From: Candidatus Uhrbacteria bacterium GW2011_GWE2_46_68
GTDB taxonomy: Bacteria; Patescibacteriota; Patescibacteriia; UBA9934; GWF2-40-263
Assembly (NCBI GenBank): GCA_001002765.1
Contig: LCMS01000001.1
Location: 4,662 to 68,661, forward strand
Reading direction: 5' to 3'
Length of the DNA: 64,000 nucleotides
In this document: positions 1 through 64,000 of the stretch, piece by piece
Numbering within the stretch: position 1 is the stretch's first letter
Layout: each line of letters begins with the position of its first letter
Translations under genes and position numbers: made by a program
The notes under the pieces: generated by a model
Seen by the model: the letters and a program-made list of their open reading frames with translations, nothing else
The model's database searches: none
Told to the model about the DNA's origin: nothing

Positions 1-113
1 GCGTGTTGTGTTGTTTTATGTTTTTGTTTCCACAAGCTGTGGAATCCTCGCCTTGCTTTTACAAAGCGATGAAAAATTAGTGGCGCTTATCATTCTTGCC
101 GTACTCATGATTC

Positions 114-617
114 TTGGCGCCTCGTATCTTGTTCATAAAGAACGTGTCGTTTTTTGTGTGTGTAAGAAATAAATGGTTGGTTGGAGGGGTATTATGTTTC
201 GTTTTTTTGATCGGAGTCGTCTTTGGTCTTTCTTTAGGAGAGACAAGGACAAGCGGTATAGTTTTATGTCCGGATGGATTCTCCATTTCCGTATTGATCG
301 CTGATGAACATCACGAACAAGTACAGGGGTTAAGCGGGACGTCCGTTCTTGAAGAAAATGAGGGGGTGTTATTTTTGTACAAAGAAGCCGGATACCCCGT
401 CCATTGGATGAAAGACATGTTTATCTCGATTGATCTTTTATGGCTTTTGGATGGGGAAATCGTGTTTATGGTAGAAAACGCTCCGATCCCATCGGGGGGA
501 GAGATTGCACACTACCGTCCAGAGGCGCTTGCCAATCAAGTTCTGGAAGTTCCTGCAGGTTTTGTTCAAAAACACGGGCTTTCGGTTGGTGATCACCTTG
601 ACGTACACATACCCTGA
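114..617 (+). CDS. DUF192 (COG1430) family protein with an N-terminal TM segment
   Basis: ORF translation carries motifs typical of DUF192, including GVLFLY, IDLLWL and GEIVFMVENAPIPSGGE. Confidence 0.55.
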   Translation: MAPRILFIKNVSFFVCVRNKWLVGGVLCFVFLIGVVFGLSLGETRTSGIVLCPDGFSISVLIADEHHEQVQGLSGTSVLEENEGVLFLYKEAGYPVHWMKDMFISIDLLWLLDGEIVFMVENAPIPSGGEIAHYRPEALANQVLEVPAGFVQKHGLSVGDHLDVHIP

Positions 618-687
618 CCGTATACTTTCCCCACATTCTTAATCGCTGGCACACTCGTCTTTTGGCGTAGGAGCCGCGTCAAACATT

Positions 688-1002
688 ATGTTGGCCGTGA
701 TTCAAACCGGAGGAAAACAATATATTGTCCGCGAAGGACAAGAGCTCAACGTCGAGCTTTTAACTCAAGAGCCTGGAAGCGATCTTTTGCTTGATGCCCT
801 ACTCATTTTTGAAGAAGACGGGAGCGATGCCAAAGTCGGCACACCTACGGTTTCAGGAGCAAAGGTGGAGACCAAGGTGCTTGAGCATGGAAGAGCCAAA
901 AAGGTTTCGGTGATCAAGTACAAACCAAAGGTGCGTTATCGTCGCAATGTCGGTCATCGTCAACCTTTCACCAAAATCAAAATAGAAAAAATCTCCGCCT
1001 AA
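688..1002 (+). CDS. rplU: 50S ribosomal protein bL21
   Basis: N-terminus MLAVIQTGGKQYIVREGQ and the ~104-aa length match bL21. Confidence 0.85.
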   Translation: MLAVIQTGGKQYIVREGQELNVELLTQEPGSDLLLDALLIFEEDGSDAKVGTPTVSGAKVETKVLEHGRAKKVSVIKYKPKVRYRRNVGHRQPFTKIKIEKISA

Positions 1003-1018
1003 CGCGGAGATTTTTCTT
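988..1018 (+). terminator. Rho-independent terminator after rplU
   Basis: Stem atctccgc/gcggagat of 8 bp with loop ctaac, followed by tttttc; the stop codon sits in the loop. Confidence 0.6.
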
Positions 1019-1027
1019 TAAGATTTG

Positions 1028-2812
1028 TTATCGCAGAACGCCACCCCATTCGATCACGCTGAAGCCGTGGCGCGCGGGTACAGGAGGAAGTTTTGGAGGA
1101 TTGGATGGAGCCGCCTCATCCAAAGGTTCGTAATCCATAAGGATGCGCAGCATCATATCCGGATGTATCGAGAAAGTGAGTGGAGCGATTTGATTCATGG
1201 CACGGGTTCCATGAAATCCAATTTTATAATACGAGGCACCTTGCATGCGCGGATACCAGAATTCCATAAAGTCCGCCGTTTCTTTTTCATTGAGTCCAAG
1301 GTTACTCAAAGTGCTTGTGAGAAAAGTTTTCACATCGGATTTTGCGACCACCCAATAGTGTTGCGGAGGCACATACAGTTTTCCCACACCTTCCCAAAAC
1401 AGATACGGATAGGTCGTGCCATCGGCATTCACCAAGGTTCCATCCGGATAAGCCGTCACATGCCAACCACCTTCATAGACAGGTTCGGAAACACTCAAGT
1501 TCGCATCAATCTCTACCGTGACATCGGTCGGTTCCTCGGGATAAAGATAGATGACCGGTTTTCCACATTCTGCCGCAGGCAAAACATCCGTGTTTGTAAA
1601 CTCGATCCAACGTCCAAGCGGATCTTGCCAGTAAAAATAGGGGTGGCCGGAAATAAATTGTTCCCATGTTTTTGTTTCATCACTCATTTGCCAACTCCCA
1701 AAAGCGATTTGATAGTATTCGGTATCATAGGAAGCGACTTCATACACCGTTCCCGACGCCCCATCAACATCATACGTTCCTGCTTCCACCAAGGTTCCAA
1801 TTTCGGATGCTTCGCGCACATTGGCATAGGTGTCCATTCCACATCCTCCCATACCACCCTTGATATAAAGTTTGTCATTTGTAGTCCCATCATTCCATAC
1901 AATAGGAGGAGGAGTGGATCCACTCTCTATCACCACATAAGGATCCGTCCAAAATGGCACATTCATGTCATACCAAATCAAGCGTCCATCTTCGCGTGTC
2001 GTATAAAAACCGTGTGAACCGCTGGCAAAAAATATACTACCTGTTTCTCCTTCAACAAAGACATATTCACTCAATGTTTTGCCTGTCGTCAGTGTGACTT
2101 GGTGAGGAATAATGGTTGGGGAAAAGTTTACATAATCCGCGCGATACCAAGTGCCCATAAATGTGTATGTATTGTCATTAGTATCGACAAGGGAGGATGC
2201 GGGTTCTTCCAGCTCGGGAATTTTCAAAGAAAGATTTGTTTGCACCAAGGTTTTAAGACTTGGAAAATCTTCTAAGAAAGGACGATAGGTATTTGGACTC
2301 GAGAAAGCCGAACCAATAAAAGAGGAGTATTGATCCAACAAAATGGGATCCCCACTTGTGGAAGGAACAAGGAGATACATATGAGCCGTATCTATTCCCA
2401 TACCGGGAAAATCCACCATCATGATGACGAGTTTGTATCCCGCATGGGTTCCTTCCCTGACGGTTCCAAGAAGGAGCGTATGTGGCTCATTTGGAAAATC
2501 CAAATTTTCCCACTCGTCTCCATAATTGTCTTCGTACATTACTTGTGAAAGAGTTGTACGAGATTCCACTTCCATTTGTTCCGTGACCGGAATCCAATCG
2601 ATAGCGAGGGTGTTTTCATCCGTGGGTTCAGACGTATCATCCACAGGTTGATCATTGACGATTGCATCGTTGTTTGTGTTTTCCACCGGTAAAAGTTTCA
2701 TACCAAGGGCGAATCCTCCGAGGAAAACCACAATGGTGATGGCGATCCCCACGCTGATTGAAGCAAAGATCTCGAGAGCCGAGAGTTTGTGCATAGGTGT
2801 TTGGTTCATCAT
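1028..2812 (-). CDS. hypothetical membrane-anchored secreted protein (594 aa)
   Basis: Long ORF with an N-terminal signal-anchor (ISVGIAITIVVFLGGFALG) and no recognised domain. Confidence 0.55.
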   Translation of the reverse strand: MMNQTPMHKLSALEIFASISVGIAITIVVFLGGFALGMKLLPVENTNNDAIVNDQPVDDTSEPTDENTLAIDWIPVTEQMEVESRTTLSQVMYEDNYGDEWENLDFPNEPHTLLLGTVREGTHAGYKLVIMMVDFPGMGIDTAHMYLLVPSTSGDPILLDQYSSFIGSAFSSPNTYRPFLEDFPSLKTLVQTNLSLKIPELEEPASSLVDTNDNTYTFMGTWYRADYVNFSPTIIPHQVTLTTGKTLSEYVFVEGETGSIFFASGSHGFYTTREDGRLIWYDMNVPFWTDPYVVIESGSTPPPIVWNDGTTNDKLYIKGGMGGCGMDTYANVREASEIGTLVEAGTYDVDGASGTVYEVASYDTEYYQIAFGSWQMSDETKTWEQFISGHPYFYWQDPLGRWIEFTNTDVLPAAECGKPVIYLYPEEPTDVTVEIDANLSVSEPVYEGGWHVTAYPDGTLVNADGTTYPYLFWEGVGKLYVPPQHYWVVAKSDVKTFLTSTLSNLGLNEKETADFMEFWYPRMQGASYYKIGFHGTRAMNQIAPLTFSIHPDMMLRILMDYEPLDEAAPSNPPKLPPVPARHGFSVIEWGGVLR

Positions 2813-2815
2813 AAA

Positions 2816-4615
2816 TTAAGGGTTAAAGACGGTTGTTATTTTCCCTTGCATCATAACATCGCGCAAAGGTTCGGACGAGAGATCGGCCAGTTCTTCAAAG
2901 ATTTTCGCCGCCTCTTGATCACTCACGGGCGTAGGTTGTTTTTCGATAATGCGATAGGGGAGAATCCATAAGGAAAGATTATTTTTTTCTCGCAATACAC
3001 CCACGGCATACCCTTTGTCCGTCTCAGGCATGGGTTGATCAAAAATGAAATTGCCCATGGAATAAAATACAGGAACGTCATCAATCATCTCGGCTCCTTG
3101 GGTGACGTGTGGATGTCCACCCACAATAAGATCAGCCCCTGCCTCCACCATCAGTGATGCCAAGTATTGCTGACTTGTATCCGGCACGCGCGCATATTCG
3201 GTTCCCCAATGCGGATAGGCAATGACAAAAAGATTTTCCGCAGATGCCTCCTCGATTTGTGCAACCAAGGTTTTCCAACTGCTTTGGAATTGATTGAATC
3301 CCACAAAAGAAACGCTCGTATTTCCCACTTCCATATCAAGACGAGGCGCCGCATCGTTATAAGTGCCAAACCATTTGATCCCAAGACTTGTAAGGGTTTC
3401 CTGCGTGGAAGTCGTGGCCTCTTTCCCATAATCATCCGTGTGATTATTGGCAAGGCTCACAACATCAACATAGAGTGACAAAACTTCATCCGCCTCGATC
3501 GGGAACACAAAAGGGTAGGGGGCCTCATGCGCATTTTTACGTTCCCAATCTCCTACGGTTCCCTCATGATTGCCGATAACCGTGTGAGTACCCGATAAAA
3601 ATCGTTCCATGTTTTGCCAAGGATAATCATAGCCATGCTCTTCCATTTCGGTTCGCACACTGCGGTCAAGCATGATGTCGCCGATCATGGTGAGGCTCAT
3701 AAACGTACCGTTTTCCGGAGGGCCACTTGTGAAGTAGCCCAAGATATGGCTGGTATTATCTTCAGGATCATTTGTGGCTCCCATCAAAATAGAACTGCCG
3801 CGATAGAGCGGATGCCACACTTGCGAGCCGTGTTCCTTGTTAAACGCAAACAAAATACGCAGGAGCGCATTGGAATCGGTTTCGAGTTCGCATCCGCGAC
3901 AATCACCATGAGCAAGGGCGGTCAAAGTGACCTCGTCATGAAAGGCCGCGATGTACTCGGGAAGATAGTGGGACATGTCGGCGCTGCCTATCAACAAGGC
4001 ATTAGGAAGAGTTTGAGCAATGGTTGTGCCCAAGATCGTCGCTTGCTCAAGAGTGAGATTGTCATGGACAATAATGGGGACAAGTTTGGCGTTTGGAAAA
4101 GATTTTTTGATAAACGGGGTGAGGGCGGCAATGCCGTGTTCCTTTGCAAAAGCTTCTTCCTCTTGTGCAAGCTCGGTATTTTTTGACAACAGTTCAACTA
4201 CAGCTCCCTCATCTGTTTCCAAAATGCCATAAGGTGTTTGCCAATTTCCTAAAGAGATTTGAGCAAAAGATCGTCCAACCGAAAAATGATTGGGGCTTAT
4301 TAGGACGATGGTGTGCACATCTTCATTACCGATGGTATAAAAAGTTTCGGCGATTTTGTGAGCTACAAGGAGATGATGGGCTGCAAGCGCGCTTTGGACA
4401 GCATTTTTCTCCTCATGCCATTTCGCTTGCGCATAGGCGGACTCATAAAAGTTTTGATCTTGCAGGCCGGAGGAATAAAGAGGGGAATCGTCTTCATGTA
4501 TTAAAGAGGGGAGGAAAACATATTGAGATCCCAAAAAAATTCCCAAACAAAAAAGACCTGTGAAAAGACAGATCCAAACCATCCAAGAAAAAGAAGAGTG
4601 GGGGAGAAGGGTCAT
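2816..4615 (-). CDS. fusion protein with an N-terminal TM, a MEMO1-like domain and a CapA-family metallophosphatase domain
   Basis: The N-terminal half has MEMO-like motifs (LISPNHF, SADMSHY). The C-terminal half has CapA/PGA_cap motifs (LTMIGDIMLDRSV, ANNHTDDYG, YPHWGTEY, GGHPHVTQG, MGNFIFDQ). Confidence 0.55.
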   Translation of the reverse strand: MTLLPHSSFSWMVWICLFTGLFCLGIFLGSQYVFLPSLIHEDDSPLYSSGLQDQNFYESAYAQAKWHEEKNAVQSALAAHHLLVAHKIAETFYTIGNEDVHTIVLISPNHFSVGRSFAQISLGNWQTPYGILETDEGAVVELLSKNTELAQEEEAFAKEHGIAALTPFIKKSFPNAKLVPIIVHDNLTLEQATILGTTIAQTLPNALLIGSADMSHYLPEYIAAFHDEVTLTALAHGDCRGCELETDSNALLRILFAFNKEHGSQVWHPLYRGSSILMGATNDPEDNTSHILGYFTSGPPENGTFMSLTMIGDIMLDRSVRTEMEEHGYDYPWQNMERFLSGTHTVIGNHEGTVGDWERKNAHEAPYPFVFPIEADEVLSLYVDVVSLANNHTDDYGKEATTSTQETLTSLGIKWFGTYNDAAPRLDMEVGNTSVSFVGFNQFQSSWKTLVAQIEEASAENLFVIAYPHWGTEYARVPDTSQQYLASLMVEAGADLIVGGHPHVTQGAEMIDDVPVFYSMGNFIFDQPMPETDKGYAVGVLREKNNLSLWILPYRIIEKQPTPVSDQEAAKIFEELADLSSEPLRDVMMQGKITTVFNP

Positions 4616-4916
4616 AATGATTTTATCATACGGGTTTTTGGGGTGTTCGTCATTTCTTGTTTATCTTTTATAATGTGATGACTCTAGGGGAAGGTTTGAA
4701 ATGACGGGAGAAGAAAAGATGATAAATCACTCAAAAAACCCCAATAAAAACGCAAAAAGATGGGGTTTTTTCTTGACACATACGTTATTTTATGATACGT
4801 TGGCGCGTTCTAAAAAGTGCGTTTTTCAAAAGGAACGTCGTGCAATCAAGCGGTTTGATAGGCGTATAACATCTCCTCCTTGTTATACGTTCTGTCGAAC
4901 CACTTGAGTGCATGGC

Positions 4917-4961
4917 TAGAACGTAGGATTTGATTTATTGATCAAATCTTTCGTTCTAGTC
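4917..4961. repeat. imperfect inverted repeat (ctagaacgtaggatttgat / atcaaatctttcgttctag) upstream of the first high-GC island gene
   Basis: Seen directly; it contains the TCCTACGTT motif that recurs at 6509 and 9877. Confidence 0.5.
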
Positions 4962-5074
4962 AAAGGCACAGCTCCTTACAAGGAAGACTAACCCAAAACT
5001 AGAAGTTCGAAGCTCGACAACACCCCCACTACGGCGGAGAACCCGCCGTTTCCACTCGAAACAGGAGCCACACC

Positions 5075-6493
5075 ATGCGTACCTTCGTCACTCTCTTCGG
5101 TCTTTTCTTCGTTTTCGCCACCCCGGCCTTCGCGGCCGACTACTACCTCGACAATGACGGCGACGGCTACGGACAGACCACGGTCAAGCAGGCAAGCACC
5201 GCGACCGCGGCCCCCACGGGCTACGCGGCCGACAGTGGTGACTGCAATGACACCGACGCCGCGATCAACCCGGATGCCATCGAAGGGTGGGGTCAGGCCG
5301 GCGACAAGATCGACCAGGACTGCGACGGTTCCGACCGCCCCCTGCCCACGATCCCGGCCGATGCGGGGAGGAAGTTCAAGAAGAACTACCCCACGATGAA
5401 TGCCCTCGTCCTCGCGCGTACCTACGGGTACTGCGGGGTGACCGCGGGCTGCGTGATCAACAACACCGATGGCAAGTTCGAGGTCACCACGGCCGGCCAG
5501 GCCTTGTGTGACATGACCGTGTCGCGCGGATATTGGAAGCTCTGGGACGAAAACCAGTGCGCCCAGACCGCGGGCCTGATGTCCTCCCGTGGTGGTGGTC
5601 TCGGCAAGAGCACCGTCGAGAAGATGATCGCCGATGGGAACGCGCCCCTGGCGGCCCGCATCGATGAGGTCGCCCAGGCCTCCTACGACTTCGATATGCG
5701 GCTCGACGAGAGGATCGAAGTCCTGAACATCGCGGTCCTGACGGACAACAGGCGGCTCGATGACCTCGAGGAAGCGGCCGAGTTGTTCGACACCCGGCTC
5801 GATGACCTCGAGGAAGCGGACGTGACCCTGACTCGTGATATCAACGAGGTGTTCGATTCCCAGGTCGCCCTCGTTGGTGGCAGGAAGTCCGATGGCTCGG
5901 TCGTTCCGCCCGAAAAGTCCCGTATGAGTGTGGTGGAGGCAGGGGTCATGGACCTTTCTGACAACGGCATCATGGTGCTCGGTAGCTTTGGCGGAAACGT
6001 CGGCTACCAGCGGCCCTATGCCGTGCAGGAAGGCGGACGCTATGTCCGTGATGCGATGTTCGGTTCGGTCGGCGTCGGGGGTTTCCTTGGCGGCCGGTTC
6101 GGCCAGTTCCAGATGGGCGCTTCCGGCCTCGGAACCCGTACCTGGGATCCGAGCTATGGCAACAGCTTCACCCTCGGCCTCGAGGGCACCTACTTCCCCG
6201 GTGACATGGGCTTCGGCCTGTTCCTGGGTGGCGGGTCCCACGAGTCCGGAGGCAAGCCTCCGGTCGAGTCGACCGTGATCGGCCGCTACGGATTGGTCGG
6301 TTTGCAGGGCGTGTGGAACGCCCCGATCAACGGATACGGTATGTTCCAGATCGTCCCCCGCCTCTCGGCTGGCATCGAGGTCTTCGGGACCAAGGCCAGC
6401 GACGGTGAGAACGTGATCGTCGATGCCCAGCCCGGCGCCCTGCTGATGTTCTCCCTCGAGCTCCGCGCTGGCGCGGGACCCAAGGGCATCTAG
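5075..6493 (+). CDS. secreted protein with one MopE-type Cys/Asp motif, a coiled-coil middle and a Gly-rich C-terminal domain
   Basis: Signal peptide ending AFA|AD. Motifs DNDGDGYG and DCNDTDAAINP...DQDCDG. Heptad-like RLDDLEEA repeats. High-GC codon usage. Confidence 0.6.
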   Translation: MRTFVTLFGLFFVFATPAFAADYYLDNDGDGYGQTTVKQASTATAAPTGYAADSGDCNDTDAAINPDAIEGWGQAGDKIDQDCDGSDRPLPTIPADAGRKFKKNYPTMNALVLARTYGYCGVTAGCVINNTDGKFEVTTAGQALCDMTVSRGYWKLWDENQCAQTAGLMSSRGGGLGKSTVEKMIADGNAPLAARIDEVAQASYDFDMRLDERIEVLNIAVLTDNRRLDDLEEAAELFDTRLDDLEEADVTLTRDINEVFDSQVALVGGRKSDGSVVPPEKSRMSVVEAGVMDLSDNGIMVLGSFGGNVGYQRPYAVQEGGRYVRDAMFGSVGVGGFLGGRFGQFQMGASGLGTRTWDPSYGNSFTLGLEGTYFPGDMGFGLFLGGGSHESGGKPPVESTVIGRYGLVGLQGVWNAPINGYGMFQIVPRLSAGIEVFGTKASDGENVIVDAQPGALLMFSLELRAGAGPKGI

Positions 6494-6748
6494 ATAGATA
6501 GAGTCTTCCTACGTTACGAGGGCGAGTGGTTCAATCCCATCTCGCCCGTCTTGCAAAGGTGTTGAGCATTGCCTCGACAACTTTGCGAAGATTCGTTCAT
6601 TTACATTGGATTAAAAGAGAACCGGGGATGTGAGAGAAAAAGAATGAGAAATTTTTTTCCTTCACACCCCTGGTTTTACTAGGGATTTCGAAAGACCAAC
6701 CCAGTACGGGCGAGGTTTCCTCGCCCAACTTCAACAAGGAGTTCCACC

Positions 6749-7399
6749 ATGCGTTCTCTTCTTCTCTCCCTTCTTTCCCTCTCCGTCGCCTGCGGTCCGG
6801 CCTGGTATCAGGGTCCTGCTCTGGAAGACACCTGTGAGGAGGCCGACACGGATACCGATTCCGACAGCGACAGCGACACAGACTCGGACACCGACTCCGA
6901 CACCGACTCCGACACCGACGTGGTCGTCGAGACCGACCCGTGCGAGGGGAAGGATCTCTGCATCGACTTCGAGACCCCCGGTGGTGTCGAGGTTGAGAAC
7001 GTGTACTTCCATGCCCACGTGATCGACGATGATGACGACTTCGATGCCATGGTGGCCGGCACGGTCAACTGGCCGGACTGGACCATCAACCTGACCTTCG
7101 ATGACATCGAGGAAGCCAGCGTCGGCCTGGACACGGGCTACATCGCGGCGGTGCGGTACAACGTGTCGTTCTGCGACGGTCACGAGGATGGCGACGACGG
7201 TGATGCGGACCACTGCACGTGGCTCGCGTACGGTCGTACCAGCTCCGAGGCCTACCTCACGGCCGACACCGAGGTCTGGTATTGGGGAGAGGACTACGAT
7301 CCCGAGACCATGACCTGGTGCTACGACACCGAAGGTGACACCGACTCCAACGACGACGAGTGTGGAACCTCGGTCGTCGCTGGTCCCAGCGTCGACTGA
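6749..7399 (+). CDS. acidic lipoprotein with a (DT/DS)n repeat
   Basis: Lipobox LSVAC|G followed by DTDTDSDSDSDTDSDTDSDTDSDTD; start context ccATGCGT. Confidence 0.6.
   Translation: MRSLLLSLLSLSVACGPAWYQGPALEDTCEEADTDTDSDSDSDTDSDTDSDTDSDTDVVVETDPCEGKDLCIDFETPGGVEVENVYFHAHVIDDDDDFDAMVAGTVNWPDWTINLTFDDIEEASVGLDTGYIAAVRYNVSFCDGHEDGDDGDADHCTWLAYGRTSSEAYLTADTEVWYWGEDYDPETMTWCYDTEGDTDSNDDECGTSVVAGPSVD
6845..6919 (+). repeat. in-frame hexanucleotide repeat (GAC-WSC) of about 12.5 units inside the CDS
   Basis: gacacggataccgattccgacagcgacagc...gacaccgac read directly. Confidence 0.8.
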
Positions 7400-7416
7400 T
7401 CCACACGTTTTGCTAC

Positions 7417-7455
7417 GGCCCCCGTTGAGCTTTGCTCCGGGGGCTTTTCTGTTTC
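7417..7455 (+). terminator. Rho-independent terminator
   Basis: ggcccccg ... cgggggc stem followed by ttttctgtttc. Confidence 0.55.
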
Positions 7456-7537
7456 TTTAATCAAAAAATAGAACATAAACAAATCCCTCCGAAGTCCACG
7501 CCGATGGCGGGGAAGAAGGGGGGGATTCTGTTTCAAA

Positions 7538-7590
7538 AGGGGCGAACGGCCGTTTTGTACGGTAGGGGCGAACGGCCGTTCGCCCCTACC
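7538..7590. repeat. GC-rich perfect palindrome ggtaggggcgaacggccgttcgcccctacc with an adjacent half-copy
   Basis: The 30-nt self-complementary sequence was read directly; it belongs to a family of six copies. Confidence 0.9.
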
Positions 7591-7616
7591 TTAGCCAAAA
7601 AGCGACCGTGATGGCC

Positions 7617-7645
7617 TTGACAAAATGACGTTTTTTTGTTATAGT
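7617..7645 (+). promoter_or_regulatory. near-consensus sigma70 promoter TTGACA-N17-TATAGT
   Basis: ttgaca at 7617-7622, a 17-nt spacer, then tatagt at 7640-7645. Confidence 0.6.
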
Positions 7646-7651
7646 AGGACG

Positions 7652-7809
7652 TTCAGAATTTGGCAAAAGTACACGGATTTGCGCCATGTTTACAAGGATA
7701 ATGCTTGCGAAGACCTGTTACGAAGCGGGTTTAGCCGGCAACACACGAGGGTGAGAGTAGGGAATCCAAAGGGATTTCCATATCCACACCCTCAAACGGG
7801 TGTTTTTTC
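7652..7809 (+). ncRNA. candidate structured RNA (sRNA or riboswitch-like leader) ending in an intrinsic terminator
   Basis: About 160 nt between the consensus promoter and the terminator acaccc-tcaaac-gggtgt-TTTTTT. An alternative helix gagggtg (7747-7753) with caccctc (7787-7793) overlaps the terminator 5' arm. No ORF is present. Confidence 0.4.
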
Positions 7810-7810
7810 A

Positions 7811-7862
7811 TAATTTCCAATCCCTTCATTCATTAGAAATTGGAAATTAGTAATTGGAAATT
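7811..7862. repeat. AT-rich palindromic repeat (aatttccaat ... attagaaattggaaattagtaattggaaattt), copy R5
   Basis: Near-identical to 32637-32682 and the inverse of 31933-31975 and 32566-32610. Confidence 0.8.
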
Positions 7863-8048
7863 TACCCACCTCCTTGTCCCCATAGTGCAACTCCGTGACT
7901 TGAGGAAGTTCTTTCCAATAGAACGGAGAAACAGCAAAAAGATCAGTCAACCATACGGGCAAGGTTCTATCCCTGCCCACCCACACCAAACCCGCACGCT
8001 TGCGTGCGTCACGCTTCGCGTTCCAACTACCCCAAGGAGAAAAACACC

Positions 8049-9857
8049 ATGCGTTCCCTTCTTCTCGCTACTCTCATCTTCACCTCGGGCTGCAACCCAG
8101 CTTTCATCTTCGACGGCACCTCCACTGACACCGGCAGCGTCATCGACGACGACACTGGCATCCAGATCGAGGACACCGACATCGAAGATGGCTTCGAGCA
8201 GGGCCCCCAGATCGATCCCGACGACCTCGACAACCTCTTCGACGAGGACGAGACCGACGCGGACGAGGACGGCAGCCCGGCTTCCGAGGACTGCGACGAT
8301 CACGACGACGATGTGTACCCTGGTGCCACCGAGAAGTGCGACGGCGATGACAATGACTGCAACGGCGAAGTGGACGAGGGCTGCTCCGACAGCTCCTACA
8401 CCTACTACCGCGACAGCGACAGCGACGGGTACGGCGACAGCGCCGTGACCACGACCGTCACCACGGCCACGGCCCCCACGGGCTACGTCGCAAACGATGA
8501 CGACTGCGATGACATGAGCGCAGCCGTGAGCCCCGCCGACGCCGAGATCTGCAACAGCATCGATGACGACTGTGATGGCAGCGTGGACGAGGGCGTCACC
8601 ACCACCTTCTACGCCGACACCGATACCGACACCTATGGCAACGTGGCCTCCACCAAGGCCGCGTGCAGCCAGCCCACGGGCTACGTCGCAAACGATGATG
8701 ACTGCAACGACAGCACCTCCTCGGCCCACCCGGGCGCGACTGAGAGCTGCAATGACAGCATCGACAACGACTGCGATGGCGATACCAACGAGGGCTGCAC
8801 CGGCAGTGCCTCGGACAACGATGGCGACGGCTACACCGAGGACGGCGGCGACTGCGATGACACCGACAACAGCGTCCACCCGGGCGCCACCGAGACCTGC
8901 GACAGCGAGGACGACGACTGCGACGGCATCGTGGATGAGAGCGTGACCGTGACCTACTACCGCGACAGCGACAGCGACGGCTACGGCGTGGCGACCACCA
9001 CGATCGCGGCCTGCTCCGCACCGAGCGGGTACGTCACCAACTCGACCGACTGCAATGATGTGAGCGGAAGCGTCCACCCGGGCGCGACCGAGACCTGCAA
9101 CTACACGGATGACGATTGCGACGGATCCACGGACGAGGGCGTGATCAACACGTACTACCGCGACAGCGACAGCGACGGCTATGGCGTGAGCACCACGACC
9201 ACGGCCGCCTGTTCCGCTCCCACGGGCTACGTCACGAACTCGACTGACTGCAACGACACCAGTGCGGCCGTGAGCCCCGCCGATGTCGAGATCGACAATG
9301 ACATCGATGATGACTGCGACGGTACGATCGACGAGGGCTTCACCAGCACCTCGGATCCCTGCAGCGGGCAGCTCGCCTGCTTCGTGAACGATGACAGCGA
9401 CAGCTACAACGATGTCCTCTACGTCCATATGTCCCTCTTCACCCAGGGCTCGACCTACCAGACCCACGACGCGGTCGTGGTCGGGATCGGCGGCTCCTGG
9501 GACCTGAATGACGACAACGTGGCCGTGATCGAAGATGGTTCGTGGTTCGTGATCGACCCCAGCACCTGGTCGTGCGGAGTCGAACAAGATGTCACCCTCG
9601 TGTCCTCCCTGGACAACGACGGCGTCGATCTGTTCGATGAGTACGACTGCGATACGGATGAAGAGCTCGAGACGTCCGCCTGCGACGGAGTAGTTTCCTA
9701 CGCCACCTGGTCTTCCGAGGCCATCTGGCTCCAGAATTACGCCTTCTGCACGGGCGGATCGACGATCGCCGGCCAGATCTGTGAAAGCCAGGGCACCACG
9801 TCGTACCTCTTCTCCCTGGAGGTCGACTGCAGCACCCGCGAGTTCCGGGCGGATTAG
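8049..9857 (+). CDS. lipoprotein with about 7 MopE-type Cys/Asp-rich repeats and a distinct C-terminal domain
   Basis: Start chosen at MRSLLLATLIFTSGC|N (lipobox) with aaggag 10 nt upstream. Repeats read DCDD.DDDV.PGA.E.C.G.DNDC.G.VDEG, alternating with YYRDSDSDGYG. Confidence 0.7.
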   Translation: MRSLLLATLIFTSGCNPAFIFDGTSTDTGSVIDDDTGIQIEDTDIEDGFEQGPQIDPDDLDNLFDEDETDADEDGSPASEDCDDHDDDVYPGATEKCDGDDNDCNGEVDEGCSDSSYTYYRDSDSDGYGDSAVTTTVTTATAPTGYVANDDDCDDMSAAVSPADAEICNSIDDDCDGSVDEGVTTTFYADTDTDTYGNVASTKAACSQPTGYVANDDDCNDSTSSAHPGATESCNDSIDNDCDGDTNEGCTGSASDNDGDGYTEDGGDCDDTDNSVHPGATETCDSEDDDCDGIVDESVTVTYYRDSDSDGYGVATTTIAACSAPSGYVTNSTDCNDVSGSVHPGATETCNYTDDDCDGSTDEGVINTYYRDSDSDGYGVSTTTTAACSAPTGYVTNSTDCNDTSAAVSPADVEIDNDIDDDCDGTIDEGFTSTSDPCSGQLACFVNDDSDSYNDVLYVHMSLFTQGSTYQTHDAVVVGIGGSWDLNDDNVAVIEDGSWFVIDPSTWSCGVEQDVTLVSSLDNDGVDLFDEYDCDTDEELETSACDGVVSYATWSSEAIWLQNYAFCTGGSTIAGQICESQGTTSYLFSLEVDCSTREFRAD

Positions 9858-9966
9858 CCGTTCCGTTCGTCTCCGTTCCTACGTTATACGCGAGCCCCTT
9901 GTCTTTGTTCACACTTCGGTGTGTTCATTGACCAGGGGCTCTTGTTGTTTTCAAGGTTGATGATCC

Positions 9967-10018
9967 GGTAGGGGCGAACGGCCGTTCGCCCCTACCGTAC
10001 CGGCCGTTCGCCCCTACG
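9967..10018. repeat. GC-rich palindrome copy P2 plus a half-copy
   Basis: ggtaggggcgaacggccgttcgcccctacc followed by gtaccggccgttcgcccctacg. Confidence 0.9.
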
Positions 10019-10219
10019 ATTCATTGACATTTTTGCCAAAATATGGTAAAAACTTAGGCCAATTTTGGCTGAAAATATCGCTGATTTGACATAAAAACCT
10101 CTGGTTTAGGGATTTTTATGTCAGGTCAGTTCAGAGGTTCCTTCCACCATCGTGCGTTACGACCTGGCGCGCGATATTTCCAACAATGACCCGACCCCCA
10201 ACCCTCAAGGGAGGTTTCC

Positions 10220-12955
10220 ATGCGTCTTTTTCTGTGTGGTCTCTTTCTCATCTCCGGCTGCGAGTTTTTCGGCCCGGCCAGCGTTTTCGACGACACCAAG
10301 CCCGATGATTCGGGCACTATCGACACCGGTGCCCCCTGCGAAGAGCAGGCCTGGTACCGCGACAGCGACGGCGATGGGTACGGCATCTCGGTTTCCGAAA
10401 CCTGGGCCTGTGAGGCCCCCGAAGGCTTCGTGGCCAACGGCAAGGACTGCGATGACGACGACCCTGCGGTCAACCCCGGAGCGGTCGAAGTCTGCAACGG
10501 GATCGATGACAACTGCGACGGTGAGATCGACAACGATCCCGACGGCGACGACATCTGGTACATCGACGCGGACAGCGATGGCTACGGCAACCCGGACATG
10601 GCCCAGGACTGCGATGGCTATGACTGGTTCGTGAGCCAGGCGGGCGACTGCAACGATCTCGACCCCGCGGTCAACCCCGCGGCCACCGAGCTGTGCGACG
10701 AAGTCGACAACGACTGCGACGACACGATCGACGAGGATGATGCGGCCGATGCCACGCCCTGGTACGAGGACTTCGATGGCGATCTCTACGGCAACCTTGC
10801 CGTGGTGCGTGACGCCTGTGCGGAGCCCGAGGGCTACGTGGCCGACGCAACCGACTGCGATGACACGGACGCGGGTGTGAACCCCGACGCCAGCGAGTTC
10901 TGCGACGAGAAGGACAACAACTGCAACAGCGAAGTGGACGAGGGTGTGACCCTCACCTTCTACGCCGATGCTGATGCCGATCTCTACGGCGACGTGGGCA
11001 ACACCACGGAGGCCTGCCTCCTGACCGACGGCTACACCGAGGACGCAACCGACTGCGATGACGATGATCCCGCGGTCAACCCCGGCGCGGTCGAAGACTG
11101 CAATGGCATGGATGACGACTGCAACGGCGAAGTGGACGAGGGCGTGACCCTCACCTTCTACGTCGATGTCGACGCCGATCTCTATGGCGACGCGATGGTC
11201 TACGTCGAGTCCTGCGAAGCCCCCACGGGCTATGTCGCGGACGCGACCGACTGCAACGATGCCACGGCAAGCGCCTACCCGGGCGCTGACGAGTACTGCG
11301 ACACCCTCGACAACGACTGCGACAGCGTGGTCGACGAGAGCGACGCGATCGATGCCGGCGACTGGTTCGCGGATGCGGATGGCGACCTCTACGGTGATGT
11401 GACCATGGCCTTGCGCGCCTGCATGGCGCCCATGGGCTATGTCGCGGACGCGACCGACTGCAACGATGACACTGCGAGCGCCTACCCCGGCGCCAGTGAG
11501 TACTGCGACACCCTCGACAACGACTGCGACAGCGTGGTCGACGAGAGCGACGCGATCGATGCCCCGACCTGGTACACCGATCTGGACACGGACGGCTACG
11601 GCGACGCGATCACGGCCACCTTCTCTTGCACCGCCCCTGCGGGCATGATCGAGGACGGCACGGACTGCGATGACCTGGACCGTTCGGTTCATCCCAATGC
11701 CACCGAATTCTGTGATGAGATGGACAATGACTGCGATGGCCTGGTCGACGAAGAGCGGGGCAACCTGTTTTTCGCCGATGCGGATGGCGACGGTTTCGGT
11801 GACCCCTCGGTCTCTTCGGAGGCCTGTGCGGCTCCCTTGACCTATGTCGCTGACGACACGGACTGCGATGACACCGACGCGGGTGTGAATCCCGGCGCCG
11901 ACGAGCTCTGCAACGGGCTCGATGACGACTGCGATGGCACGCTGGACGAGGATGCCACGGAAATGAGCGCCTGGTACCTGGACTACGACAACGATTCCTT
12001 TGGGAATTGGATGGCGCAGACCTGGTCGTGTGATCAGCCCGCAGGCTATGTGGCTGACGCCACGGACTGCAATGATCTTCTCTCCTCGGTTTTCCCAAGC
12101 GCCTCCGAGACCTGCAACGGGCTCGATGACGACTGCGACGGCACCACCGATGAGGGGGTGAAGACCACTTTCTACGCGGATGCGGACGCGGACGGCTACG
12201 GCAACGTGGCTGTGACCGAGGAAGCTTGCGATCCCTCCGAAGGGTTCGTCTATGATTCCACGGACTGCGACGATGCCGATGTGGATGTGAACCCCGGCGC
12301 CGACGAGTTCTGCAACAGCCTCGATGACAACTGTGATGGCACGGTGGACGAGGATGATGCGGTCGACGCCCCGACCTGGTACGCGGACAGTGATCTCGAC
12401 CTCTACGGTGATGAGAACAACACCCTGGAGGTGTGCACCGCTCCCGCGGGCTACATCGCCGACGCGACCGACTGCGATGACACCGATGATCTCGTGAACC
12501 CCGAGGGGATCGAGATCTGCGATGACACGATCGACAACGACTGCGACGGGGACACCGACCTTTCCGACGAGTGCCTCTATGAAGGAACCTACACGGGAAC
12601 CTTCGAGGCCGATGTTACCTTGACCGCCTTCGGGATCACGGACACCTGTGAGGGTGCTGTGGAGCTCGATGTTGCGATCGACGGGGAGCCCATGATCTTC
12701 GGTGAGGCGTCATGTGCCTTCTCGGGATTGTTCGCCACCTATTACGCTGACGACATCATCGGCGCGATCGAGGGAGACATCTTCTCGGACATGGATGCCG
12801 AGGGCGATCTCTACGATGACGACGAGATCTTCTCGTCCATCTGGACCGGGATTTTCGACACCGATGAGCTCGACGCCACGTTTGTGGGTGAGGGTACCCT
12901 CCTTGGGTACGCCTACACCTATGACGGGACGTTCGAGACGATTTACACGCCCTAG
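10220..12955 (+). CDS. large lipoprotein (911 aa) with at least 12 MopE-type Cys/Asp-rich repeats
   Basis: Lipobox LISGC|E and RBS gggagg. Repeating DCDD.D..VNPGA.E.CNG.DDDCDG..DE ... WY.D.DGDLYGD units. Confidence 0.7.
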   Translation: MRLFLCGLFLISGCEFFGPASVFDDTKPDDSGTIDTGAPCEEQAWYRDSDGDGYGISVSETWACEAPEGFVANGKDCDDDDPAVNPGAVEVCNGIDDNCDGEIDNDPDGDDIWYIDADSDGYGNPDMAQDCDGYDWFVSQAGDCNDLDPAVNPAATELCDEVDNDCDDTIDEDDAADATPWYEDFDGDLYGNLAVVRDACAEPEGYVADATDCDDTDAGVNPDASEFCDEKDNNCNSEVDEGVTLTFYADADADLYGDVGNTTEACLLTDGYTEDATDCDDDDPAVNPGAVEDCNGMDDDCNGEVDEGVTLTFYVDVDADLYGDAMVYVESCEAPTGYVADATDCNDATASAYPGADEYCDTLDNDCDSVVDESDAIDAGDWFADADGDLYGDVTMALRACMAPMGYVADATDCNDDTASAYPGASEYCDTLDNDCDSVVDESDAIDAPTWYTDLDTDGYGDAITATFSCTAPAGMIEDGTDCDDLDRSVHPNATEFCDEMDNDCDGLVDEERGNLFFADADGDGFGDPSVSSEACAAPLTYVADDTDCDDTDAGVNPGADELCNGLDDDCDGTLDEDATEMSAWYLDYDNDSFGNWMAQTWSCDQPAGYVADATDCNDLLSSVFPSASETCNGLDDDCDGTTDEGVKTTFYADADADGYGNVAVTEEACDPSEGFVYDSTDCDDADVDVNPGADEFCNSLDDNCDGTVDEDDAVDAPTWYADSDLDLYGDENNTLEVCTAPAGYIADATDCDDTDDLVNPEGIEICDDTIDNDCDGDTDLSDECLYEGTYTGTFEADVTLTAFGITDTCEGAVELDVAIDGEPMIFGEASCAFSGLFATYYADDIIGAIEGDIFSDMDAEGDLYDDDEIFSSIWTGIFDTDELDATFVGEGTLLGYAYTYDGTFETIYTP

Positions 12956-12983
12956 CTACGGCTATAGGAGGCGGATAACACGA

Positions 12984-13016
12984 AGCGGCAGCTGACGACC
13001 AGCGCCGCTTTTTTCG
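12984..13016 (+). terminator. Rho-independent terminator
   Basis: agcggc-N14-gccgct followed by tttttt. Confidence 0.6.
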
Positions 13017-13026
13017 TTGAGAAGTA

Positions 13027-13221
13027 GGGGTCAGGTCCGGACATCGGACTTTTTGGAGAGACAATGAAAATTTAACGCATTTTTTACTTTTTTTAGAAGA
13101 TATTCATCACTTTTTTATCCATCAATGCATTAAAACTGAAAAAATATAAGGAGCATTTTCCTCAAAATAAGAGAAGTATTTTTGATCTTTCTTGAAAAAG
13201 TCCGATGTCCGGACCTGACCC
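13027..13221. mobile_element. MITE-like element (195 bp) with 28-bp perfect terminal inverted repeats GGGGTCAGGTCCGGACATCGGACTTTTT
   Basis: TIRs read directly and the interior is AT-rich and non-coding. It shares the outer GGGGTCAGGTC with the element at 52441-52597. Confidence 0.55.
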
Positions 13222-13260
13222 CACAACCCGATTTGTTTTGTGCTACAATACACTTAAGAT

Positions 13261-14814
13261 ATGGTGGAATTTCGATCTCTTTACGCCCACGCGGAGGAAC
13301 ATATCACATTGCTCACTTTTGGATTATTCATCCTGCTTGGAGCTTTGCTTATTTTGCAAAGCTTATTTTCTCCATTTTTGATTTTGTCGATCCTTCTTGT
13401 GATCGGCTTTTTTATTTTGAGTTTTTATCGCCCGTTGTGGACCCTTGCCTTTGTTGCCATCTATCTTCCTTTTGAAAGTGTGCTCCTTAAGTTTATTCCC
13501 GAGGATATTTATGTGTTCGCGCGTTACTTTTCCGAAGGGCTTATTTATCTTCTTTGCGCGGTCGTTCTTTGGCATATCCTTTCAGGAAAAATAAAACTAC
13601 GACACACACCGATCGATTTTCCTTTCATCTTATTCGTGATTATTCTTCTTTCCTCCGCACTTATTAATGTTGTAGAACCCACCGTAGCCGTTTTAGGAAT
13701 CCGTCAGATCATTCGGTTCATTCTGGTTTTTTATCTTGTCTCTTACCTGCGTCCGTCCAAAACCTATATCAAACGCCTCACCGCCGCGATGTTTGCGGTT
13801 GTATTGGGAGAATCTCTCATCGGCATCACCCAGTCGTTTGTTGGAGAATCTATGGACGCTTTTTTACTGCCTTCGGACATGCGTTCGCTTGGAGACATCA
13901 CTCTTACTTCGGGTGTTTCCCAATTTTGGGATCCTGGGTCGCGAGTATTCGCCACTCTTGGACGTTATGATCGCCTTGGAAATTTTCTTTATTTGTTCCT
14001 TTTGATGGGCGTGGGATTCTTGTATGAGGCGCGCAGTTGGGTGGATCGTCGACAATTATGGCTTCTTTTTGCTTTGGGGCTTCCCGCTTTGCTGCTCACG
14101 TATTCCCGTTCATCTTGGTTTGCATTTTTGTTCGGGTTTTTATTTGTGAGCCTTTGGATCAAACGTGATCGTCGCGTGGCGATTGCGTTTGCCGGATTTT
14201 TGATTGTGATCGCCTCTTATCTCACACTCACTGGATTACAAGTACGATTCATCACCGAGGCTCCGGGGCAAACCTTGACCGAACGTTTTTATGAGACGTT
14301 TAGTTATGCCAGGTGGCGAGGGGAATATATCGGACTTGGACGTGTATTTTGGTTCGTGCAGACGATCACGACCGTGGTGCCTGCATCTCCGTTGTTTGGA
14401 TTTGGTCCGGGACAATATGGTGGAGGAGCCGTGGCTGCACTTGGAAACGCGGTGGTATATGAGAGGTTGGGATTACCCTATGGCGTGTTTGGCACCGAAG
14501 GCATGATTGATAACAATTGGTTTTCTCTGTGGGGAGAAAGTGGAACGCTCGGCATCATTTTTTACGGATGGATGTATATCGGACTTTTTCTTTATGCCTT
14601 GCGCGTCTATCATCGCAGTCAAGACCCGACCGTTCGTGCTATGGCCATGGGACTTGCGGCCATACTTCTTGGCGTGGGATTCAATGCGTTTACATCGACC
14701 GTTTTGGAAATTCGTACGCTTGCATTTTATCTTTGGCTCTACGCGGGCTTTTTGTATGTGTTGGATCAAAAACGTCCGCGTGCGAAACATCGTCGCTTAA
14801 AAGAGGAGATATGA
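13261..14814 (+). CDS. polytopic membrane protein, O-antigen ligase/polymerase-like
   Basis: About 12 predicted TM segments and a position next to two GT4 genes; the family assignment is tentative. Confidence 0.45.
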   Translation: MVEFRSLYAHAEEHITLLTFGLFILLGALLILQSLFSPFLILSILLVIGFFILSFYRPLWTLAFVAIYLPFESVLLKFIPEDIYVFARYFSEGLIYLLCAVVLWHILSGKIKLRHTPIDFPFILFVIILLSSALINVVEPTVAVLGIRQIIRFILVFYLVSYLRPSKTYIKRLTAAMFAVVLGESLIGITQSFVGESMDAFLLPSDMRSLGDITLTSGVSQFWDPGSRVFATLGRYDRLGNFLYLFLLMGVGFLYEARSWVDRRQLWLLFALGLPALLLTYSRSSWFAFLFGFLFVSLWIKRDRRVAIAFAGFLIVIASYLTLTGLQVRFITEAPGQTLTERFYETFSYARWRGEYIGLGRVFWFVQTITTVVPASPLFGFGPGQYGGGAVAALGNAVVYERLGLPYGVFGTEGMIDNNWFSLWGESGTLGIIFYGWMYIGLFLYALRVYHRSQDPTVRAMAMGLAAILLGVGFNAFTSTVLEIRTLAFYLWLYAGFLYVLDQKRPRAKHRRLKEEI

Positions 14815-16031
14815 AGATGATCATGGCCAATAAATTTTATTATCTTCGAGGCGGAGCAGAACGTTATCTTCTTGATGTTTCCAAGCGTTTGGAAGCGCAA
14901 GGCCATGAGATCATTCCCTTTGCCATGAAGGATGTACAGAATCTGGAAACTCCTTACGAACGATTTTTCGTAAGCCAAGTGGAAACGCAGCGCACACGTT
15001 TTGATTGGCAAGGTTTGCGCACCTTTGGCCGGATGCTTTATTCGTTTGAGGCGAAAAAAAAGATGAACGCTTTGATCAAAGAAGTACAACCGGATTTTTG
15101 CCACATCCATAATATTTATGGTCAAATTTCTCCTTCGATTCTTGATGCGCTTCAAAAAAATAAAATTCCCGTGGTCATGACCGTACACGATCACCATTTG
15201 GTTTCACCCGCCTACAATGTGTGGGCACAGGGGTGTGGGTCTCAAGATATTCCGCGTGGAGTAGTGCGAGCGACTTTTTCTCGTTTTCATAAAGATTCCT
15301 TGGTTGCCAGTTTCGCTCAAGTTCTCGCCTTTCGTTTGCACGAGATGATGGGAATCTACAAACACAAAGTTGATTTGTTTCTTTGCCCATCTGTATATAT
15401 GCGCAGCCGATTGATCGCGACAGGATTTGCCGCGGAAAAAATTCGTGTGTTGCATAATCCCGTGGAAACGGAACGTATTTTGCCGTCTTATCAACATCGC
15501 GGATATTTTTTGTTTGTAGGTCGATTGTCGCCTGAAAAAGGCGGGGCCACTATTTTGCGTCTTGCAAGGTTTTTGCCAAATATCCATTTTAAAATTGTAG
15601 GCAGCGGGCCTGAACAGGAAAAATTGGAACAAAAAGGAAGGGGGCTTAGTAATGTGGAGTTTTTGGGATTTCGCATAGGGGATGCCTTGCAAGAGTTGTA
15701 TCATGGGGCGATCGCGGTTTTGATTCCCTCACGCGTGCAAGACAATTTTCCCTTTACTGCGCTTGAAGCGCATGCATCGGGAAAGCCGGTGATCGGGAGC
15801 GAAGTGGGAGGAATGGGAGAGATTGTACAAGATCGCGTGACCGGGTTTTTGGTAAAGCCTTTGGATTTGCATGGATGGAGTGAGGCTGTAATGCGCCTTT
15901 GGTATGACGACGATTTACAACAACAAATGTCCAAGGCTGCGCGAGAATGGGTAGAAAAACGATTCACCATTCGTGCGCATGATGAACAATTGATGAGGTT
16001 ATATGAGGAGGTAAGGAGAAAAATAAAGTAA
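14811..16031 (+). CDS. glycosyltransferase family 4 (GT1_4 superfamily)
   Basis: N-terminal YYLRGGAERY motif and C-terminal E...E motif region (FPFTALEAHASGKPVIGSEVGG); start MKMIMANK overlaps the upstream stop. Confidence 0.7.
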   Translation: MKMIMANKFYYLRGGAERYLLDVSKRLEAQGHEIIPFAMKDVQNLETPYERFFVSQVETQRTRFDWQGLRTFGRMLYSFEAKKKMNALIKEVQPDFCHIHNIYGQISPSILDALQKNKIPVVMTVHDHHLVSPAYNVWAQGCGSQDIPRGVVRATFSRFHKDSLVASFAQVLAFRLHEMMGIYKHKVDLFLCPSVYMRSRLIATGFAAEKIRVLHNPVETERILPSYQHRGYFLFVGRLSPEKGGATILRLARFLPNIHFKIVGSGPEQEKLEQKGRGLSNVEFLGFRIGDALQELYHGAIAVLIPSRVQDNFPFTALEAHASGKPVIGSEVGGMGEIVQDRVTGFLVKPLDLHGWSEAVMRLWYDDDLQQQMSKAAREWVEKRFTIRAHDEQLMRLYEEVRRKIK

Positions 16032-16034
16032 ATC

Positions 16035-16067
16035 AAAATCCCCGAGATTTTTCTCGGGGATTTTTTG
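16035..16067. terminator. bidirectional terminator between convergent GT genes
   Basis: aaaatccccgaga-tttt-tctcggggatttttt. Confidence 0.65.
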
Positions 16068-16076
16068 ATTAAACGG

Positions 16077-17231
16077 TTAAGATGCGCTCTTTTCCACGAT
16101 CGGCTCCATACAGGATATCTCGTAGAGATAAGCGGTCTTTTGGGCAATATCTCGCCAATCATAGTGAGTTGCCACATAAGTCCGTGCTTCAACTCCGACT
16201 GCTTTCACAAGGTCAGGATGGGTGATCAGCATCTTCAAATGTCCGGCAAGATCATCCACATTATTGGTTTGAAAGGTAAGTCCGGCTTCATCGGTTAATT
16301 CTCGGTTTTCCGGAATATCCGAAGAAAGCACACACTTGCCATAGCCCATGGCTTCCAAAACCGCGATCGGAAGACCTTCAGATTCAGAGGGGTGCACAAC
16401 TGCATAGGAAAAACGAAAGAGAGCGTGGAGCACCGGGCCGGTCTGTGTTCCTGTAAAGACAATTGAGGGGTCATTTTGCGCAAGCGCATGAAGCTCGCGG
16501 ATATAATCCTCGGTAAACGCACTTCCTCCTACAATTGCCAATTTTTTTTGTCCCACAAGTTGAGGCTCATGTGCACGAAGGATCTTCCAAGCTTTGATAA
16601 GCGTGTGAGCCCCTTTATGGCGCACAAGGCGAGAACACATCATGAGATATTCATTTGGAACCAAATCATAGTCTTTGAGGTAAGAAGGGTCTGCATCTTC
16701 CAAGGGGATTTGGGTTCCGTTTGGAATATAGATCGCATGGATTCCATAGCGTTTTTGACAGTATGTTTGGAGAGTTTTGGAGACAACAATGGTGGCGTCA
16801 GGAATACGGCAAGCCATCCATTCTCCAAGCCAAAGCATAAGGCGCGCAAAGGCATTCCATTTTTGATGATGGCGATCCACGCAGTGAAAGGTCACGATCA
16901 CCTTAGCGGAAGGACGTAAGATTTTCGGAAGCCAGGCAAGAAGAGCTGGGCCCACACCATGGATATGAAACACATCCACCTTTTCGCGGGATGCGCGGAG
17001 AATGGAAGTGAAGGTATGGGTAATGGCGTCCAAGTGTTTGGTTTTGATACAGGGAGTTTCTAAACAACGGATTCCACAATAATTGTCCTGCGCCTGTGCA
17101 TACCAACGACGACAAAACACCAAAACCTCATGGCCTTGTTTGACGAGCATCTTGGACAACTCTTCCACATGGCGCTCAATACCGCCGGCATGGGAAGGAA
17201 TGCCCTTTTGTCCGATCATGGCTATCTTCAT
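16077..17231 (-). CDS. glycosyltransferase family 4
   Basis: MKIAMIGQKGIPSHAGGIERHVEEL at the N-terminus and ESEGLPIAVLEAMGYGKCVL at the C-terminus; start trimmed to MKIAMIG. Confidence 0.7.
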   Translation of the reverse strand: MKIAMIGQKGIPSHAGGIERHVEELSKMLVKQGHEVLVFCRRWYAQAQDNYCGIRCLETPCIKTKHLDAITHTFTSILRASREKVDVFHIHGVGPALLAWLPKILRPSAKVIVTFHCVDRHHQKWNAFARLMLWLGEWMACRIPDATIVVSKTLQTYCQKRYGIHAIYIPNGTQIPLEDADPSYLKDYDLVPNEYLMMCSRLVRHKGAHTLIKAWKILRAHEPQLVGQKKLAIVGGSAFTEDYIRELHALAQNDPSIVFTGTQTGPVLHALFRFSYAVVHPSESEGLPIAVLEAMGYGKCVLSSDIPENRELTDEAGLTFQTNNVDDLAGHLKMLITHPDLVKAVGVEARTYVATHYDWRDIAQKTAYLYEISCMEPIVEKSAS

Positions 17232-17326
17232 AAAACAGGTTATATTAGCAAAAAATAGGCATTTTGTCAATCGTTTGAGGTGGATAACATCAAAAAATAA
17301 GGGGAAAAGCCCATGTTTTTCAATAC

Positions 17327-17376
17327 GGTAGGGGCGAACGGCCGTCTGTAGGGGCGAACGGCCGTTCGCCCCTACG
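17327..17376. repeat. GC-rich palindrome copy P3 (a half-copy plus a full copy) in a divergent promoter region
   Basis: ggtaggggcgaacggccgtc followed by tgtaggggcgaacggccgttcgcccctacg. Confidence 0.9.
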
Positions 17377-17454
17377 TAATACCCCTCGATTGACCGGTCA
17401 ATTATGTTTTGTTACGGTAGTCAACCTTGTTCTTTCAAAACAGGAGAGTGAACC

Positions 17455-18687
17455 GTGGGAAAAACAAATCAAAAAACGCGCGGACTGGGATTTTTGATTC
17501 TCCTTCCAAAGTTCATACCTAAGATTTTTGGTTTTCTTTTCAAGTTTCTAAAGATGGCAAAAGGATTCAAGATCGGTATGGCCGTAGCAACTTTCGGCAG
17601 CTATACCTGGCTGTTTAGCTGGCAGTTCGCATTGCTTCTCATGGGAAGCATCTTTTTTCACGAACTCGGGCATATTCGCGCCATGAAGGCCTACGGAATG
17701 AAAACCAAGGGAGTCTATTTTCTTCCATTTTTGGGAGCCGCGGCCGTAACCGAGGATCAATTTTCCTCTCGTCACACTGAGGCTGTTATCGGTCTTTGGG
17801 GTCCTGTTTGGGGACTTATCCTTTCCATGATTTTTTTTGACATCTATGCGTGGACGGGAAGTCCGCTTATGGCCGGGATTGCCGGATGGTGTGCGCTTGT
17901 GAATCTTTTCAATTTGCTCCCGATCAAACCTCTTGATGGAGGGAGGATTGTGTCTTCGATCGCGTTTTCGTTTTCCAGGCGCACGGGAATGACTGTTATG
18001 CTCGCCGGGCTTAGTCTTGCCTTTATCCTTGCAATAGTCACAAAGATCAGTATCTTTCCTCTGATCGTTTTTATCGGTTTTTTGGAGGTGTTGAGCGAGT
18101 GGAGAGATATTCCGGACGTTCGTGGTTTGCGAGAATCTTTGAGGGAAAAGGTGAAGACCGTGATTGGCTGTGATCCGGACGCTCCTAAAAATGAGATTTT
18201 GAAGAGAATGTTTGAATCAAACATATCCGAAACATTTTCCAATTTTCCCCTTGAGACAAGAGAACATATCCGGGAAATTGTGGGATCAGAAAAACTGACC
18301 TTGGAGAATTTTGTACAGCTCAAATACACAGAGGACGTTTCCGGGGCGTTGTTGCACGTCGTTTACACACAGGTCGAATTAAAGATGTTGACTCTTCTTC
18401 TTGAGGCAAATGTAAGAAAGCGTTGGAGATTTTTCAGGATGTTTCATTGCGACCCCAAACTTCTGCGTGATACCGTCTTGCAGAGCAGTTTTGCTGAAGC
18501 GTTTTTCGGTATTCTAAACGGTACTTTTGAACTCTCGCAAAAGACTTCAAGGCCTCTTATGGACACCAAGTCCATTGTCGTCACGATCGCCGGAACGATG
18601 ATAGTTATCGCTCTTCTTATCAGCATCATCTATTTGTCTGCCATTGATCCAGGATCCATGGTCGCGCTCCGGATTCTTCAAAGCTAG
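17455..18687 (+). CDS. site-2-protease-like M50 family membrane metalloprotease with a long C-terminal extension
   Basis: HELGH zinc motif and NLLPIKPLDGGRI motif; multiple TM segments. Confidence 0.55.
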   Translation: MGKTNQKTRGLGFLILLPKFIPKIFGFLFKFLKMAKGFKIGMAVATFGSYTWLFSWQFALLLMGSIFFHELGHIRAMKAYGMKTKGVYFLPFLGAAAVTEDQFSSRHTEAVIGLWGPVWGLILSMIFFDIYAWTGSPLMAGIAGWCALVNLFNLLPIKPLDGGRIVSSIAFSFSRRTGMTVMLAGLSLAFILAIVTKISIFPLIVFIGFLEVLSEWRDIPDVRGLRESLREKVKTVIGCDPDAPKNEILKRMFESNISETFSNFPLETREHIREIVGSEKLTLENFVQLKYTEDVSGALLHVVYTQVELKMLTLLLEANVRKRWRFFRMFHCDPKLLRDTVLQSSFAEAFFGILNGTFELSQKTSRPLMDTKSIVVTIAGTMIVIALLISIIYLSAIDPGSMVALRILQS

Positions 18688-18688
18688 A

Positions 18689-18714
18689 ACACCCCACGCT
18701 CGGGTGTTTTTTTG
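18689..18714 (+). terminator. Rho-independent terminator
   Basis: acacccc-acgct-cgggtgt followed by ttttttt. Confidence 0.6.
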
Positions 18715-18764
18715 TAGACGATTTATCTGTTATTCTGTAAGGGTCATTCTTTCAATTATTTTTT

Positions 18765-20444
18765 ATGGTTTCAGAATATTCTCGAGGCGATCGAGAGGCG
18801 CATAGCGAATCCGAACGCCTTTCCCAATGTTTAGTCAGGCATATTGTGGATGTAAAACCCCAATGGCATGGCACACGGGAACATAAGGCGCAGATAGGAG
18901 ATACAGCCGTTGCAGCCATTGAGGCGCGAGTGTCTCGTTGCGATCCGCCACTTGAGGTTTCGCAGCTCAAATTGGAAAAAGGGAAAAGTATCGTACTGGT
19001 AGGTCCAAACGGAAGCGGCAAGAGTACGCTTTTTGATGCGATCATGGGTCGGGCACACGCGCGGTTTGATGAAGGGTCTTTTGGATACGGCAGGGGCGTG
19101 CATCAAAAAGAAACCTTGCGTATCGCGCGCTTGGATCAAGAAGAAATTTTGGATTCGATCAAAGAGATGACCGCTCGTCAAGTTTTGGATTTGGCAATTG
19201 ATCATTTTCAAGCCGAGTTTCCTGTGGACTGGAATGCTATGGAAAAATACGAGCAGAATCTTGCAAACGACGAAGCTCATGTGCGCATCGAGTCACTTAT
19301 GAGTCAAGTTGGGCATCTTTTTGAAATCGAACAATTTTTGGGCCGCAAAGTGTGCGAGCTTTCCGGAGGAGAACGCACAAAACTTTCTCTCCTCATGCTT
19401 CTTTCAAGCGAGCCTGATGTGCTTCTTTTGGACGAGCCCACCAATCACCTTGATTTGGAAAGCATTGCAAAATTGACCGGACTTTTTGATACATATAAAC
19501 GCGCAGGCGTATCTGTGGTCAATGTGAGTCACGTAGAATGGTTTTTGCAACTCGCAGGCGAGGATGGAACCGTGGAATTGCAAGTGGAGAAAAATCGTCG
19601 TGTGGCCATGTCTTCTCAATCCCCGTACCGCAAGTTTATGAAGCGGGAGAAACGTCGACCCCTTATGACCGGCGCAATCACTTGGCAAACCGAAGGAGTG
19701 GGAAAATCGGCGGGGATCAGCCCTTTTGATGCGGATTTTTCTTTTGCCGTGCCAAATTCTCCACTGCATGCAGTGGAGCTACCCGCAATTTCAAGCGGTG
19801 ACCTGACCGTGTTTAGTGGAAAAAACGGCACAGGAAAAACGAAAATGATGGAGGCGATGGCAGATCCTCATTTCAAGTCCATTCGTCGCGAAAAAGGAAC
19901 CCAAGTGGCGTATCTTCCACAATTTTGGCCTGAACAAATCGCCAATGGAACCGTGGAAAATTTTTTTCTTTGGGTGAAAGAACAAGTGAATCGTTATAGT
20001 GATAAAACCGCCGAGCGATTCAAAAAAGAATTGCGCCAAGTGGGATTTGGAAACGGCACACGAGATCTGTTGCGCGAGCCCATCACTTCTTTTAGCGGAG
20101 GAGAACAGCGATTGCTTTGGTTTGTGGCTGCGAGTATTTTTGAGGGAACCAATGTGTTGGTTTTAGATGAGCCGAGTAACCACATGGATGAGGCTACAAT
20201 GCACAGTGTGCTCAAGGCCATTCAAGATTTTCCCGGAAGCGTCATTCTTTCCACTCATGATTTGCGTTTGATGGAAGAGCTCGAAAAATATTCGGGGAAA
20301 TCAAGAAATGGAGTGCAAAATATTGTGTTTATGCGCGATGGCGAAGATGCTGTCTTAGTGAAAAGTGATGAGAGTCCTTTGGAATATGCCAAGGCCACGT
20401 TTGAACGAGGACGTAAAAAAGCAGGGAGAGTGAAGGTCGCATAA
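18765..20444 (+). CDS. ABC-F type ATPase with two nucleotide-binding domains and no TM domain
   Basis: Two Walker A motifs (GPNGSGKST, GKNGTGKT) and two ABC signatures (LSGGERTKL, FSGGEQRLL). Confidence 0.7.
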   Translation: MVSEYSRGDREAHSESERLSQCLVRHIVDVKPQWHGTREHKAQIGDTAVAAIEARVSRCDPPLEVSQLKLEKGKSIVLVGPNGSGKSTLFDAIMGRAHARFDEGSFGYGRGVHQKETLRIARLDQEEILDSIKEMTARQVLDLAIDHFQAEFPVDWNAMEKYEQNLANDEAHVRIESLMSQVGHLFEIEQFLGRKVCELSGGERTKLSLLMLLSSEPDVLLLDEPTNHLDLESIAKLTGLFDTYKRAGVSVVNVSHVEWFLQLAGEDGTVELQVEKNRRVAMSSQSPYRKFMKREKRRPLMTGAITWQTEGVGKSAGISPFDADFSFAVPNSPLHAVELPAISSGDLTVFSGKNGTGKTKMMEAMADPHFKSIRREKGTQVAYLPQFWPEQIANGTVENFFLWVKEQVNRYSDKTAERFKKELRQVGFGNGTRDLLREPITSFSGGEQRLLWFVAASIFEGTNVLVLDEPSNHMDEATMHSVLKAIQDFPGSVILSTHDLRLMEELEKYSGKSRNGVQNIVFMRDGEDAVLVKSDESPLEYAKATFERGRKKAGRVKVA

Positions 20445-20460
20445 AATGCGTGATCAAAAA

Positions 20461-20490
20461 AACAAGAGGCAATGAACCCCTTGTTTTTTG
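20461..20490. terminator. bidirectional terminator
   Basis: aacaag-N13-cttgtt followed by ttttt. Confidence 0.45.
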
Positions 20491-20504
20491 ATTTGAGGTG
20501 ATTA

Positions 20505-22373
20505 TTATTCCACCACTCCTTTTTCCGAGGCCATGATATCTTCGGGGAGATCGGTTGTTATAGCAGCACTTGTAGCGCTCACAAACGCGCCGGTTGTTTG
20601 ATCCAAGGCCGTGATTTGAATATCAGAAAGAAGAATGGGAGAAGTTCCGATTTGTTCCTCGGTTGGTATGAGGGAAACTTCAAAGGCAATACCCACAACC
20701 GCACTTTGAGGATCAAGAGTCGGTTGAACAAAATGTGATGTCCAAGAAACGGTTTGTAACGCAGGATTATAAGTGACTCCTTCATCTTGCGAAACCGTTT
20801 GTCGTCCGGTGAAAGAGACGTAAGGAGGAAGAGTTCCTTCGATGGTCACTTGTGAAAGCGGATTGGTTGTGCCGGAAAGATGCCAGAAAATCCAGTACTT
20901 TGTTTCTTGTCCTACGCGCGGAGGCAGGGGGCCACGTCCGAGCTGATCCCCGCTTGGGAGTGCATAACGTGCAAAACTCTCAAGGACAAGGGGAGTGGTG
21001 AGTATCGTGGAAAGAGAAGTGCCCGTATAGGCGATTTCCTGTCCATCCATACTTCCAAGTCGATAAGTGGTGAGAGGAGTTGTGTCAATCGAGATATTTT
21101 CATATCGTGAAAGTTCACTGACAGACACGGAAGATCGCAGTCTCGTGGATAAGATCACTTCTCCTTTTTGCCCCGGAGTGATTTCGTCCAAATCAATAGC
21201 ATCGTCTTTATCGATCAAAATATTTTTTTGTGAGACAAATGGGCTGTTTGATTGCACGCCGATTCGTACATCATAGATAGTGGCATCGCCTGTATTCTCA
21301 TAAGCAATCGTGATCTTCATTTCTGATCCCGGTCGCACGGTTTTTCGATCCACAATCTGTGTCAAAGAAAGCTGTGGAGGAATTACTGCACATGTTTGCG
21401 TCAACACCTCTTGTCGATAATGAGTTTGTTCAAAAGTAAAGGAAGGGTGTAAAGAAAAAACAACTTCTTCTTTTGTGGTCGCAAGATACCCGGAAAAGCT
21501 CATGGTTCCTTGTTCTCCCGCAATAATTGAGGGAAGAGTGAAATGATTATCCACAAGACTCGGTTGACTTTCGATTAAAACAAAACCTTCAGGCCAAGAC
21601 GGTTCAATGCTAATTTCCGGGAAATCCACCGTACCCGTATTGTGATAGGTGATGGTTCCCTCAATCGCTTGATAGGCAACCAAAGGTTCGGGAATCCATA
21701 ATGTGAGTGCCAAAGTGGAGCGTACAGGAGAAAAACGATGTTCACTTGTTTTTTGCGCCACTTTATTTTTTTCTCCGTAGGAAAAGGTCATGAGACTGCG
21801 AAATGTTTGTGTGCCACCCACATCTCCAAACAGGACTCCTGTGATTTTGATAGATCCCGTCGCCTCTGGTTTAAGAGTTCCGAGGATCACATGATTTTCT
21901 TCCACAGCCGCATTTTCAGAAAGAATTTCTTGCAATTGAAAATGTGCAGGATAGGTAAGGGTTATGTTTGCGTTGCGAAGTTCTTCTCCTGTCCCGTTTG
22001 TATAGTGAATGATAAGAGTGGAAGGCGCTCCACTGACAATTTCTTCCGGAGCGATGGAGACGTCGAGATACAGATCATCGGCAATGGTGTGTTTTGGAAA
22101 AAATGTCAAAATTCCTGCCGCGACAAGAAGGCCAAGGGTAAGGCCGATCAAGACAAGGTCAGCCAAAAAAATCGTGCGAGCAAAGGCATAGCGTCCGGCA
22201 TAATGTTTTTCAAACCATTTCACAAAAGGAAGAAGTGCCAGCCTTCCCGGGTGAATGACAAGACTTATGGTTTTATGGAGGAGATGTTCGGGTGTGCCCA
22301 AGTCGTGACAGACAAGATGAGGTTTGAGACGGTGGAAAAAAGACATATTAAAAAGAAGAAAGAGTAAAGACAT
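20505..22373 (-). CDS. membrane-anchored surface protein with repeated beta-sandwich-like (DUF11/CARDB-like) segments
   Basis: N-terminal TM (LVLIGLTLGLLVAAGILTFF) then a repetitive T/S-rich ectodomain; start trimmed to M29 to avoid overlapping the upstream gene. Confidence 0.45.
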   Translation of the reverse strand: MSLLFLLFNMSFFHRLKPHLVCHDLGTPEHLLHKTISLVIHPGRLALLPFVKWFEKHYAGRYAFARTIFLADLVLIGLTLGLLVAAGILTFFPKHTIADDLYLDVSIAPEEIVSGAPSTLIIHYTNGTGEELRNANITLTYPAHFQLQEILSENAAVEENHVILGTLKPEATGSIKITGVLFGDVGGTQTFRSLMTFSYGEKNKVAQKTSEHRFSPVRSTLALTLWIPEPLVAYQAIEGTITYHNTGTVDFPEISIEPSWPEGFVLIESQPSLVDNHFTLPSIIAGEQGTMSFSGYLATTKEEVVFSLHPSFTFEQTHYRQEVLTQTCAVIPPQLSLTQIVDRKTVRPGSEMKITIAYENTGDATIYDVRIGVQSNSPFVSQKNILIDKDDAIDLDEITPGQKGEVILSTRLRSSVSVSELSRYENISIDTTPLTTYRLGSMDGQEIAYTGTSLSTILTTPLVLESFARYALPSGDQLGRGPLPPRVGQETKYWIFWHLSGTTNPLSQVTIEGTLPPYVSFTGRQTVSQDEGVTYNPALQTVSWTSHFVQPTLDPQSAVVGIAFEVSLIPTEEQIGTSPILLSDIQITALDQTTGAFVSATSAAITTDLPEDIMASEKGVVE

Positions 22374-24375
22374 CGGTGGTAAAAGCAAAAATTTCTTCGG
22401 TTCCGTTTCCATCAATGTCCGAAGCGGTGATGAGTAAGCCGTTTTTTTGTGTGGCACTGGCTCCTAAAAATTCGGAAAAAAGATTTCCGTCGCGATCAAA
22501 GATTTTGACCCAAGGTTCTAATCCAGCCCCCGGGCCAGTGATGATCTCATCGATCCCATCACCGTTTATATCACCTGAAGCGACATAAGCTCCTCCGCGA
22601 TAATCTTCATCATACGCGAGAAAGCCAGGATTGATGACCTTGCCGTGTTTGTTGGTGATGCGAATATGGGGGCCACCACCATCCCCGGCCGCACAAATAA
22701 TTTCCCGTGTCCCGTCTCCATTAAGATCACCGATTGCGACACGGACACCCCCTCGGAACGATTCATGATAAGGAAAAAATCCAGGATTGATTAAAATTCC
22801 TTCACTGTTAAACACGCGGATATGCGGGCCTCCGCCTTCTTCGGTTCCTGTGACAATTTCCATAGATCCATCATTTTCCAAATCTCCCACCGCAAGATTT
22901 ACCCCGTCGTGATACAGATCAGTATACGGTGCAAAACGAGAGAGAAGAGATCCGTTTTCGTCATAAATAGAAACATAGGTGTCTCCTGCAGCTATGGTTT
23001 CACGCTCCCCGTCATGGTCAAGGTCATAGCGAACGACAAAGGTTCCGCCGAGTTGTGAAGCGTCATAGGCAAAAAATCCCGTGCGGGATGCATTGCCTTC
23101 GAGATCAAACACACGCGTAAAGGATCCATTCAAAAATGGTGCATCAGTGAGTTCTTTAATCGGACGCAAAAGAATGATTCCGTCTTTGGAGGCTAAGGTG
23201 ATCGTTGAGGTAACCGACCCATCATTGATAGACGGATCCTGGGTTCCACGGAGCTTTTCGTATTCACCGTCAAGCATAATGGTTTGTGAGGTTGATGTTG
23301 CGTTCAAAACGACTTTGCCGTTTTCAAAATCTCGCTCCCAAATTCCCGTAGTGATGGTGACATCATGAGGATCCAAAAGATTTTCAGGATCTCCTTTTTG
23401 TTCTCCCAAATACACATCATATTCATCGTACGTCCATAGTTGACTATGATTTTCATCTCCATAATCAAAGCCGAAAAACCCGCTGCCTAAAAGCGTGGTG
23501 GTGATGCCATAGCGCACACTTTGATAATCGTTCGAGTCTCCGGTGTTTTTTGTATTCACGTTAATAATATTGATGGGGGATCGGGTCAGCGATTCTTCAA
23601 AAGAAAGATAATCGCGCGTTCGATTTTTCCAATCCGTGAGAGTGTCGTTTGAGGAAGGAAATGTTTCAAACATGCGACCGTTCACATACGGGGCAAAGGA
23701 GAGGTTGGAACTGCCGTTTGTGATCATGATGGCAGAGGATCCCAAAAGAGACCGTGTGGTGGAAAATAATTCTTTATATCGAGAAGCCCAAAGCGTATTT
23801 GCTTCGGCAGCCGAATCATTTTTTCCGTCTTGATTGATATCAAGGTCTCCAATCCAAGTGATACTGTCCTGAACTTCGTCATAAAAGATTCCATCCCAAT
23901 ATCCGGTGGAGATTACTTCCTCGTCTACAAAAGAGGCAAGGTAAGAGATCCAATTTGTATTGAGATTGAGTGCTCGCGTTCCTGGCCAGACGGATTTTTG
24001 CGATCCATCCTCATCGGTAAGCCACCAATCAGACTCGATGCCTTCATATAATTTGTCATGGAAAGGATCAGACCAATAGCGATCATTCCAGCTGACCGTA
24101 GGGATATAGGCTAAGAGAATAATATCTGGATTGAGTTTCCGGATTTTATCGAAAAATTCTTTGTTATAGATTTGCGCTTCGGCAGGGAGGACAAGGAGAT
24201 CAAAGGTGGAAAGGGTTTGGATAGTGTTTTCATCTTGGAGGGTTGAACCGGACATGAGGAAATAATTTGCTGTCCTGACAGAGGGCGGTTCATCAGAAGC
24301 CAAAAGAGACGCCTTGTGCCAAGGGGCAAGGAGGAGAACCGCTATGGTGAAAAAATGAATCAGGCGTCGTATCAT
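22348..24375 (-). CDS. secreted protein with a glycoside-hydrolase-like N-terminal domain and C-terminal FG-GAP/VCBS repeats
   Basis: Signal peptide MIRRLIHFFTIAVLLLAP. At least four repeats of the form GDLxNDGxxEIVTGTxxGGGPHIRVFN. Start trimmed from the ORF track because the extended N-terminus overlaps the HTH gene. Confidence 0.6.
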   Translation of the reverse strand: MIRRLIHFFTIAVLLLAPWHKASLLASDEPPSVRTANYFLMSGSTLQDENTIQTLSTFDLLVLPAEAQIYNKEFFDKIRKLNPDIILLAYIPTVSWNDRYWSDPFHDKLYEGIESDWWLTDEDGSQKSVWPGTRALNLNTNWISYLASFVDEEVISTGYWDGIFYDEVQDSITWIGDLDINQDGKNDSAAEANTLWASRYKELFSTTRSLLGSSAIMITNGSSNLSFAPYVNGRMFETFPSSNDTLTDWKNRTRDYLSFEESLTRSPINIINVNTKNTGDSNDYQSVRYGITTTLLGSGFFGFDYGDENHSQLWTYDEYDVYLGEQKGDPENLLDPHDVTITTGIWERDFENGKVVLNATSTSQTIMLDGEYEKLRGTQDPSINDGSVTSTITLASKDGIILLRPIKELTDAPFLNGSFTRVFDLEGNASRTGFFAYDASQLGGTFVVRYDLDHDGERETIAAGDTYVSIYDENGSLLSRFAPYTDLYHDGVNLAVGDLENDGSMEIVTGTEEGGGPHIRVFNSEGILINPGFFPYHESFRGGVRVAIGDLNGDGTREIICAAGDGGGPHIRITNKHGKVINPGFLAYDEDYRGGAYVASGDINGDGIDEIITGPGAGLEPWVKIFDRDGNLFSEFLGASATQKNGLLITASDIDGNGTEEIFAFTTDVFTLSSF

Positions 24376-24394
24376 AAAAAAGAAGGGGCAGGAC

Positions 24395-24694
24395 TTAGAG
24401 TGTGTCTTCCTTCTTTTCGGGCTGGACATTAAATGGGTTAGGGGAATAGAGCTTGTTGGTGATCCGCCAGCGATCCACGTATTGACCGATGCCTTTATTG
24501 TCCCGTTTGTTTCGGGCGGTTGTTGTTCGTTGTGACCAACGCAGGAGGGATTCAAAGTTAAGTTTGTATCGCCCCTGAACCACCACATAGGTGATTTCTT
24601 GGTCTTTGATGGCTCGGCGGATGGTTCTTTGGCTGACGCCAAAGATACGTGCGGCTTCAGAGACAGAGAGGCGGATTGCGGTTTGGTTTGACAT
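24395..24694 (-). CDS. helix-turn-helix DNA-binding protein (excisionase/MerR-type HTH)
   Basis: LSVSEAARIFGVSQRTIRRAI motif; sits 20 bp upstream of the FG-GAP gene on the same strand. Confidence 0.55.
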   Translation of the reverse strand: MSNQTAIRLSVSEAARIFGVSQRTIRRAIKDQEITYVVVQGRYKLNFESLLRWSQRTTTARNKRDNKGIGQYVDRWRITNKLYSPNPFNVQPEKKEDTL

Positions 24695-24763
24695 AGAAAT
24701 GAGATCAATTTGTCTACAACAGTGTAGCCATACAAAACCTTTTTGTCAATTGAGGATTGATTT

Positions 24764-25441
24764 TTGGGCGTTTTTCAGCTATCCTTCGTTCATCTTGTAA
24801 CGTTTTCCTTATTTCAAACGACTACTATTGTGCAAGGCTCGAAAGAACAATTCCTCCTGTATCGGTTGCGCACGCATCGAGATTCTCGGGCTTTCGCGTG
24901 CCTTTTCAATGAGCACAAGGATCCCATCTTCCGCTATCTCAAGGCAAAATTACCTACTGTTCAGGACGCGGAAGATGCCCTTTCCACGACCTTCTTGCGT
25001 CTGTGGAATTACGTTATCACCTCGCCGGTGGATCATGTATCCAGCCTGACGTTTACCATAGCCAAAGGGGTGATCGCGGATTTCTATCGGCAAAGAAAAG
25101 TAGACATACCATTAACAAATGAAGAAGGTGAAGACTTGCCTTTAGCTGGAGAGGACGGCAAAGAAGGAATCGAACAACGAGTTGAGGTGTCGCTTATCAA
25201 GCGAATCATTCCAACCCTTAAGTCCGAGCATCAAGATGTGATCATTCTGCGCTTTGTCCAAGGGCTTTCTGTAAGGGAAGCTGCCAGGTATCTTCAAAAG
25301 TCTGAAAGCGCGGTTCGAGTGACTCTACACCGCGCGATCAAAGAGCTACGTATCAAATTCGAACAAAAACATTGTGAACCACCGCACGTTTCTCCAAACT
25401 CTGCAGGAACTCAAGGAGACCACCCGGTCAACCGACCTTGA
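24764..25441 (+). CDS. sigma-70 family (ECF-like) RNA polymerase sigma factor
   Basis: Region 2-like FLRLWNY and a region 4 HTH (LSVREAARYLQKSESAVRVTLHRAIKELR); the true start may be GTG at 24830. Confidence 0.65.
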   Translation: MGVFQLSFVHLVTFSLFQTTTIVQGSKEQFLLYRLRTHRDSRAFACLFNEHKDPIFRYLKAKLPTVQDAEDALSTTFLRLWNYVITSPVDHVSSLTFTIAKGVIADFYRQRKVDIPLTNEEGEDLPLAGEDGKEGIEQRVEVSLIKRIIPTLKSEHQDVIILRFVQGLSVREAARYLQKSESAVRVTLHRAIKELRIKFEQKHCEPPHVSPNSAGTQGDHPVNRP

Positions 25442-26294
25442 GCTTTCCACACAAAACGCATGGCAAAAAATTGCCACTGACCTTGAGTTGCCCTTGGAGA
25501 ATACTGTGAGTGGTTTTTCTGTACGTGAATATCTGGATTATGGCATTGGATATGCCGCGCGTCTTGCCGTAAAACCGGTAGCCGTTTCTTTGACAGCTTT
25601 TGTTTTTGTGGTAGCTGGAGGGTTGGGTATCACAAATGCTTCTTTTTACAGCCTCCCGGGAGATGCCATGTACCCGGTCAAGTTATCCATGGAGCATCTT
25701 CAGCTTTCCATTTCTTCCGACGATGCCCAGCGTGCCAAATTACAAGTGGAGTTTGCCGGTCGCCGACTTGAGGAAATGACCGATCTAGCTGCTCGCTCAG
25801 GCGATCAGGTTTCCAATATTCAATACGCCATGAATCAATTTCGTCAGGAGACTAGAGTCATTCAAGATGAATTGACCTCTGATTCTACCGATTTGGCTCG
25901 TGAAGTCAGTCGTAAGGTGGAAATCTACAATTCAACCGTTTCCGCTTCCCCCGATCTTAAGACCGAACTTGTGGGAGAAGAAGTACAAGAGATTATTGAA
26001 GCGACTCAAGATCAGGCTGTAGAAGTTTTCTTGTCCACACATGAATCTACGCAAGATGCGGAAAGCGCCAAAGAGCTCGATTACACGTTTGATCAAGAAT
26101 ATTCAGCACTCGAGAGTGAATTGGAAACCTTCACAGCCGATCAAGAAAAAGATTTTTTTACACAATTCAATACAACTTCCACAGCCTATCTCATTTTAGC
26201 TGATCAACTGCGCGATCAAGCCGCTTATCGTCGTGCGTTTCAAATTTTGAGCGAAATAGAGATGTTCCTCCAAGTTTTCAAGGAAACCTCTTAG
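25374..26294 (+). CDS. anti-sigma-factor-like membrane protein (DUF5667-like)
   Basis: Immediately follows and overlaps the sigma gene. It has a single TM (VSLTAFVFVVAGGLGI) and an acidic coiled-coil ectodomain. Confidence 0.45.
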   Translation: MNHRTFLQTLQELKETTRSTDLELSTQNAWQKIATDLELPLENTVSGFSVREYLDYGIGYAARLAVKPVAVSLTAFVFVVAGGLGITNASFYSLPGDAMYPVKLSMEHLQLSISSDDAQRAKLQVEFAGRRLEEMTDLAARSGDQVSNIQYAMNQFRQETRVIQDELTSDSTDLAREVSRKVEIYNSTVSASPDLKTELVGEEVQEIIEATQDQAVEVFLSTHESTQDAESAKELDYTFDQEYSALESELETFTADQEKDFFTQFNTTSTAYLILADQLRDQAAYRRAFQILSEIEMFLQVFKETS

Positions 26295-26502
26295 GTTTCC
26301 CTTCGATCCGGGTATCTTTTCCAAGGATATCCGGATCGGGGCTGACCCGACTTCTTCTTTTCTACGCAAGTGGAAAAAGAGGAGTGAATGTGTTTTTTAC
26401 AGGTGGATGATAGAAAAGTCGAGGCTTGAAAAAGCCATTGTCCACTTTAATTCCGAAAAAAGGTTCGCCCGGTATAACCCCCGGGTAAAAAATTACTTTC
26501 TT

Positions 26503-29500
26503 ATGAACGATGTACTCAAAATGGGAAAGAAAGCATTTACCGTGTTCGTCGCTGCGGCCACTTTGTTGTGGACCGTCGGTGTAGTGTCTTTTGTTGCCCC
26601 TTTGGCCGCAAAAGCCGCTTCTTACGATGCCGGTGATCTCATTAAAGGTGAAACCTTCTCAACCGTTTATTACTACGGAACAGATGGTCTTCGCTACTCT
26701 TTCCCAAACGAAAAGACGTATTTTACTTGGTATACTGATTTCGACGATGTCGTTACCATTTCCGATGAGGATTTGGGTGACATTTCCCTTGGCGGCAACA
26801 TTGTGTACCGCCCGGGATCCCGCTGGATCAAGGTAGATAATATGGCCGAAGTCTATGCAGTTTCCACTGATGGAACCATCCATTGGATCGAAGATGCCGA
26901 TGTGGCCGAAGACCTTGCTGGCGCAAATTGGAACCAATTTATCGATGACGTTCCAGATGTATTCTTCTCTGATTACGCTGCTGGTGATTCCATTGTAGAT
27001 GCCAGCGAAGGATATGATGGCATGCTTGTCGATGATGAAGGAACCACCTATCTCATCTGGGATGGCGAAAAGCGTGAAGTGTCCGATATGGATGCCAACC
27101 GTTTTAACAGCGATTATGTGCTCGATGGCGATGGTGTCGATCTCGACAGCATGACCACGGGTGATGAGATTGATTCCGAACTTGATAACATGACCGATAC
27201 CGCCCAGGTGGTAGATGAGGAAACCTATACCGAAACCACCGAAGTGACCGTGAGCGTAGCCGATGATTCTCCAGATTCACTCACCCTCGCTTCCGGTACG
27301 GATACAACTGTTGACGTGAATGGTTTTGCCAATCTCGTCAGCTACGAATTTGACAACCCAACCGATGAGGATTTGACCGTCACAAGTTTTGCTTTGAATC
27401 GTGGTGGTGTGTCTTCTGACACAACACTCTCAAACGTCTATCTTTTTGATGGATATGTACGTTTGACCGATTCCGCCACTCTTTCAAGCGGAAAAGTGAC
27501 TTGGAACGACACCTCCGGTCTTTTCACGATTCCAGCAGGTACCAGCGCGACCATTGATGTCTGGGGCGATATCGCCTATGCCACCTCCGGTCAAACGGTG
27601 TACCTCAAGATTGCTTCAGCCGATGACATCACTTTTGATGGCAGCTATGAGGCAACAGGAGACTTCCCACTCCAAGGCGCAACTCACAGTATTGCGACGG
27701 TTTCAAACCTCTCATACTTTGATGTGAACGCCACGACAACTCCTTCAGCTTCATCCATTGATGCTCAAGACGATTATCGTATTTGGGAAAATACCGTAAA
27801 CATCGGTAACAATGAGATGTATCTTTATTCCATCCGTTTCCGTAATATCGGATCCATCGATGCTGATGATATCGAAAACTTCCGATTGTATGTGGCCGGT
27901 GTGAATTATGGCGATGCCGTTGCAAACCAGGATGCCAATGGATACGTCACCTTCGATCTCTCCGACGACCCAGTCAAGATGAATACCGGTAACCATATCG
28001 TGAAAGTTTTGGCTGATATTATCGGTGGATCTACTCGCACAGTCTCCATGTCTTTGCGCACAGCCGCTGACGTGGTTGCTATGGACGAGGATTACGATCA
28101 AGCCACGGTTACAACCGATGGCGGCGGAACAGCTTTCGCCAACCATGATGCAGGTGCACAAACCATCAACAGTGGAACCTTGGTGATCAGCAAGTCATTG
28201 ACTTCAGCTTCTGGCAATGTCACCAATGGCGCCACCAACATGTCACTCGCAAAGTTTGACGTGAAGGCATATGGAGAAGACATGAAAGTTGAAAACCTCA
28301 ACTTCTATGTTGATGAAAGCGACAACGACACAGCATTCACCCTCCGCAATGGCGCGGTTTATGCTGACGGTGTCCAAATCGGAAGCACAGCAGCCCTCGC
28401 TTCCAATAGCGATGCCACCCTTGCTTACACAGCTTATACTTTTGGTTCATCCCTTGTGATCGAGCCGGGAGAGACTGTTGTGATCGAAGTAAAAGGTGAC
28501 ATTTATGACAGCGATGGTACCAATGATTGTGCCAATGCCGATACCTTGCAGGTCAACATGGACAACACGACTTCAAGCAACGTCTTGCGAAGAACATCCG
28601 GAAGCTACACAACCTATCCATCTGCCGATGTAGCTGCAAACACCCTCACAGTTGCCCAAGGCAGCTTGACGGTCGCAAAGAACACTTCTTATGCCGATCA
28701 GAGCACCGTTGCTCCAAAGACGGCTTATAAGCTCGGTTCTTTCACCATTGCTTCTTCAACAACCGAAGTTGTGAACATCACCCAGTTTGATGTGGATTTC
28801 ACTGATGCCGATGCTTTCGATGCCTCTGATGATTTGACCAACCTCTATATTGAGTATGGTCCAACATCTGCATACAACACGAGCTCCATCAAAGGAACCG
28901 TGACAGATTCAGATAATACCTGGTCTGTGAACTATGCCTTGGCAGCCAGCACCACCATCTATGTGAACATCTATGCCGATATCCCAACCAGTTCAACAAA
29001 TGGTGATGGCATAGCTGACACGATGCGCCCAAGCCTGACCATTACAGCCCAAGGTGCCTCCTCTGCCGCTGATGCTTCAGCCACAGTTGTGACCGGACAA
29101 ACCGTTACTTCAACAACCGGTTCTTTCACCGAGTCTGAAGATTCTATGCCAGCAGCCAAGGTGGTTGCGGCAAACCAGGAAGTTGAAGCAGCCAAGTTCC
29201 GCTTCACCGCTTCCAATGAGACCTACAACATCAAAGAGGTGACCGTCTCTGTGACAAGCGCAACCGTAGCCGGTGTGATCGGTACAGCAAACCTGTACGA
29301 CGGTTCCACCTTAATCGGTTCTGCCGCTTTTGATCAGAGCAGCAACATGCGAGCCCTCATTTATGTGACAGGTGGTCTCGAAGTGCCTTATAACACCTAC
29401 AAGACTCTCACCGTCAAACTCGATTTGAACGATGTGGGTACAGGTTCGGGTACTTCTCAACAGGACGCAGCCATTACCCTTTACTCAGTGAAGTTTGCTG

Positions 29501-30264
29501 ATTCCACCGGCGTGGAGACAACCGAAACGTCAGGAACAGAATTCTCTGGTTTGGCCGGTAACTCGGTTTACGTCTACAAGTCCATCCCAACCGTCAGCAT
29601 CGTTGATTTGACAAACAATGATTTGTCAAACGGCAATGCCCAGGATATCTACAAGTTTACCGTCGCAGCAGCCAGCAACAGCTCGATTGCTCTCAAGCAA
29701 ATCAAGCTCAATGTGACCTGGAGCGATGGCGGAACCGACGATACCCTCGAGGTTGAAACCCTCAAGTTCTACAAGAATGGCACGGATATTTCTTCCAGTG
29801 TCACCATCGTAGACGAGGACGGAAACCTTGTGTCAAGCACCAGTGGTTTGCTCGAAACCGATGGCACATGTGTCATTACCTTCAGTAGCACAGAGGACAC
29901 CATCTCCGCAGGCAGCTCGGTTACTTACACCGTCAAGGGAACCCCAACCGGTTTCCGCGTGCTCGGTGCAACCGATACAGCTCGCGACAGCGTGGCTCTC
30001 TACCTCAAGGGTGATGCATCACACAATGGAACCAGCACATATTTGAACGATGAAACCGATATTGGCGCAGGTCAGTCCGAGATTATGGAACTCCTTGACA
30101 GTGCAGCCGTCAGTTCCAGCGATGGTACTGCCGCGAACTTCATCTGGTCTGATATGAGTTCGATCTCCCACACCTACGACATCAACGCTTCGTCTTCAAG
30201 CGATTGGGCAAACGGTTACTTGGTCTTGAATCTTGATTTGGATTCAGAATCATGGGGCCGATAG
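26503..30264 (+). CDS. giant secreted surface protein (~1250 aa), S-layer/adhesin-like
   Basis: Signal peptide MGKKAFTVFVAAATLLWTVGVVSFVAPLAAKA and a T/S/D/G-rich beta-rich repetitive body; start trimmed to MNDVLKMGKK. Confidence 0.6.
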   Translation: MNDVLKMGKKAFTVFVAAATLLWTVGVVSFVAPLAAKAASYDAGDLIKGETFSTVYYYGTDGLRYSFPNEKTYFTWYTDFDDVVTISDEDLGDISLGGNIVYRPGSRWIKVDNMAEVYAVSTDGTIHWIEDADVAEDLAGANWNQFIDDVPDVFFSDYAAGDSIVDASEGYDGMLVDDEGTTYLIWDGEKREVSDMDANRFNSDYVLDGDGVDLDSMTTGDEIDSELDNMTDTAQVVDEETYTETTEVTVSVADDSPDSLTLASGTDTTVDVNGFANLVSYEFDNPTDEDLTVTSFALNRGGVSSDTTLSNVYLFDGYVRLTDSATLSSGKVTWNDTSGLFTIPAGTSATIDVWGDIAYATSGQTVYLKIASADDITFDGSYEATGDFPLQGATHSIATVSNLSYFDVNATTTPSASSIDAQDDYRIWENTVNIGNNEMYLYSIRFRNIGSIDADDIENFRLYVAGVNYGDAVANQDANGYVTFDLSDDPVKMNTGNHIVKVLADIIGGSTRTVSMSLRTAADVVAMDEDYDQATVTTDGGGTAFANHDAGAQTINSGTLVISKSLTSASGNVTNGATNMSLAKFDVKAYGEDMKVENLNFYVDESDNDTAFTLRNGAVYADGVQIGSTAALASNSDATLAYTAYTFGSSLVIEPGETVVIEVKGDIYDSDGTNDCANADTLQVNMDNTTSSNVLRRTSGSYTTYPSADVAANTLTVAQGSLTVAKNTSYADQSTVAPKTAYKLGSFTIASSTTEVVNITQFDVDFTDADAFDASDDLTNLYIEYGPTSAYNTSSIKGTVTDSDNTWSVNYALAASTTIYVNIYADIPTSSTNGDGIADTMRPSLTITAQGASSAADASATVVTGQTVTSTTGSFTESEDSMPAAKVVAANQEVEAAKFRFTASNETYNIKEVTVSVTSATVAGVIGTANLYDGSTLIGSAAFDQSSNMRALIYVTGGLEVPYNTYKTLTVKLDLNDVGTGSGTSQQDAAITLYSVKFADSTGVETTETSGTEFSGLAGNSVYVYKSIPTVSIVDLTNNDLSNGNAQDIYKFTVAAASNSSIALKQIKLNVTWSDGGTDDTLEVETLKFYKNGTDISSSVTIVDEDGNLVSSTSGLLETDGTCVITFSSTEDTISAGSSVTYTVKGTPTGFRVLGATDTARDSVALYLKGDASHNGTSTYLNDETDIGAGQSEIMELLDSAAVSSSDGTAANFIWSDMSSISHTYDINASSSSDWANGYLVLNLDLDSESWGR

Positions 30265-30275
30265 TTTGACAGATA

Positions 30276-30298
30276 GGTGCGAACAACCGTTCACACCC
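30276..30298. repeat. degenerate member of the GC palindrome family (ggtgcgaacaaccgttcacaccc)
   Basis: GAAC-N4-GTTC core with flanking complementarity. Confidence 0.5.
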
Positions 30299-30316
30299 AC
30301 GAAACACAAAAACAGG

Positions 30317-30347
30317 CTTTCGGGCCTGTTTTTGTTTGGCGATTGAT
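30317..30347 (+). terminator. Rho-independent terminator after the giant gene
   Basis: aaaacaggc-tttcgg-gcctgtttttg. Confidence 0.65.
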
Positions 30348-30405
30348 TTTTTTACTTTTTTTAGTTAACGTATGGAGGTGAAGTTAACAAAATATAGAAA
30401 AAAGT

Positions 30406-30633
30406 ATGGATATTCAAGATAAGATTTTAAGTGCGGTTCTCGATATCCAAGGAGATGTAAAAGATCTAAAAGAACGGATGGGGAAAATGGAAGATGTTCA
30501 AGGAAGGGTTTGTGACAAGTTGGACAGTTTCATGATCCTTATCAATCGTCATGAAGCAGAGATCGCAGCCGTGCGATCTAAACTTGAAAGACTGGAAGAT
30601 CGTTTGAGCCAACTAGAAACCGCCCGAGTGTAA
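30406..30633 (+). CDS. small coiled-coil protein (75 aa)
   Basis: Heptad-rich ORF; a terminator aaaccgcc ... ggcggttttattttt (30617-30650) encloses the stop codon. Confidence 0.4.
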   Translation: MDIQDKILSAVLDIQGDVKDLKERMGKMEDVQGRVCDKLDSFMILINRHEAEIAAVRSKLERLEDRLSQLETARV

Positions 30634-30854
30634 AAGGCGGTTTTATTTTTCCAATCGAGCGGCAAGAGACCTTAAAACGCGTTTTACCTTGCGTCTGCTC
30701 ATGCGAATACAAACACGACGAATGGCTTTATCAAGACTTGCATCCTCCTTTTGCCTGGCTGACCAAGAAAGTGTGAGAGGATAGTAACGAAGGGAAAGAG
30801 TAGACATAGAGTTTTTTTTGGGATTCTTTTGATCAGACGAACGGTTGTGTGTCC

Positions 30855-30884
30855 GGTAGGGGCGAAGGGCCCTTCGCCCCTACC
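30855..30884. repeat. GC palindrome variant P4 (ggtaggggcgaagggcccttcgcccctacc)
   Basis: A perfect palindrome whose centre differs from the other copies by compensatory substitutions. Confidence 0.9.
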
Positions 30885-30969
30885 GTTTGTTCCATACAGA
30901 GACAGAAAGGACATCGTGATCAAAAGAATCATTAAGAATGAAAAGACAAGAGGAGCGTAGGGAAGATGT

Positions 30970-31251
30970 ATGAAGGTTGTTGATGGAGGGGAAAGAACGA
31001 TTTTTTATAAAGAAGACCCTGAAGCCCCTCTTGTCTTGGCACATTATTGTGAAAGGACAAACAGAAACATGATTGTTTTCTCCACCTATTACTTTTACAA
31101 TATAAAAGACGTCGGATCCGCAAGGATAAGGTGTCATACAAGGACGTTGATCAATGTCTTGCCAGACATCAACGTCCTTTGGTTTTTTGGTAGGACTTAC
31201 GTGTTTGGATGCAGAACGAGGAAAAACCGAGGCTTTTTGCGAGGCGTATGA
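30970..31251 (+). CDS. hypothetical protein (93 aa). It is ambiguous with an antisense 139-aa ORF at 30880-31299 that would sit 12 bp downstream of lexA
   Basis: ggaag RBS-like sequence upstream; only one of the two overlapping ORFs can be real. Confidence 0.25.
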   Translation: MKVVDGGERTIFYKEDPEAPLVLAHYCERTNRNMIVFSTYYFYNIKDVGSARIRCHTRTLINVLPDINVLWFFGRTYVFGCRTRKNRGFLRGV

Positions 31252-31310
31252 GACATACGTTGAGTAAAAAATGCAGGTTTTGACAAAGTTATGCGCCAAA
31301 CACGTAAGTC

Positions 31311-31931
31311 CTACACTGGCCTAAACTTACGAATCACTGCACGGACAACTCCTTGAATAATGCAATCTTTAACATAAATAGGCTGCATGGTGCTATTGGC
31401 CGGCTGGAGACGAATACGATTTTGCTCGCGATAAAAACGTTTGAGTGTGGCATAGGCATTATCAAGAAGCGCCACTACGACCTCGCCATTTTTTGGTGAA
31501 GGATTACGCTCTACCACCACAAAATCTCCATCTAAGATGCCATCCTCAATCATAGACTGACCTTTGACACGCAAGACATACGAATTGGCGCCATCCACCA
31601 CAAAGGTGGTGGGGACAGCCATGGTTTCGCGATCTTCTACGGCCTCGATAGGCTCGCCGGCTGTAATGAGTCCGGATAAAGGGAGCAAAACAGCATAAGC
31701 GGTTTGGGCAGATTCGTCCTTGATAAGCTCAATGGACCGCGCCTCGCCACCTTCACCCATGGTGATCGCGTTTTTTTCAAGAAGCGCTTTGACATGTTGA
31801 TGAACCGTAGCGGGGGAGGAAAGACCAAGAGAATCCGCAATCTCCCGATAACTTGGCGCATACCCATGCTCGGAAAAATAGGTGCGAATAAAGTGCAAAA
31901 CCTCGGCTTGTTTTTTTGTGAGAGAGTTCAT
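31311..31931 (-). CDS. lexA: LexA repressor (S24 peptidase)
   Basis: N-terminal winged HTH (GYAPSYREIADSLGLSSPATVHQHVKAL), an Ala-Gly cleavage site (ITAGEP) and the serine motif GQSMIEDGILDGDFVVVE; start trimmed to MNSLTKKQ. Confidence 0.8.
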   Translation of the reverse strand: MNSLTKKQAEVLHFIRTYFSEHGYAPSYREIADSLGLSSPATVHQHVKALLEKNAITMGEGGEARSIELIKDESAQTAYAVLLPLSGLITAGEPIEAVEDRETMAVPTTFVVDGANSYVLRVKGQSMIEDGILDGDFVVVERNPSPKNGEVVVALLDNAYATLKRFYREQNRIRLQPANSTMQPIYVKDCIIQGVVRAVIRKFRPV

Positions 31932-31932
31932 A

Positions 31933-31975
31933 AGATTCAAGAATTTCCAATTTCTAATATCTAATTTCCAATGAA
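31933..31975. repeat. AT-rich repeat R1 (agaatttccaatttctaatatctaatttccaatg) immediately upstream of the lexA start
   Basis: Family member; the inverse orientation of R4 and R5. Confidence 0.75.
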
Positions 31976-31992
31976 GGAAAAAGATAGATATT

Positions 31993-32364
31993 TTAAGAAA
32001 AAGTTTGAATTGAGTAATTCGGATTATTTTTTGTTTTTTGAATGATAGCATGAAGAATAAGATGAATTTCTTTTACTTCCTGCCATAATTTCTGGATGGA
32101 TTCATTCTGTTCTGGTTGGGCAACCGATACCATCTTTAGCCAATATTTTGTTTCCTCGGCTTCCTTTTTGGCAATAAAGAATTTATGGATGAAATCTTTC
32201 CTCGAAGACGCATTATCAGCTTCACAATAGTTAGCACCTACACTTGTACCAGATTTAACAAGTTGTGAAATAAGAGGTTTTGAAATGATGTTTTGGGGAA
32301 CCTTCTTAACGAATTCTATGATATTTTTTCCAAATTCATTTGTTCGACTTTTGATGTCATACAT
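31993..32364 (-). CDS. four-helix-bundle protein (23S rRNA intervening-sequence protein family, TIGR02436-like)
   Basis: GKNIIEFVKKVP...QLVKSGTSVGANYCEADNASSRKDFIHKFFIAKKEAEETKYWL matches the family signature. Confidence 0.7.
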   Translation of the reverse strand: MYDIKSRTNEFGKNIIEFVKKVPQNIISKPLISQLVKSGTSVGANYCEADNASSRKDFIHKFFIAKKEAEETKYWLKMVSVAQPEQNESIQKLWQEVKEIHLILHAIIQKTKNNPNYSIQTFS

Positions 32365-32418
32365 AGATTTCCTTCATTATCCGACGGAGCCAGATCCGGC
32401 TTTGCCGGAGAAATTAGG

Positions 32419-32447
32419 AATTGGAAATTAGAAATTTTTGTTTTGTG
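32419..32447. repeat. AT-rich repeat R2 (agaaattaggaattggaaattagaaattt)
   Basis: Family member with a ccggctttgccgg hairpin just upstream. Confidence 0.7.
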
Positions 32448-32495
32448 TTCGTTGTTTGTTCGTATTTATAATAGAGCGAACAAAATACGAACACA
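32444..32495. promoter_or_regulatory. 19-bp inverted repeat (TGTGTTCGTTGTTTGTTCG / CGAACAAAATACGAACACA) bracketing a perfect TATAAT; a candidate operator-promoter
   Basis: Read directly. It lies about 80 bp upstream of the 4HB-lexA transcription unit on the minus strand and about 190 bp upstream of metK on the plus strand. The arms contain GTTCG/CGAAC motifs. Confidence 0.5.
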
Positions 32496-32565
32496 AGAGT
32501 CTATCTGTGGATAACATATCATCTGGAAGAAGGGGTGAAATCTTGGTACGCTTCCAGCGGATTAT

Positions 32566-32610
32566 TAAGAGAATTTCCAATTTCTAATGTCTAATTTCTA
32601 ATGTAGGCGC
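32566..32610. repeat. AT-rich repeat R3 (gagaatttccaatttctaatgtctaatttctaatg)
   Basis: About 90% identical to R1. Confidence 0.75.
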
Positions 32611-32636
32611 CTATCGGCGATATTTGAAATAAATAT

Positions 32637-32682
32637 CCCCATTCATTAGAAATTAGTAATTGGTAATTGGAAATTTTTATCT
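32637..32682. repeat. AT-rich repeat R4 (ccccattcattagaaattagtaattggtaattggaaattt)
   Basis: About 85% identical to R5 at 7811-7862. Confidence 0.8.
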
Positions 32683-32686
32683 CATT

Positions 32687-33745
32687 ATGCCCAAAGTCGT
32701 TGAATCGGTTTTAGCCGGACAGCCCGACAAAGTCTGCGATCAAATCGCAGATGCGATTGTGGATGAATATCTTCGTCGTGATCCTGACGCGTCCGTTGAC
32801 CTTCATGTTATGGGTTCTCATGGCATGATGATGATCGGGGGCGAAGTTCATTCCAAGGCCGACTTTGATCTTTCCGAACTTGCCAAACAGGTTTATCAAA
32901 AAATCGGTTATACCGATGACGTTGAAGTGTTTGTAAATATTGATCAACCTTCCTCTGAAATGCAGCTTCTGGATCGTCATCTCCCCGGTGACACCGTGGT
33001 TGTAAACGGTTACGCCACACTCGAGACAAGGGAACGTTTACCGCGAGCGCTTGTGTATGCTCATGATATGGCAAGGAGACTTGATAATCTCCGCAAAACC
33101 GATCCGGCATTTGGCTGGCTCCAACCCGACGGAAAAGTCCAGGTCATGGTGTGGAAAAGTGAAGTGAAGGCTGTAACCATTCTGGCTTCTCATGCCAAAG
33201 ACGTGGAACTCAAGACTGTACAAAGCGCGCTTTTGGATCGTGTGATTGTACCGATTGTGGGCGAAGAAGGTGTGCAGATTTTTATCAACCCCATTGGACC
33301 GTTTACTATTCACGGATTTTCCGCAGATTCAGGAGCCAGCGGCCGCAAACTTGCTGTGGATACCTATGGAGCTCTGATCCCTCATGGTGATCACACATTG
33401 TCTGGCAAAGATCCCATGAAGGCCGAGCGCGCGGGGACCTATATGGCACGTTATGTGGCACGTTGGCTTGTAGAGCGGGAACTCGCGGAAAGTGCCTTGG
33501 TGACGATCGCCTACACTATGGGGCGATCCGAACCTTTGCTTATCAAAGCTCAAGGAACGGCGACAAAATCTCGCGGAGTCAGGATGGATCTTTCCAATGT
33601 GATCAAACGTGAATTTGATTTTCGACCCGAGGCCATTGTGGATCGTCTCGAACTCAAACAGCCTATTTATGAGCAAACGGCTGTGTACGGACATTTTGGA
33701 AGAACCGGATTTCCTTGGGAAAAGAAAATCGAAAAAACAGGGTGA
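32687..33745 (+). CDS. metK: S-adenosylmethionine synthetase
   Basis: ESVLAGQPDKVCDQIADAIVDEY (compare GHPDK) and HGDHTLSGKDPMKAERAGTYMARYVARWLV (compare [26 protein letters not shown]). Confidence 0.8.
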   Translation: MPKVVESVLAGQPDKVCDQIADAIVDEYLRRDPDASVDLHVMGSHGMMMIGGEVHSKADFDLSELAKQVYQKIGYTDDVEVFVNIDQPSSEMQLLDRHLPGDTVVVNGYATLETRERLPRALVYAHDMARRLDNLRKTDPAFGWLQPDGKVQVMVWKSEVKAVTILASHAKDVELKTVQSALLDRVIVPIVGEEGVQIFINPIGPFTIHGFSADSGASGRKLAVDTYGALIPHGDHTLSGKDPMKAERAGTYMARYVARWLVERELAESALVTIAYTMGRSEPLLIKAQGTATKSRGVRMDLSNVIKREFDFRPEAIVDRLELKQPIYEQTAVYGHFGRTGFPWEKKIEKTG

Positions 33746-33758
33746 TTCCCTGTTTTTA
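33733..33758 (+). terminator. Rho-independent terminator for metK (aaaaaacagggtgattccctgttttt)
   Basis: The stop codon lies in the loop. A near-identical copy occurs at 34221. Confidence 0.7.
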
Positions 33759-33969
33759 AGGGGGTTTCACCCCCTTGCCCCCTCTCCGCTTTTCTTTGGC
33801 CTGCAAAGAAAAGCGGAAGAAAAGAAACAGGCCGCCCGCCTGCGCTCGCCAGGCCACCTTTGGCACCGCGAGCCTTGGCTGTGGAACGTCGCTTGCCTCC
33901 TGCGGCTGACAGAAAAATGTAACGGTCAGCCTTGGAGGCTTCGCTCAAACAATCCTCGCCACAACAAGC

Positions 33970-34154
33970 CTATAGTTATCACATCATGAAACAGGATTTA
34001 TTCATCCGCAATGATGGCGGTCTGCTTGTCCTTCGCACAGAAAAATCCTCAATGTATCTACGGATACATCTGCGGTTTTCCTGTGCTGCAGGACGGCGCA
34101 TCCCATCCATCCTTGCGGCGTCTAAAGTCCCGTTTCATGATGTGATAACTATAG
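33970..34154. mobile_element. MITE-like element (185 bp) with 23-bp perfect terminal inverted repeats CTATAGTTATCACATCATGAAAC
   Basis: Read directly. The interior is GC-rich and hairpin-rich, and no gene-like ORF is present. Confidence 0.45.
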
Positions 34155-34220
34155 CTTGTTGTCGGCTCACTTGTGCCAAGGTGGCTCTGACGTGCTCGGA
34201 GGGCGGGATAAAGATCAGAT

Positions 34221-34269
34221 AAAAACAGGGTGATGCCCTGTTTTTTTGTATGTAGGGGTGAACGGCCGC
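34221..34269. terminator. bidirectional terminator (aaaaacagggtgatgccctgttttttt) plus a degenerate GC palindrome P5 (gtaggggtgaacggccgctcacccctta)
   Basis: The hairpin with T-runs on both strands serves the convergent minus-strand RNase J-like gene. Confidence 0.65.
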
Positions 34270-34294
34270 TCACCCCTTATATGACCTATAAGAC

Positions 34295-35662
34295 CTATAT
34301 TTCTATTTCCTGAAACATTTCAGGAATAATCACTTCGGTGCGCAAATGATAACGCAGGTGGGTGGCAAATACTTCTTGCACGGCAAATTCGCCATGTACA
34401 AGAATAATTTTTTTCGGCACATCGCCTTCTTTTGGCGTCAACCATTTTGTGAGTTTGTTTTGATCCGCGTGAGAAGAGAATGCACCCACAGCTTTTACGC
34501 TCGCTTTCACCTCCACCTCTTGCCCATAGACTCGCACCTGTTTGGCACCTTCGTAGAGACGGCGTCCCAAAGTTCCCGTTGCCTGATAACCGATAATCAA
34601 AAGTTGAGTTTTTTCGTCCGGTAAATAACGTTGAAGATGGTGCATGATCCGTCCGCCCGACATCATGCCGCTTCCGGCAATAATGATTTTTGGAGCCGGG
34701 CGATCATTGATTACTTTTGATTCTTCACGGTTCAAGGTTTCCACCAAGTTTGGGAAAGTAAAAAAGTCTCGGTCAGGTTCTCGTAAAATATCCGCTTCAA
34801 AACGGAGATAATTTTGATAATGCCGATAGATTTCAGTTGCACGGATCGCCATGGGGCTATCCAAAAAGATCGGCAGATTTGTTTTTAGGTCATGAAGAAG
34901 AATCTGATCCATCTCATAGAGCACCTCTTGCGTGCGCTCGATCGAGAAGGTTGGGATCAACAAAACCGATTGATTGCGCACGGTTTGCTCGATCAAATCT
35001 CGTAGAATAGTTGTGCGGTCTTTAGGATCCTCATGCAAGCTGTCTCCATAGGTAGACTCACAAATCACCACATCGGCTTGTGAAAGATCTTCGGTTTCAG
35101 GAAGGATGGGGACATCGCTATTGCCAAGATCACCGGAAAAAACCACGCGTTTCCCTTCGGCTTCAATCGAAAGAAATGCCGAACCCAAGATATGTCCGGC
35201 ATCATGAAACATAAAAGAGATTCCGGGAGTCATCTCCACTGTTTCGTGATAATTCACGGTTTGCATCTGTTCAAACACTTGGGTCACATCTTCCTCATCA
35301 TACAAAAGCGGTTCTCCTTCTCGCTCCGTATTTTCTTTCATGATGTGATAAGAATCCTCCAAAATGATGCGGGTAAGCGGGCGCGTAGGATGTACACAAT
35401 AGATGGAGCCCGTAAAACCGGCTTTGATGAGCTTGGGAAGCCTGCCTGTATGATCTGCATGTGCGTGAGTGACAAAGACAGCTTCTATCGTTTTAGGATC
35501 AAAATGGAAATCTTCGAAGTTCGGTTCGTCCGCATATCGCCTGCCTTGGAACATGCCGCAATCAATCAAGTACTGGTGCATATTTCCTTGCACATCTTTA
35601 ATAACAATTTGATGACAAGAGCCTGTGACTTCTCGTGCGGCCCCATGGAATGTGATCTGCAT
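34295..35662 (-). CDS. rnj: beta-CASP metallo-beta-lactamase ribonuclease, RNase J-like
   Basis: HxHxDH motif (VFVTHAHADHTGRLP); length and domain order fit RNase J. Confidence 0.7.
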   Translation of the reverse strand: MQITFHGAAREVTGSCHQIVIKDVQGNMHQYLIDCGMFQGRRYADEPNFEDFHFDPKTIEAVFVTHAHADHTGRLPKLIKAGFTGSIYCVHPTRPLTRIILEDSYHIMKENTEREGEPLLYDEEDVTQVFEQMQTVNYHETVEMTPGISFMFHDAGHILGSAFLSIEAEGKRVVFSGDLGNSDVPILPETEDLSQADVVICESTYGDSLHEDPKDRTTILRDLIEQTVRNQSVLLIPTFSIERTQEVLYEMDQILLHDLKTNLPIFLDSPMAIRATEIYRHYQNYLRFEADILREPDRDFFTFPNLVETLNREESKVINDRPAPKIIIAGSGMMSGGRIMHHLQRYLPDEKTQLLIIGYQATGTLGRRLYEGAKQVRVYGQEVEVKASVKAVGAFSSHADQNKLTKWLTPKEGDVPKKIILVHGEFAVQEVFATHLRYHLRTEVIIPEMFQEIEI

Positions 35663-35787
35663 AAAAAATTTCTACATTGGAAATTATTTTATGCCATTAT
35701 CATAACGCGTTCGCAAAAATAGTGCACCCATTTTTATTTTGTGGATAAGTTACAAAAGATTCGGATATTCCTCTTATCTTTGTTATA

Positions 35788-37497
35788 ATGATAACAGTGC
35801 AAGTTATGACGCAAGAACAATTTCACGAAGCGTTAGTGGAACATGGCACCATAACCGAAGATCAGTTTCAATCCGTGATAGACAGTCGTGAGGCAAAGGA
35901 GGCGGGTATAGGAGAAGCCTTGGTGGTACGAGGTGTGATCAGTGAGTCTCAACTCGGTCAAATGTTAGCCTGGTGGTACAAGGTGCCTTATTTTGATTTT
36001 GGAAAAGAAGGTGTTGATCATGAGATTACACGTTTGTTGCCAGAATCTTTTGTGCGCGAACAACGGGTGATTCCCGTTTCTCATCATGAGCAAGAAGGGT
36101 TCAAGGTCGCCACATCTGATCCGAAAAATATAGTCCTGCGTTGTTTGCTCGAAAAATATCTTCGTGATCGTGTGCAATTTGTGTTTGCGACCGACCGTCA
36201 AATTGCGGGGCATCTTTATCTTTTTCAGCAAAATCTCGGAGAAACAATCAAAAAGATTCTGAAACAACCTGCAGTTTTCGGAAACGCGACCGATACAAAG
36301 GCCGTCACCATTACTGACACTCTCATCAGTTTTGCCTATCAGACGGGTGTTTCCGATATTCATTTGGAATCAGGGGAAAAGATTACCATGGTGCGTTTCC
36401 GTGTGGATGGCGTTTTACATGATATGGCGGAAATCCCCCCCGAGATTCATCAAGCCGTGATTTCTCGTCTCAAGGTTATGGCCCGTCTTCCCACCGATGA
36501 AACCCGCAAAACCCAAGACGGTAAGATTTTATTTCAATCTCCTTGGCATGATGCCGTGGATATTCGTTTATCTCTCGTCCCAACAACACATGCGGAAAAT
36601 GCAGTTCTGCGTTTGCTCACAGACCGTAATAAGAATTTTTCTTTTCATGATATCGGTCTTCGTGAGCGTGATGGGGAAAAGGTTTTAAATGCCTCTCATC
36701 AACCCTGGGGCATGATTTTGGTTGCCGGTCCCACAGGTTCGGGAAAAACAACAACGCTTTACAGTGTGCTCAAGATGCTTAATGATCGTGATATTCATAT
36801 CGTGACCATTGAGGATCCCGTAGAGTATGACATGAAAGGCGTGACGCAAATTCAGGTGAATGAAAAAGTCGGTTTGACCTTTGCCAGCGGTCTACGTTCC
36901 ATTGTGCGCCAAGACCCTGACATTATTATGGTAGGAGAGATCCGCGATCGGGAAACCGCAGGTATTGCCATTAATGCCGCCATGACAGGACATTTGGTTT
37001 TATCCACCATTCATACCAATGATGCGGCCACGACTTTTGTCCGACTCGTCGATATGGGGGCGGAGGATTATCTTTTGGCATCCACCATCAACGTGGTGAT
37101 TGCACAAAGACTTATTCGACGCATTTGTCTCGGATGTATTCAGAGTGTATTTTTGACGCCATCACAAATACAAATTATCGAACGCATTCCCAAAGCCAAG
37201 GAATATCTTTTGAATATAAGCGAAAAGCAAAATCTTTCCGATGTACGTTTGTTTGCGGGGAAAGGGTGTCAGGCATGTCACCAAACGGGGTATAAAGATC
37301 GCGTGGGCATTTTCGAAGTGCTGGATGTAACCGAGAGAATTCGTCAAGGAATCATGGAAAGGAAGGAAGCAGAGACAATCAAAGAAATAGCTTTAAACGA
37401 TGGAATGACGACTATGCTACAAGACGGTTTTAACAAAGCTTTAGTCGGATTGACGACCATAGAGGAGGTACTTCATGAAACACAGACCACTTCATGA
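35788..37497 (+). CDS. pilB: type IV pilus assembly ATPase PilB/GspE family
   Basis: GspII_E N-terminal domain, Walker A VAGPTGSGKTT and a C-terminal tetracysteine (CLGC...CQAC). Confidence 0.85.
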   Translation: MITVQVMTQEQFHEALVEHGTITEDQFQSVIDSREAKEAGIGEALVVRGVISESQLGQMLAWWYKVPYFDFGKEGVDHEITRLLPESFVREQRVIPVSHHEQEGFKVATSDPKNIVLRCLLEKYLRDRVQFVFATDRQIAGHLYLFQQNLGETIKKILKQPAVFGNATDTKAVTITDTLISFAYQTGVSDIHLESGEKITMVRFRVDGVLHDMAEIPPEIHQAVISRLKVMARLPTDETRKTQDGKILFQSPWHDAVDIRLSLVPTTHAENAVLRLLTDRNKNFSFHDIGLRERDGEKVLNASHQPWGMILVAGPTGSGKTTTLYSVLKMLNDRDIHIVTIEDPVEYDMKGVTQIQVNEKVGLTFASGLRSIVRQDPDIIMVGEIRDRETAGIAINAAMTGHLVLSTIHTNDAATTFVRLVDMGAEDYLLASTINVVIAQRLIRRICLGCIQSVFLTPSQIQIIERIPKAKEYLLNISEKQNLSDVRLFAGKGCQACHQTGYKDRVGIFEVLDVTERIRQGIMERKEAETIKEIALNDGMTTMLQDGFNKALVGLTTIEEVLHETQTTS

Positions 37498-39043
37498 GAA
37501 GTTTTTTTTGACGCGTATTTTTTGTTTCCTGTTTTGGATATTGGTTTTGTTTTTACCTCATCGAAATGTTTTGGCGCTTGGGTTGTATTCTCCGACAATC
37601 GCGCTTGGGGAAGTGGAGGCAGGGGAAGATTACACAGGAACATTTCGCGTGGTACGTGAGGCGGGAGAAGTAGGAACAGGGAGCTTGTCGGTGGATGTGG
37701 AAATAACGGGTGACCAATGGATTTCGGTGACAGGTGAAGAATCTTTTGTCATGAGCGCAAGCGAAAACGCGTATGATTATACCTTTCTTTTTTCTCCAAA
37801 CGCCGTGCAAACAGGGGATTATCAAATACATTTTATTTTTTTTCTTGAGCCTTCCGGTTCACACGACGGGGGTGCGGGAGCTGTTGTTCGCGAGGGTGTA
37901 GAGGGAACGTTGACCTACAGAATGATCACTTCTTCCGAAACCGGAACAGGATCGGTTTCTTCAGGGCAAGGAACCTCATCCTCGTCTGGCACAGAAACAT
38001 CAAGCGGATCTTCTGACAGCGAAACTGAAGATGAAGGCACTTCGAGCCAAGAAGGTGGCACTGAAGAAGAAGACGATACGCAAATAAGCGACTCGCCGGA
38101 ACAAATCGAGGTTTCCGAAAGATCAGAATCGGAAACGGAGACGATTTGGACAGGGGATGGAACCGAAGGATCAAGAGAAAGCACAGACGCAGGGGATGCA
38201 GTGGCGACTGAATCGTCGGCAACATCTGAAGCGGATAGTGTGGATTTTCAGGATGTTGCAGAGTTTATGGGATTTTATGGACAAACAGGGTCGGGATTAT
38301 CCTCTCACGATCTTGATGGGGGTGGCAGCATAGGCCTATCTGATCTCTCTTTGCTTGTCTCGCAATGGACTTCGGACGAAGGGGGATTTACCGGCCTGTC
38401 CCCTGTGGAACCCGGAGAGCCACTTGACGAGGACGTTATTCTTTTCAAATTTCAGGTGGCGCATGCGGATAGGGAAAAGTTTTCCGTGATTTTATCAAGC
38501 GCACATAAAACCACAGACGACGAGGTTACCATGTACATTTTGGTGGATACGGGACAAGGAGGGGTGAATACGGCTGATCTTACGATCGACTATGATACGG
38601 AAAAATTACGGTTTATCGATGCGGAGATTGAGGGGTCGATTTTTTCCATTTTTCGTTCAAAACCACAGGAAATTGAAAGCGGAAAAATCAGCTTAACCGC
38701 TGCAACTCCCTGGTCTTTTGTGGGTACAAACGGTTTTGTGGCCACTTTGTATTTTTCTTTGATTGCAAAAGGAGAGGCTGCTTTGCGTTTTGAAGAAATC
38801 GAGTCATACGGAGAAGATGCTTATGAGCCAGGACAGGTTTTGGGAACGGATTTGATCGGCATAGTAGATAAAAAATCCACATCTCTTTCCGATACGACGG
38901 AGGAGGAAGTCAGAGCCGAGCAAATCCCGTCTTACTTTTTTCAAATCAATTTTTTAGAGATTATTCTTCTTTTGATATTGCTTATGGACACCATTGCTTT
39001 TTGGATTCTTTACCGTGACACAAAAGATCAACAATATGTTTAG
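37475..39043 (+). CDS. secreted acidic protein with dockerin-like and cohesin-like segments
   Basis: Signal peptide; D/E/S/T-rich linker; DLDGGGSIGLSDLSLLVSQW (dockerin-like); a C-terminal beta-sandwich-like segment; and a terminal TM. Confidence 0.45.
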   Translation: MKHRPLHEKFFLTRIFCFLFWILVLFLPHRNVLALGLYSPTIALGEVEAGEDYTGTFRVVREAGEVGTGSLSVDVEITGDQWISVTGEESFVMSASENAYDYTFLFSPNAVQTGDYQIHFIFFLEPSGSHDGGAGAVVREGVEGTLTYRMITSSETGTGSVSSGQGTSSSSGTETSSGSSDSETEDEGTSSQEGGTEEEDDTQISDSPEQIEVSERSESETETIWTGDGTEGSRESTDAGDAVATESSATSEADSVDFQDVAEFMGFYGQTGSGLSSHDLDGGGSIGLSDLSLLVSQWTSDEGGFTGLSPVEPGEPLDEDVILFKFQVAHADREKFSVILSSAHKTTDDEVTMYILVDTGQGGVNTADLTIDYDTEKLRFIDAEIEGSIFSIFRSKPQEIESGKISLTAATPWSFVGTNGFVATLYFSLIAKGEAALRFEEIESYGEDAYEPGQVLGTDLIGIVDKKSTSLSDTTEEEVRAEQIPSYFFQINFLEIILLLILLMDTIAFWILYRDTKDQQYV

Positions 39044-40058
39044 AGTATCTCTTATGAGTCGTGTGTTTCTTTTTTTGCTTTTTAGCGGTTGTTTGTTTGG
39101 GCATGCGGTTCCATCAAACGCCGCGGGAATCGGTGTTTCTCCATCTTCCATCAACACCGAAATTTTGGCGGGAGACAAAGTAGAGCAAACATTGTCACTT
39201 TCCCGTTTTGGAAATTCGGAAGAAATGCGGTTTTTGGTGCAAGTTTCGGAAGGCAATGATTTTATTGATTTGTTGGGGCAAGAAGAAGTGATCATCCCGT
39301 TTGGAGCCTCTCAAATATCGTTTACGTTTGCGATCAACGCGCAAAATCTTGGGGTGGGTGAGAAAATCGGAAACATTCAATTTTTGTCAGATATGCAAAT
39401 GCAAGATGGAAATTCCGGAAATCTTGTACAAACCGGGTTGGAGGTAAAAGTGAAGGCATCAATCGTCAACGCTTATGCCGTGGATGAAACTGTGGATGCG
39501 CAGCAAAATTGCAGTATTTTATCCGAGATCGCAGTTTCCAATATGCGCTTGAGTTATGCACGCGGTGGGGGGGGTGACACTTTAGATCTTACCTGGGATA
39601 TGCAAAATATCGGATCGGTTTCCATGAAGTCCGTGGCCTATGAGACAAACATTTTCAGAGACGGCGTATTGATTTCTTCCAGTCGTGAGGTCGCTGGAGG
39701 AGTTTTTGAAGCAGGTCAAACCATTTCACAAATCAAGTCTCAACATTTTTCTTCCTTACTCCCCGGTCTTTATCGTGTGGAATTAAAGTGGGGGGATAAG
39801 ACGCAAACCGTACAAATAACCGTGGAGCCGACGCTGTGGCAAGCGATATGGGATCAGGTATCGATTATCAGTGTTGCAGTGGGAGGACTGCTTGCTGCTG
39901 TCTTTGCTTTTCTTTTTATCAAAACAAAACTTTCTCTTTATGCGACAGTAAGGGCTTTGGGAAAAATGAAACGCAAAGTGGCCTCTGCGGCCACAAGCGG
40001 AGCAAAAAAAATAACACGCCGTCGTACGACAAAATTTTCCGCAAAAAGGGAAAAATAA
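39036..40058 (+). CDS. surface protein with a signal peptide, a C-terminal TM anchor and a basic tail; paralogue of 41066-42442
   Basis: MFRVSLMSRVFLFLLFSGC...AAGIGVSPSSINTEILAGDKVEQTL, ending with a TM plus a KR-rich tail. Confidence 0.5.
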   Translation: MFRVSLMSRVFLFLLFSGCLFGHAVPSNAAGIGVSPSSINTEILAGDKVEQTLSLSRFGNSEEMRFLVQVSEGNDFIDLLGQEEVIIPFGASQISFTFAINAQNLGVGEKIGNIQFLSDMQMQDGNSGNLVQTGLEVKVKASIVNAYAVDETVDAQQNCSILSEIAVSNMRLSYARGGGGDTLDLTWDMQNIGSVSMKSVAYETNIFRDGVLISSSREVAGGVFEAGQTISQIKSQHFSSLLPGLYRVELKWGDKTQTVQITVEPTLWQAIWDQVSIISVAVGGLLAAVFAFLFIKTKLSLYATVRALGKMKRKVASAATSGAKKITRRRTTKFSAKREK

Positions 40059-40171
40059 TTTTTTGTCATGAACTCTTCGCGGGACATTGGAAAATCATTG
40101 TTACAAAAGAGGGATCTCTCGTCGTTTCACTCATCGGGATAACATGAGAAGAGAGAAGCTCACGCTTGGGT

Positions 40172-40687
40172 TCATTGAGAAAACGAAAAGACAAGGCCAA
40201 AGATGTGATCGCGCGTTACAGGTCCGTACTCCCTGGAGTCCGTACTCTCATCTCGGTTATCACCCAGTAAAAAATATTCATTTTCTTTCAAAATATCGAA
40301 TGTTTGAGCGCTGCCGTTCCAGTTTCTTGTGACGGTTCCTTCGGGAAGATAGGTCTCTCCAAGTAAAAATGTTTTTCCGTCCATTCCTGTGACAAACACT
40401 TGATTGAGCCTGATCGTGACTTGTTCTCCGGGAAGGCCGATCACTCGCTTGATGACCACCTCTTTAAGCGAAGGGATAGAGGCTTGCACCACATCTCCTC
40501 GATCGGGCGAGTGAAACAGAAGATCAAACTTGTTAATGAAAAAAACTTGCGAGTCAAAAAAATTCGGTTCCATGGAGACGCCATCCACTATGCCCGGTTC
40601 AACGACAAAAGAACGAATAAAGATAAATGCAAAGGTGATCGCACACGTCAATTTGAAAATTTTCCAAAGATAATCATTTCTGCTCAT
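40172..40687 (-). CDS. lepB: signal peptidase I
   Basis: VEPGIVDGVSMEPNF (catalytic Ser box) and GDVVQASIP / VIGLPGE boxes. Confidence 0.75.
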   Translation of the reverse strand: MSRNDYLWKIFKLTCAITFAFIFIRSFVVEPGIVDGVSMEPNFFDSQVFFINKFDLLFHSPDRGDVVQASIPSLKEVVIKRVIGLPGEQVTIRLNQVFVTGMDGKTFLLGETYLPEGTVTRNWNGSAQTFDILKENEYFLLGDNRDESTDSREYGPVTRDHIFGLVFSFSQ

Positions 40688-40722
40688 ACTTCTTCTATGA
40701 TATTATACCTGAAAGAGACGTT

Positions 40723-41073
40723 ATGAAGAATTTTTTTTGGGGACTGCAGGCGATCACGGAAAATTTTTTATTTTTTTCAAAACAACTTTCACAGTACCAA
40801 CTCTTTTGGGGATTTGCAGTCGGATTTTTTGTTGCCACACTTTTTTATGGATTCTTGATCACAGATCATCCCAAACAAGTGCCGACCGTTTTATTTCATG
40901 ATTCCTCCTCTTCCTTCCAAAAGATTTATCAGAGAAAAGAAGGTCAAGCCTATTCCACTTCTTTTTACGATTTTTCAAAAAAGGCCAATCGATTAAAGAC
41001 AGCTTTTCTTCTGGCCGGCATTCTTGCCATTGTATTAACACTCATTTCTTTACTAACCGTTTTTTATGGATAA
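40723..41073 (+). CDS. small membrane protein (116 aa)
   Basis: Two predicted TM segments. Confidence 0.3.
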   Translation: MKNFFWGLQAITENFLFFSKQLSQYQLFWGFAVGFFVATLFYGFLITDHPKQVPTVLFHDSSSSFQKIYQRKEGQAYSTSFYDFSKKANRLKTAFLLAGILAIVLTLISLLTVFYG

Positions 41074-42442
41074 AAAAAACAAACAAAAAAGAGTTTTTTC
41101 CGGAAGTTTGATTTTAGCCTCACTTTTTTTCTTGTTCTTTCCCTTCCTAACTCCTCTTCCCGCAAAGGCCATAGGAGCTTCTCCGTCAAGAATAAACAAT
41201 GTGACGGTTTTGCGAGGAACCGTGCAGACCCAATCCATTTCCATTGTTCGTGCGATATCGGAGGGGAATCGCGAAGTGACGGTCAATGTGACAAAGCGTG
41301 GCGAGTATGCTCATTACATCAATGCGCCAGAGTCCATTATTTTGCTTAGTGGGCAAAATAGTGTGATCTACACTTTTGATGTGGATGCAACCGATGCGGC
41401 GGTAGGGGAATATCAGGTTATTCTCTCTTTTCTTGTCGATCCGTATATCACAGCACAGACAGAAGCAACATCAGGAGGAATGAGCGCCGGTGTCGGATTT
41501 ATTACAGGTGTGGATATTCCGGTTACTTTTACGGTCTCCGGAGATCAAGTGGTGTCTTATGATGTTCAAAGTATGGGAATGGATGACACCGAAGTAAATA
41601 TGCCTGTTTTCCTCACCTTTAATATCCATAATACGGGGAATGTAGAATGGAAACCACAAAAAGTGGAATTGACATTTACTGACACATCCGATCCAGCCCA
41701 TGTGGTGACCGAAATTGTCGAAAGTGAAGATTTTCCCGTGGTAAAACCCAGTGCTGAAAGTGTTGTCACGGTTGTACAAATCGCATCTGTATTGATCGAG
41801 GGGACCTACGAGGTGAAAGCTAAGTTTTATTATGAAGGTCAGGTGGTGGCAGAGCTTTCTTCTTCTTCGCTTTTGACGGTTTATCCGGTCGGAACCCTCG
41901 CGCAATCAGGCGAGCTTTTGTCCGCAAGTACCAATAAGACATCGTATGAAAGAGGAGAAAAAGTGAATGCAAGTGTGATTTTCAAAAATACGGGTGAGGT
42001 AAAGGTAAACGGCACCTTGTACATAGATATGTATAAGGACGGCTCTTATGTGGATTTGCTCTTGGGAGAAACCTTGGCTGTTGATAGGGGAGACGAAGTA
42101 GTTTTTTCAAAAATTATAGAAACGGATGGCCCTGGAGATTATGTGGCTTCGGCTTATGTCAAATACAGCAATAAAAAAACAGAATCCATTGATTTGGCCT
42201 TTTCCGTTATTTCTGCCGGAGGAGTCGGTGATGCCTTGTCGTTTGCCAATTCTGTCTGGGGTTTGGCTATTTTGATCGGTATTATTGTTGTTATAGCTGT
42301 CATTATCAAAATAACGAGGAAAAAGAACGGAACGTCGCCCACCATCATTCCCCAAACGAACACCATCCCCACGATAAATCAAATGGAAGCGCATAAAGAA
42401 GAGCAAAATGTTTTACCAATCGATGAGACAAAGGAAAACTAA
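41066..42442 (+). CDS. surface protein with a signal peptide and a C-terminal TM anchor; paralogue of 39036-40058
   Basis: LPAKAIGASPSRINNVTVLRGTVQTQSISI at the N-terminus and a C-terminal TM (WGLAILIGIIVVIAVIIKITRKK). Confidence 0.5.
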   Translation: MDKKNKQKRVFSGSLILASLFFLFFPFLTPLPAKAIGASPSRINNVTVLRGTVQTQSISIVRAISEGNREVTVNVTKRGEYAHYINAPESIILLSGQNSVIYTFDVDATDAAVGEYQVILSFLVDPYITAQTEATSGGMSAGVGFITGVDIPVTFTVSGDQVVSYDVQSMGMDDTEVNMPVFLTFNIHNTGNVEWKPQKVELTFTDTSDPAHVVTEIVESEDFPVVKPSAESVVTVVQIASVLIEGTYEVKAKFYYEGQVVAELSSSSLLTVYPVGTLAQSGELLSASTNKTSYERGEKVNASVIFKNTGEVKVNGTLYIDMYKDGSYVDLLLGETLAVDRGDEVVFSKIIETDGPGDYVASAYVKYSNKKTESIDLAFSVISAGGVGDALSFANSVWGLAILIGIIVVIAVIIKITRKKNGTSPTIIPQTNTIPTINQMEAHKEEQNVLPIDETKEN

Positions 42443-42623
42443 AAATTGTGGATAACTTTTTTGTGCGATTTCGTTCTTATTTGTCGCAATAAATGCTATA
42501 ATTTAAGCAAAGAAAATATCGGTGAGAAGGACACCGAAAAAATTCATTATTTTCATTCAAAATTAAACAAAAATAAATGAAACAAAAGATGTAGAACTTT
42601 TTATTCTTTTACTCTTATTTTTT

Positions 42624-43526
42624 ATGCAGGAATCAAAGGCCCTCCATTATGTTTTGGGGCTATCGCTCGCCATGATCGCGCTTTTTGTGGTCGTCGCGCT
42701 TGTGATGATCAATACGCGTGCAAGTGACTCTGAAGTGACCATCAATAACGTATCACCGACCGTGGTTGAATCCGCTTTGGATGCAGGAGCTGCCATCACA
42801 CTTACCTCCGGAACAACAAAGGAGGTCGTAGCAACAGCTACCGTACAAGACACGAACGGAAATGCAGACATCGCGACTGTATTAATGGTTCTTTATCGTT
42901 CCGGAGCAACAGGGGGAACAGCTTGCTCATCGGACGACAACGATTGTTACCGCATCAACGAATGTGTATTGACAAATAATGCAGATCCTCTTCAAAAAGT
43001 GGCCACTTGCACTTTTGTCATGGATCACTATGCGGATTCCACCAGCGCGAGTGGACGTTATCCAGCAGAAAACTGGAAATTGTATGTGAGGGTGGCAGAT
43101 ACAGATGCCACAACAGGAGAATTGAATACGACGACAACCGAAGTAAATGATTTGTTATCACTTAGTATTCCTTCCGTAATTAACTTCGGTACAGTTAGTC
43201 TTGGGAACCAAGGGTATACAAACTTAACCATTGAAAACCAAGGAAACATGCGATCCGGAGTAAATATCTCGTCTTCAGATGATGATATGGATTGTACGGT
43301 TCGAGGCGCGATTCCGCGTGATAAACAAGAACATAAGGATGCCACTTTTGCGATTGGAGCTGGTACAGATTTGAGCGCAACTCCCACAGATACAACTTTG
43401 ACCATTGATTGGCAAGCAACAGGAACAGATACCTCGGACATTCTTTATATGGGAGTAGATGTTCTTCCGTCAGGTCTTGAGGGTGTTTGTACCATGGTGG
43501 ATACTTTGACAGCCTTTGCAAAGTAA
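42624..43526 (+). CDS. N-terminally anchored hypothetical protein; paralogue of 43859-44821
   Basis: Shared motifs with the paralogue, including NVSPTVVES/NVAPTVVSA, CSSDDNDCYRINECVL/CTADNNGCYVVSSCTL and LSLSIPS.IN.G. Confidence 0.5.
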   Translation: MQESKALHYVLGLSLAMIALFVVVALVMINTRASDSEVTINNVSPTVVESALDAGAAITLTSGTTKEVVATATVQDTNGNADIATVLMVLYRSGATGGTACSSDDNDCYRINECVLTNNADPLQKVATCTFVMDHYADSTSASGRYPAENWKLYVRVADTDATTGELNTTTTEVNDLLSLSIPSVINFGTVSLGNQGYTNLTIENQGNMRSGVNISSSDDDMDCTVRGAIPRDKQEHKDATFAIGAGTDLSATPTDTTLTIDWQATGTDTSDILYMGVDVLPSGLEGVCTMVDTLTAFAK

Positions 43527-43535
43527 TTTGACTTT

Positions 43536-43772
43536 ATGAATCAAAAATTACTCGCGGTGTTGGCGGTCGTTGTTGTCCTATTGAGTGGGTTGGTGTTAAT
43601 TGCGGTTACCAAGTCTGTGCAAACCGATGATCTTGAGGATGTCGGAAGTATTCTCGTCCCAGGATCGGTTGCAGGACAAGAATTGGAAAACCCACCCACA
43701 ACCGTAGGCTCCGAAGCGGTCGTGAACATTCCGCAAACCAGCACAACCGCGCAGGTGAAAATTGGTGAATAA
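43536..43772 (+). CDS. small membrane protein (78 aa)
   Basis: N-terminal TM (LLAVLAVVVVLLSGLVLIAV). Confidence 0.3.
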   Translation: MNQKLLAVLAVVVVLLSGLVLIAVTKSVQTDDLEDVGSILVPGSVAGQELENPPTTVGSEAVVNIPQTSTTAQVKIGE

Positions 43773-43858
43773 TGTAAAAGATACGGTAACAGAAAAACCG
43801 CTCTGTCATAAGGGCGGTTTTTGATTTCAAATTTTACTGTTATAATGGAGGTAATGTT

Positions 43859-44821
43859 ATGAATCACGCAGGAGGGCGCAGACAAGAAAAAATAAGAAAA
43901 GGAATTTTCCTTTTACTTTTTGGGATAGGCATGTTGTTTGTTTTTACTTTTACGTTTTATCGATCTTTGGCAACTGATGTTTCTGTGCAAATTGGCAACG
44001 TTGCCCCTACGGTTGTTTCGGCGTTTCTTCATGCTTCCTCTTTTATTTTTACGGAACAATTCAATATAGGTACCCCTGTCAATGTAATGATTCCAGGGTC
44101 AACCGGAGCCTTATATGGAAATGGACGGGTGGAGGACTTAAACGGTCGAGATGATATTGTGAACGTGCGAGGTGTTTTTTATCGTTCCAGCGTTTCGGGC
44201 GGATCGGATTGTACAGCGGACAACAACGGTTGTTATGTGGTGAGTTCATGCACCTTACGTGACCTCACGGGAAACGATTTGCGTAAAGAATATTCCTGCC
44301 GTTTTGATCTTTCCGCTTATATTGATTCCACAGATAGTGACGGCCATTATTCCACAGATACTTGGAATTTTTTTGTCGAGGTGAGCGATGGAACAGCAAT
44401 AGATTCCGAGTCAGTAACAACCGAAGTCAGCTCGCTTCTTTCCTTGGATATTCCTTCCTCCATCAACTATGGAGTCTTGGGGCTTGGGGATAAAACACCC
44501 GCAGGTTCGATAAATATTACGGTCACACAACAGGGGAATGTGCGGGCAGGTGTGGAGATTTCAGGTGTGGGAACAGCAATGAACTGTTCGGGCCGCGGAT
44601 CCATTCCACGTGAGAATCAAGAATATTCCACTGAGTCTTTTACTCATGGAACAGGAATTGATTTGTCCGGCACGCCCATCTCAACTGGTATGGTGCTCGG
44701 GTGGCAGGAAACCGATACGGCCGTTTCTGATGATTTGTATTTTGGGATTGAGATTCCCTCAAGCGGGGTCGAGGGTATCTGCTCTATGGTAAACACACTA
44801 ACTGCAGCTTCTCTTGACTGA
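43859..44821 (+). CDS. N-terminally anchored hypothetical protein; paralogue of 42624-43526
   Basis: See the paralogue; followed 5 bp later by the kinase gene. Confidence 0.5.
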   Translation: MNHAGGRRQEKIRKGIFLLLFGIGMLFVFTFTFYRSLATDVSVQIGNVAPTVVSAFLHASSFIFTEQFNIGTPVNVMIPGSTGALYGNGRVEDLNGRDDIVNVRGVFYRSSVSGGSDCTADNNGCYVVSSCTLRDLTGNDLRKEYSCRFDLSAYIDSTDSDGHYSTDTWNFFVEVSDGTAIDSESVTTEVSSLLSLDIPSSINYGVLGLGDKTPAGSINITVTQQGNVRAGVEISGVGTAMNCSGRGSIPRENQEYSTESFTHGTGIDLSGTPISTGMVLGWQETDTAVSDDLYFGIEIPSSGVEGICSMVNTLTAASLD

Positions 44822-44826
44822 TCATT

Positions 44827-47106
44827 ATGTGGAAACAAAAGGGGGATATGTTTCGTTTCTTTTTTTCAAGAATCACCAGGCAATTGGAGTTTTTTCTACT
44901 TCTTTTTATTCTTGTTCCTCTATTGTGTTTGAGCATTTTTTTCATTTTTCAGGCTAGGGGGAACAGTCATGATACATCGAATTTTCTTGCCTATTCCGTT
45001 TTGATCAATAAAAGCAGGGTGCAAGAGATTTTGAATGCTTACGAATCGGGTGTGGAAACTCTTGCCCTTGATTTGCAAGTGCACGAGAATTTTTTTTCTT
45101 TTTTATCCGTTCATGATGAGGAAAGTTTTTCTGTTTTGGATTTACTCGGACGTGAAGACATATCCGGGGATCTGATCGCCGGTGCAGCTTTTTTAGGTTA
45201 TCAAGATAATGCGGCTATAGTTACGACAAACGGTTTTACGTTCACACAAGACGAGGTGCATGCTTTTGCTAGTCATAAAACAGACGGAAGAGAGACAAAA
45301 ACAACATTTCTTTTTCGAAATTCAGGAACCAACGATCTCTCCATCCTTCTTTCCTATCCTTTTGAAGACGAACAATCTTTATTTTCCGGTTTTCTCATTA
45401 TCGAGATAAAACCATCGTCTTTACTCGAGCTTGAAAAGAATTTCCGTACACTTTCCCAAACCGGTGAAATGCAGATTGTCTCATGGGGGAAAAACGGAAA
45501 CGCTCAAACAATTTTGCCATCGCGGTTTATCAATGCCTCTGTTGTTTCTTCCATCACCTCTGACTCTCTTTATGCCAAAGTGTTGAAACGGAATGGGTTT
45601 TTAGATAGGAGCATTGTGGATTATCGTGGGAAAAGCGTGTTTGCCGCCTCACGTTATCTTCCAACCCACGAGCTTGGTCTCATCGTAAAGATGGATCGTC
45701 AAGAGGTGCTTGAACCCCTCATCATCCTTGCCGGGTCTTTAACACTTATTGCTGTTTTCCTTTTGTTTTTCGGTTTTGTGTTTATTTCTTATTTTTCTTC
45801 CATCGTGGCAAAACCACTTGAGGATCTTGCCGAGGCCGCCAGAAGAATTGAAAAAGGGGAAACTGATATTCGTCTCCCTCATACGGATGCTAAAAATGAA
45901 ATCGGCGTGATGACCAGGGCGTTTCGTCGCATGACCACATCACTCATCGAATCCAATGAGGCATTGGAGGAAAAGGTGCACAATCGCACCGCGGAATTGC
46001 AAAAAAATTTTTCTCTGATCAAAAAAGAAAAAGCCAAGGACGATGCATTGCTTTCAAGCATTGGAGAGGGGTTGGTTGTTGTGGATGCCAAGGGACTGAT
46101 CATAATGGTGAATCGGGCTGCGGAAAGTATTTTTACTCTGCGCAGTGACCGTATGGTCGGGAAGCAGTTTTCTTCAGTAATTGTTCTTTTGGATAAAGAT
46201 AATCATGTATTGTCGGGAGATGCTCATCCGGTATTATCCACGCTTTTGACCGCCAAAAAAGCGAATCGTATGGAGTTTTTGTCCAAACGGTCAAATCAAG
46301 ATATATTTCCCATTGCCCTTACTTCAGCCCCCATTCTTTTGAGTGGAAAAGTGACCGGTTCGGTCATTATCATTCGTGATATTACCAGGGAAAAGGAGAT
46401 CGACCGCATGAAATCCGAATTCATCTCGATCGCTTCACATCAGTTGCGCGGTCCGGTGGCTTCGATCAAATGGTATGGGGAGCTTTTGGGGAAAGAGACC
46501 TCCCGCATGAAAGAATCCACAAAAGAGTTTGTAAATCGCATCAATGTTTCAACGGTTCAATTAGTCGCGCTTATCGATGATTTCCTTAATGTTTCCCGCA
46601 TCGAATCAAATACGGTTGCCAGAACACTTGAAGATATTGAACCCTATAAACTCGTACAAAATATAGTGGAAACTTATCGCCATGACATTGAAGAAAAGGG
46701 GTTGAAGCTCACGATCAAGAATCTTTCAAAAGTGAAAAGCGTTTCCTTTGATCCTGAGTCCATTCGCGAGATTTACGCTAATATCATCGCCAATGCAATC
46801 AAATATACGAAAGATCGTGGGGATATCTTCATTAGACTTTTCGATCGTGGTGTGACCTTAATGTTAGAGGCAAAAGATACAGGCGAGGGCATTCCAAGAG
46901 ATGAACAATCAAAGATTTTTACCAAGTTTTATCGGGCGAGCAATGTGCTTGAGGGCGGACATAAAGGGACGGGACTCGGACTTTACACCGCGCATCTTTT
47001 GGCAAAACAAGCGGGAGGGGACATCACGTTCATTTCCGCAAAAGGGAAAGGATCCACATTCACGGTTTCCCTTCCCCGCAAACAAAAAACTCTTTCAAAA
47101 AATTAA
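44827..47106 (+). CDS. sensor histidine kinase (TM, HAMP, PAS, HisKA, HATPase_c)
   Basis: H-box HQLRGPVASIKWYGELL and G-box GTGLGLYTAHLLAKQAGGDI. Confidence 0.75.
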   Translation: MWKQKGDMFRFFFSRITRQLEFFLLLFILVPLLCLSIFFIFQARGNSHDTSNFLAYSVLINKSRVQEILNAYESGVETLALDLQVHENFFSFLSVHDEESFSVLDLLGREDISGDLIAGAAFLGYQDNAAIVTTNGFTFTQDEVHAFASHKTDGRETKTTFLFRNSGTNDLSILLSYPFEDEQSLFSGFLIIEIKPSSLLELEKNFRTLSQTGEMQIVSWGKNGNAQTILPSRFINASVVSSITSDSLYAKVLKRNGFLDRSIVDYRGKSVFAASRYLPTHELGLIVKMDRQEVLEPLIILAGSLTLIAVFLLFFGFVFISYFSSIVAKPLEDLAEAARRIEKGETDIRLPHTDAKNEIGVMTRAFRRMTTSLIESNEALEEKVHNRTAELQKNFSLIKKEKAKDDALLSSIGEGLVVVDAKGLIIMVNRAAESIFTLRSDRMVGKQFSSVIVLLDKDNHVLSGDAHPVLSTLLTAKKANRMEFLSKRSNQDIFPIALTSAPILLSGKVTGSVIIIRDITREKEIDRMKSEFISIASHQLRGPVASIKWYGELLGKETSRMKESTKEFVNRINVSTVQLVALIDDFLNVSRIESNTVARTLEDIEPYKLVQNIVETYRHDIEEKGLKLTIKNLSKVKSVSFDPESIREIYANIIANAIKYTKDRGDIFIRLFDRGVTLMLEAKDTGEGIPRDEQSKIFTKFYRASNVLEGGHKGTGLGLYTAHLLAKQAGGDITFISAKGKGSTFTVSLPRKQKTLSKN

Positions 47107-47125
47107 TTCATCTTCATTATTTTCT

Positions 47126-47494
47126 ATGTCCAAAAAAGTGCTGATCGTCGAAGACGACAAATTTTTATCGGATATTTATCAGAACCAATTGCAAAAGGAA
47201 GGAATCGAAACTCAAGTGGCTGTGGACGGGAAGGAAGCGTTGGTTTATTTGGAAAAAGAAAACCCGAGGGTCATTATTCTTGACATGATTATGCCAAGAA
47301 TGAATGGATTTGATTTTCTTGAAGCTTTGCGAAAGAACAACGAATGGAATGATATTCCCGTGATCGTGCTCACAAATTTGGGACAAGAAGGGGACAAAGC
47401 GCGGTGTCATGAGCTGCGAGAGTGTACATATCTTGTCAAAACCGAGGTGGAGATCGATAGAGTCATCAAACTGATCAAAGAAAAAATAAGCTGA
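47126..47494 (+). CDS. single-domain response regulator (CheY-like receiver)
   Basis: MSKKVLIVEDD...VIILDMIMPRMNGFDFLEALR; start trimmed from the ORF track. Confidence 0.7.
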   Translation: MSKKVLIVEDDKFLSDIYQNQLQKEGIETQVAVDGKEALVYLEKENPRVIILDMIMPRMNGFDFLEALRKNNEWNDIPVIVLTNLGQEGDKARCHELRECTYLVKTEVEIDRVIKLIKEKIS

Positions 47495-47496
47495 TT

Positions 47497-48585
47497 ATGA
47501 AAGGAGGATTTAAAGGGGTGTGGGAACGCGTTGAGGAGATGCTTGAGCCGGTGGATAAAAGAGAAGTGGCAAACATGACCAAAAGTTTGGCCATTATGTT
47601 GCGATCCGGGGTTACGACCGTGGATGCACTTGATATTCTTGCCGAACAACATACCGGTAGAGTGAAAAGCGCGGTTAAACATATGGCGGAGCAGGTGCGT
47701 TTTGGGGAAACGTTTGCCGAAGCTGCAGAAAAAGAAAAAAACGTTTTTGACAAGGTGTTTATCGGTTCGGTTCGTATCGGAGAAAATTCCGGCACACTCG
47801 CGGAAAACCTCGAACATTTGTATACGCAAATGGATCGTTCGTTGATGATCAGGCAACAAGTGATTTCCGCCATGATTTATCCCGCCATTGTCGTATCTTT
47901 GATTGCGGTCGTTGGGTTTTGCATTGCGATTTTCGTGTTGCCGCAGATGGCGCAAACATTTGCGGCGCTTAAAACCGAGCTGCCATGGAGCACGCGGATG
48001 ATTATGGGGTTTGCCGATTTTTCCAAGAAGTACGGGCTTATCGTTTATCCGTTTTTTTTCCTTTTTAGCGCGTTTTGTGTTCTTTTTTTGAAACAAAAAT
48101 TTATCCATCGTTTTACGCATCCTTTCATTTTGCGCGTTCCTTTCCTTTTTTCTTTTTCCCGCGAATTGAACAATGCTCGTTTTTGCCGCTCACTTGGAAC
48201 TTTATTGGAAAATGGTGTTCCGATTCGAGAGGCCATGTTGTTGACCAGTACGCTTATGTCCAATGTTGTATTCGGCAAGCAGGTTTTTTATATGAGCCAG
48301 GAAGTAGAGTCTGGAAAATTATTGTCCGAATCCCTTCGCAAATATCATCGTTTGTTTCCCGCCATGATCGCAAGCATGGTGGCTGTGGGAGAGCGTTCGG
48401 GAGGAGTGGGAAAAATGCTTTTGTATTTGGCGGATTATTTTGAAAATCGTGTGGACGTGAAGTTTAAAAATTCTTCTTCCTTAATCGAGCCTGCTCTTCT
48501 CATTTTAGTGGGACTTGCCGTAGCATTTGTGGCGTTTTCGATTTTGTCTCCCATTTACGACATTACTTCTTCGTTATCGGGATAA
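47497..48585 (+). CDS. pilC: type IV pilus platform protein PilC/GspF family
   Basis: Two T2SSF-like repeats and 3-4 TM segments. Confidence 0.7.
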   Translation: MKGGFKGVWERVEEMLEPVDKREVANMTKSLAIMLRSGVTTVDALDILAEQHTGRVKSAVKHMAEQVRFGETFAEAAEKEKNVFDKVFIGSVRIGENSGTLAENLEHLYTQMDRSLMIRQQVISAMIYPAIVVSLIAVVGFCIAIFVLPQMAQTFAALKTELPWSTRMIMGFADFSKKYGLIVYPFFFLFSAFCVLFLKQKFIHRFTHPFILRVPFLFSFSRELNNARFCRSLGTLLENGVPIREAMLLTSTLMSNVVFGKQVFYMSQEVESGKLLSESLRKYHRLFPAMIASMVAVGERSGGVGKMLLYLADYFENRVDVKFKNSSSLIEPALLILVGLAVAFVAFSILSPIYDITSSLSG

Positions 48586-48620
48586 TCGTCTATTAGAAAT
48601 TTTCTTTCCATATTGATTAT

Positions 48621-49637
48621 ATGTTTTTTCCTCATTTATCAGGTTTGGGTATAGACGTTTCCGAACATCACGTGCGTTTCGCGCTTGTTTCTTTTTTTGG
48701 AGGCGTCAAACATGTACAAGAGATTGTGCTTCCCGAAGGGTATGTTGTGGATGAAAAAATCGTCAAACAAGAAGAGTTGAAAGCATTGATACAAGAACAG
48801 TTAAAAACCATACGTCCGTTTATCGCTTCATCGGTACGCACGACGATTTTGGTACCGGAGTCCCGAGTGTTTTCCGCCGAAATACTTGTGGAATTGCACC
48901 AAGATGAGGAAATGGCTTTGGCCGAGGCTACGCGTCTTGCACAAAAGAAAATTCCCATTCCGTTTGGTCAAGCATATCTTTCCGCTTCTTGGGGTGAGAA
49001 AATTTCCGATCAAAAGCGTGTCAATATTTATACGTCTCCTCGGGAAGTGATTGATGGACTTTCCCATGTCTTTCTCACATTTTTTCCACACCTGATAGCC
49101 ATGGAAGTTAACAGTAAAGCGCTTCAACGCCTGCTCATTCTCTTTTCGAAATACAAACAACTTTTGGCAAAAAAAGATCAGTTGATTTGTATTGCCGACG
49201 TCGGACACAGTTGGTCTACCATTTCCGTATTCACTTCTTATGGTTCACAGTTGTTTTCTCGTACTCTGTCGCATGCGGGGCACTGCGAAGTCGTGGAAGG
49301 CAAAATGGTTCTTAGGCCCGAAGCCGCACAATTGATTGCAGAGACGATCACCGAAACCAAAGCTTTTTTTCATGTACAAAAGAGGCCTATAGCGGTTGCT
49401 GTCTTATGCGGGGTGGAGGCCATGCAAGAGCATGTGTTGGACGCCTGTCGTTTGGAAAAAGAAATTCCTGTTATTCTTGCCGGGGATATGGTGACGCTTC
49501 ATGGCGCGTCCAAAGATTCCATTCATTGTTTTGGAGCCGCAATCGGAGCTGCCTATCGTGCCCTGCGGCCGGGTCAGTATGCGTATCAACATAATTTTTT
49601 GTCCGGCATGCATGAAGAGAAAACACCGGATAAATGA
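48621..49637 (+). CDS. pilM: PilM-like actin-fold pilus assembly protein
   Basis: GLGIDVSEHHVRFALV at the N-terminus and its position after pilC. Confidence 0.5.
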   Translation: MFFPHLSGLGIDVSEHHVRFALVSFFGGVKHVQEIVLPEGYVVDEKIVKQEELKALIQEQLKTIRPFIASSVRTTILVPESRVFSAEILVELHQDEEMALAEATRLAQKKIPIPFGQAYLSASWGEKISDQKRVNIYTSPREVIDGLSHVFLTFFPHLIAMEVNSKALQRLLILFSKYKQLLAKKDQLICIADVGHSWSTISVFTSYGSQLFSRTLSHAGHCEVVEGKMVLRPEAAQLIAETITETKAFFHVQKRPIAVAVLCGVEAMQEHVLDACRLEKEIPVILAGDMVTLHGASKDSIHCFGAAIGAAYRALRPGQYAYQHNFLSGMHEEKTPDK

Positions 49638-49643
49638 ACGGAT

Positions 49644-50084
49644 ATGCGTGAGGAAAAACGAGGCTTCACTATCATTGAGCTTATTGTTGTTTTAGGGATC
49701 ATCAGTCTTTTGTGTACACTTGCGTTTCGTTTTTCTCTTACAGGCATAAGAGAAAATGAAGTGTCGGGAGCGGTGCAAGGTTTTGTTTTTGCCGCACGAC
49801 AAGCCCAGATATTGTCGCGAGCGGGAGAAGGGAATGCGCCTTGCGGTGTGTATGCGCAAACAGGTGGAATCACGGTGTTTCAGGGGGAAAGTTATGCGAC
49901 GCGGGACACAAGCCTGGATCGCATTTTTCCGGTAGCTGACAGCGTTTTTTTTACAGGAGACACGGAAATCATCTTTGCCGATTTTACCGGAAAACCCGAT
50001 GTCGGAGGGGTGTTGGTGGTATCTTCCTCTGGTGTTTCGTCCGTATCAGTCACAATCAATGCGGAGGGCATGGTGGAGTATTAG
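49644..50084 (+). CDS. prepilin-type N-terminal cleavage/methylation domain protein (minor pilin)
   Basis: KRGFTIIELIVVLGIISLL. Confidence 0.7.
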   Translation: MREEKRGFTIIELIVVLGIISLLCTLAFRFSLTGIRENEVSGAVQGFVFAARQAQILSRAGEGNAPCGVYAQTGGITVFQGESYATRDTSLDRIFPVADSVFFTGDTEIIFADFTGKPDVGGVLVVSSSGVSSVSVTINAEGMVEY

Positions 50085-50095
50085 ATATCGAAAAT

Positions 50096-51487
50096 ATGTT
50101 TGCGTACGAAAAAAAACAAGAAGGATTTATTCTCGTGGAAGTATTGGTCACCATGGCACTTTTGGCATTGTTTTTTTCAGGTATTACCAGCGCGTGGGTA
50201 AATGGATTGCAATCAGGACGTGTGGCAGGTGATCGTACGCGCGCACTTTTTTTGGCTGAGGAAGGTCTGGCAGCCGTTCAAAATCTACGTGACGCCGGTT
50301 TTACAAATCTGACAAACGGCACTCACGGCATCAATGATTCAGGTTTGCAGTGGGCATTTGCAGGGTCATCGGACGCGACAGATATTTTTACAAGAGAAGT
50401 GACAATCTCTTCGATCGACGCATCCACAAAAAATATAACCAGCACCGTTTCTTGGGAAAAGTCTGATGGGGTCATATCTTCCGTTGCACTCACCTCATAT
50501 TTTACCAATTGGATCACAGCGACCTCCGGAGGATGGCTGACTCCATCACAGACAGGGGTTCTCAACCTTTCCAGCACACAAGACGGATTGCGTGTTCAAG
50601 TTTCTGGAGATTATGCTTATATCGTGCGCGCAAGCGGAAGCCCGGATTTTTTCATAGTGAATATCACAAATCCTTCCGCACCAGCCCTTGTCGGTTCTTT
50701 GTCGGTTGGAAACACCGTCACAGATCTAGTTGTTTCGGGTTCTTACGCTTATGTGACCGGACAAAATAATTCGGCCGAATTAAGAATCATAAATATTACT
50801 AACCCAGCTTCCCCGACCATTGTTGGAACCTATAATGCACCGGGAAACGCTAACGCTACATCTGTCTTTGTAAGCGGTACAAACGCGTATGTTGTGCGCG
50901 CATCAAGCAGTGATCGTGAGTTTCTTGCTGTGAATATCACCAATCCTGCTATTCCTGTACTGCTTGGATCTTTGGATTTAGGAGATCAGGGGAACGATGT
51001 GGCGGTGTCGGGTTCTTATGCCTATGTGGCATCAAACAGCAATACACAAGAGGTACAGATAGTGAATATAACGAATCCAGCTGTTCCGACCTTGGCGGGC
51101 AGTTATAATCTTTCAGGCACATCCAATTCTTCTTCCATCGCGGTAAACAGTAACCTTGTTTATTTTTCCAATAATGACACGCTCTATATTTTGGACGATA
51201 CCACGCACGGCTCGCCTGTATGGCAAGGCTCTACCGGTCTTGGCGGCGTGATCAATGACATCGCTTTTGACGGGAGCGGTTTATCGCTCATTTTTGCGGC
51301 CACATCTTTTTCCACACGCGAGTGTGAAGTTGTGAATGTGTATGATCCCACAGCCCCCGTTTTGATCGGCTATGTGAATATCACAGGCTCATCGGCTAAC
51401 GGAGTTGCCTATGATCCCGTATTGGATCAAGTGGTGATGGCTTGCACAGACAATTCCTCGGAACTTATCACCATAACGCATCCTTAG
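50096..51487 (+). CDS. minor pilin with a C-terminal LVIVD-repeat beta-propeller-like domain
   Basis: Prepilin N-terminus GFILVEVLVTMALLALFF, then at least 5 repeats of YAYVxxxxxxxExxIVNITNPAxPxLVGS. Confidence 0.6.
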   Translation: MFAYEKKQEGFILVEVLVTMALLALFFSGITSAWVNGLQSGRVAGDRTRALFLAEEGLAAVQNLRDAGFTNLTNGTHGINDSGLQWAFAGSSDATDIFTREVTISSIDASTKNITSTVSWEKSDGVISSVALTSYFTNWITATSGGWLTPSQTGVLNLSSTQDGLRVQVSGDYAYIVRASGSPDFFIVNITNPSAPALVGSLSVGNTVTDLVVSGSYAYVTGQNNSAELRIINITNPASPTIVGTYNAPGNANATSVFVSGTNAYVVRASSSDREFLAVNITNPAIPVLLGSLDLGDQGNDVAVSGSYAYVASNSNTQEVQIVNITNPAVPTLAGSYNLSGTSNSSSIAVNSNLVYFSNNDTLYILDDTTHGSPVWQGSTGLGGVINDIAFDGSGLSLIFAATSFSTRECEVVNVYDPTAPVLIGYVNITGSSANGVAYDPVLDQVVMACTDNSSELITITHP

Positions 51488-51489
51488 GT

Positions 51490-52008
51490 GTGAAAAGATT
51501 ATTTCAAAATAAAAAAAGAGGTTTTACGCTCATTGAGGTTGTTTTATATGTCGCGATTGCGGGTATGGTGGTTTTTGCCCTCGGGTTTCTTGTGAAGGAA
51601 TCCGGAGAAACCCGTTTGCGTCAAAGGGTTATGGCCGAGGTGGAGCAACAAGGCCTTCTTATTTCGGATCATATCTCGCAAGCTATAAGGAACGCGGCTT
51701 CGATTACTACTCCTTCCGCAGGAAATACGACTTCTTCGCTCACACTTGCTTATGCGGACGTGTTAAAAAACCCAACAGTATTTGATGTATCTGCAGATGC
51801 CGTACAGATCACCGAGGGGGCGGAATCTCCAATACCTCTTACCAATACACGTGTTTTGGTGACTGATTTTTCTTTTCACAATCTTTCCCTTGCTTCCACA
51901 CCCGGTAGTGTGCAATTTTCATTTACGTTAAACTACGTCCTTTCTTCGGATGATGCCACGCGTTTTCAATATTCAAGAACATTTTATGGTGCGGCCAGTT
52001 TGCGATAA
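51490..52008 (+). CDS. minor pilin (prepilin-type)
   Basis: A GTG start gives VKRLFQNKKRGFTLIEVVLYVAIAGMVVFALG; the ORF-track ATG would overlap the upstream gene. Confidence 0.55.
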   Translation: MKRLFQNKKRGFTLIEVVLYVAIAGMVVFALGFLVKESGETRLRQRVMAEVEQQGLLISDHISQAIRNAASITTPSAGNTTSSLTLAYADVLKNPTVFDVSADAVQITEGAESPIPLTNTRVLVTDFSFHNLSLASTPGSVQFSFTLNYVLSSDDATRFQYSRTFYGAASLR

Positions 52009-52432
52009 ACATGGATTTGTCCTTCCAAAGCTCCACCGACAGTGGAGCAAAGGAGGATTTGCCACACTTGCCGGCATATTGATGGTAGGCGCAATCGGAG
52101 CGGCAACCGCAACTTTAGTCTTGTTTTTTGGATCGGATTTTTCCCGTTCTGTCTTAAGTGCGCAACAATCTTATGAAGCAAAAGCGCTTGCTCGCGCTTG
52201 CGCCGATACGGCTCTTTTGGCAATACATAACAATATCTCTTACACAGGTTCTGATTCACTTACTTTAGGTCAGGGTACTTGTGAGTATGTGATCACCGTT
52301 ACCGGCCCCACGAGCCGTTTGATTCAATCCTCCGGCACCGTGGGAGAGGTGACAAGAAATATAGAGATTTCCATATCGCGTTTGATGCCCACCATTAGCA
52401 TTTCTTCCTGGCAAGATGTGGATGAGTTTTGA
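51986..52432 (+). CDS. PilX-like minor pilin
   Basis: QWSKGGFATLAGILMVGAIGAATATLVLFF at the N-terminus; the start is uncertain. Confidence 0.45.
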   Translation: MVRPVCDKHGFVLPKLHRQWSKGGFATLAGILMVGAIGAATATLVLFFGSDFSRSVLSAQQSYEAKALARACADTALLAIHNNISYTGSDSLTLGQGTCEYVITVTGPTSRLIQSSGTVGEVTRNIEISISRLMPTISISSWQDVDEF

Positions 52433-52440
52433 TGAGGGGG

Positions 52441-52597
52441 GGGGTCAGGTCTTTACCTTTTACCTTATATTTTACCTTGTACAAAATTTTCACTCTTTTT
52501 TGAGAAGAAACCCTATACAATGACAGATATTTTTCAGATATTTTTGTTTATTTAAAGCCAAAATATTGGATGGGGTAAAAGGTAAAGACCTGACCCC
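52441..52597. mobile_element. MITE-like element (157 bp) with 24-bp terminal inverted repeats GGGGTCAGGTCTTTACCTTTTACC
   Basis: Read directly. It lies between the convergent pilX-like and pilin genes and shares the outer GGGGTCAGGTC with 13027-13221. A half-site tggggtcaggtcg occurs at 55821. Confidence 0.5.
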
Positions 52598-52691
52598 GAA
52601 GTTGTTTTTTGGGTAAGACCGCCTAAAACACAAACAAAAAATCGCCTCTGGAGCCATATCCGCGAGGCGATTTTTGTAGGAAACGAGGAAA

Positions 52692-53168
52692 CTATCGTGT
52701 CACACTGATAGCGGCGCCGTCCGGATCACAAGCCCCAACTCTTACTGTCCCGTTGGAGTTGCGGATCATATAATAATCGGTTTCAGTGGTTAACCCACCT
52801 GCCGGATCCAGAGGTACCGTGCCAAGATAGCCATCAGTGACGAGTTCGGTGAGATCCACACAAGCGGCTTGCGTGGTTTGAGCGGTACATCCGGTATCGC
52901 AACCAGAGACATTAGTGCCAATCGTATAGCCACTTCCTGTGACCAAAGCTGTGACCGTGGCGGGATAAGCACCATCATTGTCCACTTGAAAGGTTTTGAG
53001 GGCTGCAGCGACGTTTTCCACATCAGCCTGTCGTCTGGCGTCACGCGCATCCGCAAAGCGTTGCGCAGGATTTAGAGAAACAAATACCACTCCGGCCAAG
53101 ATTGCGATAATGGCGATCACAATCAAAAGCTCAATGAGCGTAAAACCGCGTTTGCTGTTTTTTTGCAT
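52692..53168 (-). CDS. pilA: type IV pilin (major pilin candidate)
   Basis: MQKNSKRGFTLIELLIVIAIIAILAGVV class III signal; 158 aa. Confidence 0.8.
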   Translation of the reverse strand: MQKNSKRGFTLIELLIVIAIIAILAGVVFVSLNPAQRFADARDARRQADVENVAAALKTFQVDNDGAYPATVTALVTGSGYTIGTNVSGCDTGCTAQTTQAACVDLTELVTDGYLGTVPLDPAGGLTTETDYYMIRNSNGTVRVGACDPDGAAISVTR

Positions 53169-53306
53169 AGGTTTTTTAGAGAATTAACTTTTTATAGTTT
53201 ATCACAGTAAAAGCCTTTTTTGCGCGTTTGAAAGCGGGCCATGTGGATAATTCTCATTCACCATAGTGTGGGCATTTTTGTCTCCGATAAGGTAGAATGG
53301 TGACAT

Positions 53307-53498
53307 ATGACTGATAAACAAAAAACTGATATCTCTTTTACAGACGACGTGATCGTAGGGATGCCCGAAAGTTCGGAGCAGGTTTTAATCAGATCTGCGC
53401 TCATGGAAAAAATCCTCAAAAGCGCGGAAGCGATTCAAAAACTGCGCGCTGAAGGAGAGGTTGGTGCTGCCATTGCCAGAAAAATTCCCGAGAGTTAA
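53307..53498 (+). CDS. small hypothetical protein (63 aa)
   Basis: ORF only. Confidence 0.25.
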   Translation: MTDKQKTDISFTDDVIVGMPESSEQVLIRSALMEKILKSAEAIQKLRAEGEVGAAIARKIPES

Positions 53499-53553
53499 AG
53501 AAGCAACCGAAACAAAAAATCTCTCTTAGACAGAGAGGTTTTTGTTTTAACCA

Positions 53554-53964
53554 TTGTATAACTTGCTTGTGTTATGCGTTCGGGGGGGGGGTAAAATTAG
53601 CATGTTCATCATTTATTTCTTTAAGAACATGTATATGCCAGAAACGCCAGGGTATGTGCCACCAGAGGCACAAACAAAACAACCAGAGGAGTTGTCTCAA
53701 CAAGAGAACATTCCAACAGCAAGATGGAGCAAGGAAGGTCTCATAGAAAGAGTGGATAGAGAAAATTTAATTACTTCCATGGGAGAAATGGTCAGAATTA
53801 TCAAAGAGATGAGTTTTGAACAATGGAAACAAGTGGCTCCAGAAGTACAAGGGCGACCCATGACAGCAGAAGAGTATTTAACACTCATGCAAGATGGTTT
53901 GGACAGATTGAAACAAATGGGTGATGAAAATTTAGGCACAAGATCCTCGATAAAGATCGAATAG
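53554..53964 (+). CDS. hypothetical protein
   Basis: ORF only; the start may be the internal MFIIYFF. Confidence 0.35.
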   Translation: MYNLLVLCVRGGGKISMFIIYFFKNMYMPETPGYVPPEAQTKQPEELSQQENIPTARWSKEGLIERVDRENLITSMGEMVRIIKEMSFEQWKQVAPEVQGRPMTAEEYLTLMQDGLDRLKQMGDENLGTRSSIKIE

Positions 53965-54032
53965 CAATAAACAGAAGCCCCCTCGACGTGAGGGGGTTTT
54001 TTGGATAGACTACGCACAGTTATGGATCAAAT

Positions 54033-55820
54033 ATGGATCAAAATCTGATACGAAATTTCTGCATTATTGCGCACATTGATCATGGAAAGTCCACGCTTGC
54101 GGATCGCATGTTGGAAATGACCGGTACCGTGGATAAACGCAAAATGAAGGATCAAATTCTTGACTCCATGGATCTGGAGCGCGAAAAAGGGATCACGATC
54201 AAACTCACTCCGGCGCGCATGCACTATGAGGGGCATATTCTTAACTTAATCGATACCCCCGGGCATGTGGATTTTAATTATGAAGTTTCCAGATCTTTGG
54301 CAGCTGTGGAAGGAGCTGTTCTTCTTGTCGACTCCACCCAAGGAGTACAAGCGCAAACCATCGGGAATCTCTATCTTGCACTTGCCGAAGATCTCACCAT
54401 TATTCCCGTGCTCAATAAAATTGATCTTCCTGCGGCCGATGTCCCACGTCGTCGGCAAGAGCTCATGCAGCTTCTTGGATGTTCGCCTGATGAAATTCTG
54501 ACCGTGAGCGGAAAGACAGGCGAGGGAGTTCCTTTACTCTTACAGGAAATCATCAAGCGTATTCCTGCGCCGCAGGGAGATGCCACACGTCCATCACGAG
54601 CCCTTATTTTTGATTCTTTTTACGATGACTACAAAGGTGTGGTGGCTTATATTCGTGTGGTGGATGGAAGTTTTCACAAAGGAAAAAATGTCCGCATGTT
54701 TGCCACCCATGCACAGGGTGAAATTTTGGAACTCGGTGCCATTAATCCTACAGGGTGGCAACCTGCAGACACGCTTGAAACCGGACAAATCGGGTATCTC
54801 GTCACCGGACTTAAGGATATTCAAGGATGTCGCGTGGGGGACACGGTTATTGCCGCAGATCATGGAGCGGTCGAACATCTTCTCGGTTATAAAGAGGTAA
54901 AGCCCATGGTATATGCCGGATTGTTTCCTCAAGAGGGAAGTGACTTCCAACGTTTGCGCGAGGCCATGGATCGATTGAAACTCAATGATGCGGCACTTAC
55001 GTTTGAGCCCGAACATTCTCCCGCACTTGGGTATGGATTTCGTTGCGGGCTTTTGGGGATGCTTCATTTGGAAATCGTCAAGGAACGGTTGGAGCGTGAG
55101 TATGATCTTCCTCTTGTCATTACCGTTCCATCCGTGGGGTACACGGTTTACAAAAAAGGAGGGGAGAAAATGATGATCAAAAGTCCACTTGAGCTTCCCG
55201 ATCCTTCTTTTTATGATCACATCGAAGAACCTTGGGTCAAGGTGGATATTGTGACACCCAATGATTTTATCGGAGCGGTCATGTCTCTGGTTCAAGATCG
55301 GCGAGGAATGTACAAAAATACCGAATATCTTTCTGATGCCCAGGCGATTTTGCACTATGAGATGCCTCTTTCCATGGTGATTGTGGATTTTTATGACAAG
55401 CTCAAAAGTGTGACCTCCGGATATGCCTCGCTCAACTATGAATGGTTTGGAGAGCGCATGGCCGATGTGGTGCGGATGGATATTTTGGTTGCAGAGGAGC
55501 CGGAGGAAGCGTTTGCCACTCTTGTGTATCGTGATGAGGCCGAGCGTGTGGGGAGACGAGTCATTAGTGTGCTTAAAGATTCCATTCCCAAACAATGGTT
55601 TGTGATCAAACTTCAGGCAGCCATTGGAGGCAAGGTTGTGGCGGCAGAGCGCATCAGTGCACTTCGTAAAGATGTGACTGCAAAATTATATGGTGGAGAT
55701 GTCACACGTAAACGAAAACTTCTCGAAAAGCAAAAGAAAGGAAAGGCTAAGATGGCCGAATTCGGAAAAGGCAAGGTTCAGATTCCAACCAGCGCGTATT
55801 TGGAAGTGTTGAAACGATAA
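54033..55820 (+). CDS. lepA: elongation factor 4 (LepA)
   Basis: NFCIIAHIDHGKSTLADR and DTPGHVDF motifs plus the LepA C-terminal domain. Confidence 0.9.
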   Translation: MDQNLIRNFCIIAHIDHGKSTLADRMLEMTGTVDKRKMKDQILDSMDLEREKGITIKLTPARMHYEGHILNLIDTPGHVDFNYEVSRSLAAVEGAVLLVDSTQGVQAQTIGNLYLALAEDLTIIPVLNKIDLPAADVPRRRQELMQLLGCSPDEILTVSGKTGEGVPLLLQEIIKRIPAPQGDATRPSRALIFDSFYDDYKGVVAYIRVVDGSFHKGKNVRMFATHAQGEILELGAINPTGWQPADTLETGQIGYLVTGLKDIQGCRVGDTVIAADHGAVEHLLGYKEVKPMVYAGLFPQEGSDFQRLREAMDRLKLNDAALTFEPEHSPALGYGFRCGLLGMLHLEIVKERLEREYDLPLVITVPSVGYTVYKKGGEKMMIKSPLELPDPSFYDHIEEPWVKVDIVTPNDFIGAVMSLVQDRRGMYKNTEYLSDAQAILHYEMPLSMVIVDFYDKLKSVTSGYASLNYEWFGERMADVVRMDILVAEEPEEAFATLVYRDEAERVGRRVISVLKDSIPKQWFVIKLQAAIGGKVVAAERISALRKDVTAKLYGGDVTRKRKLLEKQKKGKAKMAEFGKGKVQIPTSAYLEVLKR

Positions 55821-55885
55821 TGGGGTCAGGTCGTGCTTCGTGCTTTTTATCCACGATGAAATAAAAACTCTCATCATTAATCATT

Positions 55886-57628
55886 ATGCCCGATATTTTT
55901 TGGCAAATAGCGCCACAGGTTTCAGAAGAAGAAACAGATGCTTATCCCGAGATAGATCCGGTTGTTTTGCAGTTGCTTGCCAATCGTGGCATCAAGTCAC
56001 AGGAAGCGATTGACATTTTTTTAGGTCCCGATTGGGGGCGCGATACCCATGATCCTTCTCTTTTTTTACACATGAAGCAAGCGACCAACCGTGTGTTTCA
56101 AGCGATTGAACGCGAAGAAATGATCAGTGTCCACGGTGACTATGATGCCGATGGTGTCTGCGGGACAGCCGTACTCGTCACGGTTTTGCGAGACATTTGC
56201 CGCCAACTGAAATGTGATCACGCCCGTTTTTCCACCTATATTCCTCATAGAGAAAAAGAAGGATATGGCCTTCATGAACATACGGTGCGGCACTTGCAAA
56301 AAGATGTGGGAACCAAACTTATTATCACGGTTGATTGCGGTATCAGCAATTATCAAGCGATTGAACTTGCCCACGATCTTGGTATGGATGTGATCGTCTG
56401 CGATCACCATGATGTGCCTGAGAAAGTTCCGAAAAACGCGATATTGATCCATCCGCAAGTCGTAGGAGAAACCTACCCGTTTAAACATTTGAGCGGAACC
56501 GGGGTGGCGTTTAAGTTTGCTCATGCTCTGCTTGAAGAAGCAAATCGTCGTGGAGCCGGATTTCATAAAGGCTATGAAAAGTGGTTGCTTGATTTGGTGG
56601 CGATTGCAACTGTGACTGACATCATGCCGCTCTTGGGAGAAAATCGCGTCCTCGAGCATTATGGACTTCTTGTTTTGAATAAAACGCGCCGCGTGGGACT
56701 CAAAAAATTGGTGGAGATTTCCGGAGGAGAATTTGGAAAACTGGATACCACGTCGATCGGGTATCAGATTGGTCCTCGGCTTAATGCGGCAGGAAGAATG
56801 GATCATGCCGACGTGGCACTGCAACTTCTCATTGAAGAAGACGAATCACGAGCGCTAGGACTTGCCAAAGAATTGCAAGAACTCAATATCGAACGACAAA
56901 AACAATCGGAAACGATTTTTCAAGAAGCTAAACGCCAAGTGGAAGCGCAGGAGGAATGTTCTTTGATTGTGGTGGTTGGTGAAGGATGGCCGGCCGGACT
57001 TGTGGGACTTGTGGCGGGAAAGTTAGTAGCCGCCTATCATCGTCCCGTATTTGTGATAGGACAAGAAGGGGAGGAATATGTGGGCTCGGGCCGAAGCCTT
57101 GGGGGATTTCATATGACGACCGCCTTGCAGACTATTGCAAAACATTTGGATGCGTTTGGCGGACATCCTCAAGCTTGCGGATTTTCGACGCGCGGAAAAG
57201 ATCGATTGGAAAAAGTTGTGGAAGGATTGCTTGCTTTTGCCAAGGAGACCATCCCCGATCCAAAAGTTGTGGCGACACTTGCCGTTGATGCAGAAATTCC
57301 ACTCTCATTATTGGATTGGGATTTTTACGGAGATTTGGAAAAGTTTGCGCCGTTTGGTGAAAAAAATCCTCGTCCGATTTTTTGTTCTCGTAACTTGACT
57401 GTGATGGGGATGGATACAGTGGGACTTCAGGGAAAACACTTGCGTTTGGTTTTACAATCTCCCGAAGGAAGAACATCCAAGTTTATCGGATTTAAATTTG
57501 GTGATTGGATTGAGCGATTGCATTTGGGAGCTCAATTGGATGTCGTTTACGAAATTGGAGTGAATGAGTGGAATGGCAGTCGTGAGCTTCAATGTTCCAT
57601 TCGTGATTTACGATTAGCATCACAATAA
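55886..57628 (+). CDS. recJ: single-stranded-DNA-specific exonuclease RecJ
   Basis: DHH motifs HGDYDADGVCG and DHH at VIVCDHHD, plus a DHHA1 region. Confidence 0.85.
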   Translation: MPDIFWQIAPQVSEEETDAYPEIDPVVLQLLANRGIKSQEAIDIFLGPDWGRDTHDPSLFLHMKQATNRVFQAIEREEMISVHGDYDADGVCGTAVLVTVLRDICRQLKCDHARFSTYIPHREKEGYGLHEHTVRHLQKDVGTKLIITVDCGISNYQAIELAHDLGMDVIVCDHHDVPEKVPKNAILIHPQVVGETYPFKHLSGTGVAFKFAHALLEEANRRGAGFHKGYEKWLLDLVAIATVTDIMPLLGENRVLEHYGLLVLNKTRRVGLKKLVEISGGEFGKLDTTSIGYQIGPRLNAAGRMDHADVALQLLIEEDESRALGLAKELQELNIERQKQSETIFQEAKRQVEAQEECSLIVVVGEGWPAGLVGLVAGKLVAAYHRPVFVIGQEGEEYVGSGRSLGGFHMTTALQTIAKHLDAFGGHPQACGFSTRGKDRLEKVVEGLLAFAKETIPDPKVVATLAVDAEIPLSLLDWDFYGDLEKFAPFGEKNPRPIFCSRNLTVMGMDTVGLQGKHLRLVLQSPEGRTSKFIGFKFGDWIERLHLGAQLDVVYEIGVNEWNGSRELQCSIRDLRLASQ

Positions 57629-57630
57629 TT

Positions 57631-58059
57631 ATGGAGGAAGCAATAAAAAAAGTGCGGATGTATACCGATGGGGGATCGCGGGGGAACCCGGGACCTGCGG
57701 CTTGCGCGGCAGTGATTAAACGCATGGAGGATGGGGAAGAAAAGGAGAATTTGGATCAGGTTTCGGAATACCTTGGAAAGACAACGAATAACCAGGCGGA
57801 ATATATGGCCATTATTCGTGGACTGGAAAAGGCCAAGGCTTTGGGAGCGCAAGAAGTGGAAGTGGTCATGGATTCCGAGCTTGCGGTCAAACAACTTAAT
57901 CGTGAATATAAAGTGAAAGATCCTGGTATCGCCGCGCGATTTTTGGAGGTGTGGAACGTGACACAAGCATTTCGTCATGTGACTTTTCGTCATGTGCGTC
58001 GAGAACAAAATCAAGAAGCCGATGCACTTGTGAATGAGTGTCTTGATAACCATCATTAG
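57631..58059 (+). CDS. rnhA: ribonuclease HI
   Basis: MYTDGGSRGNPGPAACAAV, NQAEYMA and MDSELAVKQL motifs. Confidence 0.75.
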   Translation: MEEAIKKVRMYTDGGSRGNPGPAACAAVIKRMEDGEEKENLDQVSEYLGKTTNNQAEYMAIIRGLEKAKALGAQEVEVVMDSELAVKQLNREYKVKDPGIAARFLEVWNVTQAFRHVTFRHVRREQNQEADALVNECLDNHH

Positions 58060-58061
58060 AG

Positions 58062-59378
58062 ATGTCTATGTCTCTTTCTCGACCAAGTTTGGAATCTTCC
58101 CCCTCTGCCGCCCCTGCGGAGGCAGGGGTCCAGCGCACTTCGGAAATTCTTGGCGAAGCCATTATGGATTCGGTTTCAAGTGTTCGTGATTCTTTGCCCA
58201 AGGAACATCGTGAACATTTCAATGCTCTCCGCAGGGAGATCATTGATTTTACAAAAGTTCACGGGATTCCAAAAGAATCCCTTACCAAACCCGCCGTTCT
58301 CCTCGAGGCTACAAAAAAACTTTCCACTTCAGACCTTGAACGACTCGCTCTCCTTCTCGAACGCTTTGAATATCTACTTAAACACAAGGAGCCAAAGGAA
58401 ATCACAGATCCTTTAGAATATGCCGAAGAGTTTTATCATCTTCGTGAGCAATACACTTTCCAAGTTTCCCTTCTTGAGCAAGTCGGTATCCTCAAAGAAG
58501 GAGCCATCCTAGGCATAGACGGTAATACCTATCCCATTCCCACTTTGGAACAAATGGCTTCTCGTCTCTTTGAGCGCCGTGAGACTCTTAAAACAAAACA
58601 CGACCAAGGCTTTACCAAACTCCTCCTTGTTCCTTTTGGTATGAGCCTTGATAGTCTCCAAGAAACATTCGAACAATTCCTTCTCAAATACAAAAAGGAT
58701 AATCCCACTTTTGATCTTGATACTAACGAACCTCTCTGGACGGGTGCAGACTATCAAGGAGCAGACATAGGAAATTCCCCAAACCTTGTCTATTATCCAC
58801 AGTCTTTTACAAAAGAAGGTCATGGGGGGAAGACAAAAGCACAGATACTCGTAGAACAAGCTCAAGGACGATGGGCCCCTGCCTCCGCAGGGGTGGTAGG
58901 AGAGAAGGGAGTTGGAACCCCAGGCTGGACTGTTCATCTTCTTCAGCCTTCTAATCCTTCCGATCCACATTCCCCGGGCTTTGCTTCCATTCCTAGAGAA
59001 GGACAAGGAACACCCCAAGGAAACCTTGTCCCTCGACCTCCTCTTGAGGCAAACGAAACCTCCAATGAATATCTTTCCATTCTTCAAAAAGCTCAAGAGG
59101 ATGAAGACTCTCCCTATCATGGTGAAACAGGCATGACTCCTGAAGATTGGATCATAGCCTTTATGATTCACCTTTTTGAAACAGGAAAACCCCTTGATGA
59201 TGCACGGAATCCCACAAACAAAGAAAGCACCTCTTACCTTACAGGAGCTTTTTTTCGGTTCTCCATCCGTGTGCCTTACGTGTGTTGGATCCGTGATAGT
59301 CGTCAGGCTTACCTCAGCGCGCTTGATCTTCATGCTCGGGGTGTGACCTTTGGTTTGCGGTCTTCGGTGGTGATTTAA
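58062..59378 (+). CDS. hypothetical protein (438 aa), tandem paralogue A
   Basis: The N-terminal ~70 aa are near-identical to the next gene, and the HGETGMTPEDWI motif is shared. Confidence 0.55.
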   Translation: MSMSLSRPSLESSPSAAPAEAGVQRTSEILGEAIMDSVSSVRDSLPKEHREHFNALRREIIDFTKVHGIPKESLTKPAVLLEATKKLSTSDLERLALLLERFEYLLKHKEPKEITDPLEYAEEFYHLREQYTFQVSLLEQVGILKEGAILGIDGNTYPIPTLEQMASRLFERRETLKTKHDQGFTKLLLVPFGMSLDSLQETFEQFLLKYKKDNPTFDLDTNEPLWTGADYQGADIGNSPNLVYYPQSFTKEGHGGKTKAQILVEQAQGRWAPASAGVVGEKGVGTPGWTVHLLQPSNPSDPHSPGFASIPREGQGTPQGNLVPRPPLEANETSNEYLSILQKAQEDEDSPYHGETGMTPEDWIIAFMIHLFETGKPLDDARNPTNKESTSYLTGAFFRFSIRVPYVCWIRDSRQAYLSALDLHARGVTFGLRSSVVI

Positions 59379-59381
59379 CCT

Positions 59382-60665
59382 TTGATATCTATGTCTCTTT
59401 TCCGACCAAGTTTGGAATCTTTTCCGTCTGCTACCCCCACGGAGGTGGGGGTCAAGCGCACTTCGGAAATTCTTGGCGAAGCCATCATGGATTCTGTTTC
59501 AAGTGTCCGTGATTCTTTGTCTAAAGAACACCGCGCATATTTTGAAACTTTGCGACAAGAGATCATCACCTTCACCGAGGTTCACGGGATTCCAAGAGAA
59601 TCTCTTGGCAAGCCCGACCTCCTCCGCGAGGCGACTGGCAAACTTTCCATTCCAGATCTTGAACGACTTGCCAATCTTCTTGAACGATTTGAATACCTTC
59701 TTAAGAACGGGGAACCAAAGAAAGAAGAACTCCCCGAATATTTTCAAGAAATTGAACGTCTTTATCATCTTCGCGAGCAATACACTTTTCAATTCAACCT
59801 TCTTAAAGAAACGGGAATACTTAAAGAAGGAGCCATCCTAGGCATAGACGGTAAGACCTATCCCATCCCCACTTTGGAACAAATCGCCATGCGTCTGTTT
59901 GAACGTCGTGGCGAACTTTCCACTAAACATGACCAAGGCTTTACTAAACTCCTCCTTGTTCCCTTTGGGATGAGTCTTGGTACTCTCCGAGAAATCCTCA
60001 AACAATTCCTACTCAAATATAAAGAGTCCCACTCCTCTTTTGATCTTTATAAACGCGAACCTCTTTGGACGTGGAAAAACTATCAAGGAGCAGACACAGG
60101 AGATTCTCCTAAGCTTGTTTATTATCCACAGTCTTTTGATCCGAAAGAGCATCAAGGAAAGACAAAGATGGAGATACTTGAAGAACAAGAAGACAATCAA
60201 GATTCCTTTCCCGGTTGGACTGTTCATCTTCTCCAGCCTTCTGATCCTTCCAATCTACATTCCCCGGGCTTTGCTTCTATTCCCAGAGAAGGACAAGGAA
60301 CACCCCAAGGAAAGCTCATCTCACGTCCTCCTCTTGAAGCAAACAAATATCTCAAGGAATATCTTTCCATTCTTCAAAAAGCTCAAGAGGATGAAGACTC
60401 TCCCTATCATGGTGAAACAGGCATGACTCCCGAAGATTGGATCACAGCCTTTATGATTCATCTTTCTGAAACAGGAAAACCAATGGATAACTGGCAAAAT
60501 AATAAAGAAAGCAAATCTTGCCTCATCGGAGCTTTTTTCTCGGCGCCCTCTGTCTCCATTCCTTGTGCACATTGGCGTTACGGTGATGCGCAGGTGCACT
60601 TAGAAAGTTTGGAAACCAAGTTTCCAGATGATTATGTGGGTGTCCGTACTTCGGTAGTGGTTTAA
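59382..60665 (+). CDS. hypothetical protein (427 aa), tandem paralogue B
   Basis: See paralogue A. Confidence 0.55.
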   Translation: MISMSLFRPSLESFPSATPTEVGVKRTSEILGEAIMDSVSSVRDSLSKEHRAYFETLRQEIITFTEVHGIPRESLGKPDLLREATGKLSIPDLERLANLLERFEYLLKNGEPKKEELPEYFQEIERLYHLREQYTFQFNLLKETGILKEGAILGIDGKTYPIPTLEQIAMRLFERRGELSTKHDQGFTKLLLVPFGMSLGTLREILKQFLLKYKESHSSFDLYKREPLWTWKNYQGADTGDSPKLVYYPQSFDPKEHQGKTKMEILEEQEDNQDSFPGWTVHLLQPSDPSNLHSPGFASIPREGQGTPQGKLISRPPLEANKYLKEYLSILQKAQEDEDSPYHGETGMTPEDWITAFMIHLSETGKPMDNWQNNKESKSCLIGAFFSAPSVSIPCAHWRYGDAQVHLESLETKFPDDYVGVRTSVVV

Positions 60666-60670
60666 CGTCG

Positions 60671-60952
60671 TTGTCACCGAAGATCAAAACGACGTACAAT
60701 AAAAGTATTATGTTGCAAGAAGAAATGCTCAAGAAAATTGAAGAAGCACTTGTAAAGATTCGTCCTCTGTTGGCACAAGACGGAGGAGACATCGAGCTTC
60801 TTTCTTTTGATCCGGGAACACAGATGGTCACGGTTCGTTTTCTTGGTGCTTGTCAGGGATGTCCTATGGCGCAATTCACCTTGCAACGCATCATCAAAAC
60901 AACCATCCAAGAATCTTGCCCCTTTGTTACTGATGTTATTCTCAACCCATGA
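60671..60952 (+). CDS. NifU-like (Nfu) Fe-S cluster domain protein
   Basis: LGACQGCPMAQFTLQ CxxC motif. Confidence 0.7.
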   Translation: MSPKIKTTYNKSIMLQEEMLKKIEEALVKIRPLLAQDGGDIELLSFDPGTQMVTVRFLGACQGCPMAQFTLQRIIKTTIQESCPFVTDVILNP

Positions 60953-61350
60953 ACCTTTTCAAACGTCATTTTAAACCGCGTTATCTCTGGATCGCTTTGG
61001 TAACCTTGGTGCGGCAATCAAAAACGTTTCGCATCACCACGGTGATTTCGTTTCTTTTTTTGCTCGCCATGTGGTTTTTGCCCATATGGCGCATTGTGCC
61101 TTTGGCCGAACTCAAACCTTTTCTTCCGCTTCACTATAATGTCTATATGGGTATTGATCGTTTTGGTCCTTGGTACGGTGCTTTTGTGATTCCGGTTCTT
61201 GGGACATTTCTGTGGATCATCAACAGTATTTTCGAAGCGCTGTTTTTTCAAAAGGCGCGAGTGCTGTCATCCTTTTTTGCGTTTGGAACCGTTGTCACCG
61301 AAGGGGTCCTTTTGGTTTCTTTGATTTTTATGATTCTTTTGAACGTATGA
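60949..61350 (+). CDS. small membrane protein
   Basis: 3 predicted TM segments. Confidence 0.3.
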   Translation: MNLFKRHFKPRYLWIALVTLVRQSKTFRITTVISFLFLLAMWFLPIWRIVPLAELKPFLPLHYNVYMGIDRFGPWYGAFVIPVLGTFLWIINSIFEALFFQKARVLSSFFAFGTVVTEGVLLVSLIFMILLNV

Positions 61351-62405
61351 CTTTGGAATCTTTTGAACTTATTCGTATTTTATTTTTGACCGCGGCCGCT
61401 TTTTTGATCGCGGTGGCGTGGACCCCGCTGCTTATGAAGGTGCTTGTGCATTTTAAAGCGGGAAAATCCATTCGCAGCGAAAAGGAAGCGCCGATTTTTG
61501 CCAAACTTCATGCCAAAAAAATCGGCACACCCACCATGGGGGGTGTGCTTGTTTGGGGGACCGTTCTTTTGATCGCACTTTGTTTGTATTATGCCGCAGG
61601 GTTTGTTCCGGCCGATCATCTGTTGGCCAAGTTGAATTTTTTAACACGCTCGCAAACCTTGTTGCCTTTGGGGGTATTAGTAGCCACAGCCATCGCAGGA
61701 TTTCTGGATGATTATTTGAATATTCGCAGGATCGGATCTGGCGGCGGAGGACTGCGTATGCGTCATCGTTTACTCATTTATACGTTGATTGCTTTTGTGG
61801 GAGCTTGGTGGTTTCGTATAAAGCTCGATTGGGATTTGATTTCTGTCCCATTTCTCGGGGATTTCAATTTGGGATTTTGGTATTTGCCGTTATTTTTATT
61901 TGTGATTATTGCCACGGCCTTTTCGGTGAATGAAACCGACGGGCTTGATGGATTGGCAGGCGGAACCTTGATGACATCGTTTGGTGCGTACGCTGTGATT
62001 GCCTTCGCGCTTGGTAAATATGATTTGGCGGTTTTCTGCGGAGTGATTTTAGGCGCGCTTTTAGCATTCCTTTGGTTTAATATCTATCCGGCACGATTTA
62101 TCATGGGAGATACAGGCGCTATGTCTTTGGGGATTACACTTGGTGTTGTAGCCATGCTCACCAATGCTCCTTTTATTCTCCCCATCGTAGGTTTGGTGTT
62201 TGTGTTGGAATCATGCTCTGTATTGTTGCAAGTTTTTTGGAAGCGTGTGTTTCATCATAAACTTTTTCTTTCCGCACCGTTTCATCATCACCTCGAGGCG
62301 ATAGGCTGGCCCGAACCAAAGATTGTCATGCGGCTTTGGGTTATTTCCATGGTTTGCGCCCCGCTTGGAGTTGCCTTGTTTCTTTTGGATGCCTTAATAC
62401 CGTAA
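61347..62405 (+). CDS. mraY: phospho-N-acetylmuramoyl-pentapeptide transferase
   Basis: NETDGLDGLAGG and other MraY boxes; start trimmed to MTLESFELIR to give a 352-aa protein. Confidence 0.85.
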   Translation: MTLESFELIRILFLTAAAFLIAVAWTPLLMKVLVHFKAGKSIRSEKEAPIFAKLHAKKIGTPTMGGVLVWGTVLLIALCLYYAAGFVPADHLLAKLNFLTRSQTLLPLGVLVATAIAGFLDDYLNIRRIGSGGGGLRMRHRLLIYTLIAFVGAWWFRIKLDWDLISVPFLGDFNLGFWYLPLFLFVIIATAFSVNETDGLDGLAGGTLMTSFGAYAVIAFALGKYDLAVFCGVILGALLAFLWFNIYPARFIMGDTGAMSLGITLGVVAMLTNAPFILPIVGLVFVLESCSVLLQVFWKRVFHHKLFLSAPFHHHLEAIGWPEPKIVMRLWVISMVCAPLGVALFLLDALIP

Positions 62406-62412
62406 ACGCATT

Positions 62413-63534
62413 ATGACCCGTGGTTCCGGACACGTGGATTATTCTTTTCTCTCCATTGTCGGGGCCATTATTCTTTTTGGTCTTATCATGCTCGTGTCCG
62501 CATCTGCCCCGGAAGGATATCGAGAATTTTTTGACAGCTACTATTACGTTAAACATCAATTGATTTTCGGTTTTATTCCAGGTCTTGCCGGGCTGCTTTT
62601 GTTCAGCCGCATTCCGTATACGTTTTGGCGTAAGCATGCATGGAATCTTTTGATTATATCGATCGTTCTTTTGGTTATTGTATTTATCCCGGGGATTTCC
62701 GCTGGAATCGGGACTGCACATAGTTGGATTTCGGTAGCTGGTGTTTTTTCCATTCAACCTTCCGAGATTGTGAAGCTCACCTTTCTTTTTTATTTGGCAG
62801 GATGGTTGAGTCAGAGAGGAAAACGTGCGGTTGAAGATGTTCACGGCGGGCTACTTCCGTTTGTAGGGGTACTTGGGACAATCATGCTTCTCATGATTTT
62901 ACAGCCGGATACGGGAACCATGTTTATTATCGCGGCCATGGCATTGGTAGTGTATTTTGTCGCGGGGGCGCCTCTTGCGTATGTACTTGGACTTTTTGGT
63001 GCAGGGCTTGGGGGTCTGTCACTTCTCATCAGTTTTTCACCGTATCGCGCGGCGAGGTTTACCACGTTTTTGCATCCCGAGCTTGATCCACAGGGGATCG
63101 GGTATCATATCAATCAAGCACTTTTGGCGATTGGGACCGGAGGATTTTTAGGTCTTGGATATGGGCATTCGCGTCAAAAGTTTGAGTATCTTCCCGAGGC
63201 TATCAATGATTCCATTTTTGCGATTATTGCCGAGGAAATGGGATTTATACTTGCGGTTGGGCTATTACTGCTTTTTGTCGCATTCGTATGGCGTGCTGTG
63301 GCAATCGCCAAGGCCGCACCGGATGATTTTGCAAAATATGTGACCGTGGGAATCACTGCATGGATTGCCTTGCAGGCGATCGTGAATATCGGCTCTATGG
63401 TGTCTTTGCTTCCTATGACCGGGGTTCCGCTTCCTTTTATAAGTTATGGTGGAACATCTTTGGCTGTTGCCATGTCCGCGGTCGGTGTGGTACTCAATAT
63501 TTCTAAACATACAAAAAATTCATCCATTGTATGA
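62413..63534 (+). CDS. ftsW: SEDS family peptidoglycan glycosyltransferase FtsW/RodA
   Basis: About 10 TM segments and the SIQPSEIVKL motif. Confidence 0.8.
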   Translation: MTRGSGHVDYSFLSIVGAIILFGLIMLVSASAPEGYREFFDSYYYVKHQLIFGFIPGLAGLLLFSRIPYTFWRKHAWNLLIISIVLLVIVFIPGISAGIGTAHSWISVAGVFSIQPSEIVKLTFLFYLAGWLSQRGKRAVEDVHGGLLPFVGVLGTIMLLMILQPDTGTMFIIAAMALVVYFVAGAPLAYVLGLFGAGLGGLSLLISFSPYRAARFTTFLHPELDPQGIGYHINQALLAIGTGGFLGLGYGHSRQKFEYLPEAINDSIFAIIAEEMGFILAVGLLLLFVAFVWRAVAIAKAAPDDFAKYVTVGITAWIALQAIVNIGSMVSLLPMTGVPLPFISYGGTSLAVAMSAVGVVLNISKHTKNSSIV

Positions 63535-64000
63535 ACGTTTTATTTGCAGGCGGTGGAACCTTGGGTCCGGTCACTCCACTTTTGGCAGTTGTGCAAGCAT
63601 GGAAGGCACAAGAATCAGGTGTTTCTTTTTTTTGGGCGGGAACACCGCACGGACCCGAACGAGAAGTGGTGGAAAAGGCAGGAATCCCTTTTTTCCAAAT
63701 TATTGTGGCACGACTGCCGCGCTATCTTTCTTTGGAATGGGTAAAGCTACCCTTTGTTTTTTTGCGAGCCTTAAGGCAATCATGGTGTTTGATTTCAAAA
63801 GTGAAACCAGATGTAATCGGGGCGGCAGGAGGGTACACGTCAGTTCCCATTGTGTTTGTGGGGTGGATGCGCGGTATCCCGAGTTGGATTCATCAAATGG
63901 ATGGGGAACCGCTTTTATCCAATCGTCTTTTGGCGCCATTTGCCACGCGCATTACCGTGACATGGCCAGATATGGTTTATGCATTTCCTGCTTTCAAAAC
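63531..64000 (+). CDS. murG: UDP-GlcNAc:undecaprenyl-PP-MurNAc-pentapeptide GlcNAc transferase (partial; runs off the window)
   Basis: MNVLFAGGGTLGPVTPLLAV G-loop and its position after ftsW. Confidence 0.75.
   Translation, partial: MNVLFAGGGTLGPVTPLLAVVQAWKAQESGVSFFWAGTPHGPEREVVEKAGIPFFQIIVARLPRYLSLEWVKLPFVFLRALRQSWCLISKVKPDVIGAAGGYTSVPIVFVGWMRGIPSWIHQMDGEPLLSNRLLAPFATRITVTWPDMVYAFPAFK

What the first reader, a model, noticed from the sequence alone, without database searches (positions are those of the whole stretch)
32444..32495. Inverted-repeat operator bracketing a perfect TATAAT between the 4HB-lexA unit and metK
The 19-bp arms TGTGTTCGTTGTTTGTTCG and CGAACAAAATACGAACACA match at 17 of 19 positions. 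They flank tatttaTAATagag, which contains a consensus -10 box. The element lies about 80 bp upstream of the four-helix-bundle gene. That gene is followed 62 bp later by lexA on the same strand, so the two likely form a 4HB-lexA operon. The element also lies about 190 bp upstream of metK on the other strand. A dyad overlapping the -10 box is the classic layout of a repressor operator. Because LexA autoregulates, this is a plausible LexA box for this lineage. The arms are rich in GTTCG/CGAAC motifs. The 4HB 'IVS protein' family has no known function, so co-transcription with lexA would be notable.
Basis: partly seen in the sequence, partly recalled or inferred. Interest (0 to 1): 0.6.

Follow-up and report, generated by a model that had tools for sequence, protein, structure and literature searches.

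The report
lexA promoter-operator with inserted gene cassette
The inverted repeat is the conserved self-regulating promoter and operator of the DNA-damage repressor gene lexA in a Candidatus Uhrbacteria genome, an ordinary kind of element, and the small four-helix-bundle gene next to it is a hairpin-bounded cassette that landed in the lexA leader rather than a conserved operon partner.

Summary
The dyad exists exactly as described: 18/20 complementary arms at 32443-32462 and 32477-32496, with a 14-nt spacer. Nothing comparable appeared in 60 simulated sequences.

Each arm is a GTTC-N7-GTTC direct repeat. Most of 80 related Patescibacteria genomes keep this element upstream of lexA. There it is built into a promoter: invariant TTG (-35), 17 nt holding one box, TAnnAT (-10), and a second box over the start site. 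The arms do not co-vary. The element stays with lexA where metK is not adjacent. LexA is intact.

It is therefore best read as a LexA autoregulatory operator of the known direct-repeat class.

- The "perfect TATAAT" lies on the metK strand and is absent from a near-identical strain. The conserved -10 is TATTAT on the lexA strand.
- The 4HB-lexA pairing is sporadic.

The 4HB gene lies inside a cassette bounded by inverted arrays of 7-nt repeats, which fold into a long stem. lexA flanks are a hot spot for such cassettes (4HB, GxxExxY, IS200). All 22 found in 575 kb lie beside lexA on its strand.

No other LexA box occurs in about 81 kb of this genome, so the regulon is untested.

The parts
31311..31931 (-). 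lexA coding sequence (206 aa), with Ala91-Gly92 cleavage site, Ser126 and Lys164
   Evidence: Pfam LexA_DNA_bind plus Peptidase_S24. TIGR00498 equivalog at 184.5 bits. Alignment to E. coli LexA keeps the AG site, the GxSM serine and the KR lysine.
31938..31975 (-). lexA-proximal arm of the cassette: an inverted array of 7-nt units (AATTTCC x4.4), ending 6 nt before the lexA ATG
   Evidence: the repeat finder I2/I3. TRF period 7. Pairs with 32409-32440 in the RNA fold.
31993..32364 (-). Four-helix-bundle gene (123 aa, '23S rRNA intervening sequence protein' family), the cargo of the cassette. It has its own AAGGA ribosome-binding site.
   Evidence: PF05635 at 8.6e-17. TIGR02436 at 1.5e-23. An identical protein is annotated 'four helix bundle protein [Candidatus Uhrbacteria]'.
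32409..32440 (-). Promoter-proximal arm of the cassette (AGAAATT x4), starting about 4 nt after the operator
32447..32461 (-). LexA box 2 (GTTCGTTGTTTGTTC on the + strand, GAAC-N7-GAAC in the lexA direction). It lies downstream of the -10 and over the inferred transcription start.
   Evidence: Exact GTTC-N7-GTTC. PWM score 23.4. GAAC blocks are invariant in 37 aligned promoters.
32468..32473 (-). Inferred -10 hexamer of the lexA promoter (TATTAT), 17 nt after the -35
   Evidence: It aligns with the conserved TAnnAT, in which T, A and A, T are invariant or nearly so. A close strain has TATGAT at the same place. The simple scanner did not call it.
32467..32472 (+). It is strain-specific.
   Evidence: It is absent in L207/L208, where the spacer is CCTTATGATGGATA. 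It is absent in relatives with the 10-nt spacer.
32478..32492 (-). LexA box 1 (GTTCGTATTTTGTTC in the lexA direction), filling the -35/-10 spacer
   Evidence: PWM score 23.3.
32491..32496 (-). Inferred -35 (TTGTGT). The TTG is invariant in relatives, whose consensus is TTGCGT.
   Evidence: Inferred from conservation, because only 3/6 positions match TTGACA.
32506..32514 (-). Perfect DnaA-box 9-mer TTATCCACA, 9 nt upstream of the -35
   Evidence: In relatives, 56 of 64 such 9-mers lie within 800 nt upstream of lexA, in 54 of 80 loci. There are 7 in the window against 0.42 expected.
32570..32678 (+). 'Empty' copy of the same 7-nt-repeat hairpin element, ending 8 nt before the metK ATG
   Evidence: the repeat finder I1, D1 and D3. 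RNA fold -42.1 kcal/mol, z = -6.6. TRF period 7.
32687..33745 (+). metK, the divergent neighbour, conserved next to lexA in the closer relatives
   Evidence: tblastn across the loci.
31190..31314 (.). Hairpin with perfect 19-nt arms overlapping the lexA stop codon. It opens a hairpin-rich noncoding stretch of about 670 bp downstream of lexA.
   Evidence: The ORFs there have no Pfam match.

Best explanation
The dyad at 32443-32496 is the autoregulated promoter-operator of lexA in a Candidatus Uhrbacteria (Patescibacteria) genome.

Read on the lexA (-) strand, the layout is:
- DnaA-box-like TTATCCACA, then 9 nt
- TTGTGT (-35)
- a 17-nt spacer holding LexA box 1 (GTTC-N7-GTTC)
- TATTAT (-10)
- LexA box 2, the same repeat inverted, lying over the transcription start

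Inferred mechanism:
1. One LexA dimer binds each direct repeat. Together the two dimers block RNA polymerase binding or escape.
2. After DNA damage, RecA-stimulated self-cleavage of LexA at Ala91-Gly92 (catalysed by Ser126 and Lys164) frees the promoter.
3. The resulting transcript first carries a cassette of about 500 nt and only then lexA. The cassette is a promoterless four-helix-bundle gene bounded by inverted arrays of 7-nt repeats. These arms pair into a stem of about 30 bp, which juxtaposes the 5' end and the lexA start.
4. The stem may be cut by a double-strand RNase, as happens with 23S rRNA intervening sequences.

The cassette is a secondary, sporadic insertion, not an ancestral operon partner.

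What is shown: the anatomy, the conservation, the specificity for lexA, the absence of hairpin covariation, the intact LexA, and the predicted pairing of the cassette arms.

What is inferred: LexA binding, the start site, co-transcription and RNA processing.
For: - **Match to the class.** Exact GTTC-N7-GTTC occurs only twice in the 64 kb, and both copies are the dyad arms. This matches the direct-repeat LexA motif class quoted in PMC8565304. PMC7739468 cites the Patescibacteria study (pmid 28618189) among the direct-repeat cases.
- **Conservation at lexA.** Of 80 lexA loci from related MAGs, about 68 carry the repeat upstream of lexA. About 40 carry the full dyad.
- **Promoter architecture.** An alignment of 37 promoters gives TTATCCACA-n9-cTTGCGTTCGnTTTTTGTTCGGTnTATAATACGAACATAAAGCGAACA. 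The TTG, all four GTTC/GAAC blocks and TA..AT are invariant.
- **Specificity.** The PWM finds only 5 sites outside lexA promoters in 575 kb of flanking DNA, and none elsewhere in the window.
- **Linked to lexA, not metK.** The element stays with lexA in lineages where metK is not adjacent.
- **Not a hairpin.** There is no compensatory variation between the arms: covariation score 0.056 against 0.054 in shuffles.
- **Functional repressor.** LexA is an equivalog-level match with its cleavage and catalytic residues present.
- **Same module elsewhere.** The -35, box, -10 arrangement precedes a second promoter in L045. In metagenome contigs it precedes a 4HB gene, a small unknown protein, and a weak Rad51-like gene followed by a family-B DNA polymerase gene.
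- **Cassette.** Inverted arms, period-7 arrays, arms pair in the fold (z = -4.3). The scan finds no terminator-like or promoter-like site between 4HB and lexA. In 46 of 71 relatives the leader is at most 55 nt.
Against: - No LexA-DNA binding data exist for this organism.
- I could not read the 2017 Patescibacteria paper, so identity with its published motif is not verified.
- No second box occurs in about 81 kb of this genome. That stretch holds no recA or uvr gene; recJ is there but has no box. The regulon criterion is therefore untested.
- The -35 matches TTGACA at only 3/6 positions, and the consensus promoter scanner does not call this promoter.
- The window's inter-arm spacer is 4 bp longer than in most relatives. 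This shifts box 2 relative to the -10, with unknown effect.
- The metagenome contigs that carry the box before a polymerase operon are of unknown taxonomy.
Confidence: 0.85

Rival explanations
1. The operator is bidirectional in this strain. The symmetric TTGTGT...ACACAA ends and the + strand TATAAT create a second, face-to-face promoter. LexA would then also repress a long-leader metK transcript.
For: On the + strand, TTGTGT (32443-32448), an 18-nt spacer and TATAAT (32467-72) can be read. metK is the conserved divergent neighbour, and the intergenic region is as short as 107-160 bp in relatives. The metK leader carries the same hairpin element.
Against: The + strand TATAAT is missing in a strain whose 4HB is 98% identical and in all relatives with the 10-nt spacer. 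In relatives the outer flank of box 2 is not conserved as a -35 (columns 41-44/91-94 are unpaired). Relatives show candidate metK -10 elements (TAAAAT) close to the metK ATG instead.
Confidence: 0.15
2. The dyad is the operator of some other repressor, for example one that controls metK in response to S-adenosylmethionine, and not of LexA.
For: It lies in a shared divergent intergenic region. No binding experiment ties it to LexA.
Against: The repeat follows lexA where metK is absent from the neighbourhood (L042-L080). Box 1 sits between the -35 and -10 and box 2 just downstream of the -10, both on the lexA strand. GTTC-N7-GTTC is a documented LexA motif class (PMC8565304). No SAM riboswitch or other Rfam family is present.
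Confidence: 0.05
3. The dyad acts as a nucleic-acid hairpin. It could be an RNA terminator or attenuator, or a DNA hairpin that serves as end or target of the neighbouring cassette. In this reading it is not a protein-binding site.
For: Arms of 20 nt could fold. The cassette begins 4 nt away. IS200-type elements, which use DNA hairpins, occur in the same position in L048.
Against: There is no covariation, and variable positions are mostly unpaired. The dyad is present and conserved in the many genomes without any cassette. The loop holds the conserved -10. Distant relatives keep one arm only.
Confidence: 0.03
4. 4HB and lexA form a selected, functional SOS unit. In this reading the four-helix-bundle protein has a damage-related role, and that is why it is repeatedly kept in the lexA transcript.
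For: All 15 4HB genes found in 575 kb of relatives' DNA plus the window lie next to lexA on its strand, either upstream or downstream. An independent metagenome contig has the box promoter followed directly by a 4HB gene. One homolog sits just after ruvA.
Against: The association is sporadic, at about 19% of species, and its position varies. The window's 4HB is closer (60-63% identity) to 4HBs at unrelated sites in other genomes than to the 4HB at the same site in L013 (51%). Unrelated cargo (GxxExxY, IS200 transposase) uses the same sites. Empty hairpins are common there too. This pattern fits a landing pad for selfish cassettes.
Confidence: 0.2

Closest known systems
Direct-repeat LexA boxes: GTTC-N7-GTTC of Alphaproteobacteria, and the direct-repeat LexA motif reported for Patescibacteria (Sanchez-Osuna, Barbe & Erill 2017, pmid 28618189)
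   Same: Both share the tetramer and spacing (GTTC-N7-GTTC) and a location in the lexA promoter itself (autoregulation). Both occur one or two copies per promoter. The organism belongs to the superphylum treated in the 2017 study.
   Different: Here two copies are arranged as an inverted pair that brackets the -10. This makes the element look like a 20-nt palindrome. I could not read the 2017 paper, so identity of the motif is presumed, not checked. The window's spacer is 4 bp longer than the clade consensus.
Classical palindromic SOS boxes overlapping promoters (E. coli CTGT-N8-ACAG; Gram-positive CGAAC-N4-GTTCG)
   Same: In both cases the repressor sites lie within or next to the -35/-10 of lexA. 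The LexA protein has the same domain structure and self-cleavage residues.
   Different: The half-site arrangement is direct, not palindromic. The GAAC-N4-GTTC sequences in this window belong to a REP-like palindrome at three unrelated places.
23S (and CPR 16S/23S) rRNA intervening sequences that encode a PF05635 protein (PMC11270868)
   Same: Both have a PF05635 ORF enclosed by long inverted repeats that form an extended stem in the host transcript. Both are promoterless and co-oriented with the host gene.
   Different: The host transcript here is an mRNA leader (lexA), not rRNA. The arms are arrays of 7-nt repeats whose sequence differs from genome to genome. Excision by RNase III is untested.
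REP/REPIN-type hairpin elements with Y1 (IS200/RAYT) transposases, and heptanucleotide repeat arrays such as intergenic TAACTGA repeats of Beggiatoaceae (PMC4679880)
   Same: These are short intergenic hairpin or heptamer-repeat elements, multi-copy and species-specific in sequence. A Y1 transposase gene is present in this genome, and one sits in the lexA leader of L048.
   Different: No link between the Y1 enzymes and these particular arms has been shown. The heptamer arrays here are paired as inverted arms and can carry a gene.

Membership tests
LexA operator (SOS box), direct-repeat class | Matches the class consensus GTTC-N7-GTTC | tested here: met
   There are two exact matches at 32447-32461 (+) and 32478-32492 (-), the only ones in 64 kb. 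The consensus is as quoted in PMC8565304.
LexA operator (SOS box), direct-repeat class | Lies in the promoter of lexA (autoregulation), overlapping the -35/-10/+1 | tested here: met
   Box 1 lies in the 17-nt spacer and box 2 after the -10. The layout is conserved in 37 aligned promoters. Promoter hexamers are inferred from conservation and were not called by the scanner.
LexA operator (SOS box), direct-repeat class | Conserved at orthologous lexA promoters and specific to them | tested here: met
   About 68 of 80 loci carry the repeat upstream of lexA. Only 5 PWM hits lie elsewhere in 575 kb.
LexA operator (SOS box), direct-repeat class | A cognate LexA with a DNA-binding domain and a self-cleaving S24 domain | tested here: met
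   (Ala91-Gly92, Ser126, Lys164).
LexA operator (SOS box), direct-repeat class | The same motif upstream of other DNA-damage genes of the genome (regulon) | tested here: inconclusive
   No further site occurs in the window plus 17 kb of extra contig. No recA, uvr or dinB gene lies there either. Elsewhere the box-in-promoter module precedes a family-B polymerase operon, a 4HB gene and small unknown genes, on contigs of unknown or related taxa.
LexA operator (SOS box), direct-repeat class | Bound by LexA in vitro or in vivo | not testable with these tools
   This needs EMSA, footprinting or ChIP.
Conserved 4HB-lexA operon | Same strand, short gap, no intervening terminator or promoter | tested here: met
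   The gap is 61 nt. No terminator-like or promoter-like site lies between the genes.
Conserved 4HB-lexA operon | Gene pair conserved across related genomes | tested here: not met
   Counting the window and the 80 loci, 4HB lies between operator and lexA in 8 of 81 and after lexA in 7, and is absent in most. The close relatives L001-L012 lack it.
rRNA intervening sequence (IVS) element | Encodes a PF05635 / TIGR02436 protein | tested here: met
rRNA intervening sequence (IVS) element | ORF enclosed by inverted repeats that form a long stem in the transcript | tested here: met
   Arms 31938-31975 and 32409-32440. They pair in the MFE and centroid folds.
rRNA intervening sequence (IVS) element | Inserted in a helix of 23S or 16S rRNA | tested here: not met
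   It lies between the lexA promoter and lexA. The window has no Rfam rRNA match.
rRNA intervening sequence (IVS) element | Excised from the transcript by RNase III | not testable with these tools
   This needs RNA end mapping or in vitro cleavage.
Diversity-generating retroelement accessory protein (Avd) | Adjacent reverse transcriptase and template/variable repeats | tested here: not met
   The neighbours are lexA, metK and a beta-CASP nuclease. The only RVT-type hit on the contig is RNase H/RVT_3, about 25 kb away.
DnaA box | Perfect 9-mer TTATCCACA, conserved in position | tested here: met
   It lies at 32506-32514. 54 of 80 relatives have one within 800 nt upstream of lexA. Binding by DnaA was not tested.

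The most novel reading that the evidence does not exclude
In Patescibacteria the LexA-controlled lexA transcription unit, both leader and trailer, is a preferred landing site for promoterless, hairpin-bounded single-gene cassettes. The cargo includes four-helix-bundle 'IVS' proteins, GxxExxY nucleases and IS200-type transposases. The arms are often species-specific arrays of 7-nt repeats. These cassettes would then be expressed under SOS control. That would give the first regulatory clue to the function or spread of the non-DGR PF05635 family, for example damage-induced expression or mobilisation, possibly through single-stranded hairpin intermediates.
Probability: 0.3. Interest if true: 0.6.

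Novelty: new member of a known kind. Interest (0 to 1): 0.4.

Why it matters
The operator itself extends a known rule, that LexA represses its own promoter through a lineage-specific motif, to one more uncultivated lineage. It supplies a clean 37-genome promoter alignment that could seed a regulon search in Uhrbacteria.

Three points are less expected:
1. A perfect DnaA box sits next to the lexA promoter in two thirds of the related genomes. This hints at a link between replication status and SOS control.
2. lexA is flanked repeatedly, and apparently through independent insertions, by IVS-type cassettes.
3. The cassette arms are arrays of 7-nt repeats whose sequence differs from genome to genome.

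If the cassette enrichment is real, it gives a handle on a large protein family of unknown function and on how such cassettes move.

Tried and rejected
- **2017 Patescibacteria SOS paper.** Reading pmid 28618189 failed because it is not held. Further literature searches gave only citations of it.
- **Consensus promoter/terminator scan** of 31800-32800. It called neither the lexA promoter nor any terminator, so the promoter rests on conservation.
- **Rfam.** Nothing reached gathering score in the whole window. With relaxed thresholds only meaningless miRNA-precursor hairpin matches appeared, with no SAM riboswitch before metK.
- **Loose motif searches in the window.** TGTTCG-N6-GTTCG with 2 mismatches gave fewer hits than chance. 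The count of GTTC-N7-GTTC alone is not significant: 2 found against 2.8 expected.
- **Metagenome scan with one arm** (GTTCGNTTTTTGTTCG).
- **Classical Gram-positive box.** GAAC-N4-GTTC occurs 4 times. Three of these are one REP-like palindrome, GGGGCGAACGGCCGTTCGCCCC, unrelated to lexA.
- **Hairpin hypothesis for the dyad.** Rejected on covariation counts.
- **DUF559 'cassette' in L042.** It turned out to be the C-terminal domain of a long divergent ORF, not a cassette.
- **Walking off both ends of the window.** This gave 17 kb more of the genome, with no SOS genes and no boxes.
- **First RNA-folding script.** It timed out and was rerun.

Full report
**1. Observation**

The element is present as described.
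- The repeat finder reports arms at 32443-32462 and 32477-32496, 20 nt each, 90% complementary, 14 nt apart (I9).
- The flanking genes are lexA (31311-31931, -), a PF05635 four-helix-bundle gene (31993-32364, -) and metK (32687-33745, +).
- Inverted repeats this tight did not occur in any of 60 Markov-simulated copies of the window. The window does contain a few other tight palindromes.

**2. Anatomy of the dyad**

Each arm is itself a direct repeat, GTTC-N7-GTTC. The two arms are the only exact instances in the 64 kb. GTTC-N7-GTTC is the direct-repeat LexA motif quoted for Alphaproteobacteria (PMC8565304). The Patescibacteria SOS study (pmid 28618189) is cited among the cases where LexA evolved a direct-repeat motif (PMC7739468). 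I could not obtain that paper.

**3. Comparative evidence**

A scan of one genome per species with the LexA protein returned 80 loci. All are Patescibacteria MAGs, many labelled Uhrbacteria, with LexA 61-80% identical.
- About 68 of them carry GTTC-N7-GTTC upstream of lexA. About 40 carry the full inverted pair.
- Aligning 37 promoters gives TTATCCACA-n9-cTTGCGTTCGnTTTTTGTTCGGTnTATAATACGAACATAAAGCGAACA. The invariant columns are TTG, the four GTTC/GAAC blocks, and the T-A...A-T of the hexamer between the arms.

This is a sigma-70-type promoter read in the lexA direction. The -35 is TTGCGT and a 17-nt spacer is filled by box 1. The -10 is TAnnAT, and box 2 lies over the expected start.

More distant relatives have TTGACC followed by a single GTTCTAtTTTTGTTCTAT. 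The recognition unit is therefore the direct repeat, not the palindrome.

A PWM built from 111 arms scores the two window arms at 23.3 and 23.4, and nothing else in the window above 12.8. In 575 kb of relatives' flanks only five sites fall outside lexA promoters.

metK is the divergent neighbour only in the closer relatives. The box stays with lexA in the others.

The arms show no compensatory variation: covariation score 0.056 against 0.054 ± 0.004 in shuffles, and variable positions are mostly unpaired. The symmetry therefore reflects two sequence-specific sites, not a hairpin.

LexA is an equivalog-level match. Its alignment to E. coli LexA keeps the Ala-Gly cleavage site, the serine and the lysine.

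**4. What is particular to this window**

On the lexA strand the promoter reads TTGTGT (32496-32491), 17 nt, TATTAT (32473-32468). The spacer between the boxes is 14 nt instead of the usual 10.

Two metagenome contigs from a strain whose 4HB protein is 98% identical share the 14-nt length. Their spacer reads CCTTATGATGGATA. This keeps a lexA-strand TATGAT and has no + strand TATAAT.

The 'perfect -10' is thus strain-specific and on the wrong strand for lexA. A face-to-face metK promoter in this strain remains possible but unsupported by conservation. The simple promoter scanner calls neither promoter.

**5. The 4HB gene is a cassette in the lexA leader**

The gene is bracketed by inverted arms at 31938-31975 and 32409-32440. 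Each arm is about four copies of a 7-nt unit, AATTTCY.
- In a fold of the leader the arms pair into a closing stem of about 30 bp (z = -4.3).
- A second, 'empty' copy of the element (32570-32678, z = -6.6) ends 8 nt before the metK ATG.
- A partial third copy is at 7813-7862.
- These are the only period-7 arrays in the window.

In relatives the distance from operator to the lexA ATG falls into three classes:

| Leader length | Loci (of 71) | Content |
|---|---|---|
| 55 nt or less | 46 | none |
| 62-226 nt | 15 | mostly strongly structured hairpins, several with 7-nt-periodic arms that differ in sequence between genomes |
| 445-716 nt | 10 | cassette-sized insert (4HB, GxxExxY or IS200 gene where identified) |

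An iterative HMM search of all ORFs in the 80 loci and the window finds 15 4HB genes. All are on the lexA strand and next to lexA: 8 between operator and lexA, and 7 just after lexA. A broader model with E up to 1 finds no more.

Other inverted-repeat-bounded inserts at the same places carry different cargo:
- GxxExxY genes (TIGR04256, six copies)
- one IS200/IS605 transposase

Long inverted repeats are 5- to 10-fold denser just upstream and just downstream of lexA than in the rest of the loci. The window shows the same pattern downstream of lexA.

Seen from the 4HB side, homologs 58-63% identical sit between ruvA and a Mur ligase gene, before rplJL, between def and fmt, and between two giant genes. 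They are always co-oriented with their neighbours and are flanked by 7- or 9-nt-periodic AT-rich repeats. The 4HB at the same site in L013 is only 51% identical.

Together this indicates promoterless, mobile or at least repeatedly acquired cassettes that ride on host transcripts. It does not indicate a conserved 4HB-lexA operon.

Co-transcription with lexA is nevertheless likely here, because the only conserved promoter is upstream and the scan finds no terminator-like site in between. PF05635 ORFs are known inside rRNA insertions of CPR bacteria (PMC11270868). This is the same kind of element in an mRNA leader.

**6. Regulon**

The window and 17 kb of extra contig belong to GCA_003506835.1, Candidatus Uhrbacteria. 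They hold no further box and no recA, uvr or dinB gene. recJ lies in the window without a box.

Elsewhere the same box-in-promoter module appears in several places:
- before a second promoter followed by a heptamer hairpin in L045
- before a 4HB gene, with a DnaA box, in L152
- before homologous 73-88-aa unknown proteins in L105 and L183
- before a weak Rad51-like gene plus a family-B DNA polymerase gene in L102, L106 and L153

This is suggestive of SOS-type regulation but is not a regulon test for this genome.

**7. Verdict**

The dyad is a LexA autoregulatory promoter-operator of the direct-repeat class (confidence about 0.85). It is a new member of a known kind.

The TATAAT and 'operon' details are not.

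The more interesting residue has two parts. One is the enrichment of hairpin-bounded cassettes at lexA. The other is the conserved perfect DnaA box 9 nt upstream of the -35, found in 54 of 80 relatives. Both are recorded as leads.

Noticed in passing
window 32506-32514 (-); also 21547, 35740, 42447, 53242, 58793, 60122: A perfect DnaA-box 9-mer, TTATCCACA, sits 9 nt upstream of the lexA -35. In relatives, 56 of 64 such 9-mers lie within 800 nt upstream of lexA, in 54 of 80 loci. The window has 7 copies against 0.42 expected. One of them lies 11 nt upstream of a TTTGGC-17-TATAAT promoter before the T2SSE/PilB gene at 35788.
   Followed up: partly
window 32570-32678 (+): An 'empty' hairpin made of the same 7-nt repeats as the 4HB cassette arms ends 8 nt before the metK start codon (fold z = -6.6). 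Similar species-specific heptamer hairpins occur in the metK leaders of several relatives (L008, L011, L019).
   Followed up: partly
window 7617-7862: A strong promoter-like TTGACA-17-TATAGT (7617-7646) is followed by a stretch of about 150 nt ending in a terminator-like stem plus T-run (about 7785-7810). After that comes a partial third copy of the heptamer element (7813-7862). It may be a small RNA. There is no Rfam match.
   Followed up: partly
window 7536-7593, 9962-10000, 17326-17367: A REP-like GC-rich palindrome, GGGGCGAACGGCCGTTCGCCCC, is present three times. It contains GAAC-N4-GTTC, the Gram-positive LexA box core, but is unrelated to lexA promoters in this clade.
   Followed up: partly
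window 33746-34294: A noncoding insert of about 550 bp lies between metK and the beta-CASP nuclease gene. It is flanked by two copies of a terminator-like hairpin (33732-33758 and 34220-34246) and contains an inverted repeat with 48-nt arms (33970-34154). In the close strain L207 the two genes are only 39 nt apart.
   Followed up: partly
window 30640-31314: About 670 bp downstream of lexA has no ORF with a Pfam match and is packed with inverted repeats. These include perfect 19-nt arms overlapping the lexA stop codon and a perfect 32-nt palindrome at 30854-30885.
   Followed up: partly
L048, L049, L050, L051, L052, L056 (lexA flanks): Inverted-repeat-bounded inserts next to lexA carry GxxExxY (TIGR04256) genes or an IS200/IS605 transposase instead of 4HB. 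All are on the lexA strand, and none occur elsewhere in the 80 loci.
   Followed up: partly
L105, L183; L102, L106, L153 (metagenome contigs): The -35, GTTCG-N6-GTTCG, -10 promoter module precedes a family of 73-88-aa proteins with no database match. In GC-richer contigs it precedes a 206-219-aa weakly Rad51-like protein followed by a family-B DNA polymerase gene.
   Followed up: partly
window 32380-32408 vs L207: A small stem-loop between the cassette arm and the 4HB ribosome-binding site differs between strains by paired changes (CCGGC...GCCGG versus CCCGCC...GGCGGG). This suggests a conserved structure.
   Followed up: no
window 13027-13222 and 52441-52597: Two inverted-repeat elements share the terminus GGGGTCAGGTC (arms 45 and 24 nt, loops about 106-109 nt). 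They look like a small MITE-like family.
   Followed up: no
L210 12908-13786 (same genome, beyond the window end): A 292-aa Y1_Tnp (IS200/RAYT-like) gene lies about 2 kb past the window end. It is a candidate enzyme for mobilising the genome's hairpin elements.
   Followed up: no

What the first reader, a model, noticed from the sequence alone, without database searches (positions are those of the whole stretch)
35788..53168. Secretin-less type IV pilus locus interrupted by secreted or surface proteins, signal peptidase I and a two-component system
The locus encodes PilB, PilC, PilM, four prepilin-type proteins and a divergently oriented major pilin. It also encodes, between pilB and pilC, a dockerin/cohesin-like acidic secreted protein. 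Two further pairs of paralogous membrane-anchored surface proteins lie there, at 39036 with 41066 and at 42624 with 43859. LepB lies there as well, together with a PAS histidine kinase and a CheY-like single-domain regulator. No PilQ, PilN, PilO, PilT or PilD gene lies inside the locus. That fits a monoderm (Com-like) pilus. The embedded surface proteins and dedicated sensing module suggest a regulated adhesion or host-attachment apparatus, not just DNA uptake.
Basis: partly seen in the sequence, partly recalled or inferred. Interest (0 to 1): 0.6.

Follow-up and report, generated by a model that had tools for sequence, protein, structure and literature searches.

The report
Type IV pilus plus Ig-protein cassette
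In a groundwater Candidatus Uhrbacteria (CPR) genome, an ordinary secretin-less type IV pilus operon is split by a separately conserved, unnamed cassette (signal peptidase I, exported Ig-fold proteins, a two-component sensor) that probably builds a second surface fibre or adhesin complex.

Summary
The region holds PilB, PilC, PilM, three canonical prepilins plus one atypical one, and a divergent major pilin. No secretin, PilT or PilD lies anywhere in the window. The organism is a Candidatus Uhrbacteria bacterium (CPR), where secretin-less type IV pili (T4P) are already known.

The interpretation needs correcting. The genes between pilB and the kinase are not pilus parts. They form their own cassette: A0/A, lepB on the opposite strand, B, C, D1, E, D2. 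This cassette recurs at 25-45% identity in at least 13 Patescibacteria lineages, usually with a kinase and/or CheY-like regulator. It often sits far from any T4P gene, next to ATP-synthase, ribosomal, uvrC or gas-vesicle genes. In one lineage pilB-pilC is intact downstream of it.

- D is a Sec-exported protein with two Ig-like domains and six cysteines. Its family has no Pfam model yet 2,471 clusters.
- D has its own conserved extended -10 promoter.
- A and C are multi-Ig proteins with C-terminal membrane anchors.

The best analogue is the Pam donor-strand-exchange pilus reported in a 2026 preprint for other CPR classes. Membership could not be tested. Adjacency to T4P genes recurs in three lineages, which hints at coupling through the sensor.

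The parts
35788..37497 (+). pilB: type IV pilus (T4P) assembly ATPase with an N-terminal MshEN domain. Its stop overlaps the start of the next gene by 23 nt.
   Evidence: T2SSE E=4.5e-122 and MshEN E=5.4e-12. Annotated 'Type II secretion system protein E' in Ca. Uhrbacteria.
37475..39043 (+). A0: signal peptide, A-type Ig-like N-domain, acidic Ser/Thr/Glu/Asp linker, dockerin-like motif, cohesin-like domain and a C-terminal transmembrane (TM) anchor.
   Evidence: TM helices at 10-28 and 494-512; 93 Asp+Glu against 27 Lys+Arg. Cohesin 19.7 bits, sub-threshold. N-domain similar to A. Orthologues in L005, L013, L023 and L026.
39036..40058 (+). A: signal peptide, Ig-like ectodomain and C-terminal TM anchor. 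Candidate anchored chaperone or anchor protein.
   Evidence: TM helices at 4-22 and 271-289. Orthologues sit next to lepB in L004, L005, L023 and L031. No Pfam or NCBIfam match.
40172..40687 (-). lepB: P-type signal peptidase I (Ser38 in GVSMEP, Lys80 in KRVIG, GDNRDESTDSR box). It lies on the opposite strand and is a conserved member of the cassette.
   Evidence: Peptidase_S26 E=2.6e-32. Same position and orientation in L004-L008, L010, L013, L015, L016, L021, L023, L024, L026 and L031-L034.
40723..41073 (+). B: 116-aa two-TM protein. Its start is 35 nt head-to-head with lepB, and it is the most conserved small cassette member.
   Evidence: TM helices at 28-46 and 95-113. Alignment A4. 27 homologues, all from the same kind of locus.
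41066..42442 (+). C: signal peptide, three tandem Ig-like (ASH/PapD-like/CARDB-type) domains, a C-terminal TM anchor and a disordered cytoplasmic tail.
   Evidence: AF2 pLDDT 80.7. Foldseek hits to HYDIN ASH domains, macroglobulin (MG) domains and FN3. Weak DUF7507, CARDB, WxLIP_HBD and PapD-like matches among family members. 23 homologues.
42494..42536 (+). Putative promoter (extended -10 TGCTATAAT at 42494-42502) and a conserved 5'-UTR hairpin (42520-42536) upstream of D1.
   Evidence: The intergenic region is 95% identical to L001, whereas the flanking proteins are 78-89% identical. TGnTATAAT is present in 7 of 17 C-D gaps across lineages, against a shuffle mean of 0.19 and a maximum of 3.
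42624..43526 (+). D1: Sec-exported two-Ig-domain protein with 6 Cys. Candidate major structural subunit.
   Evidence: AF2 pLDDT 87.7. Foldseek hits to integrin thigh/calf domains, RbmA, CsuE and FimH. The family has 2,471 clusters. Conserved (S/T)-Q-A|D cleavage motif.
43536..43772 (+). E: 78-aa protein with an N-terminal TM helix, a low-complexity spacer and a conserved C-terminal beta-hairpin-like motif.
   Evidence: TM helix at 6-24. Found directly after the first D gene in 16 loci, with the C-terminal pattern TSVxVxxxDNVxTSVxV.
43793..43822 (+). Terminator-like hairpin with a U-tract after E. A second extended -10 (TGTTATAAT, 43838-43846) follows, before D2.
   Evidence: MFE -23.4 kcal/mol, z=-3.1. 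Listed by the terminator scan. Conserved in L001, where one stem position changes from a G-U to an A-U pair.
43859..44821 (+). D2: paralogue of D1 (40% identity).
   Evidence: BLASTP E=9e-75. 6 Cys.
44827..47106 (+). Sensor histidine kinase: two TM helices flanking a ~255-aa extracytoplasmic domain, then HAMP, PAS, HisKA and HATPase.
   Evidence: Pfam. TM helices at 22-40 and 298-316. Shorter orthologues follow the cassette in L007, L021, L025, L026, L032 and L034.
47126..47494 (+). CheY-like single-domain response regulator.
   Evidence: Response_reg E=9.4e-23. Orthologues follow the cassette in L005, L007, L011, L015, L021, L025 and L034.
47497..48585 (+). pilC: T4P platform protein.
   Evidence: T2SSF E=1.5e-56, two domains.
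48621..49637 (+). pilM.
   Evidence: PilM_2 E=1.6e-9.
49644..52432 (+). Four minor pilin-like genes: 49644-50084; 50096-51487 (prepilin N-terminus fused to an LVIVD beta-propeller); 51442-52008; and 51950-52432 (atypical, no Glu5).
   Evidence: N_methyl motifs and LVIVD E=3.1e-27. Motif scan.
52692..53168 (-). Major pilin (PilA/PulG-like), divergently oriented.
   Evidence: N_methyl E=2e-10. GspG- and ComGC-like N-terminus. A 62% identical orthologue abuts the cassette in L005.

Best explanation
The region is a composite of two surface-appendage gene sets in a Candidatus Uhrbacteria (CPR, monoderm) genome.

**Set 1** is a conventional secretin-less type IV pilus (T4P): PilB, PilC, PilM, minor pilins including one tipped with a beta-propeller, and the major pilin.

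**Set 2** is an independently conserved, CPR-specific cassette: A0-A-lepB-B-C-D1-E-D2, usually with a histidine kinase and a CheY-like regulator. In this lineage it lies between pilB and pilC.

The proposed mechanism for set 2 has four steps. All are inferred.
1. All cassette proteins are exported by Sec.
2. The linked P-type signal peptidase I cleaves the D subunits at a conserved (S/T)-Q-A|D site.
3. The released two-Ig-domain, disulfide-bonded D subunits are transcribed from their own strong promoter. They assemble on the cell surface into a fibre or adhesin array.
4. The membrane-anchored multi-Ig proteins A, C and A0 and the small anchored protein E hold or assemble that structure.

The most specific version of this mechanism is an usher-less donor-strand-exchange pilus of the Pam type. 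I rate that sub-claim at about 0.35.

The kinase-CheY pair is proposed to report on, or regulate, this surface structure. Where the cassette adjoins T4P genes, the pair may couple it to pilus activity.

Shown: gene content, predicted folds, independent conservation of the cassette, family size, and the promoter motif. Inferred: processing by this LepB, polymerisation, the anchoring roles, and regulatory coupling to the T4P.
For: **Independent conservation of the cassette.**
- The order lepB(-)/B/C/D/E(/D) recurs in L004-L008, L010, L013, L015, L021, L023-L026 and L031-L034. Protein identity is 25-45% and locus GC ranges from 28% to 52%.
- T4P genes are absent from the flanks in L004, L006/17/18, L008, L033 and L034.
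- pilB-pilC is intact downstream of the cassette in L007/L012/L025.

**Export.**
- N-terminal hydrophobic segments are present on all members, and C-terminal TM helices on A0, A and C.
- The D signal peptide is conserved: H8, G12, and A at -1 in 107 of 124 sequences.

**Folds.**
- D1 is two Ig-like domains (pLDDT 87.7). The highest query-normalised TM-scores among the listed hits (0.36) are to the two-domain chaperone-usher tip adhesins CsuE and FimH, and RbmA ranks 5th.
- C is three Ig-like domains plus a TM anchor.
- Weak ASH, PapD-like and WxLIP matches appear among family members.

**Structural-subunit signature.**
- D1 and D2 each have 6 Cys; A0, A and C have 0-2.
- The family has 2,471 clusters at 50% identity.
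- Architectures include 22 giant proteins with the D module at the extreme C-terminus, which is adhesin-like.
- A perfect extended -10 lies upstream of D in 7 of 17 lineages, against 0.19 expected.
- A terminator-like hairpin follows E.

**Pam analogy.**
- The Pam operon of Ca. Mycosynbacter amalyticus has two-domain Ig-like pilins with 2-3 cysteine pairs, C-terminally TM-anchored chaperones, a TM-anchored RbmA-like tether and neighbouring ATP-synthase genes, and it is exclusive to CPR (bioRxiv 10.64898/2026.03.03.709456).
- The cassette sits next to the atp operon in L006/L017.
Against:
- The D-family profile finds nothing in the PDB sequence copy. It is unknown whether 25PZ and 25QA are in that copy.
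- The Pam paper reports pilins mainly in Saccharimonadia and Microgenomatia. It mentions no signal peptidase, no small B- or E-like proteins and no two-component system.
- All fold matches are to generic Ig-like domains with low TM-scores (at most 0.36).
- The C-terminal domain of D looks like a complete ASH-type domain with about 8 strands, not an obviously truncated one.
- Nothing shows polymerisation.
- lepB may simply be the genome's only housekeeping signal peptidase.
- In the window lineage, pilB overlaps A0, and D2 through the minor pilins are tightly packed on one strand. Co-expression with T4P genes is therefore likely here.
Confidence: 0.6

Rival explanations
1. One reading: the embedded proteins are accessory components, adhesins or cargo of the type IV pilus (T4P) itself. 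The whole 17-kb locus is then one regulated attachment machine.
For: - pilB overlaps A0 by 23 nt, and D2 through the minor pilins are packed with gaps of 36 nt or less on one strand.
- The cassette plus two-component system abuts T4P genes in three divergent lineages: the window lineage, L007/L012/L025 and L005.
- A single-domain CheY is the kind of regulator that controls T4P motors elsewhere (PilG/PilH, from general knowledge).
Against: - The cassette occurs without nearby T4P genes in at least five lineages.
- pilB-pilC is contiguous in L007/L025.
- None of the cassette proteins has a prepilin signal.
- The cassette has its own signal peptidase I and its own conserved promoter.
Confidence: 0.15
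2. The cassette encodes a non-filamentous cell-envelope scaffold that is S-layer-like or similar to a WxL/WxLIP surface complex. TM-anchored stalk proteins (A, C) would hold a canopy of secreted Ig proteins (D).
For: - The architecture of signal peptide, Ig domains and C-terminal TM anchor resembles archaeal surface glycoproteins. The Haloferax S-layer protein 7ptp_A appears among the hits to C (rank 47).
- Two C-family members weakly match WxLIP_HBD.
- A strong promoter for D fits an abundant envelope protein.
Against: - The matches are generic Ig-fold matches.
- Paralogous D copies, giant proteins ending in a D module and the small E protein fit a modular fibre or adhesin system better than a lattice.
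- The cassette was found in only 5 of the species-representative genomes scanned. That scan was limited to exact peptide patterns.
Confidence: 0.15
3. There is no common function. A housekeeping lepB happens to lie beside fast-evolving surface-protein genes, and in this lineage the block landed inside the T4P operon by rearrangement.
For: - LepB is a standard P-type enzyme.
- All cassette proteins are annotated 'hypothetical'.
- CPR genomes are rich in lineage-specific surface proteins.
Against: - Gene order, orientation and even the ~35-nt lepB/B head-to-head spacing are kept across lineages down to 25-45% identity and from 28% to 52% GC.
- B and E occur only in this context.
Confidence: 0.07

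Closest known systems
Secretin-less type IV pili of CPR/Patescibacteria (for example Saccharibacteria TM7i and TM7x: PMC9894109, PMC12206443) and of monoderm bacteria generally
   Same: PilB, PilC, PilM, a major pilin and several minor pilins with class III (GFxxxE) signal peptides. No secretin, consistent with a single membrane.
   Different: PilT, PilD and PilN/O are not in this 64-kb window. pilB is separated from pilC by 10 kb of non-T4P genes. One minor pilin carries an LVIVD beta-propeller.
Pam pili of Candidatus Mycosynbacter amalyticus (Troman et al., bioRxiv 10.64898/2026.03.03.709456)
   Same: - Exclusive to CPR.
- Every component is a Sec-signal-bearing Ig-fold protein.
- Paralogous two-domain pilins with 2-3 cysteine pairs.
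- Partner proteins with C-terminal TM anchors in place of periplasmic chaperones, and no usher.
- ATP-synthase genes nearby in some genomes.
- An RbmA-like fold among the matches.
   Different: - Homology is untested.
- Pam was reported in Saccharimonadia and Microgenomatia, not the Parcubacteria group.
- The Pam operon description has no signal peptidase I, no B- or E-type small membrane proteins and no kinase/CheY.
- D subunits (about 29 kDa mature) are smaller than PamB (38.7 kDa) and PamA (55.3 kDa).
- No PamT-like single-domain tip protein was identified.
Chaperone-usher pili (Pap/Fim/Csu) of diderm bacteria
   Same: Sec-exported Ig-like subunits. The best query-normalised TM-scores of D1 among the listed hits (0.36) are to the two-domain tip adhesins CsuE and FimH. 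Family members show PapD-like/ASH-type sequence signals.
   Different: No outer membrane and no usher. The candidate chaperones are membrane-anchored and have three domains rather than two. Donor-strand exchange is not demonstrated.
tapA-sipW-tasA operon of Bacillus subtilis and archaeal bundling pili (PMC9245690)
   Same: A signal peptidase I gene is embedded among genes for secreted fibre subunits and an accessory or anchor protein.
   Different: SipW is an ER/archaeal-type peptidase, whereas this one is the P-type (Ser38/Lys80). TasA and AbpA are single jelly-roll domains (Pfam PF12389, per PMC9245690), whereas D is two Ig-like domains. The D family shows no Pfam match above curated thresholds and none to that family.
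WxL / WxL-interacting-protein (DUF916-DUF3324) surface loci of Enterococcus and Lactobacillus
   Same: Two paralogous secreted proteins, one protein with Ig domains and a C-terminal TM anchor, and one small anchored protein. Two C-family members weakly hit WxLIP_HBD (best E=7e-4).
   Different: No WxL domain and no LPXTG motif. The matches are far below threshold. The phylum and envelope are different.

Membership tests
Type IV pilus system (monoderm/CPR type) | GspE/PilB-family assembly ATPase | tested here: met
   T2SSE E=4.5e-122
Type IV pilus system (monoderm/CPR type) | GspF/PilC platform protein | tested here: met
   T2SSF, two domains, E=1.5e-56
Type IV pilus system (monoderm/CPR type) | Major and minor pilins with a prepilin (N-methylation) signal | tested here: met
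   N_methyl in four proteins. G[F]T[LI]IE motifs at 49644, 51442 and 52692.
Type IV pilus system (monoderm/CPR type) | Prepilin peptidase PilD (A24) | tested here: inconclusive
   Absent among the window ORFs of at least 130 aa that were scanned. The rest of the genome was not available.
Type IV pilus system (monoderm/CPR type) | Absence of a secretin (expected for a single-membrane envelope) | tested here: met
   No secretin domain in any scanned ORF.
Pam pilus system (Troman et al. 2026) | Sequence or structural homology of the subunit to PamA/PamB/PamE | not testable with these tools
Pam pilus system (Troman et al. 2026) | Two-domain Ig-like pilin with a Sec signal peptide and paired cysteines | tested here: met
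   AF2 model of D1 with two beta-sandwich domains, pLDDT 87.7. 6 Cys, five of them in columns conserved in at least 90% of aligned homologues. Conserved SQA|D site.
Pam pilus system (Troman et al. 2026) | Polymerisation by donor-strand exchange through the inter-domain linker | not testable with these tools
   No multimer modelling was available. The linker (residues 171-190) and the C-terminal strands are among the better-conserved segments, but that is not diagnostic.
Pam pilus system (Troman et al. 2026) | PapD/FimC-like chaperones carrying a C-terminal TM helix | tested here: inconclusive
   A and C have Ig-like ectodomains and a C-terminal TM helix. Only weak PapD-like/ASH signals were found. 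C has three domains, not two.
Pam pilus system (Troman et al. 2026) | Restricted to CPR bacteria | tested here: met
   Every named homologue of B, C and D is from Patescibacteria, the Parcubacteria group, Kaiserbacteria or Uhrbacteria.
Chaperone-usher pili | Outer-membrane usher | tested here: not met
   No usher domain in the cassette or the window.
TasA/SipW-type fibres | TasA/camelysin jelly-roll subunit and an ER-type SipW peptidase | tested here: not met
   D is two Ig-like domains. No TasA-family match appears in the Pfam output. The peptidase has the P-type Ser/Lys motifs (read from the sequence).

The most novel reading that the evidence does not exclude
The cassette is a previously unrecognised, widespread branch of usher-less donor-strand-exchange pili in the Parcubacteria-group CPR. 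It would be related to or convergent with Pam pili. Its distinctive features would be a dedicated signal peptidase I, a small membrane-anchored beta-hairpin protein (E) acting as strand donor or anchor, and a kinase-CheY pair that couples the state of this fibre to the retractable type IV pilus. Together these would make a two-filament host-capture device.
Probability: 0.25. Interest if true: 0.8.

Novelty: new variant of a known kind. Interest (0 to 1): 0.6.

Why it matters
CPR bacteria are thought to live attached to host cells, and how they attach is largely unknown beyond type IV pili (T4P). This work makes three points.

- A large protein family (2,471 clusters at 50% identity) has no Pfam or NCBIfam model and belongs to a conserved operon with a linked signal peptidase and sensor. 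If it builds a second surface fibre, the very recent Pam-pilus discovery would extend from Saccharimonadia and Microgenomatia to the Parcubacteria group.
- The cassette would add new parts to that system: LepB, B, E and the two-component system.
- The recurrent placement beside T4P genes offers a testable hypothesis for cross-talk between two appendages.

The finding also has a practical use. 'T4P loci' in CPR genomes should not be read as single machines, because this one is a mosaic.

Tried and rejected
- **TasA/SipW-type fibre** (prompted by the embedded lepB). Rejected: D is two Ig-like domains, not a jelly-roll, and the peptidase is P-type.
- **D and C as diverged paralogues.** hhalign gives a probability of 2%.
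- **PDB sequence searches** with the D and C profiles. Nothing useful came back.
- **Reaching the M. amalyticus pam operon through the B family.** B has only 27 homologues, none from Saccharimonadia. The preprint's supplement contains no sequences.
- **Locus scan with the full C alignment.** It failed because no stretch was conserved enough, so a trimmed alignment was used.
- **Word-index search on D.** It returned only 11 homologues, which understated the family badly.
- **Generic promoter and terminator scan.** Uninformative overall: 17 promoter-like sites against 31 expected. Only a targeted look at the C-D gap was informative.
- **P0023, a C-D fusion.** Considered as Rosetta-stone evidence. 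It keeps both the C-terminal TM helix of C and the signal peptide of D, so it may simply be a read-through gene call.
- **tRNA and Rfam scans of the window.** Empty.

Full report
**1. What is in the window**

Type IV pilus (T4P) genes:
- pilB 35788-37497: T2SSE E=4.5e-122, with an MshEN domain.
- pilC 47497-48585: two T2SSF domains.
- pilM 48621-49637.
- Three canonical prepilins at 49644, 50096 and 51442. The second is fused to an LVIVD beta-propeller.
- An atypical pilin-like gene at 51950.
- A divergent major pilin at 52692-53168 on the minus strand.

The intervening genes on the plus strand are:
- A0, 37475-39043, 522 aa.
- A, 39036-40058.
- B, 40723-41073.
- C, 41066-42442.
- D1, 42624-43526.
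- E, 43536-43772.
- D2, 43859-44821.
- A HAMP-PAS histidine kinase, 44827-47106.
- A CheY-like regulator, 47126-47494.

lepB (40172-40687) lies on the minus strand between A and B.

No secretin, PilT, PilD or PilN/O appears among the ORFs of at least 130 aa in the window that were scanned. tblastn with PilB finds only itself.

Exact-sequence look-ups place the window in Candidatus Uhrbacteria bacterium GW2011_GWF2_46_218 / GWE2_46_68, also deposited as a TPA assembly with locus tags DEP34_00155-00240. This organism belongs to the Parcubacteria group of the CPR. Most of the cassette proteins are annotated 'hypothetical' there.

**2. The embedded genes are a separate, conserved cassette**

I fetched contigs that carry homologues of D, C and B. 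I then mapped every ORF onto the window proteins. The same block recurs:

[A0/A-type] - lepB (opposite strand) - B - C - D - E - (second D)

It appears in at least 13 distinct lineages. Protein identity is 25-45% and locus GC ranges from 28% to 52%. Fine details are kept: the lepB and B start codons stand head-to-head 31-38 nt apart, and the 3' ends of A and lepB converge.

The surrounding genes differ from lineage to lineage.
- **No T4P genes nearby:**
  - uvrC follows the cassette in L004.
  - The ATP-synthase operon lies upstream and the rplC operon downstream in Kaiserbacteria-type contigs (L006/L017/L018; L008 shows the ribosomal operon).
  - A sigma factor follows in L033.
  - Gas-vesicle genes follow in L034.
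- **Cassette upstream of an intact T4P operon:** L007/L012 and L025 read cassette-HK-RR-pilB-pilC-minor pilin-LVIVD pilin, so pilB and pilC are contiguous there.
- **Cassette beside the major pilin only:** in L005 the cassette and regulator abut the major pilin gene, with no other T4P genes between.

A kinase and/or CheY-like regulator follows the cassette in most lineages: the window, L005, L007, L011, L015, L021, L025, L026, L032 and L034. In L023 the kinase lies upstream.

Three conclusions follow.
- The cassette is an evolutionary unit of its own.
- The two-component system belongs with the cassette at least as much as with the pilus.
- The window arrangement, with pilB stranded upstream, is specific to this lineage. 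It is conserved only in close relatives (L001, L002, L014) whose cassette proteins are 75-97% identical.

Adjacency to T4P genes in three divergent lineages is still more than I would expect by chance for a gene set occupying about 1% of a genome. That estimate is my inference. Shared ancestry of the arrangement is an alternative explanation.

**3. What the cassette proteins are**

None has a Pfam or NCBIfam match above threshold.

*D1 and D2*
- They are 40% identical.
- With a 13-sequence alignment, AF2 gives D1 a confident model (pLDDT 87.7) of an N-terminal helix followed by two beta-sandwich domains.
- Foldseek against the PDB returns only Ig-type domains: integrin thigh/calf, V. cholerae RbmA at rank 5, and HYDIN ASH domains. 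The highest query-normalised TM-scores among the listed hits (0.36) are to the two-domain chaperone-usher tip adhesins CsuE and FimH.
- Residues 170-250 weakly match the 'choice-of-anchor D' and ASH models.
- Each D protein has six cysteines, whereas A0, A and C have at most two.

*The D family*
- An exhaustive profile search shows that the family is large: 2,471 clusters at 50% identity with E of 1e-3 or better, and 1,024 with E of 1e-30 or better. The word-index tool had found only 11.
- Among the best 156 members, 110 are stand-alone proteins of about 300-350 aa. Another 24 carry C-terminal extensions. In 22, an N-terminal extension of up to about 1,900 aa (proteins of up to ~2,200 aa) precedes a D module at the extreme C-terminus.
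- The named members are all from Patescibacteria.
- The signal peptide is unusually conserved: H8, G12 and a (S/T)-Q-A|D motif with Ala at -1 in 107 of 124 sequences. The mature N-terminus carries a near-invariant (I/V)xNxxPxV motif, which AF2 leaves unstructured in the monomer.

*C, A and A0*
- C (pLDDT 80.7) is a signal peptide, three tandem Ig-like domains, a TM helix and a disordered tail. Its hits are ASH, macroglobulin (MG) and FN3 domains.
- Family members weakly touch DUF7507, CARDB, HYDIN-type Ig, WxLIP_HBD and PapD-like models.
- A, A0 and C share only the first ~95-aa domain.
- A0 adds an acidic linker and sub-threshold cohesin and dockerin signals. These recur in orthologues.

*B, E and LepB*
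- B is a conserved two-TM protein found only in this context.
- E is a 72-82-aa protein with an N-terminal TM helix. Its C-terminus has a conserved two-strand pattern, TSVxVxxxDNVxTSVxV. It directly follows the first D gene in 16 loci.
- LepB is a normal P-type signal peptidase I, with Ser38 and Lys80.

**4. Expression signals**

The only sizeable gap in the cassette lies before D1.
- The gap is 95% identical to the relative L001, although the flanking proteins are only 78-89% identical.
- It holds a perfect extended -10, TGCTATAAT, at 42494-42502.
- The same TGnTATAAT motif lies in the C-D gap of 7 of 17 lineages. Shuffles give a mean of 0.19 and a maximum of 3 in 5,000 trials. The leaders are 54-179 nt long.
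- After E there is a hairpin with a U-tract at 43793-43822 (z=-3.1). It is conserved in L001, where one stem position changes from a G-U to an A-U pair.
- A second TGTTATAAT follows the hairpin, just before D2.

This layout is a strong private promoter, then the subunit gene, then a small partner gene, then an attenuating terminator. It suits a highly expressed structural subunit. D2, the kinase, the regulator, pilC, pilM and the minor pilins then follow with gaps of 36 nt or less, so in this lineage they are probably co-transcribed (inference).

**5. Comparison with what is known**

Secretin-less T4P are well documented in CPR bacteria (for example PMC9894109 and PMC12206443). The T4P part of this locus is therefore an ordinary member of a known kind.

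The closest described system for the cassette is the Pam pilus of the saccharibacterium Ca. Mycosynbacter amalyticus (bioRxiv 10.64898/2026.03.03.709456). Its features are:
- Sec-exported two-domain Ig-like pilins (PamA, PamB, PamE) with 2-3 cysteine pairs, joined by donor-strand exchange.
- PapD/FimC-like chaperones that carry a C-terminal TM helix (PamC, PamD).
- A TM-anchored RbmA-like tether (PamR).
- No usher.
- Exclusive to CPR.
- Conserved proximity to ATP-synthase genes.

The cassette matches this description at the level of architecture, including the ATP-synthase neighbourhood in L006/L017. There are limits to the match.
- I could not obtain Pam sequences or coordinates, so homology is untested.
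- The preprint reports Pam pilins mainly in Saccharimonadia and Microgenomatia.
- It does not mention a signal peptidase, B- or E-like proteins, or a two-component system.
- The tapA-sipW-tasA analogy (PMC9245690) fails on both the fold and the peptidase type.
- The WxL/WxLIP analogy is only architectural.

**6. Verdict**

This is a monoderm T4P with exported surface proteins and a sensor. It is wrong in treating the whole region as one apparatus.
- The best-supported reading (0.6) is a mosaic of a standard T4P operon and an independently conserved cassette that depends on Sec and signal peptidase I and encodes a second surface structure.
- The Pam-like donor-strand-exchange version of that reading is about 0.35.
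- The recurrent T4P adjacency and the CheY-type regulator make regulatory coupling between the two systems a reasonable but untested idea.

Noticed in passing
window 50096-51487 (orthologues L007:18863-21389, L025:9290-11583): A minor pilin with a canonical prepilin N-terminus is fused to an LVIVD-repeat beta-propeller (LVIVD E=3.1e-27). The orthologues exceed 760 aa. It looks like a pilus-borne adhesin.
   Followed up: partly
window 6000-12500: This stretch is 57-62% GC in a genome that is otherwise 42-47% GC. It encodes proteins packed with MopE-type putative metal-binding repeats: 8004-9857 has 6 repeats and 10220-12955 has 11. The cause could be a compositional effect of the repeats or foreign origin.
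   Followed up: no
window 24764-30264: An ECF-type sigma factor (24764-25441) is followed by a DUF5667 protein (25374-26294) and a 1,285-aa protein with no Pfam match (26407-30264).
   Followed up: no
window 40687/40723; L004 3898/3936; L005 8162/8193: The lepB and B start codons are head-to-head only 31-38 nt apart in distant lineages. That is too short for two ordinary divergent promoters, so the promoters must lie inside the neighbouring coding sequences or the genes share a control region.
   Followed up: partly
L034:15430-19109: In one Patescibacteria contig the cassette, a kinase and two CheY-like regulators are followed by gas-vesicle genes (GvpA PF00741 and a GvpN-like AAA_5 protein). 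This is unexpected for CPR bacteria.
   Followed up: no
window 35788-37497, PilB residues 64-147: PilB carries an MshEN domain (E=5.4e-12). From general knowledge, this is the c-di-GMP-binding module of MshE-type ATPases. No diguanylate cyclase was seen in the window.
   Followed up: no
L004:4554-6509; L010:5051-8152; P0107, P0139, P0156: D modules occur fused to other domains. Examples are C-terminal 'GYAWGEQTGWISF' repeats and N-terminal extensions of roughly 750 to 1,900 aa. In L006 an RCC1-repeat protein sits between C and D.
   Followed up: partly
window 43838-43861: A second perfect extended -10 (TGTTATAAT) lies only ~12 nt before the D2 start codon and overlaps a GGAGG Shine-Dalgarno-like site. 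The two signals cannot both serve the same transcript.
   Followed up: no
window 2816-4615 (minus strand) and L028:5379-6815: A PGA_cap (poly-gamma-glutamate capsule synthesis)/Memo fusion protein lies in the window. A PGA_cap gene also sits next to a distant C-like protein in L028.
   Followed up: no
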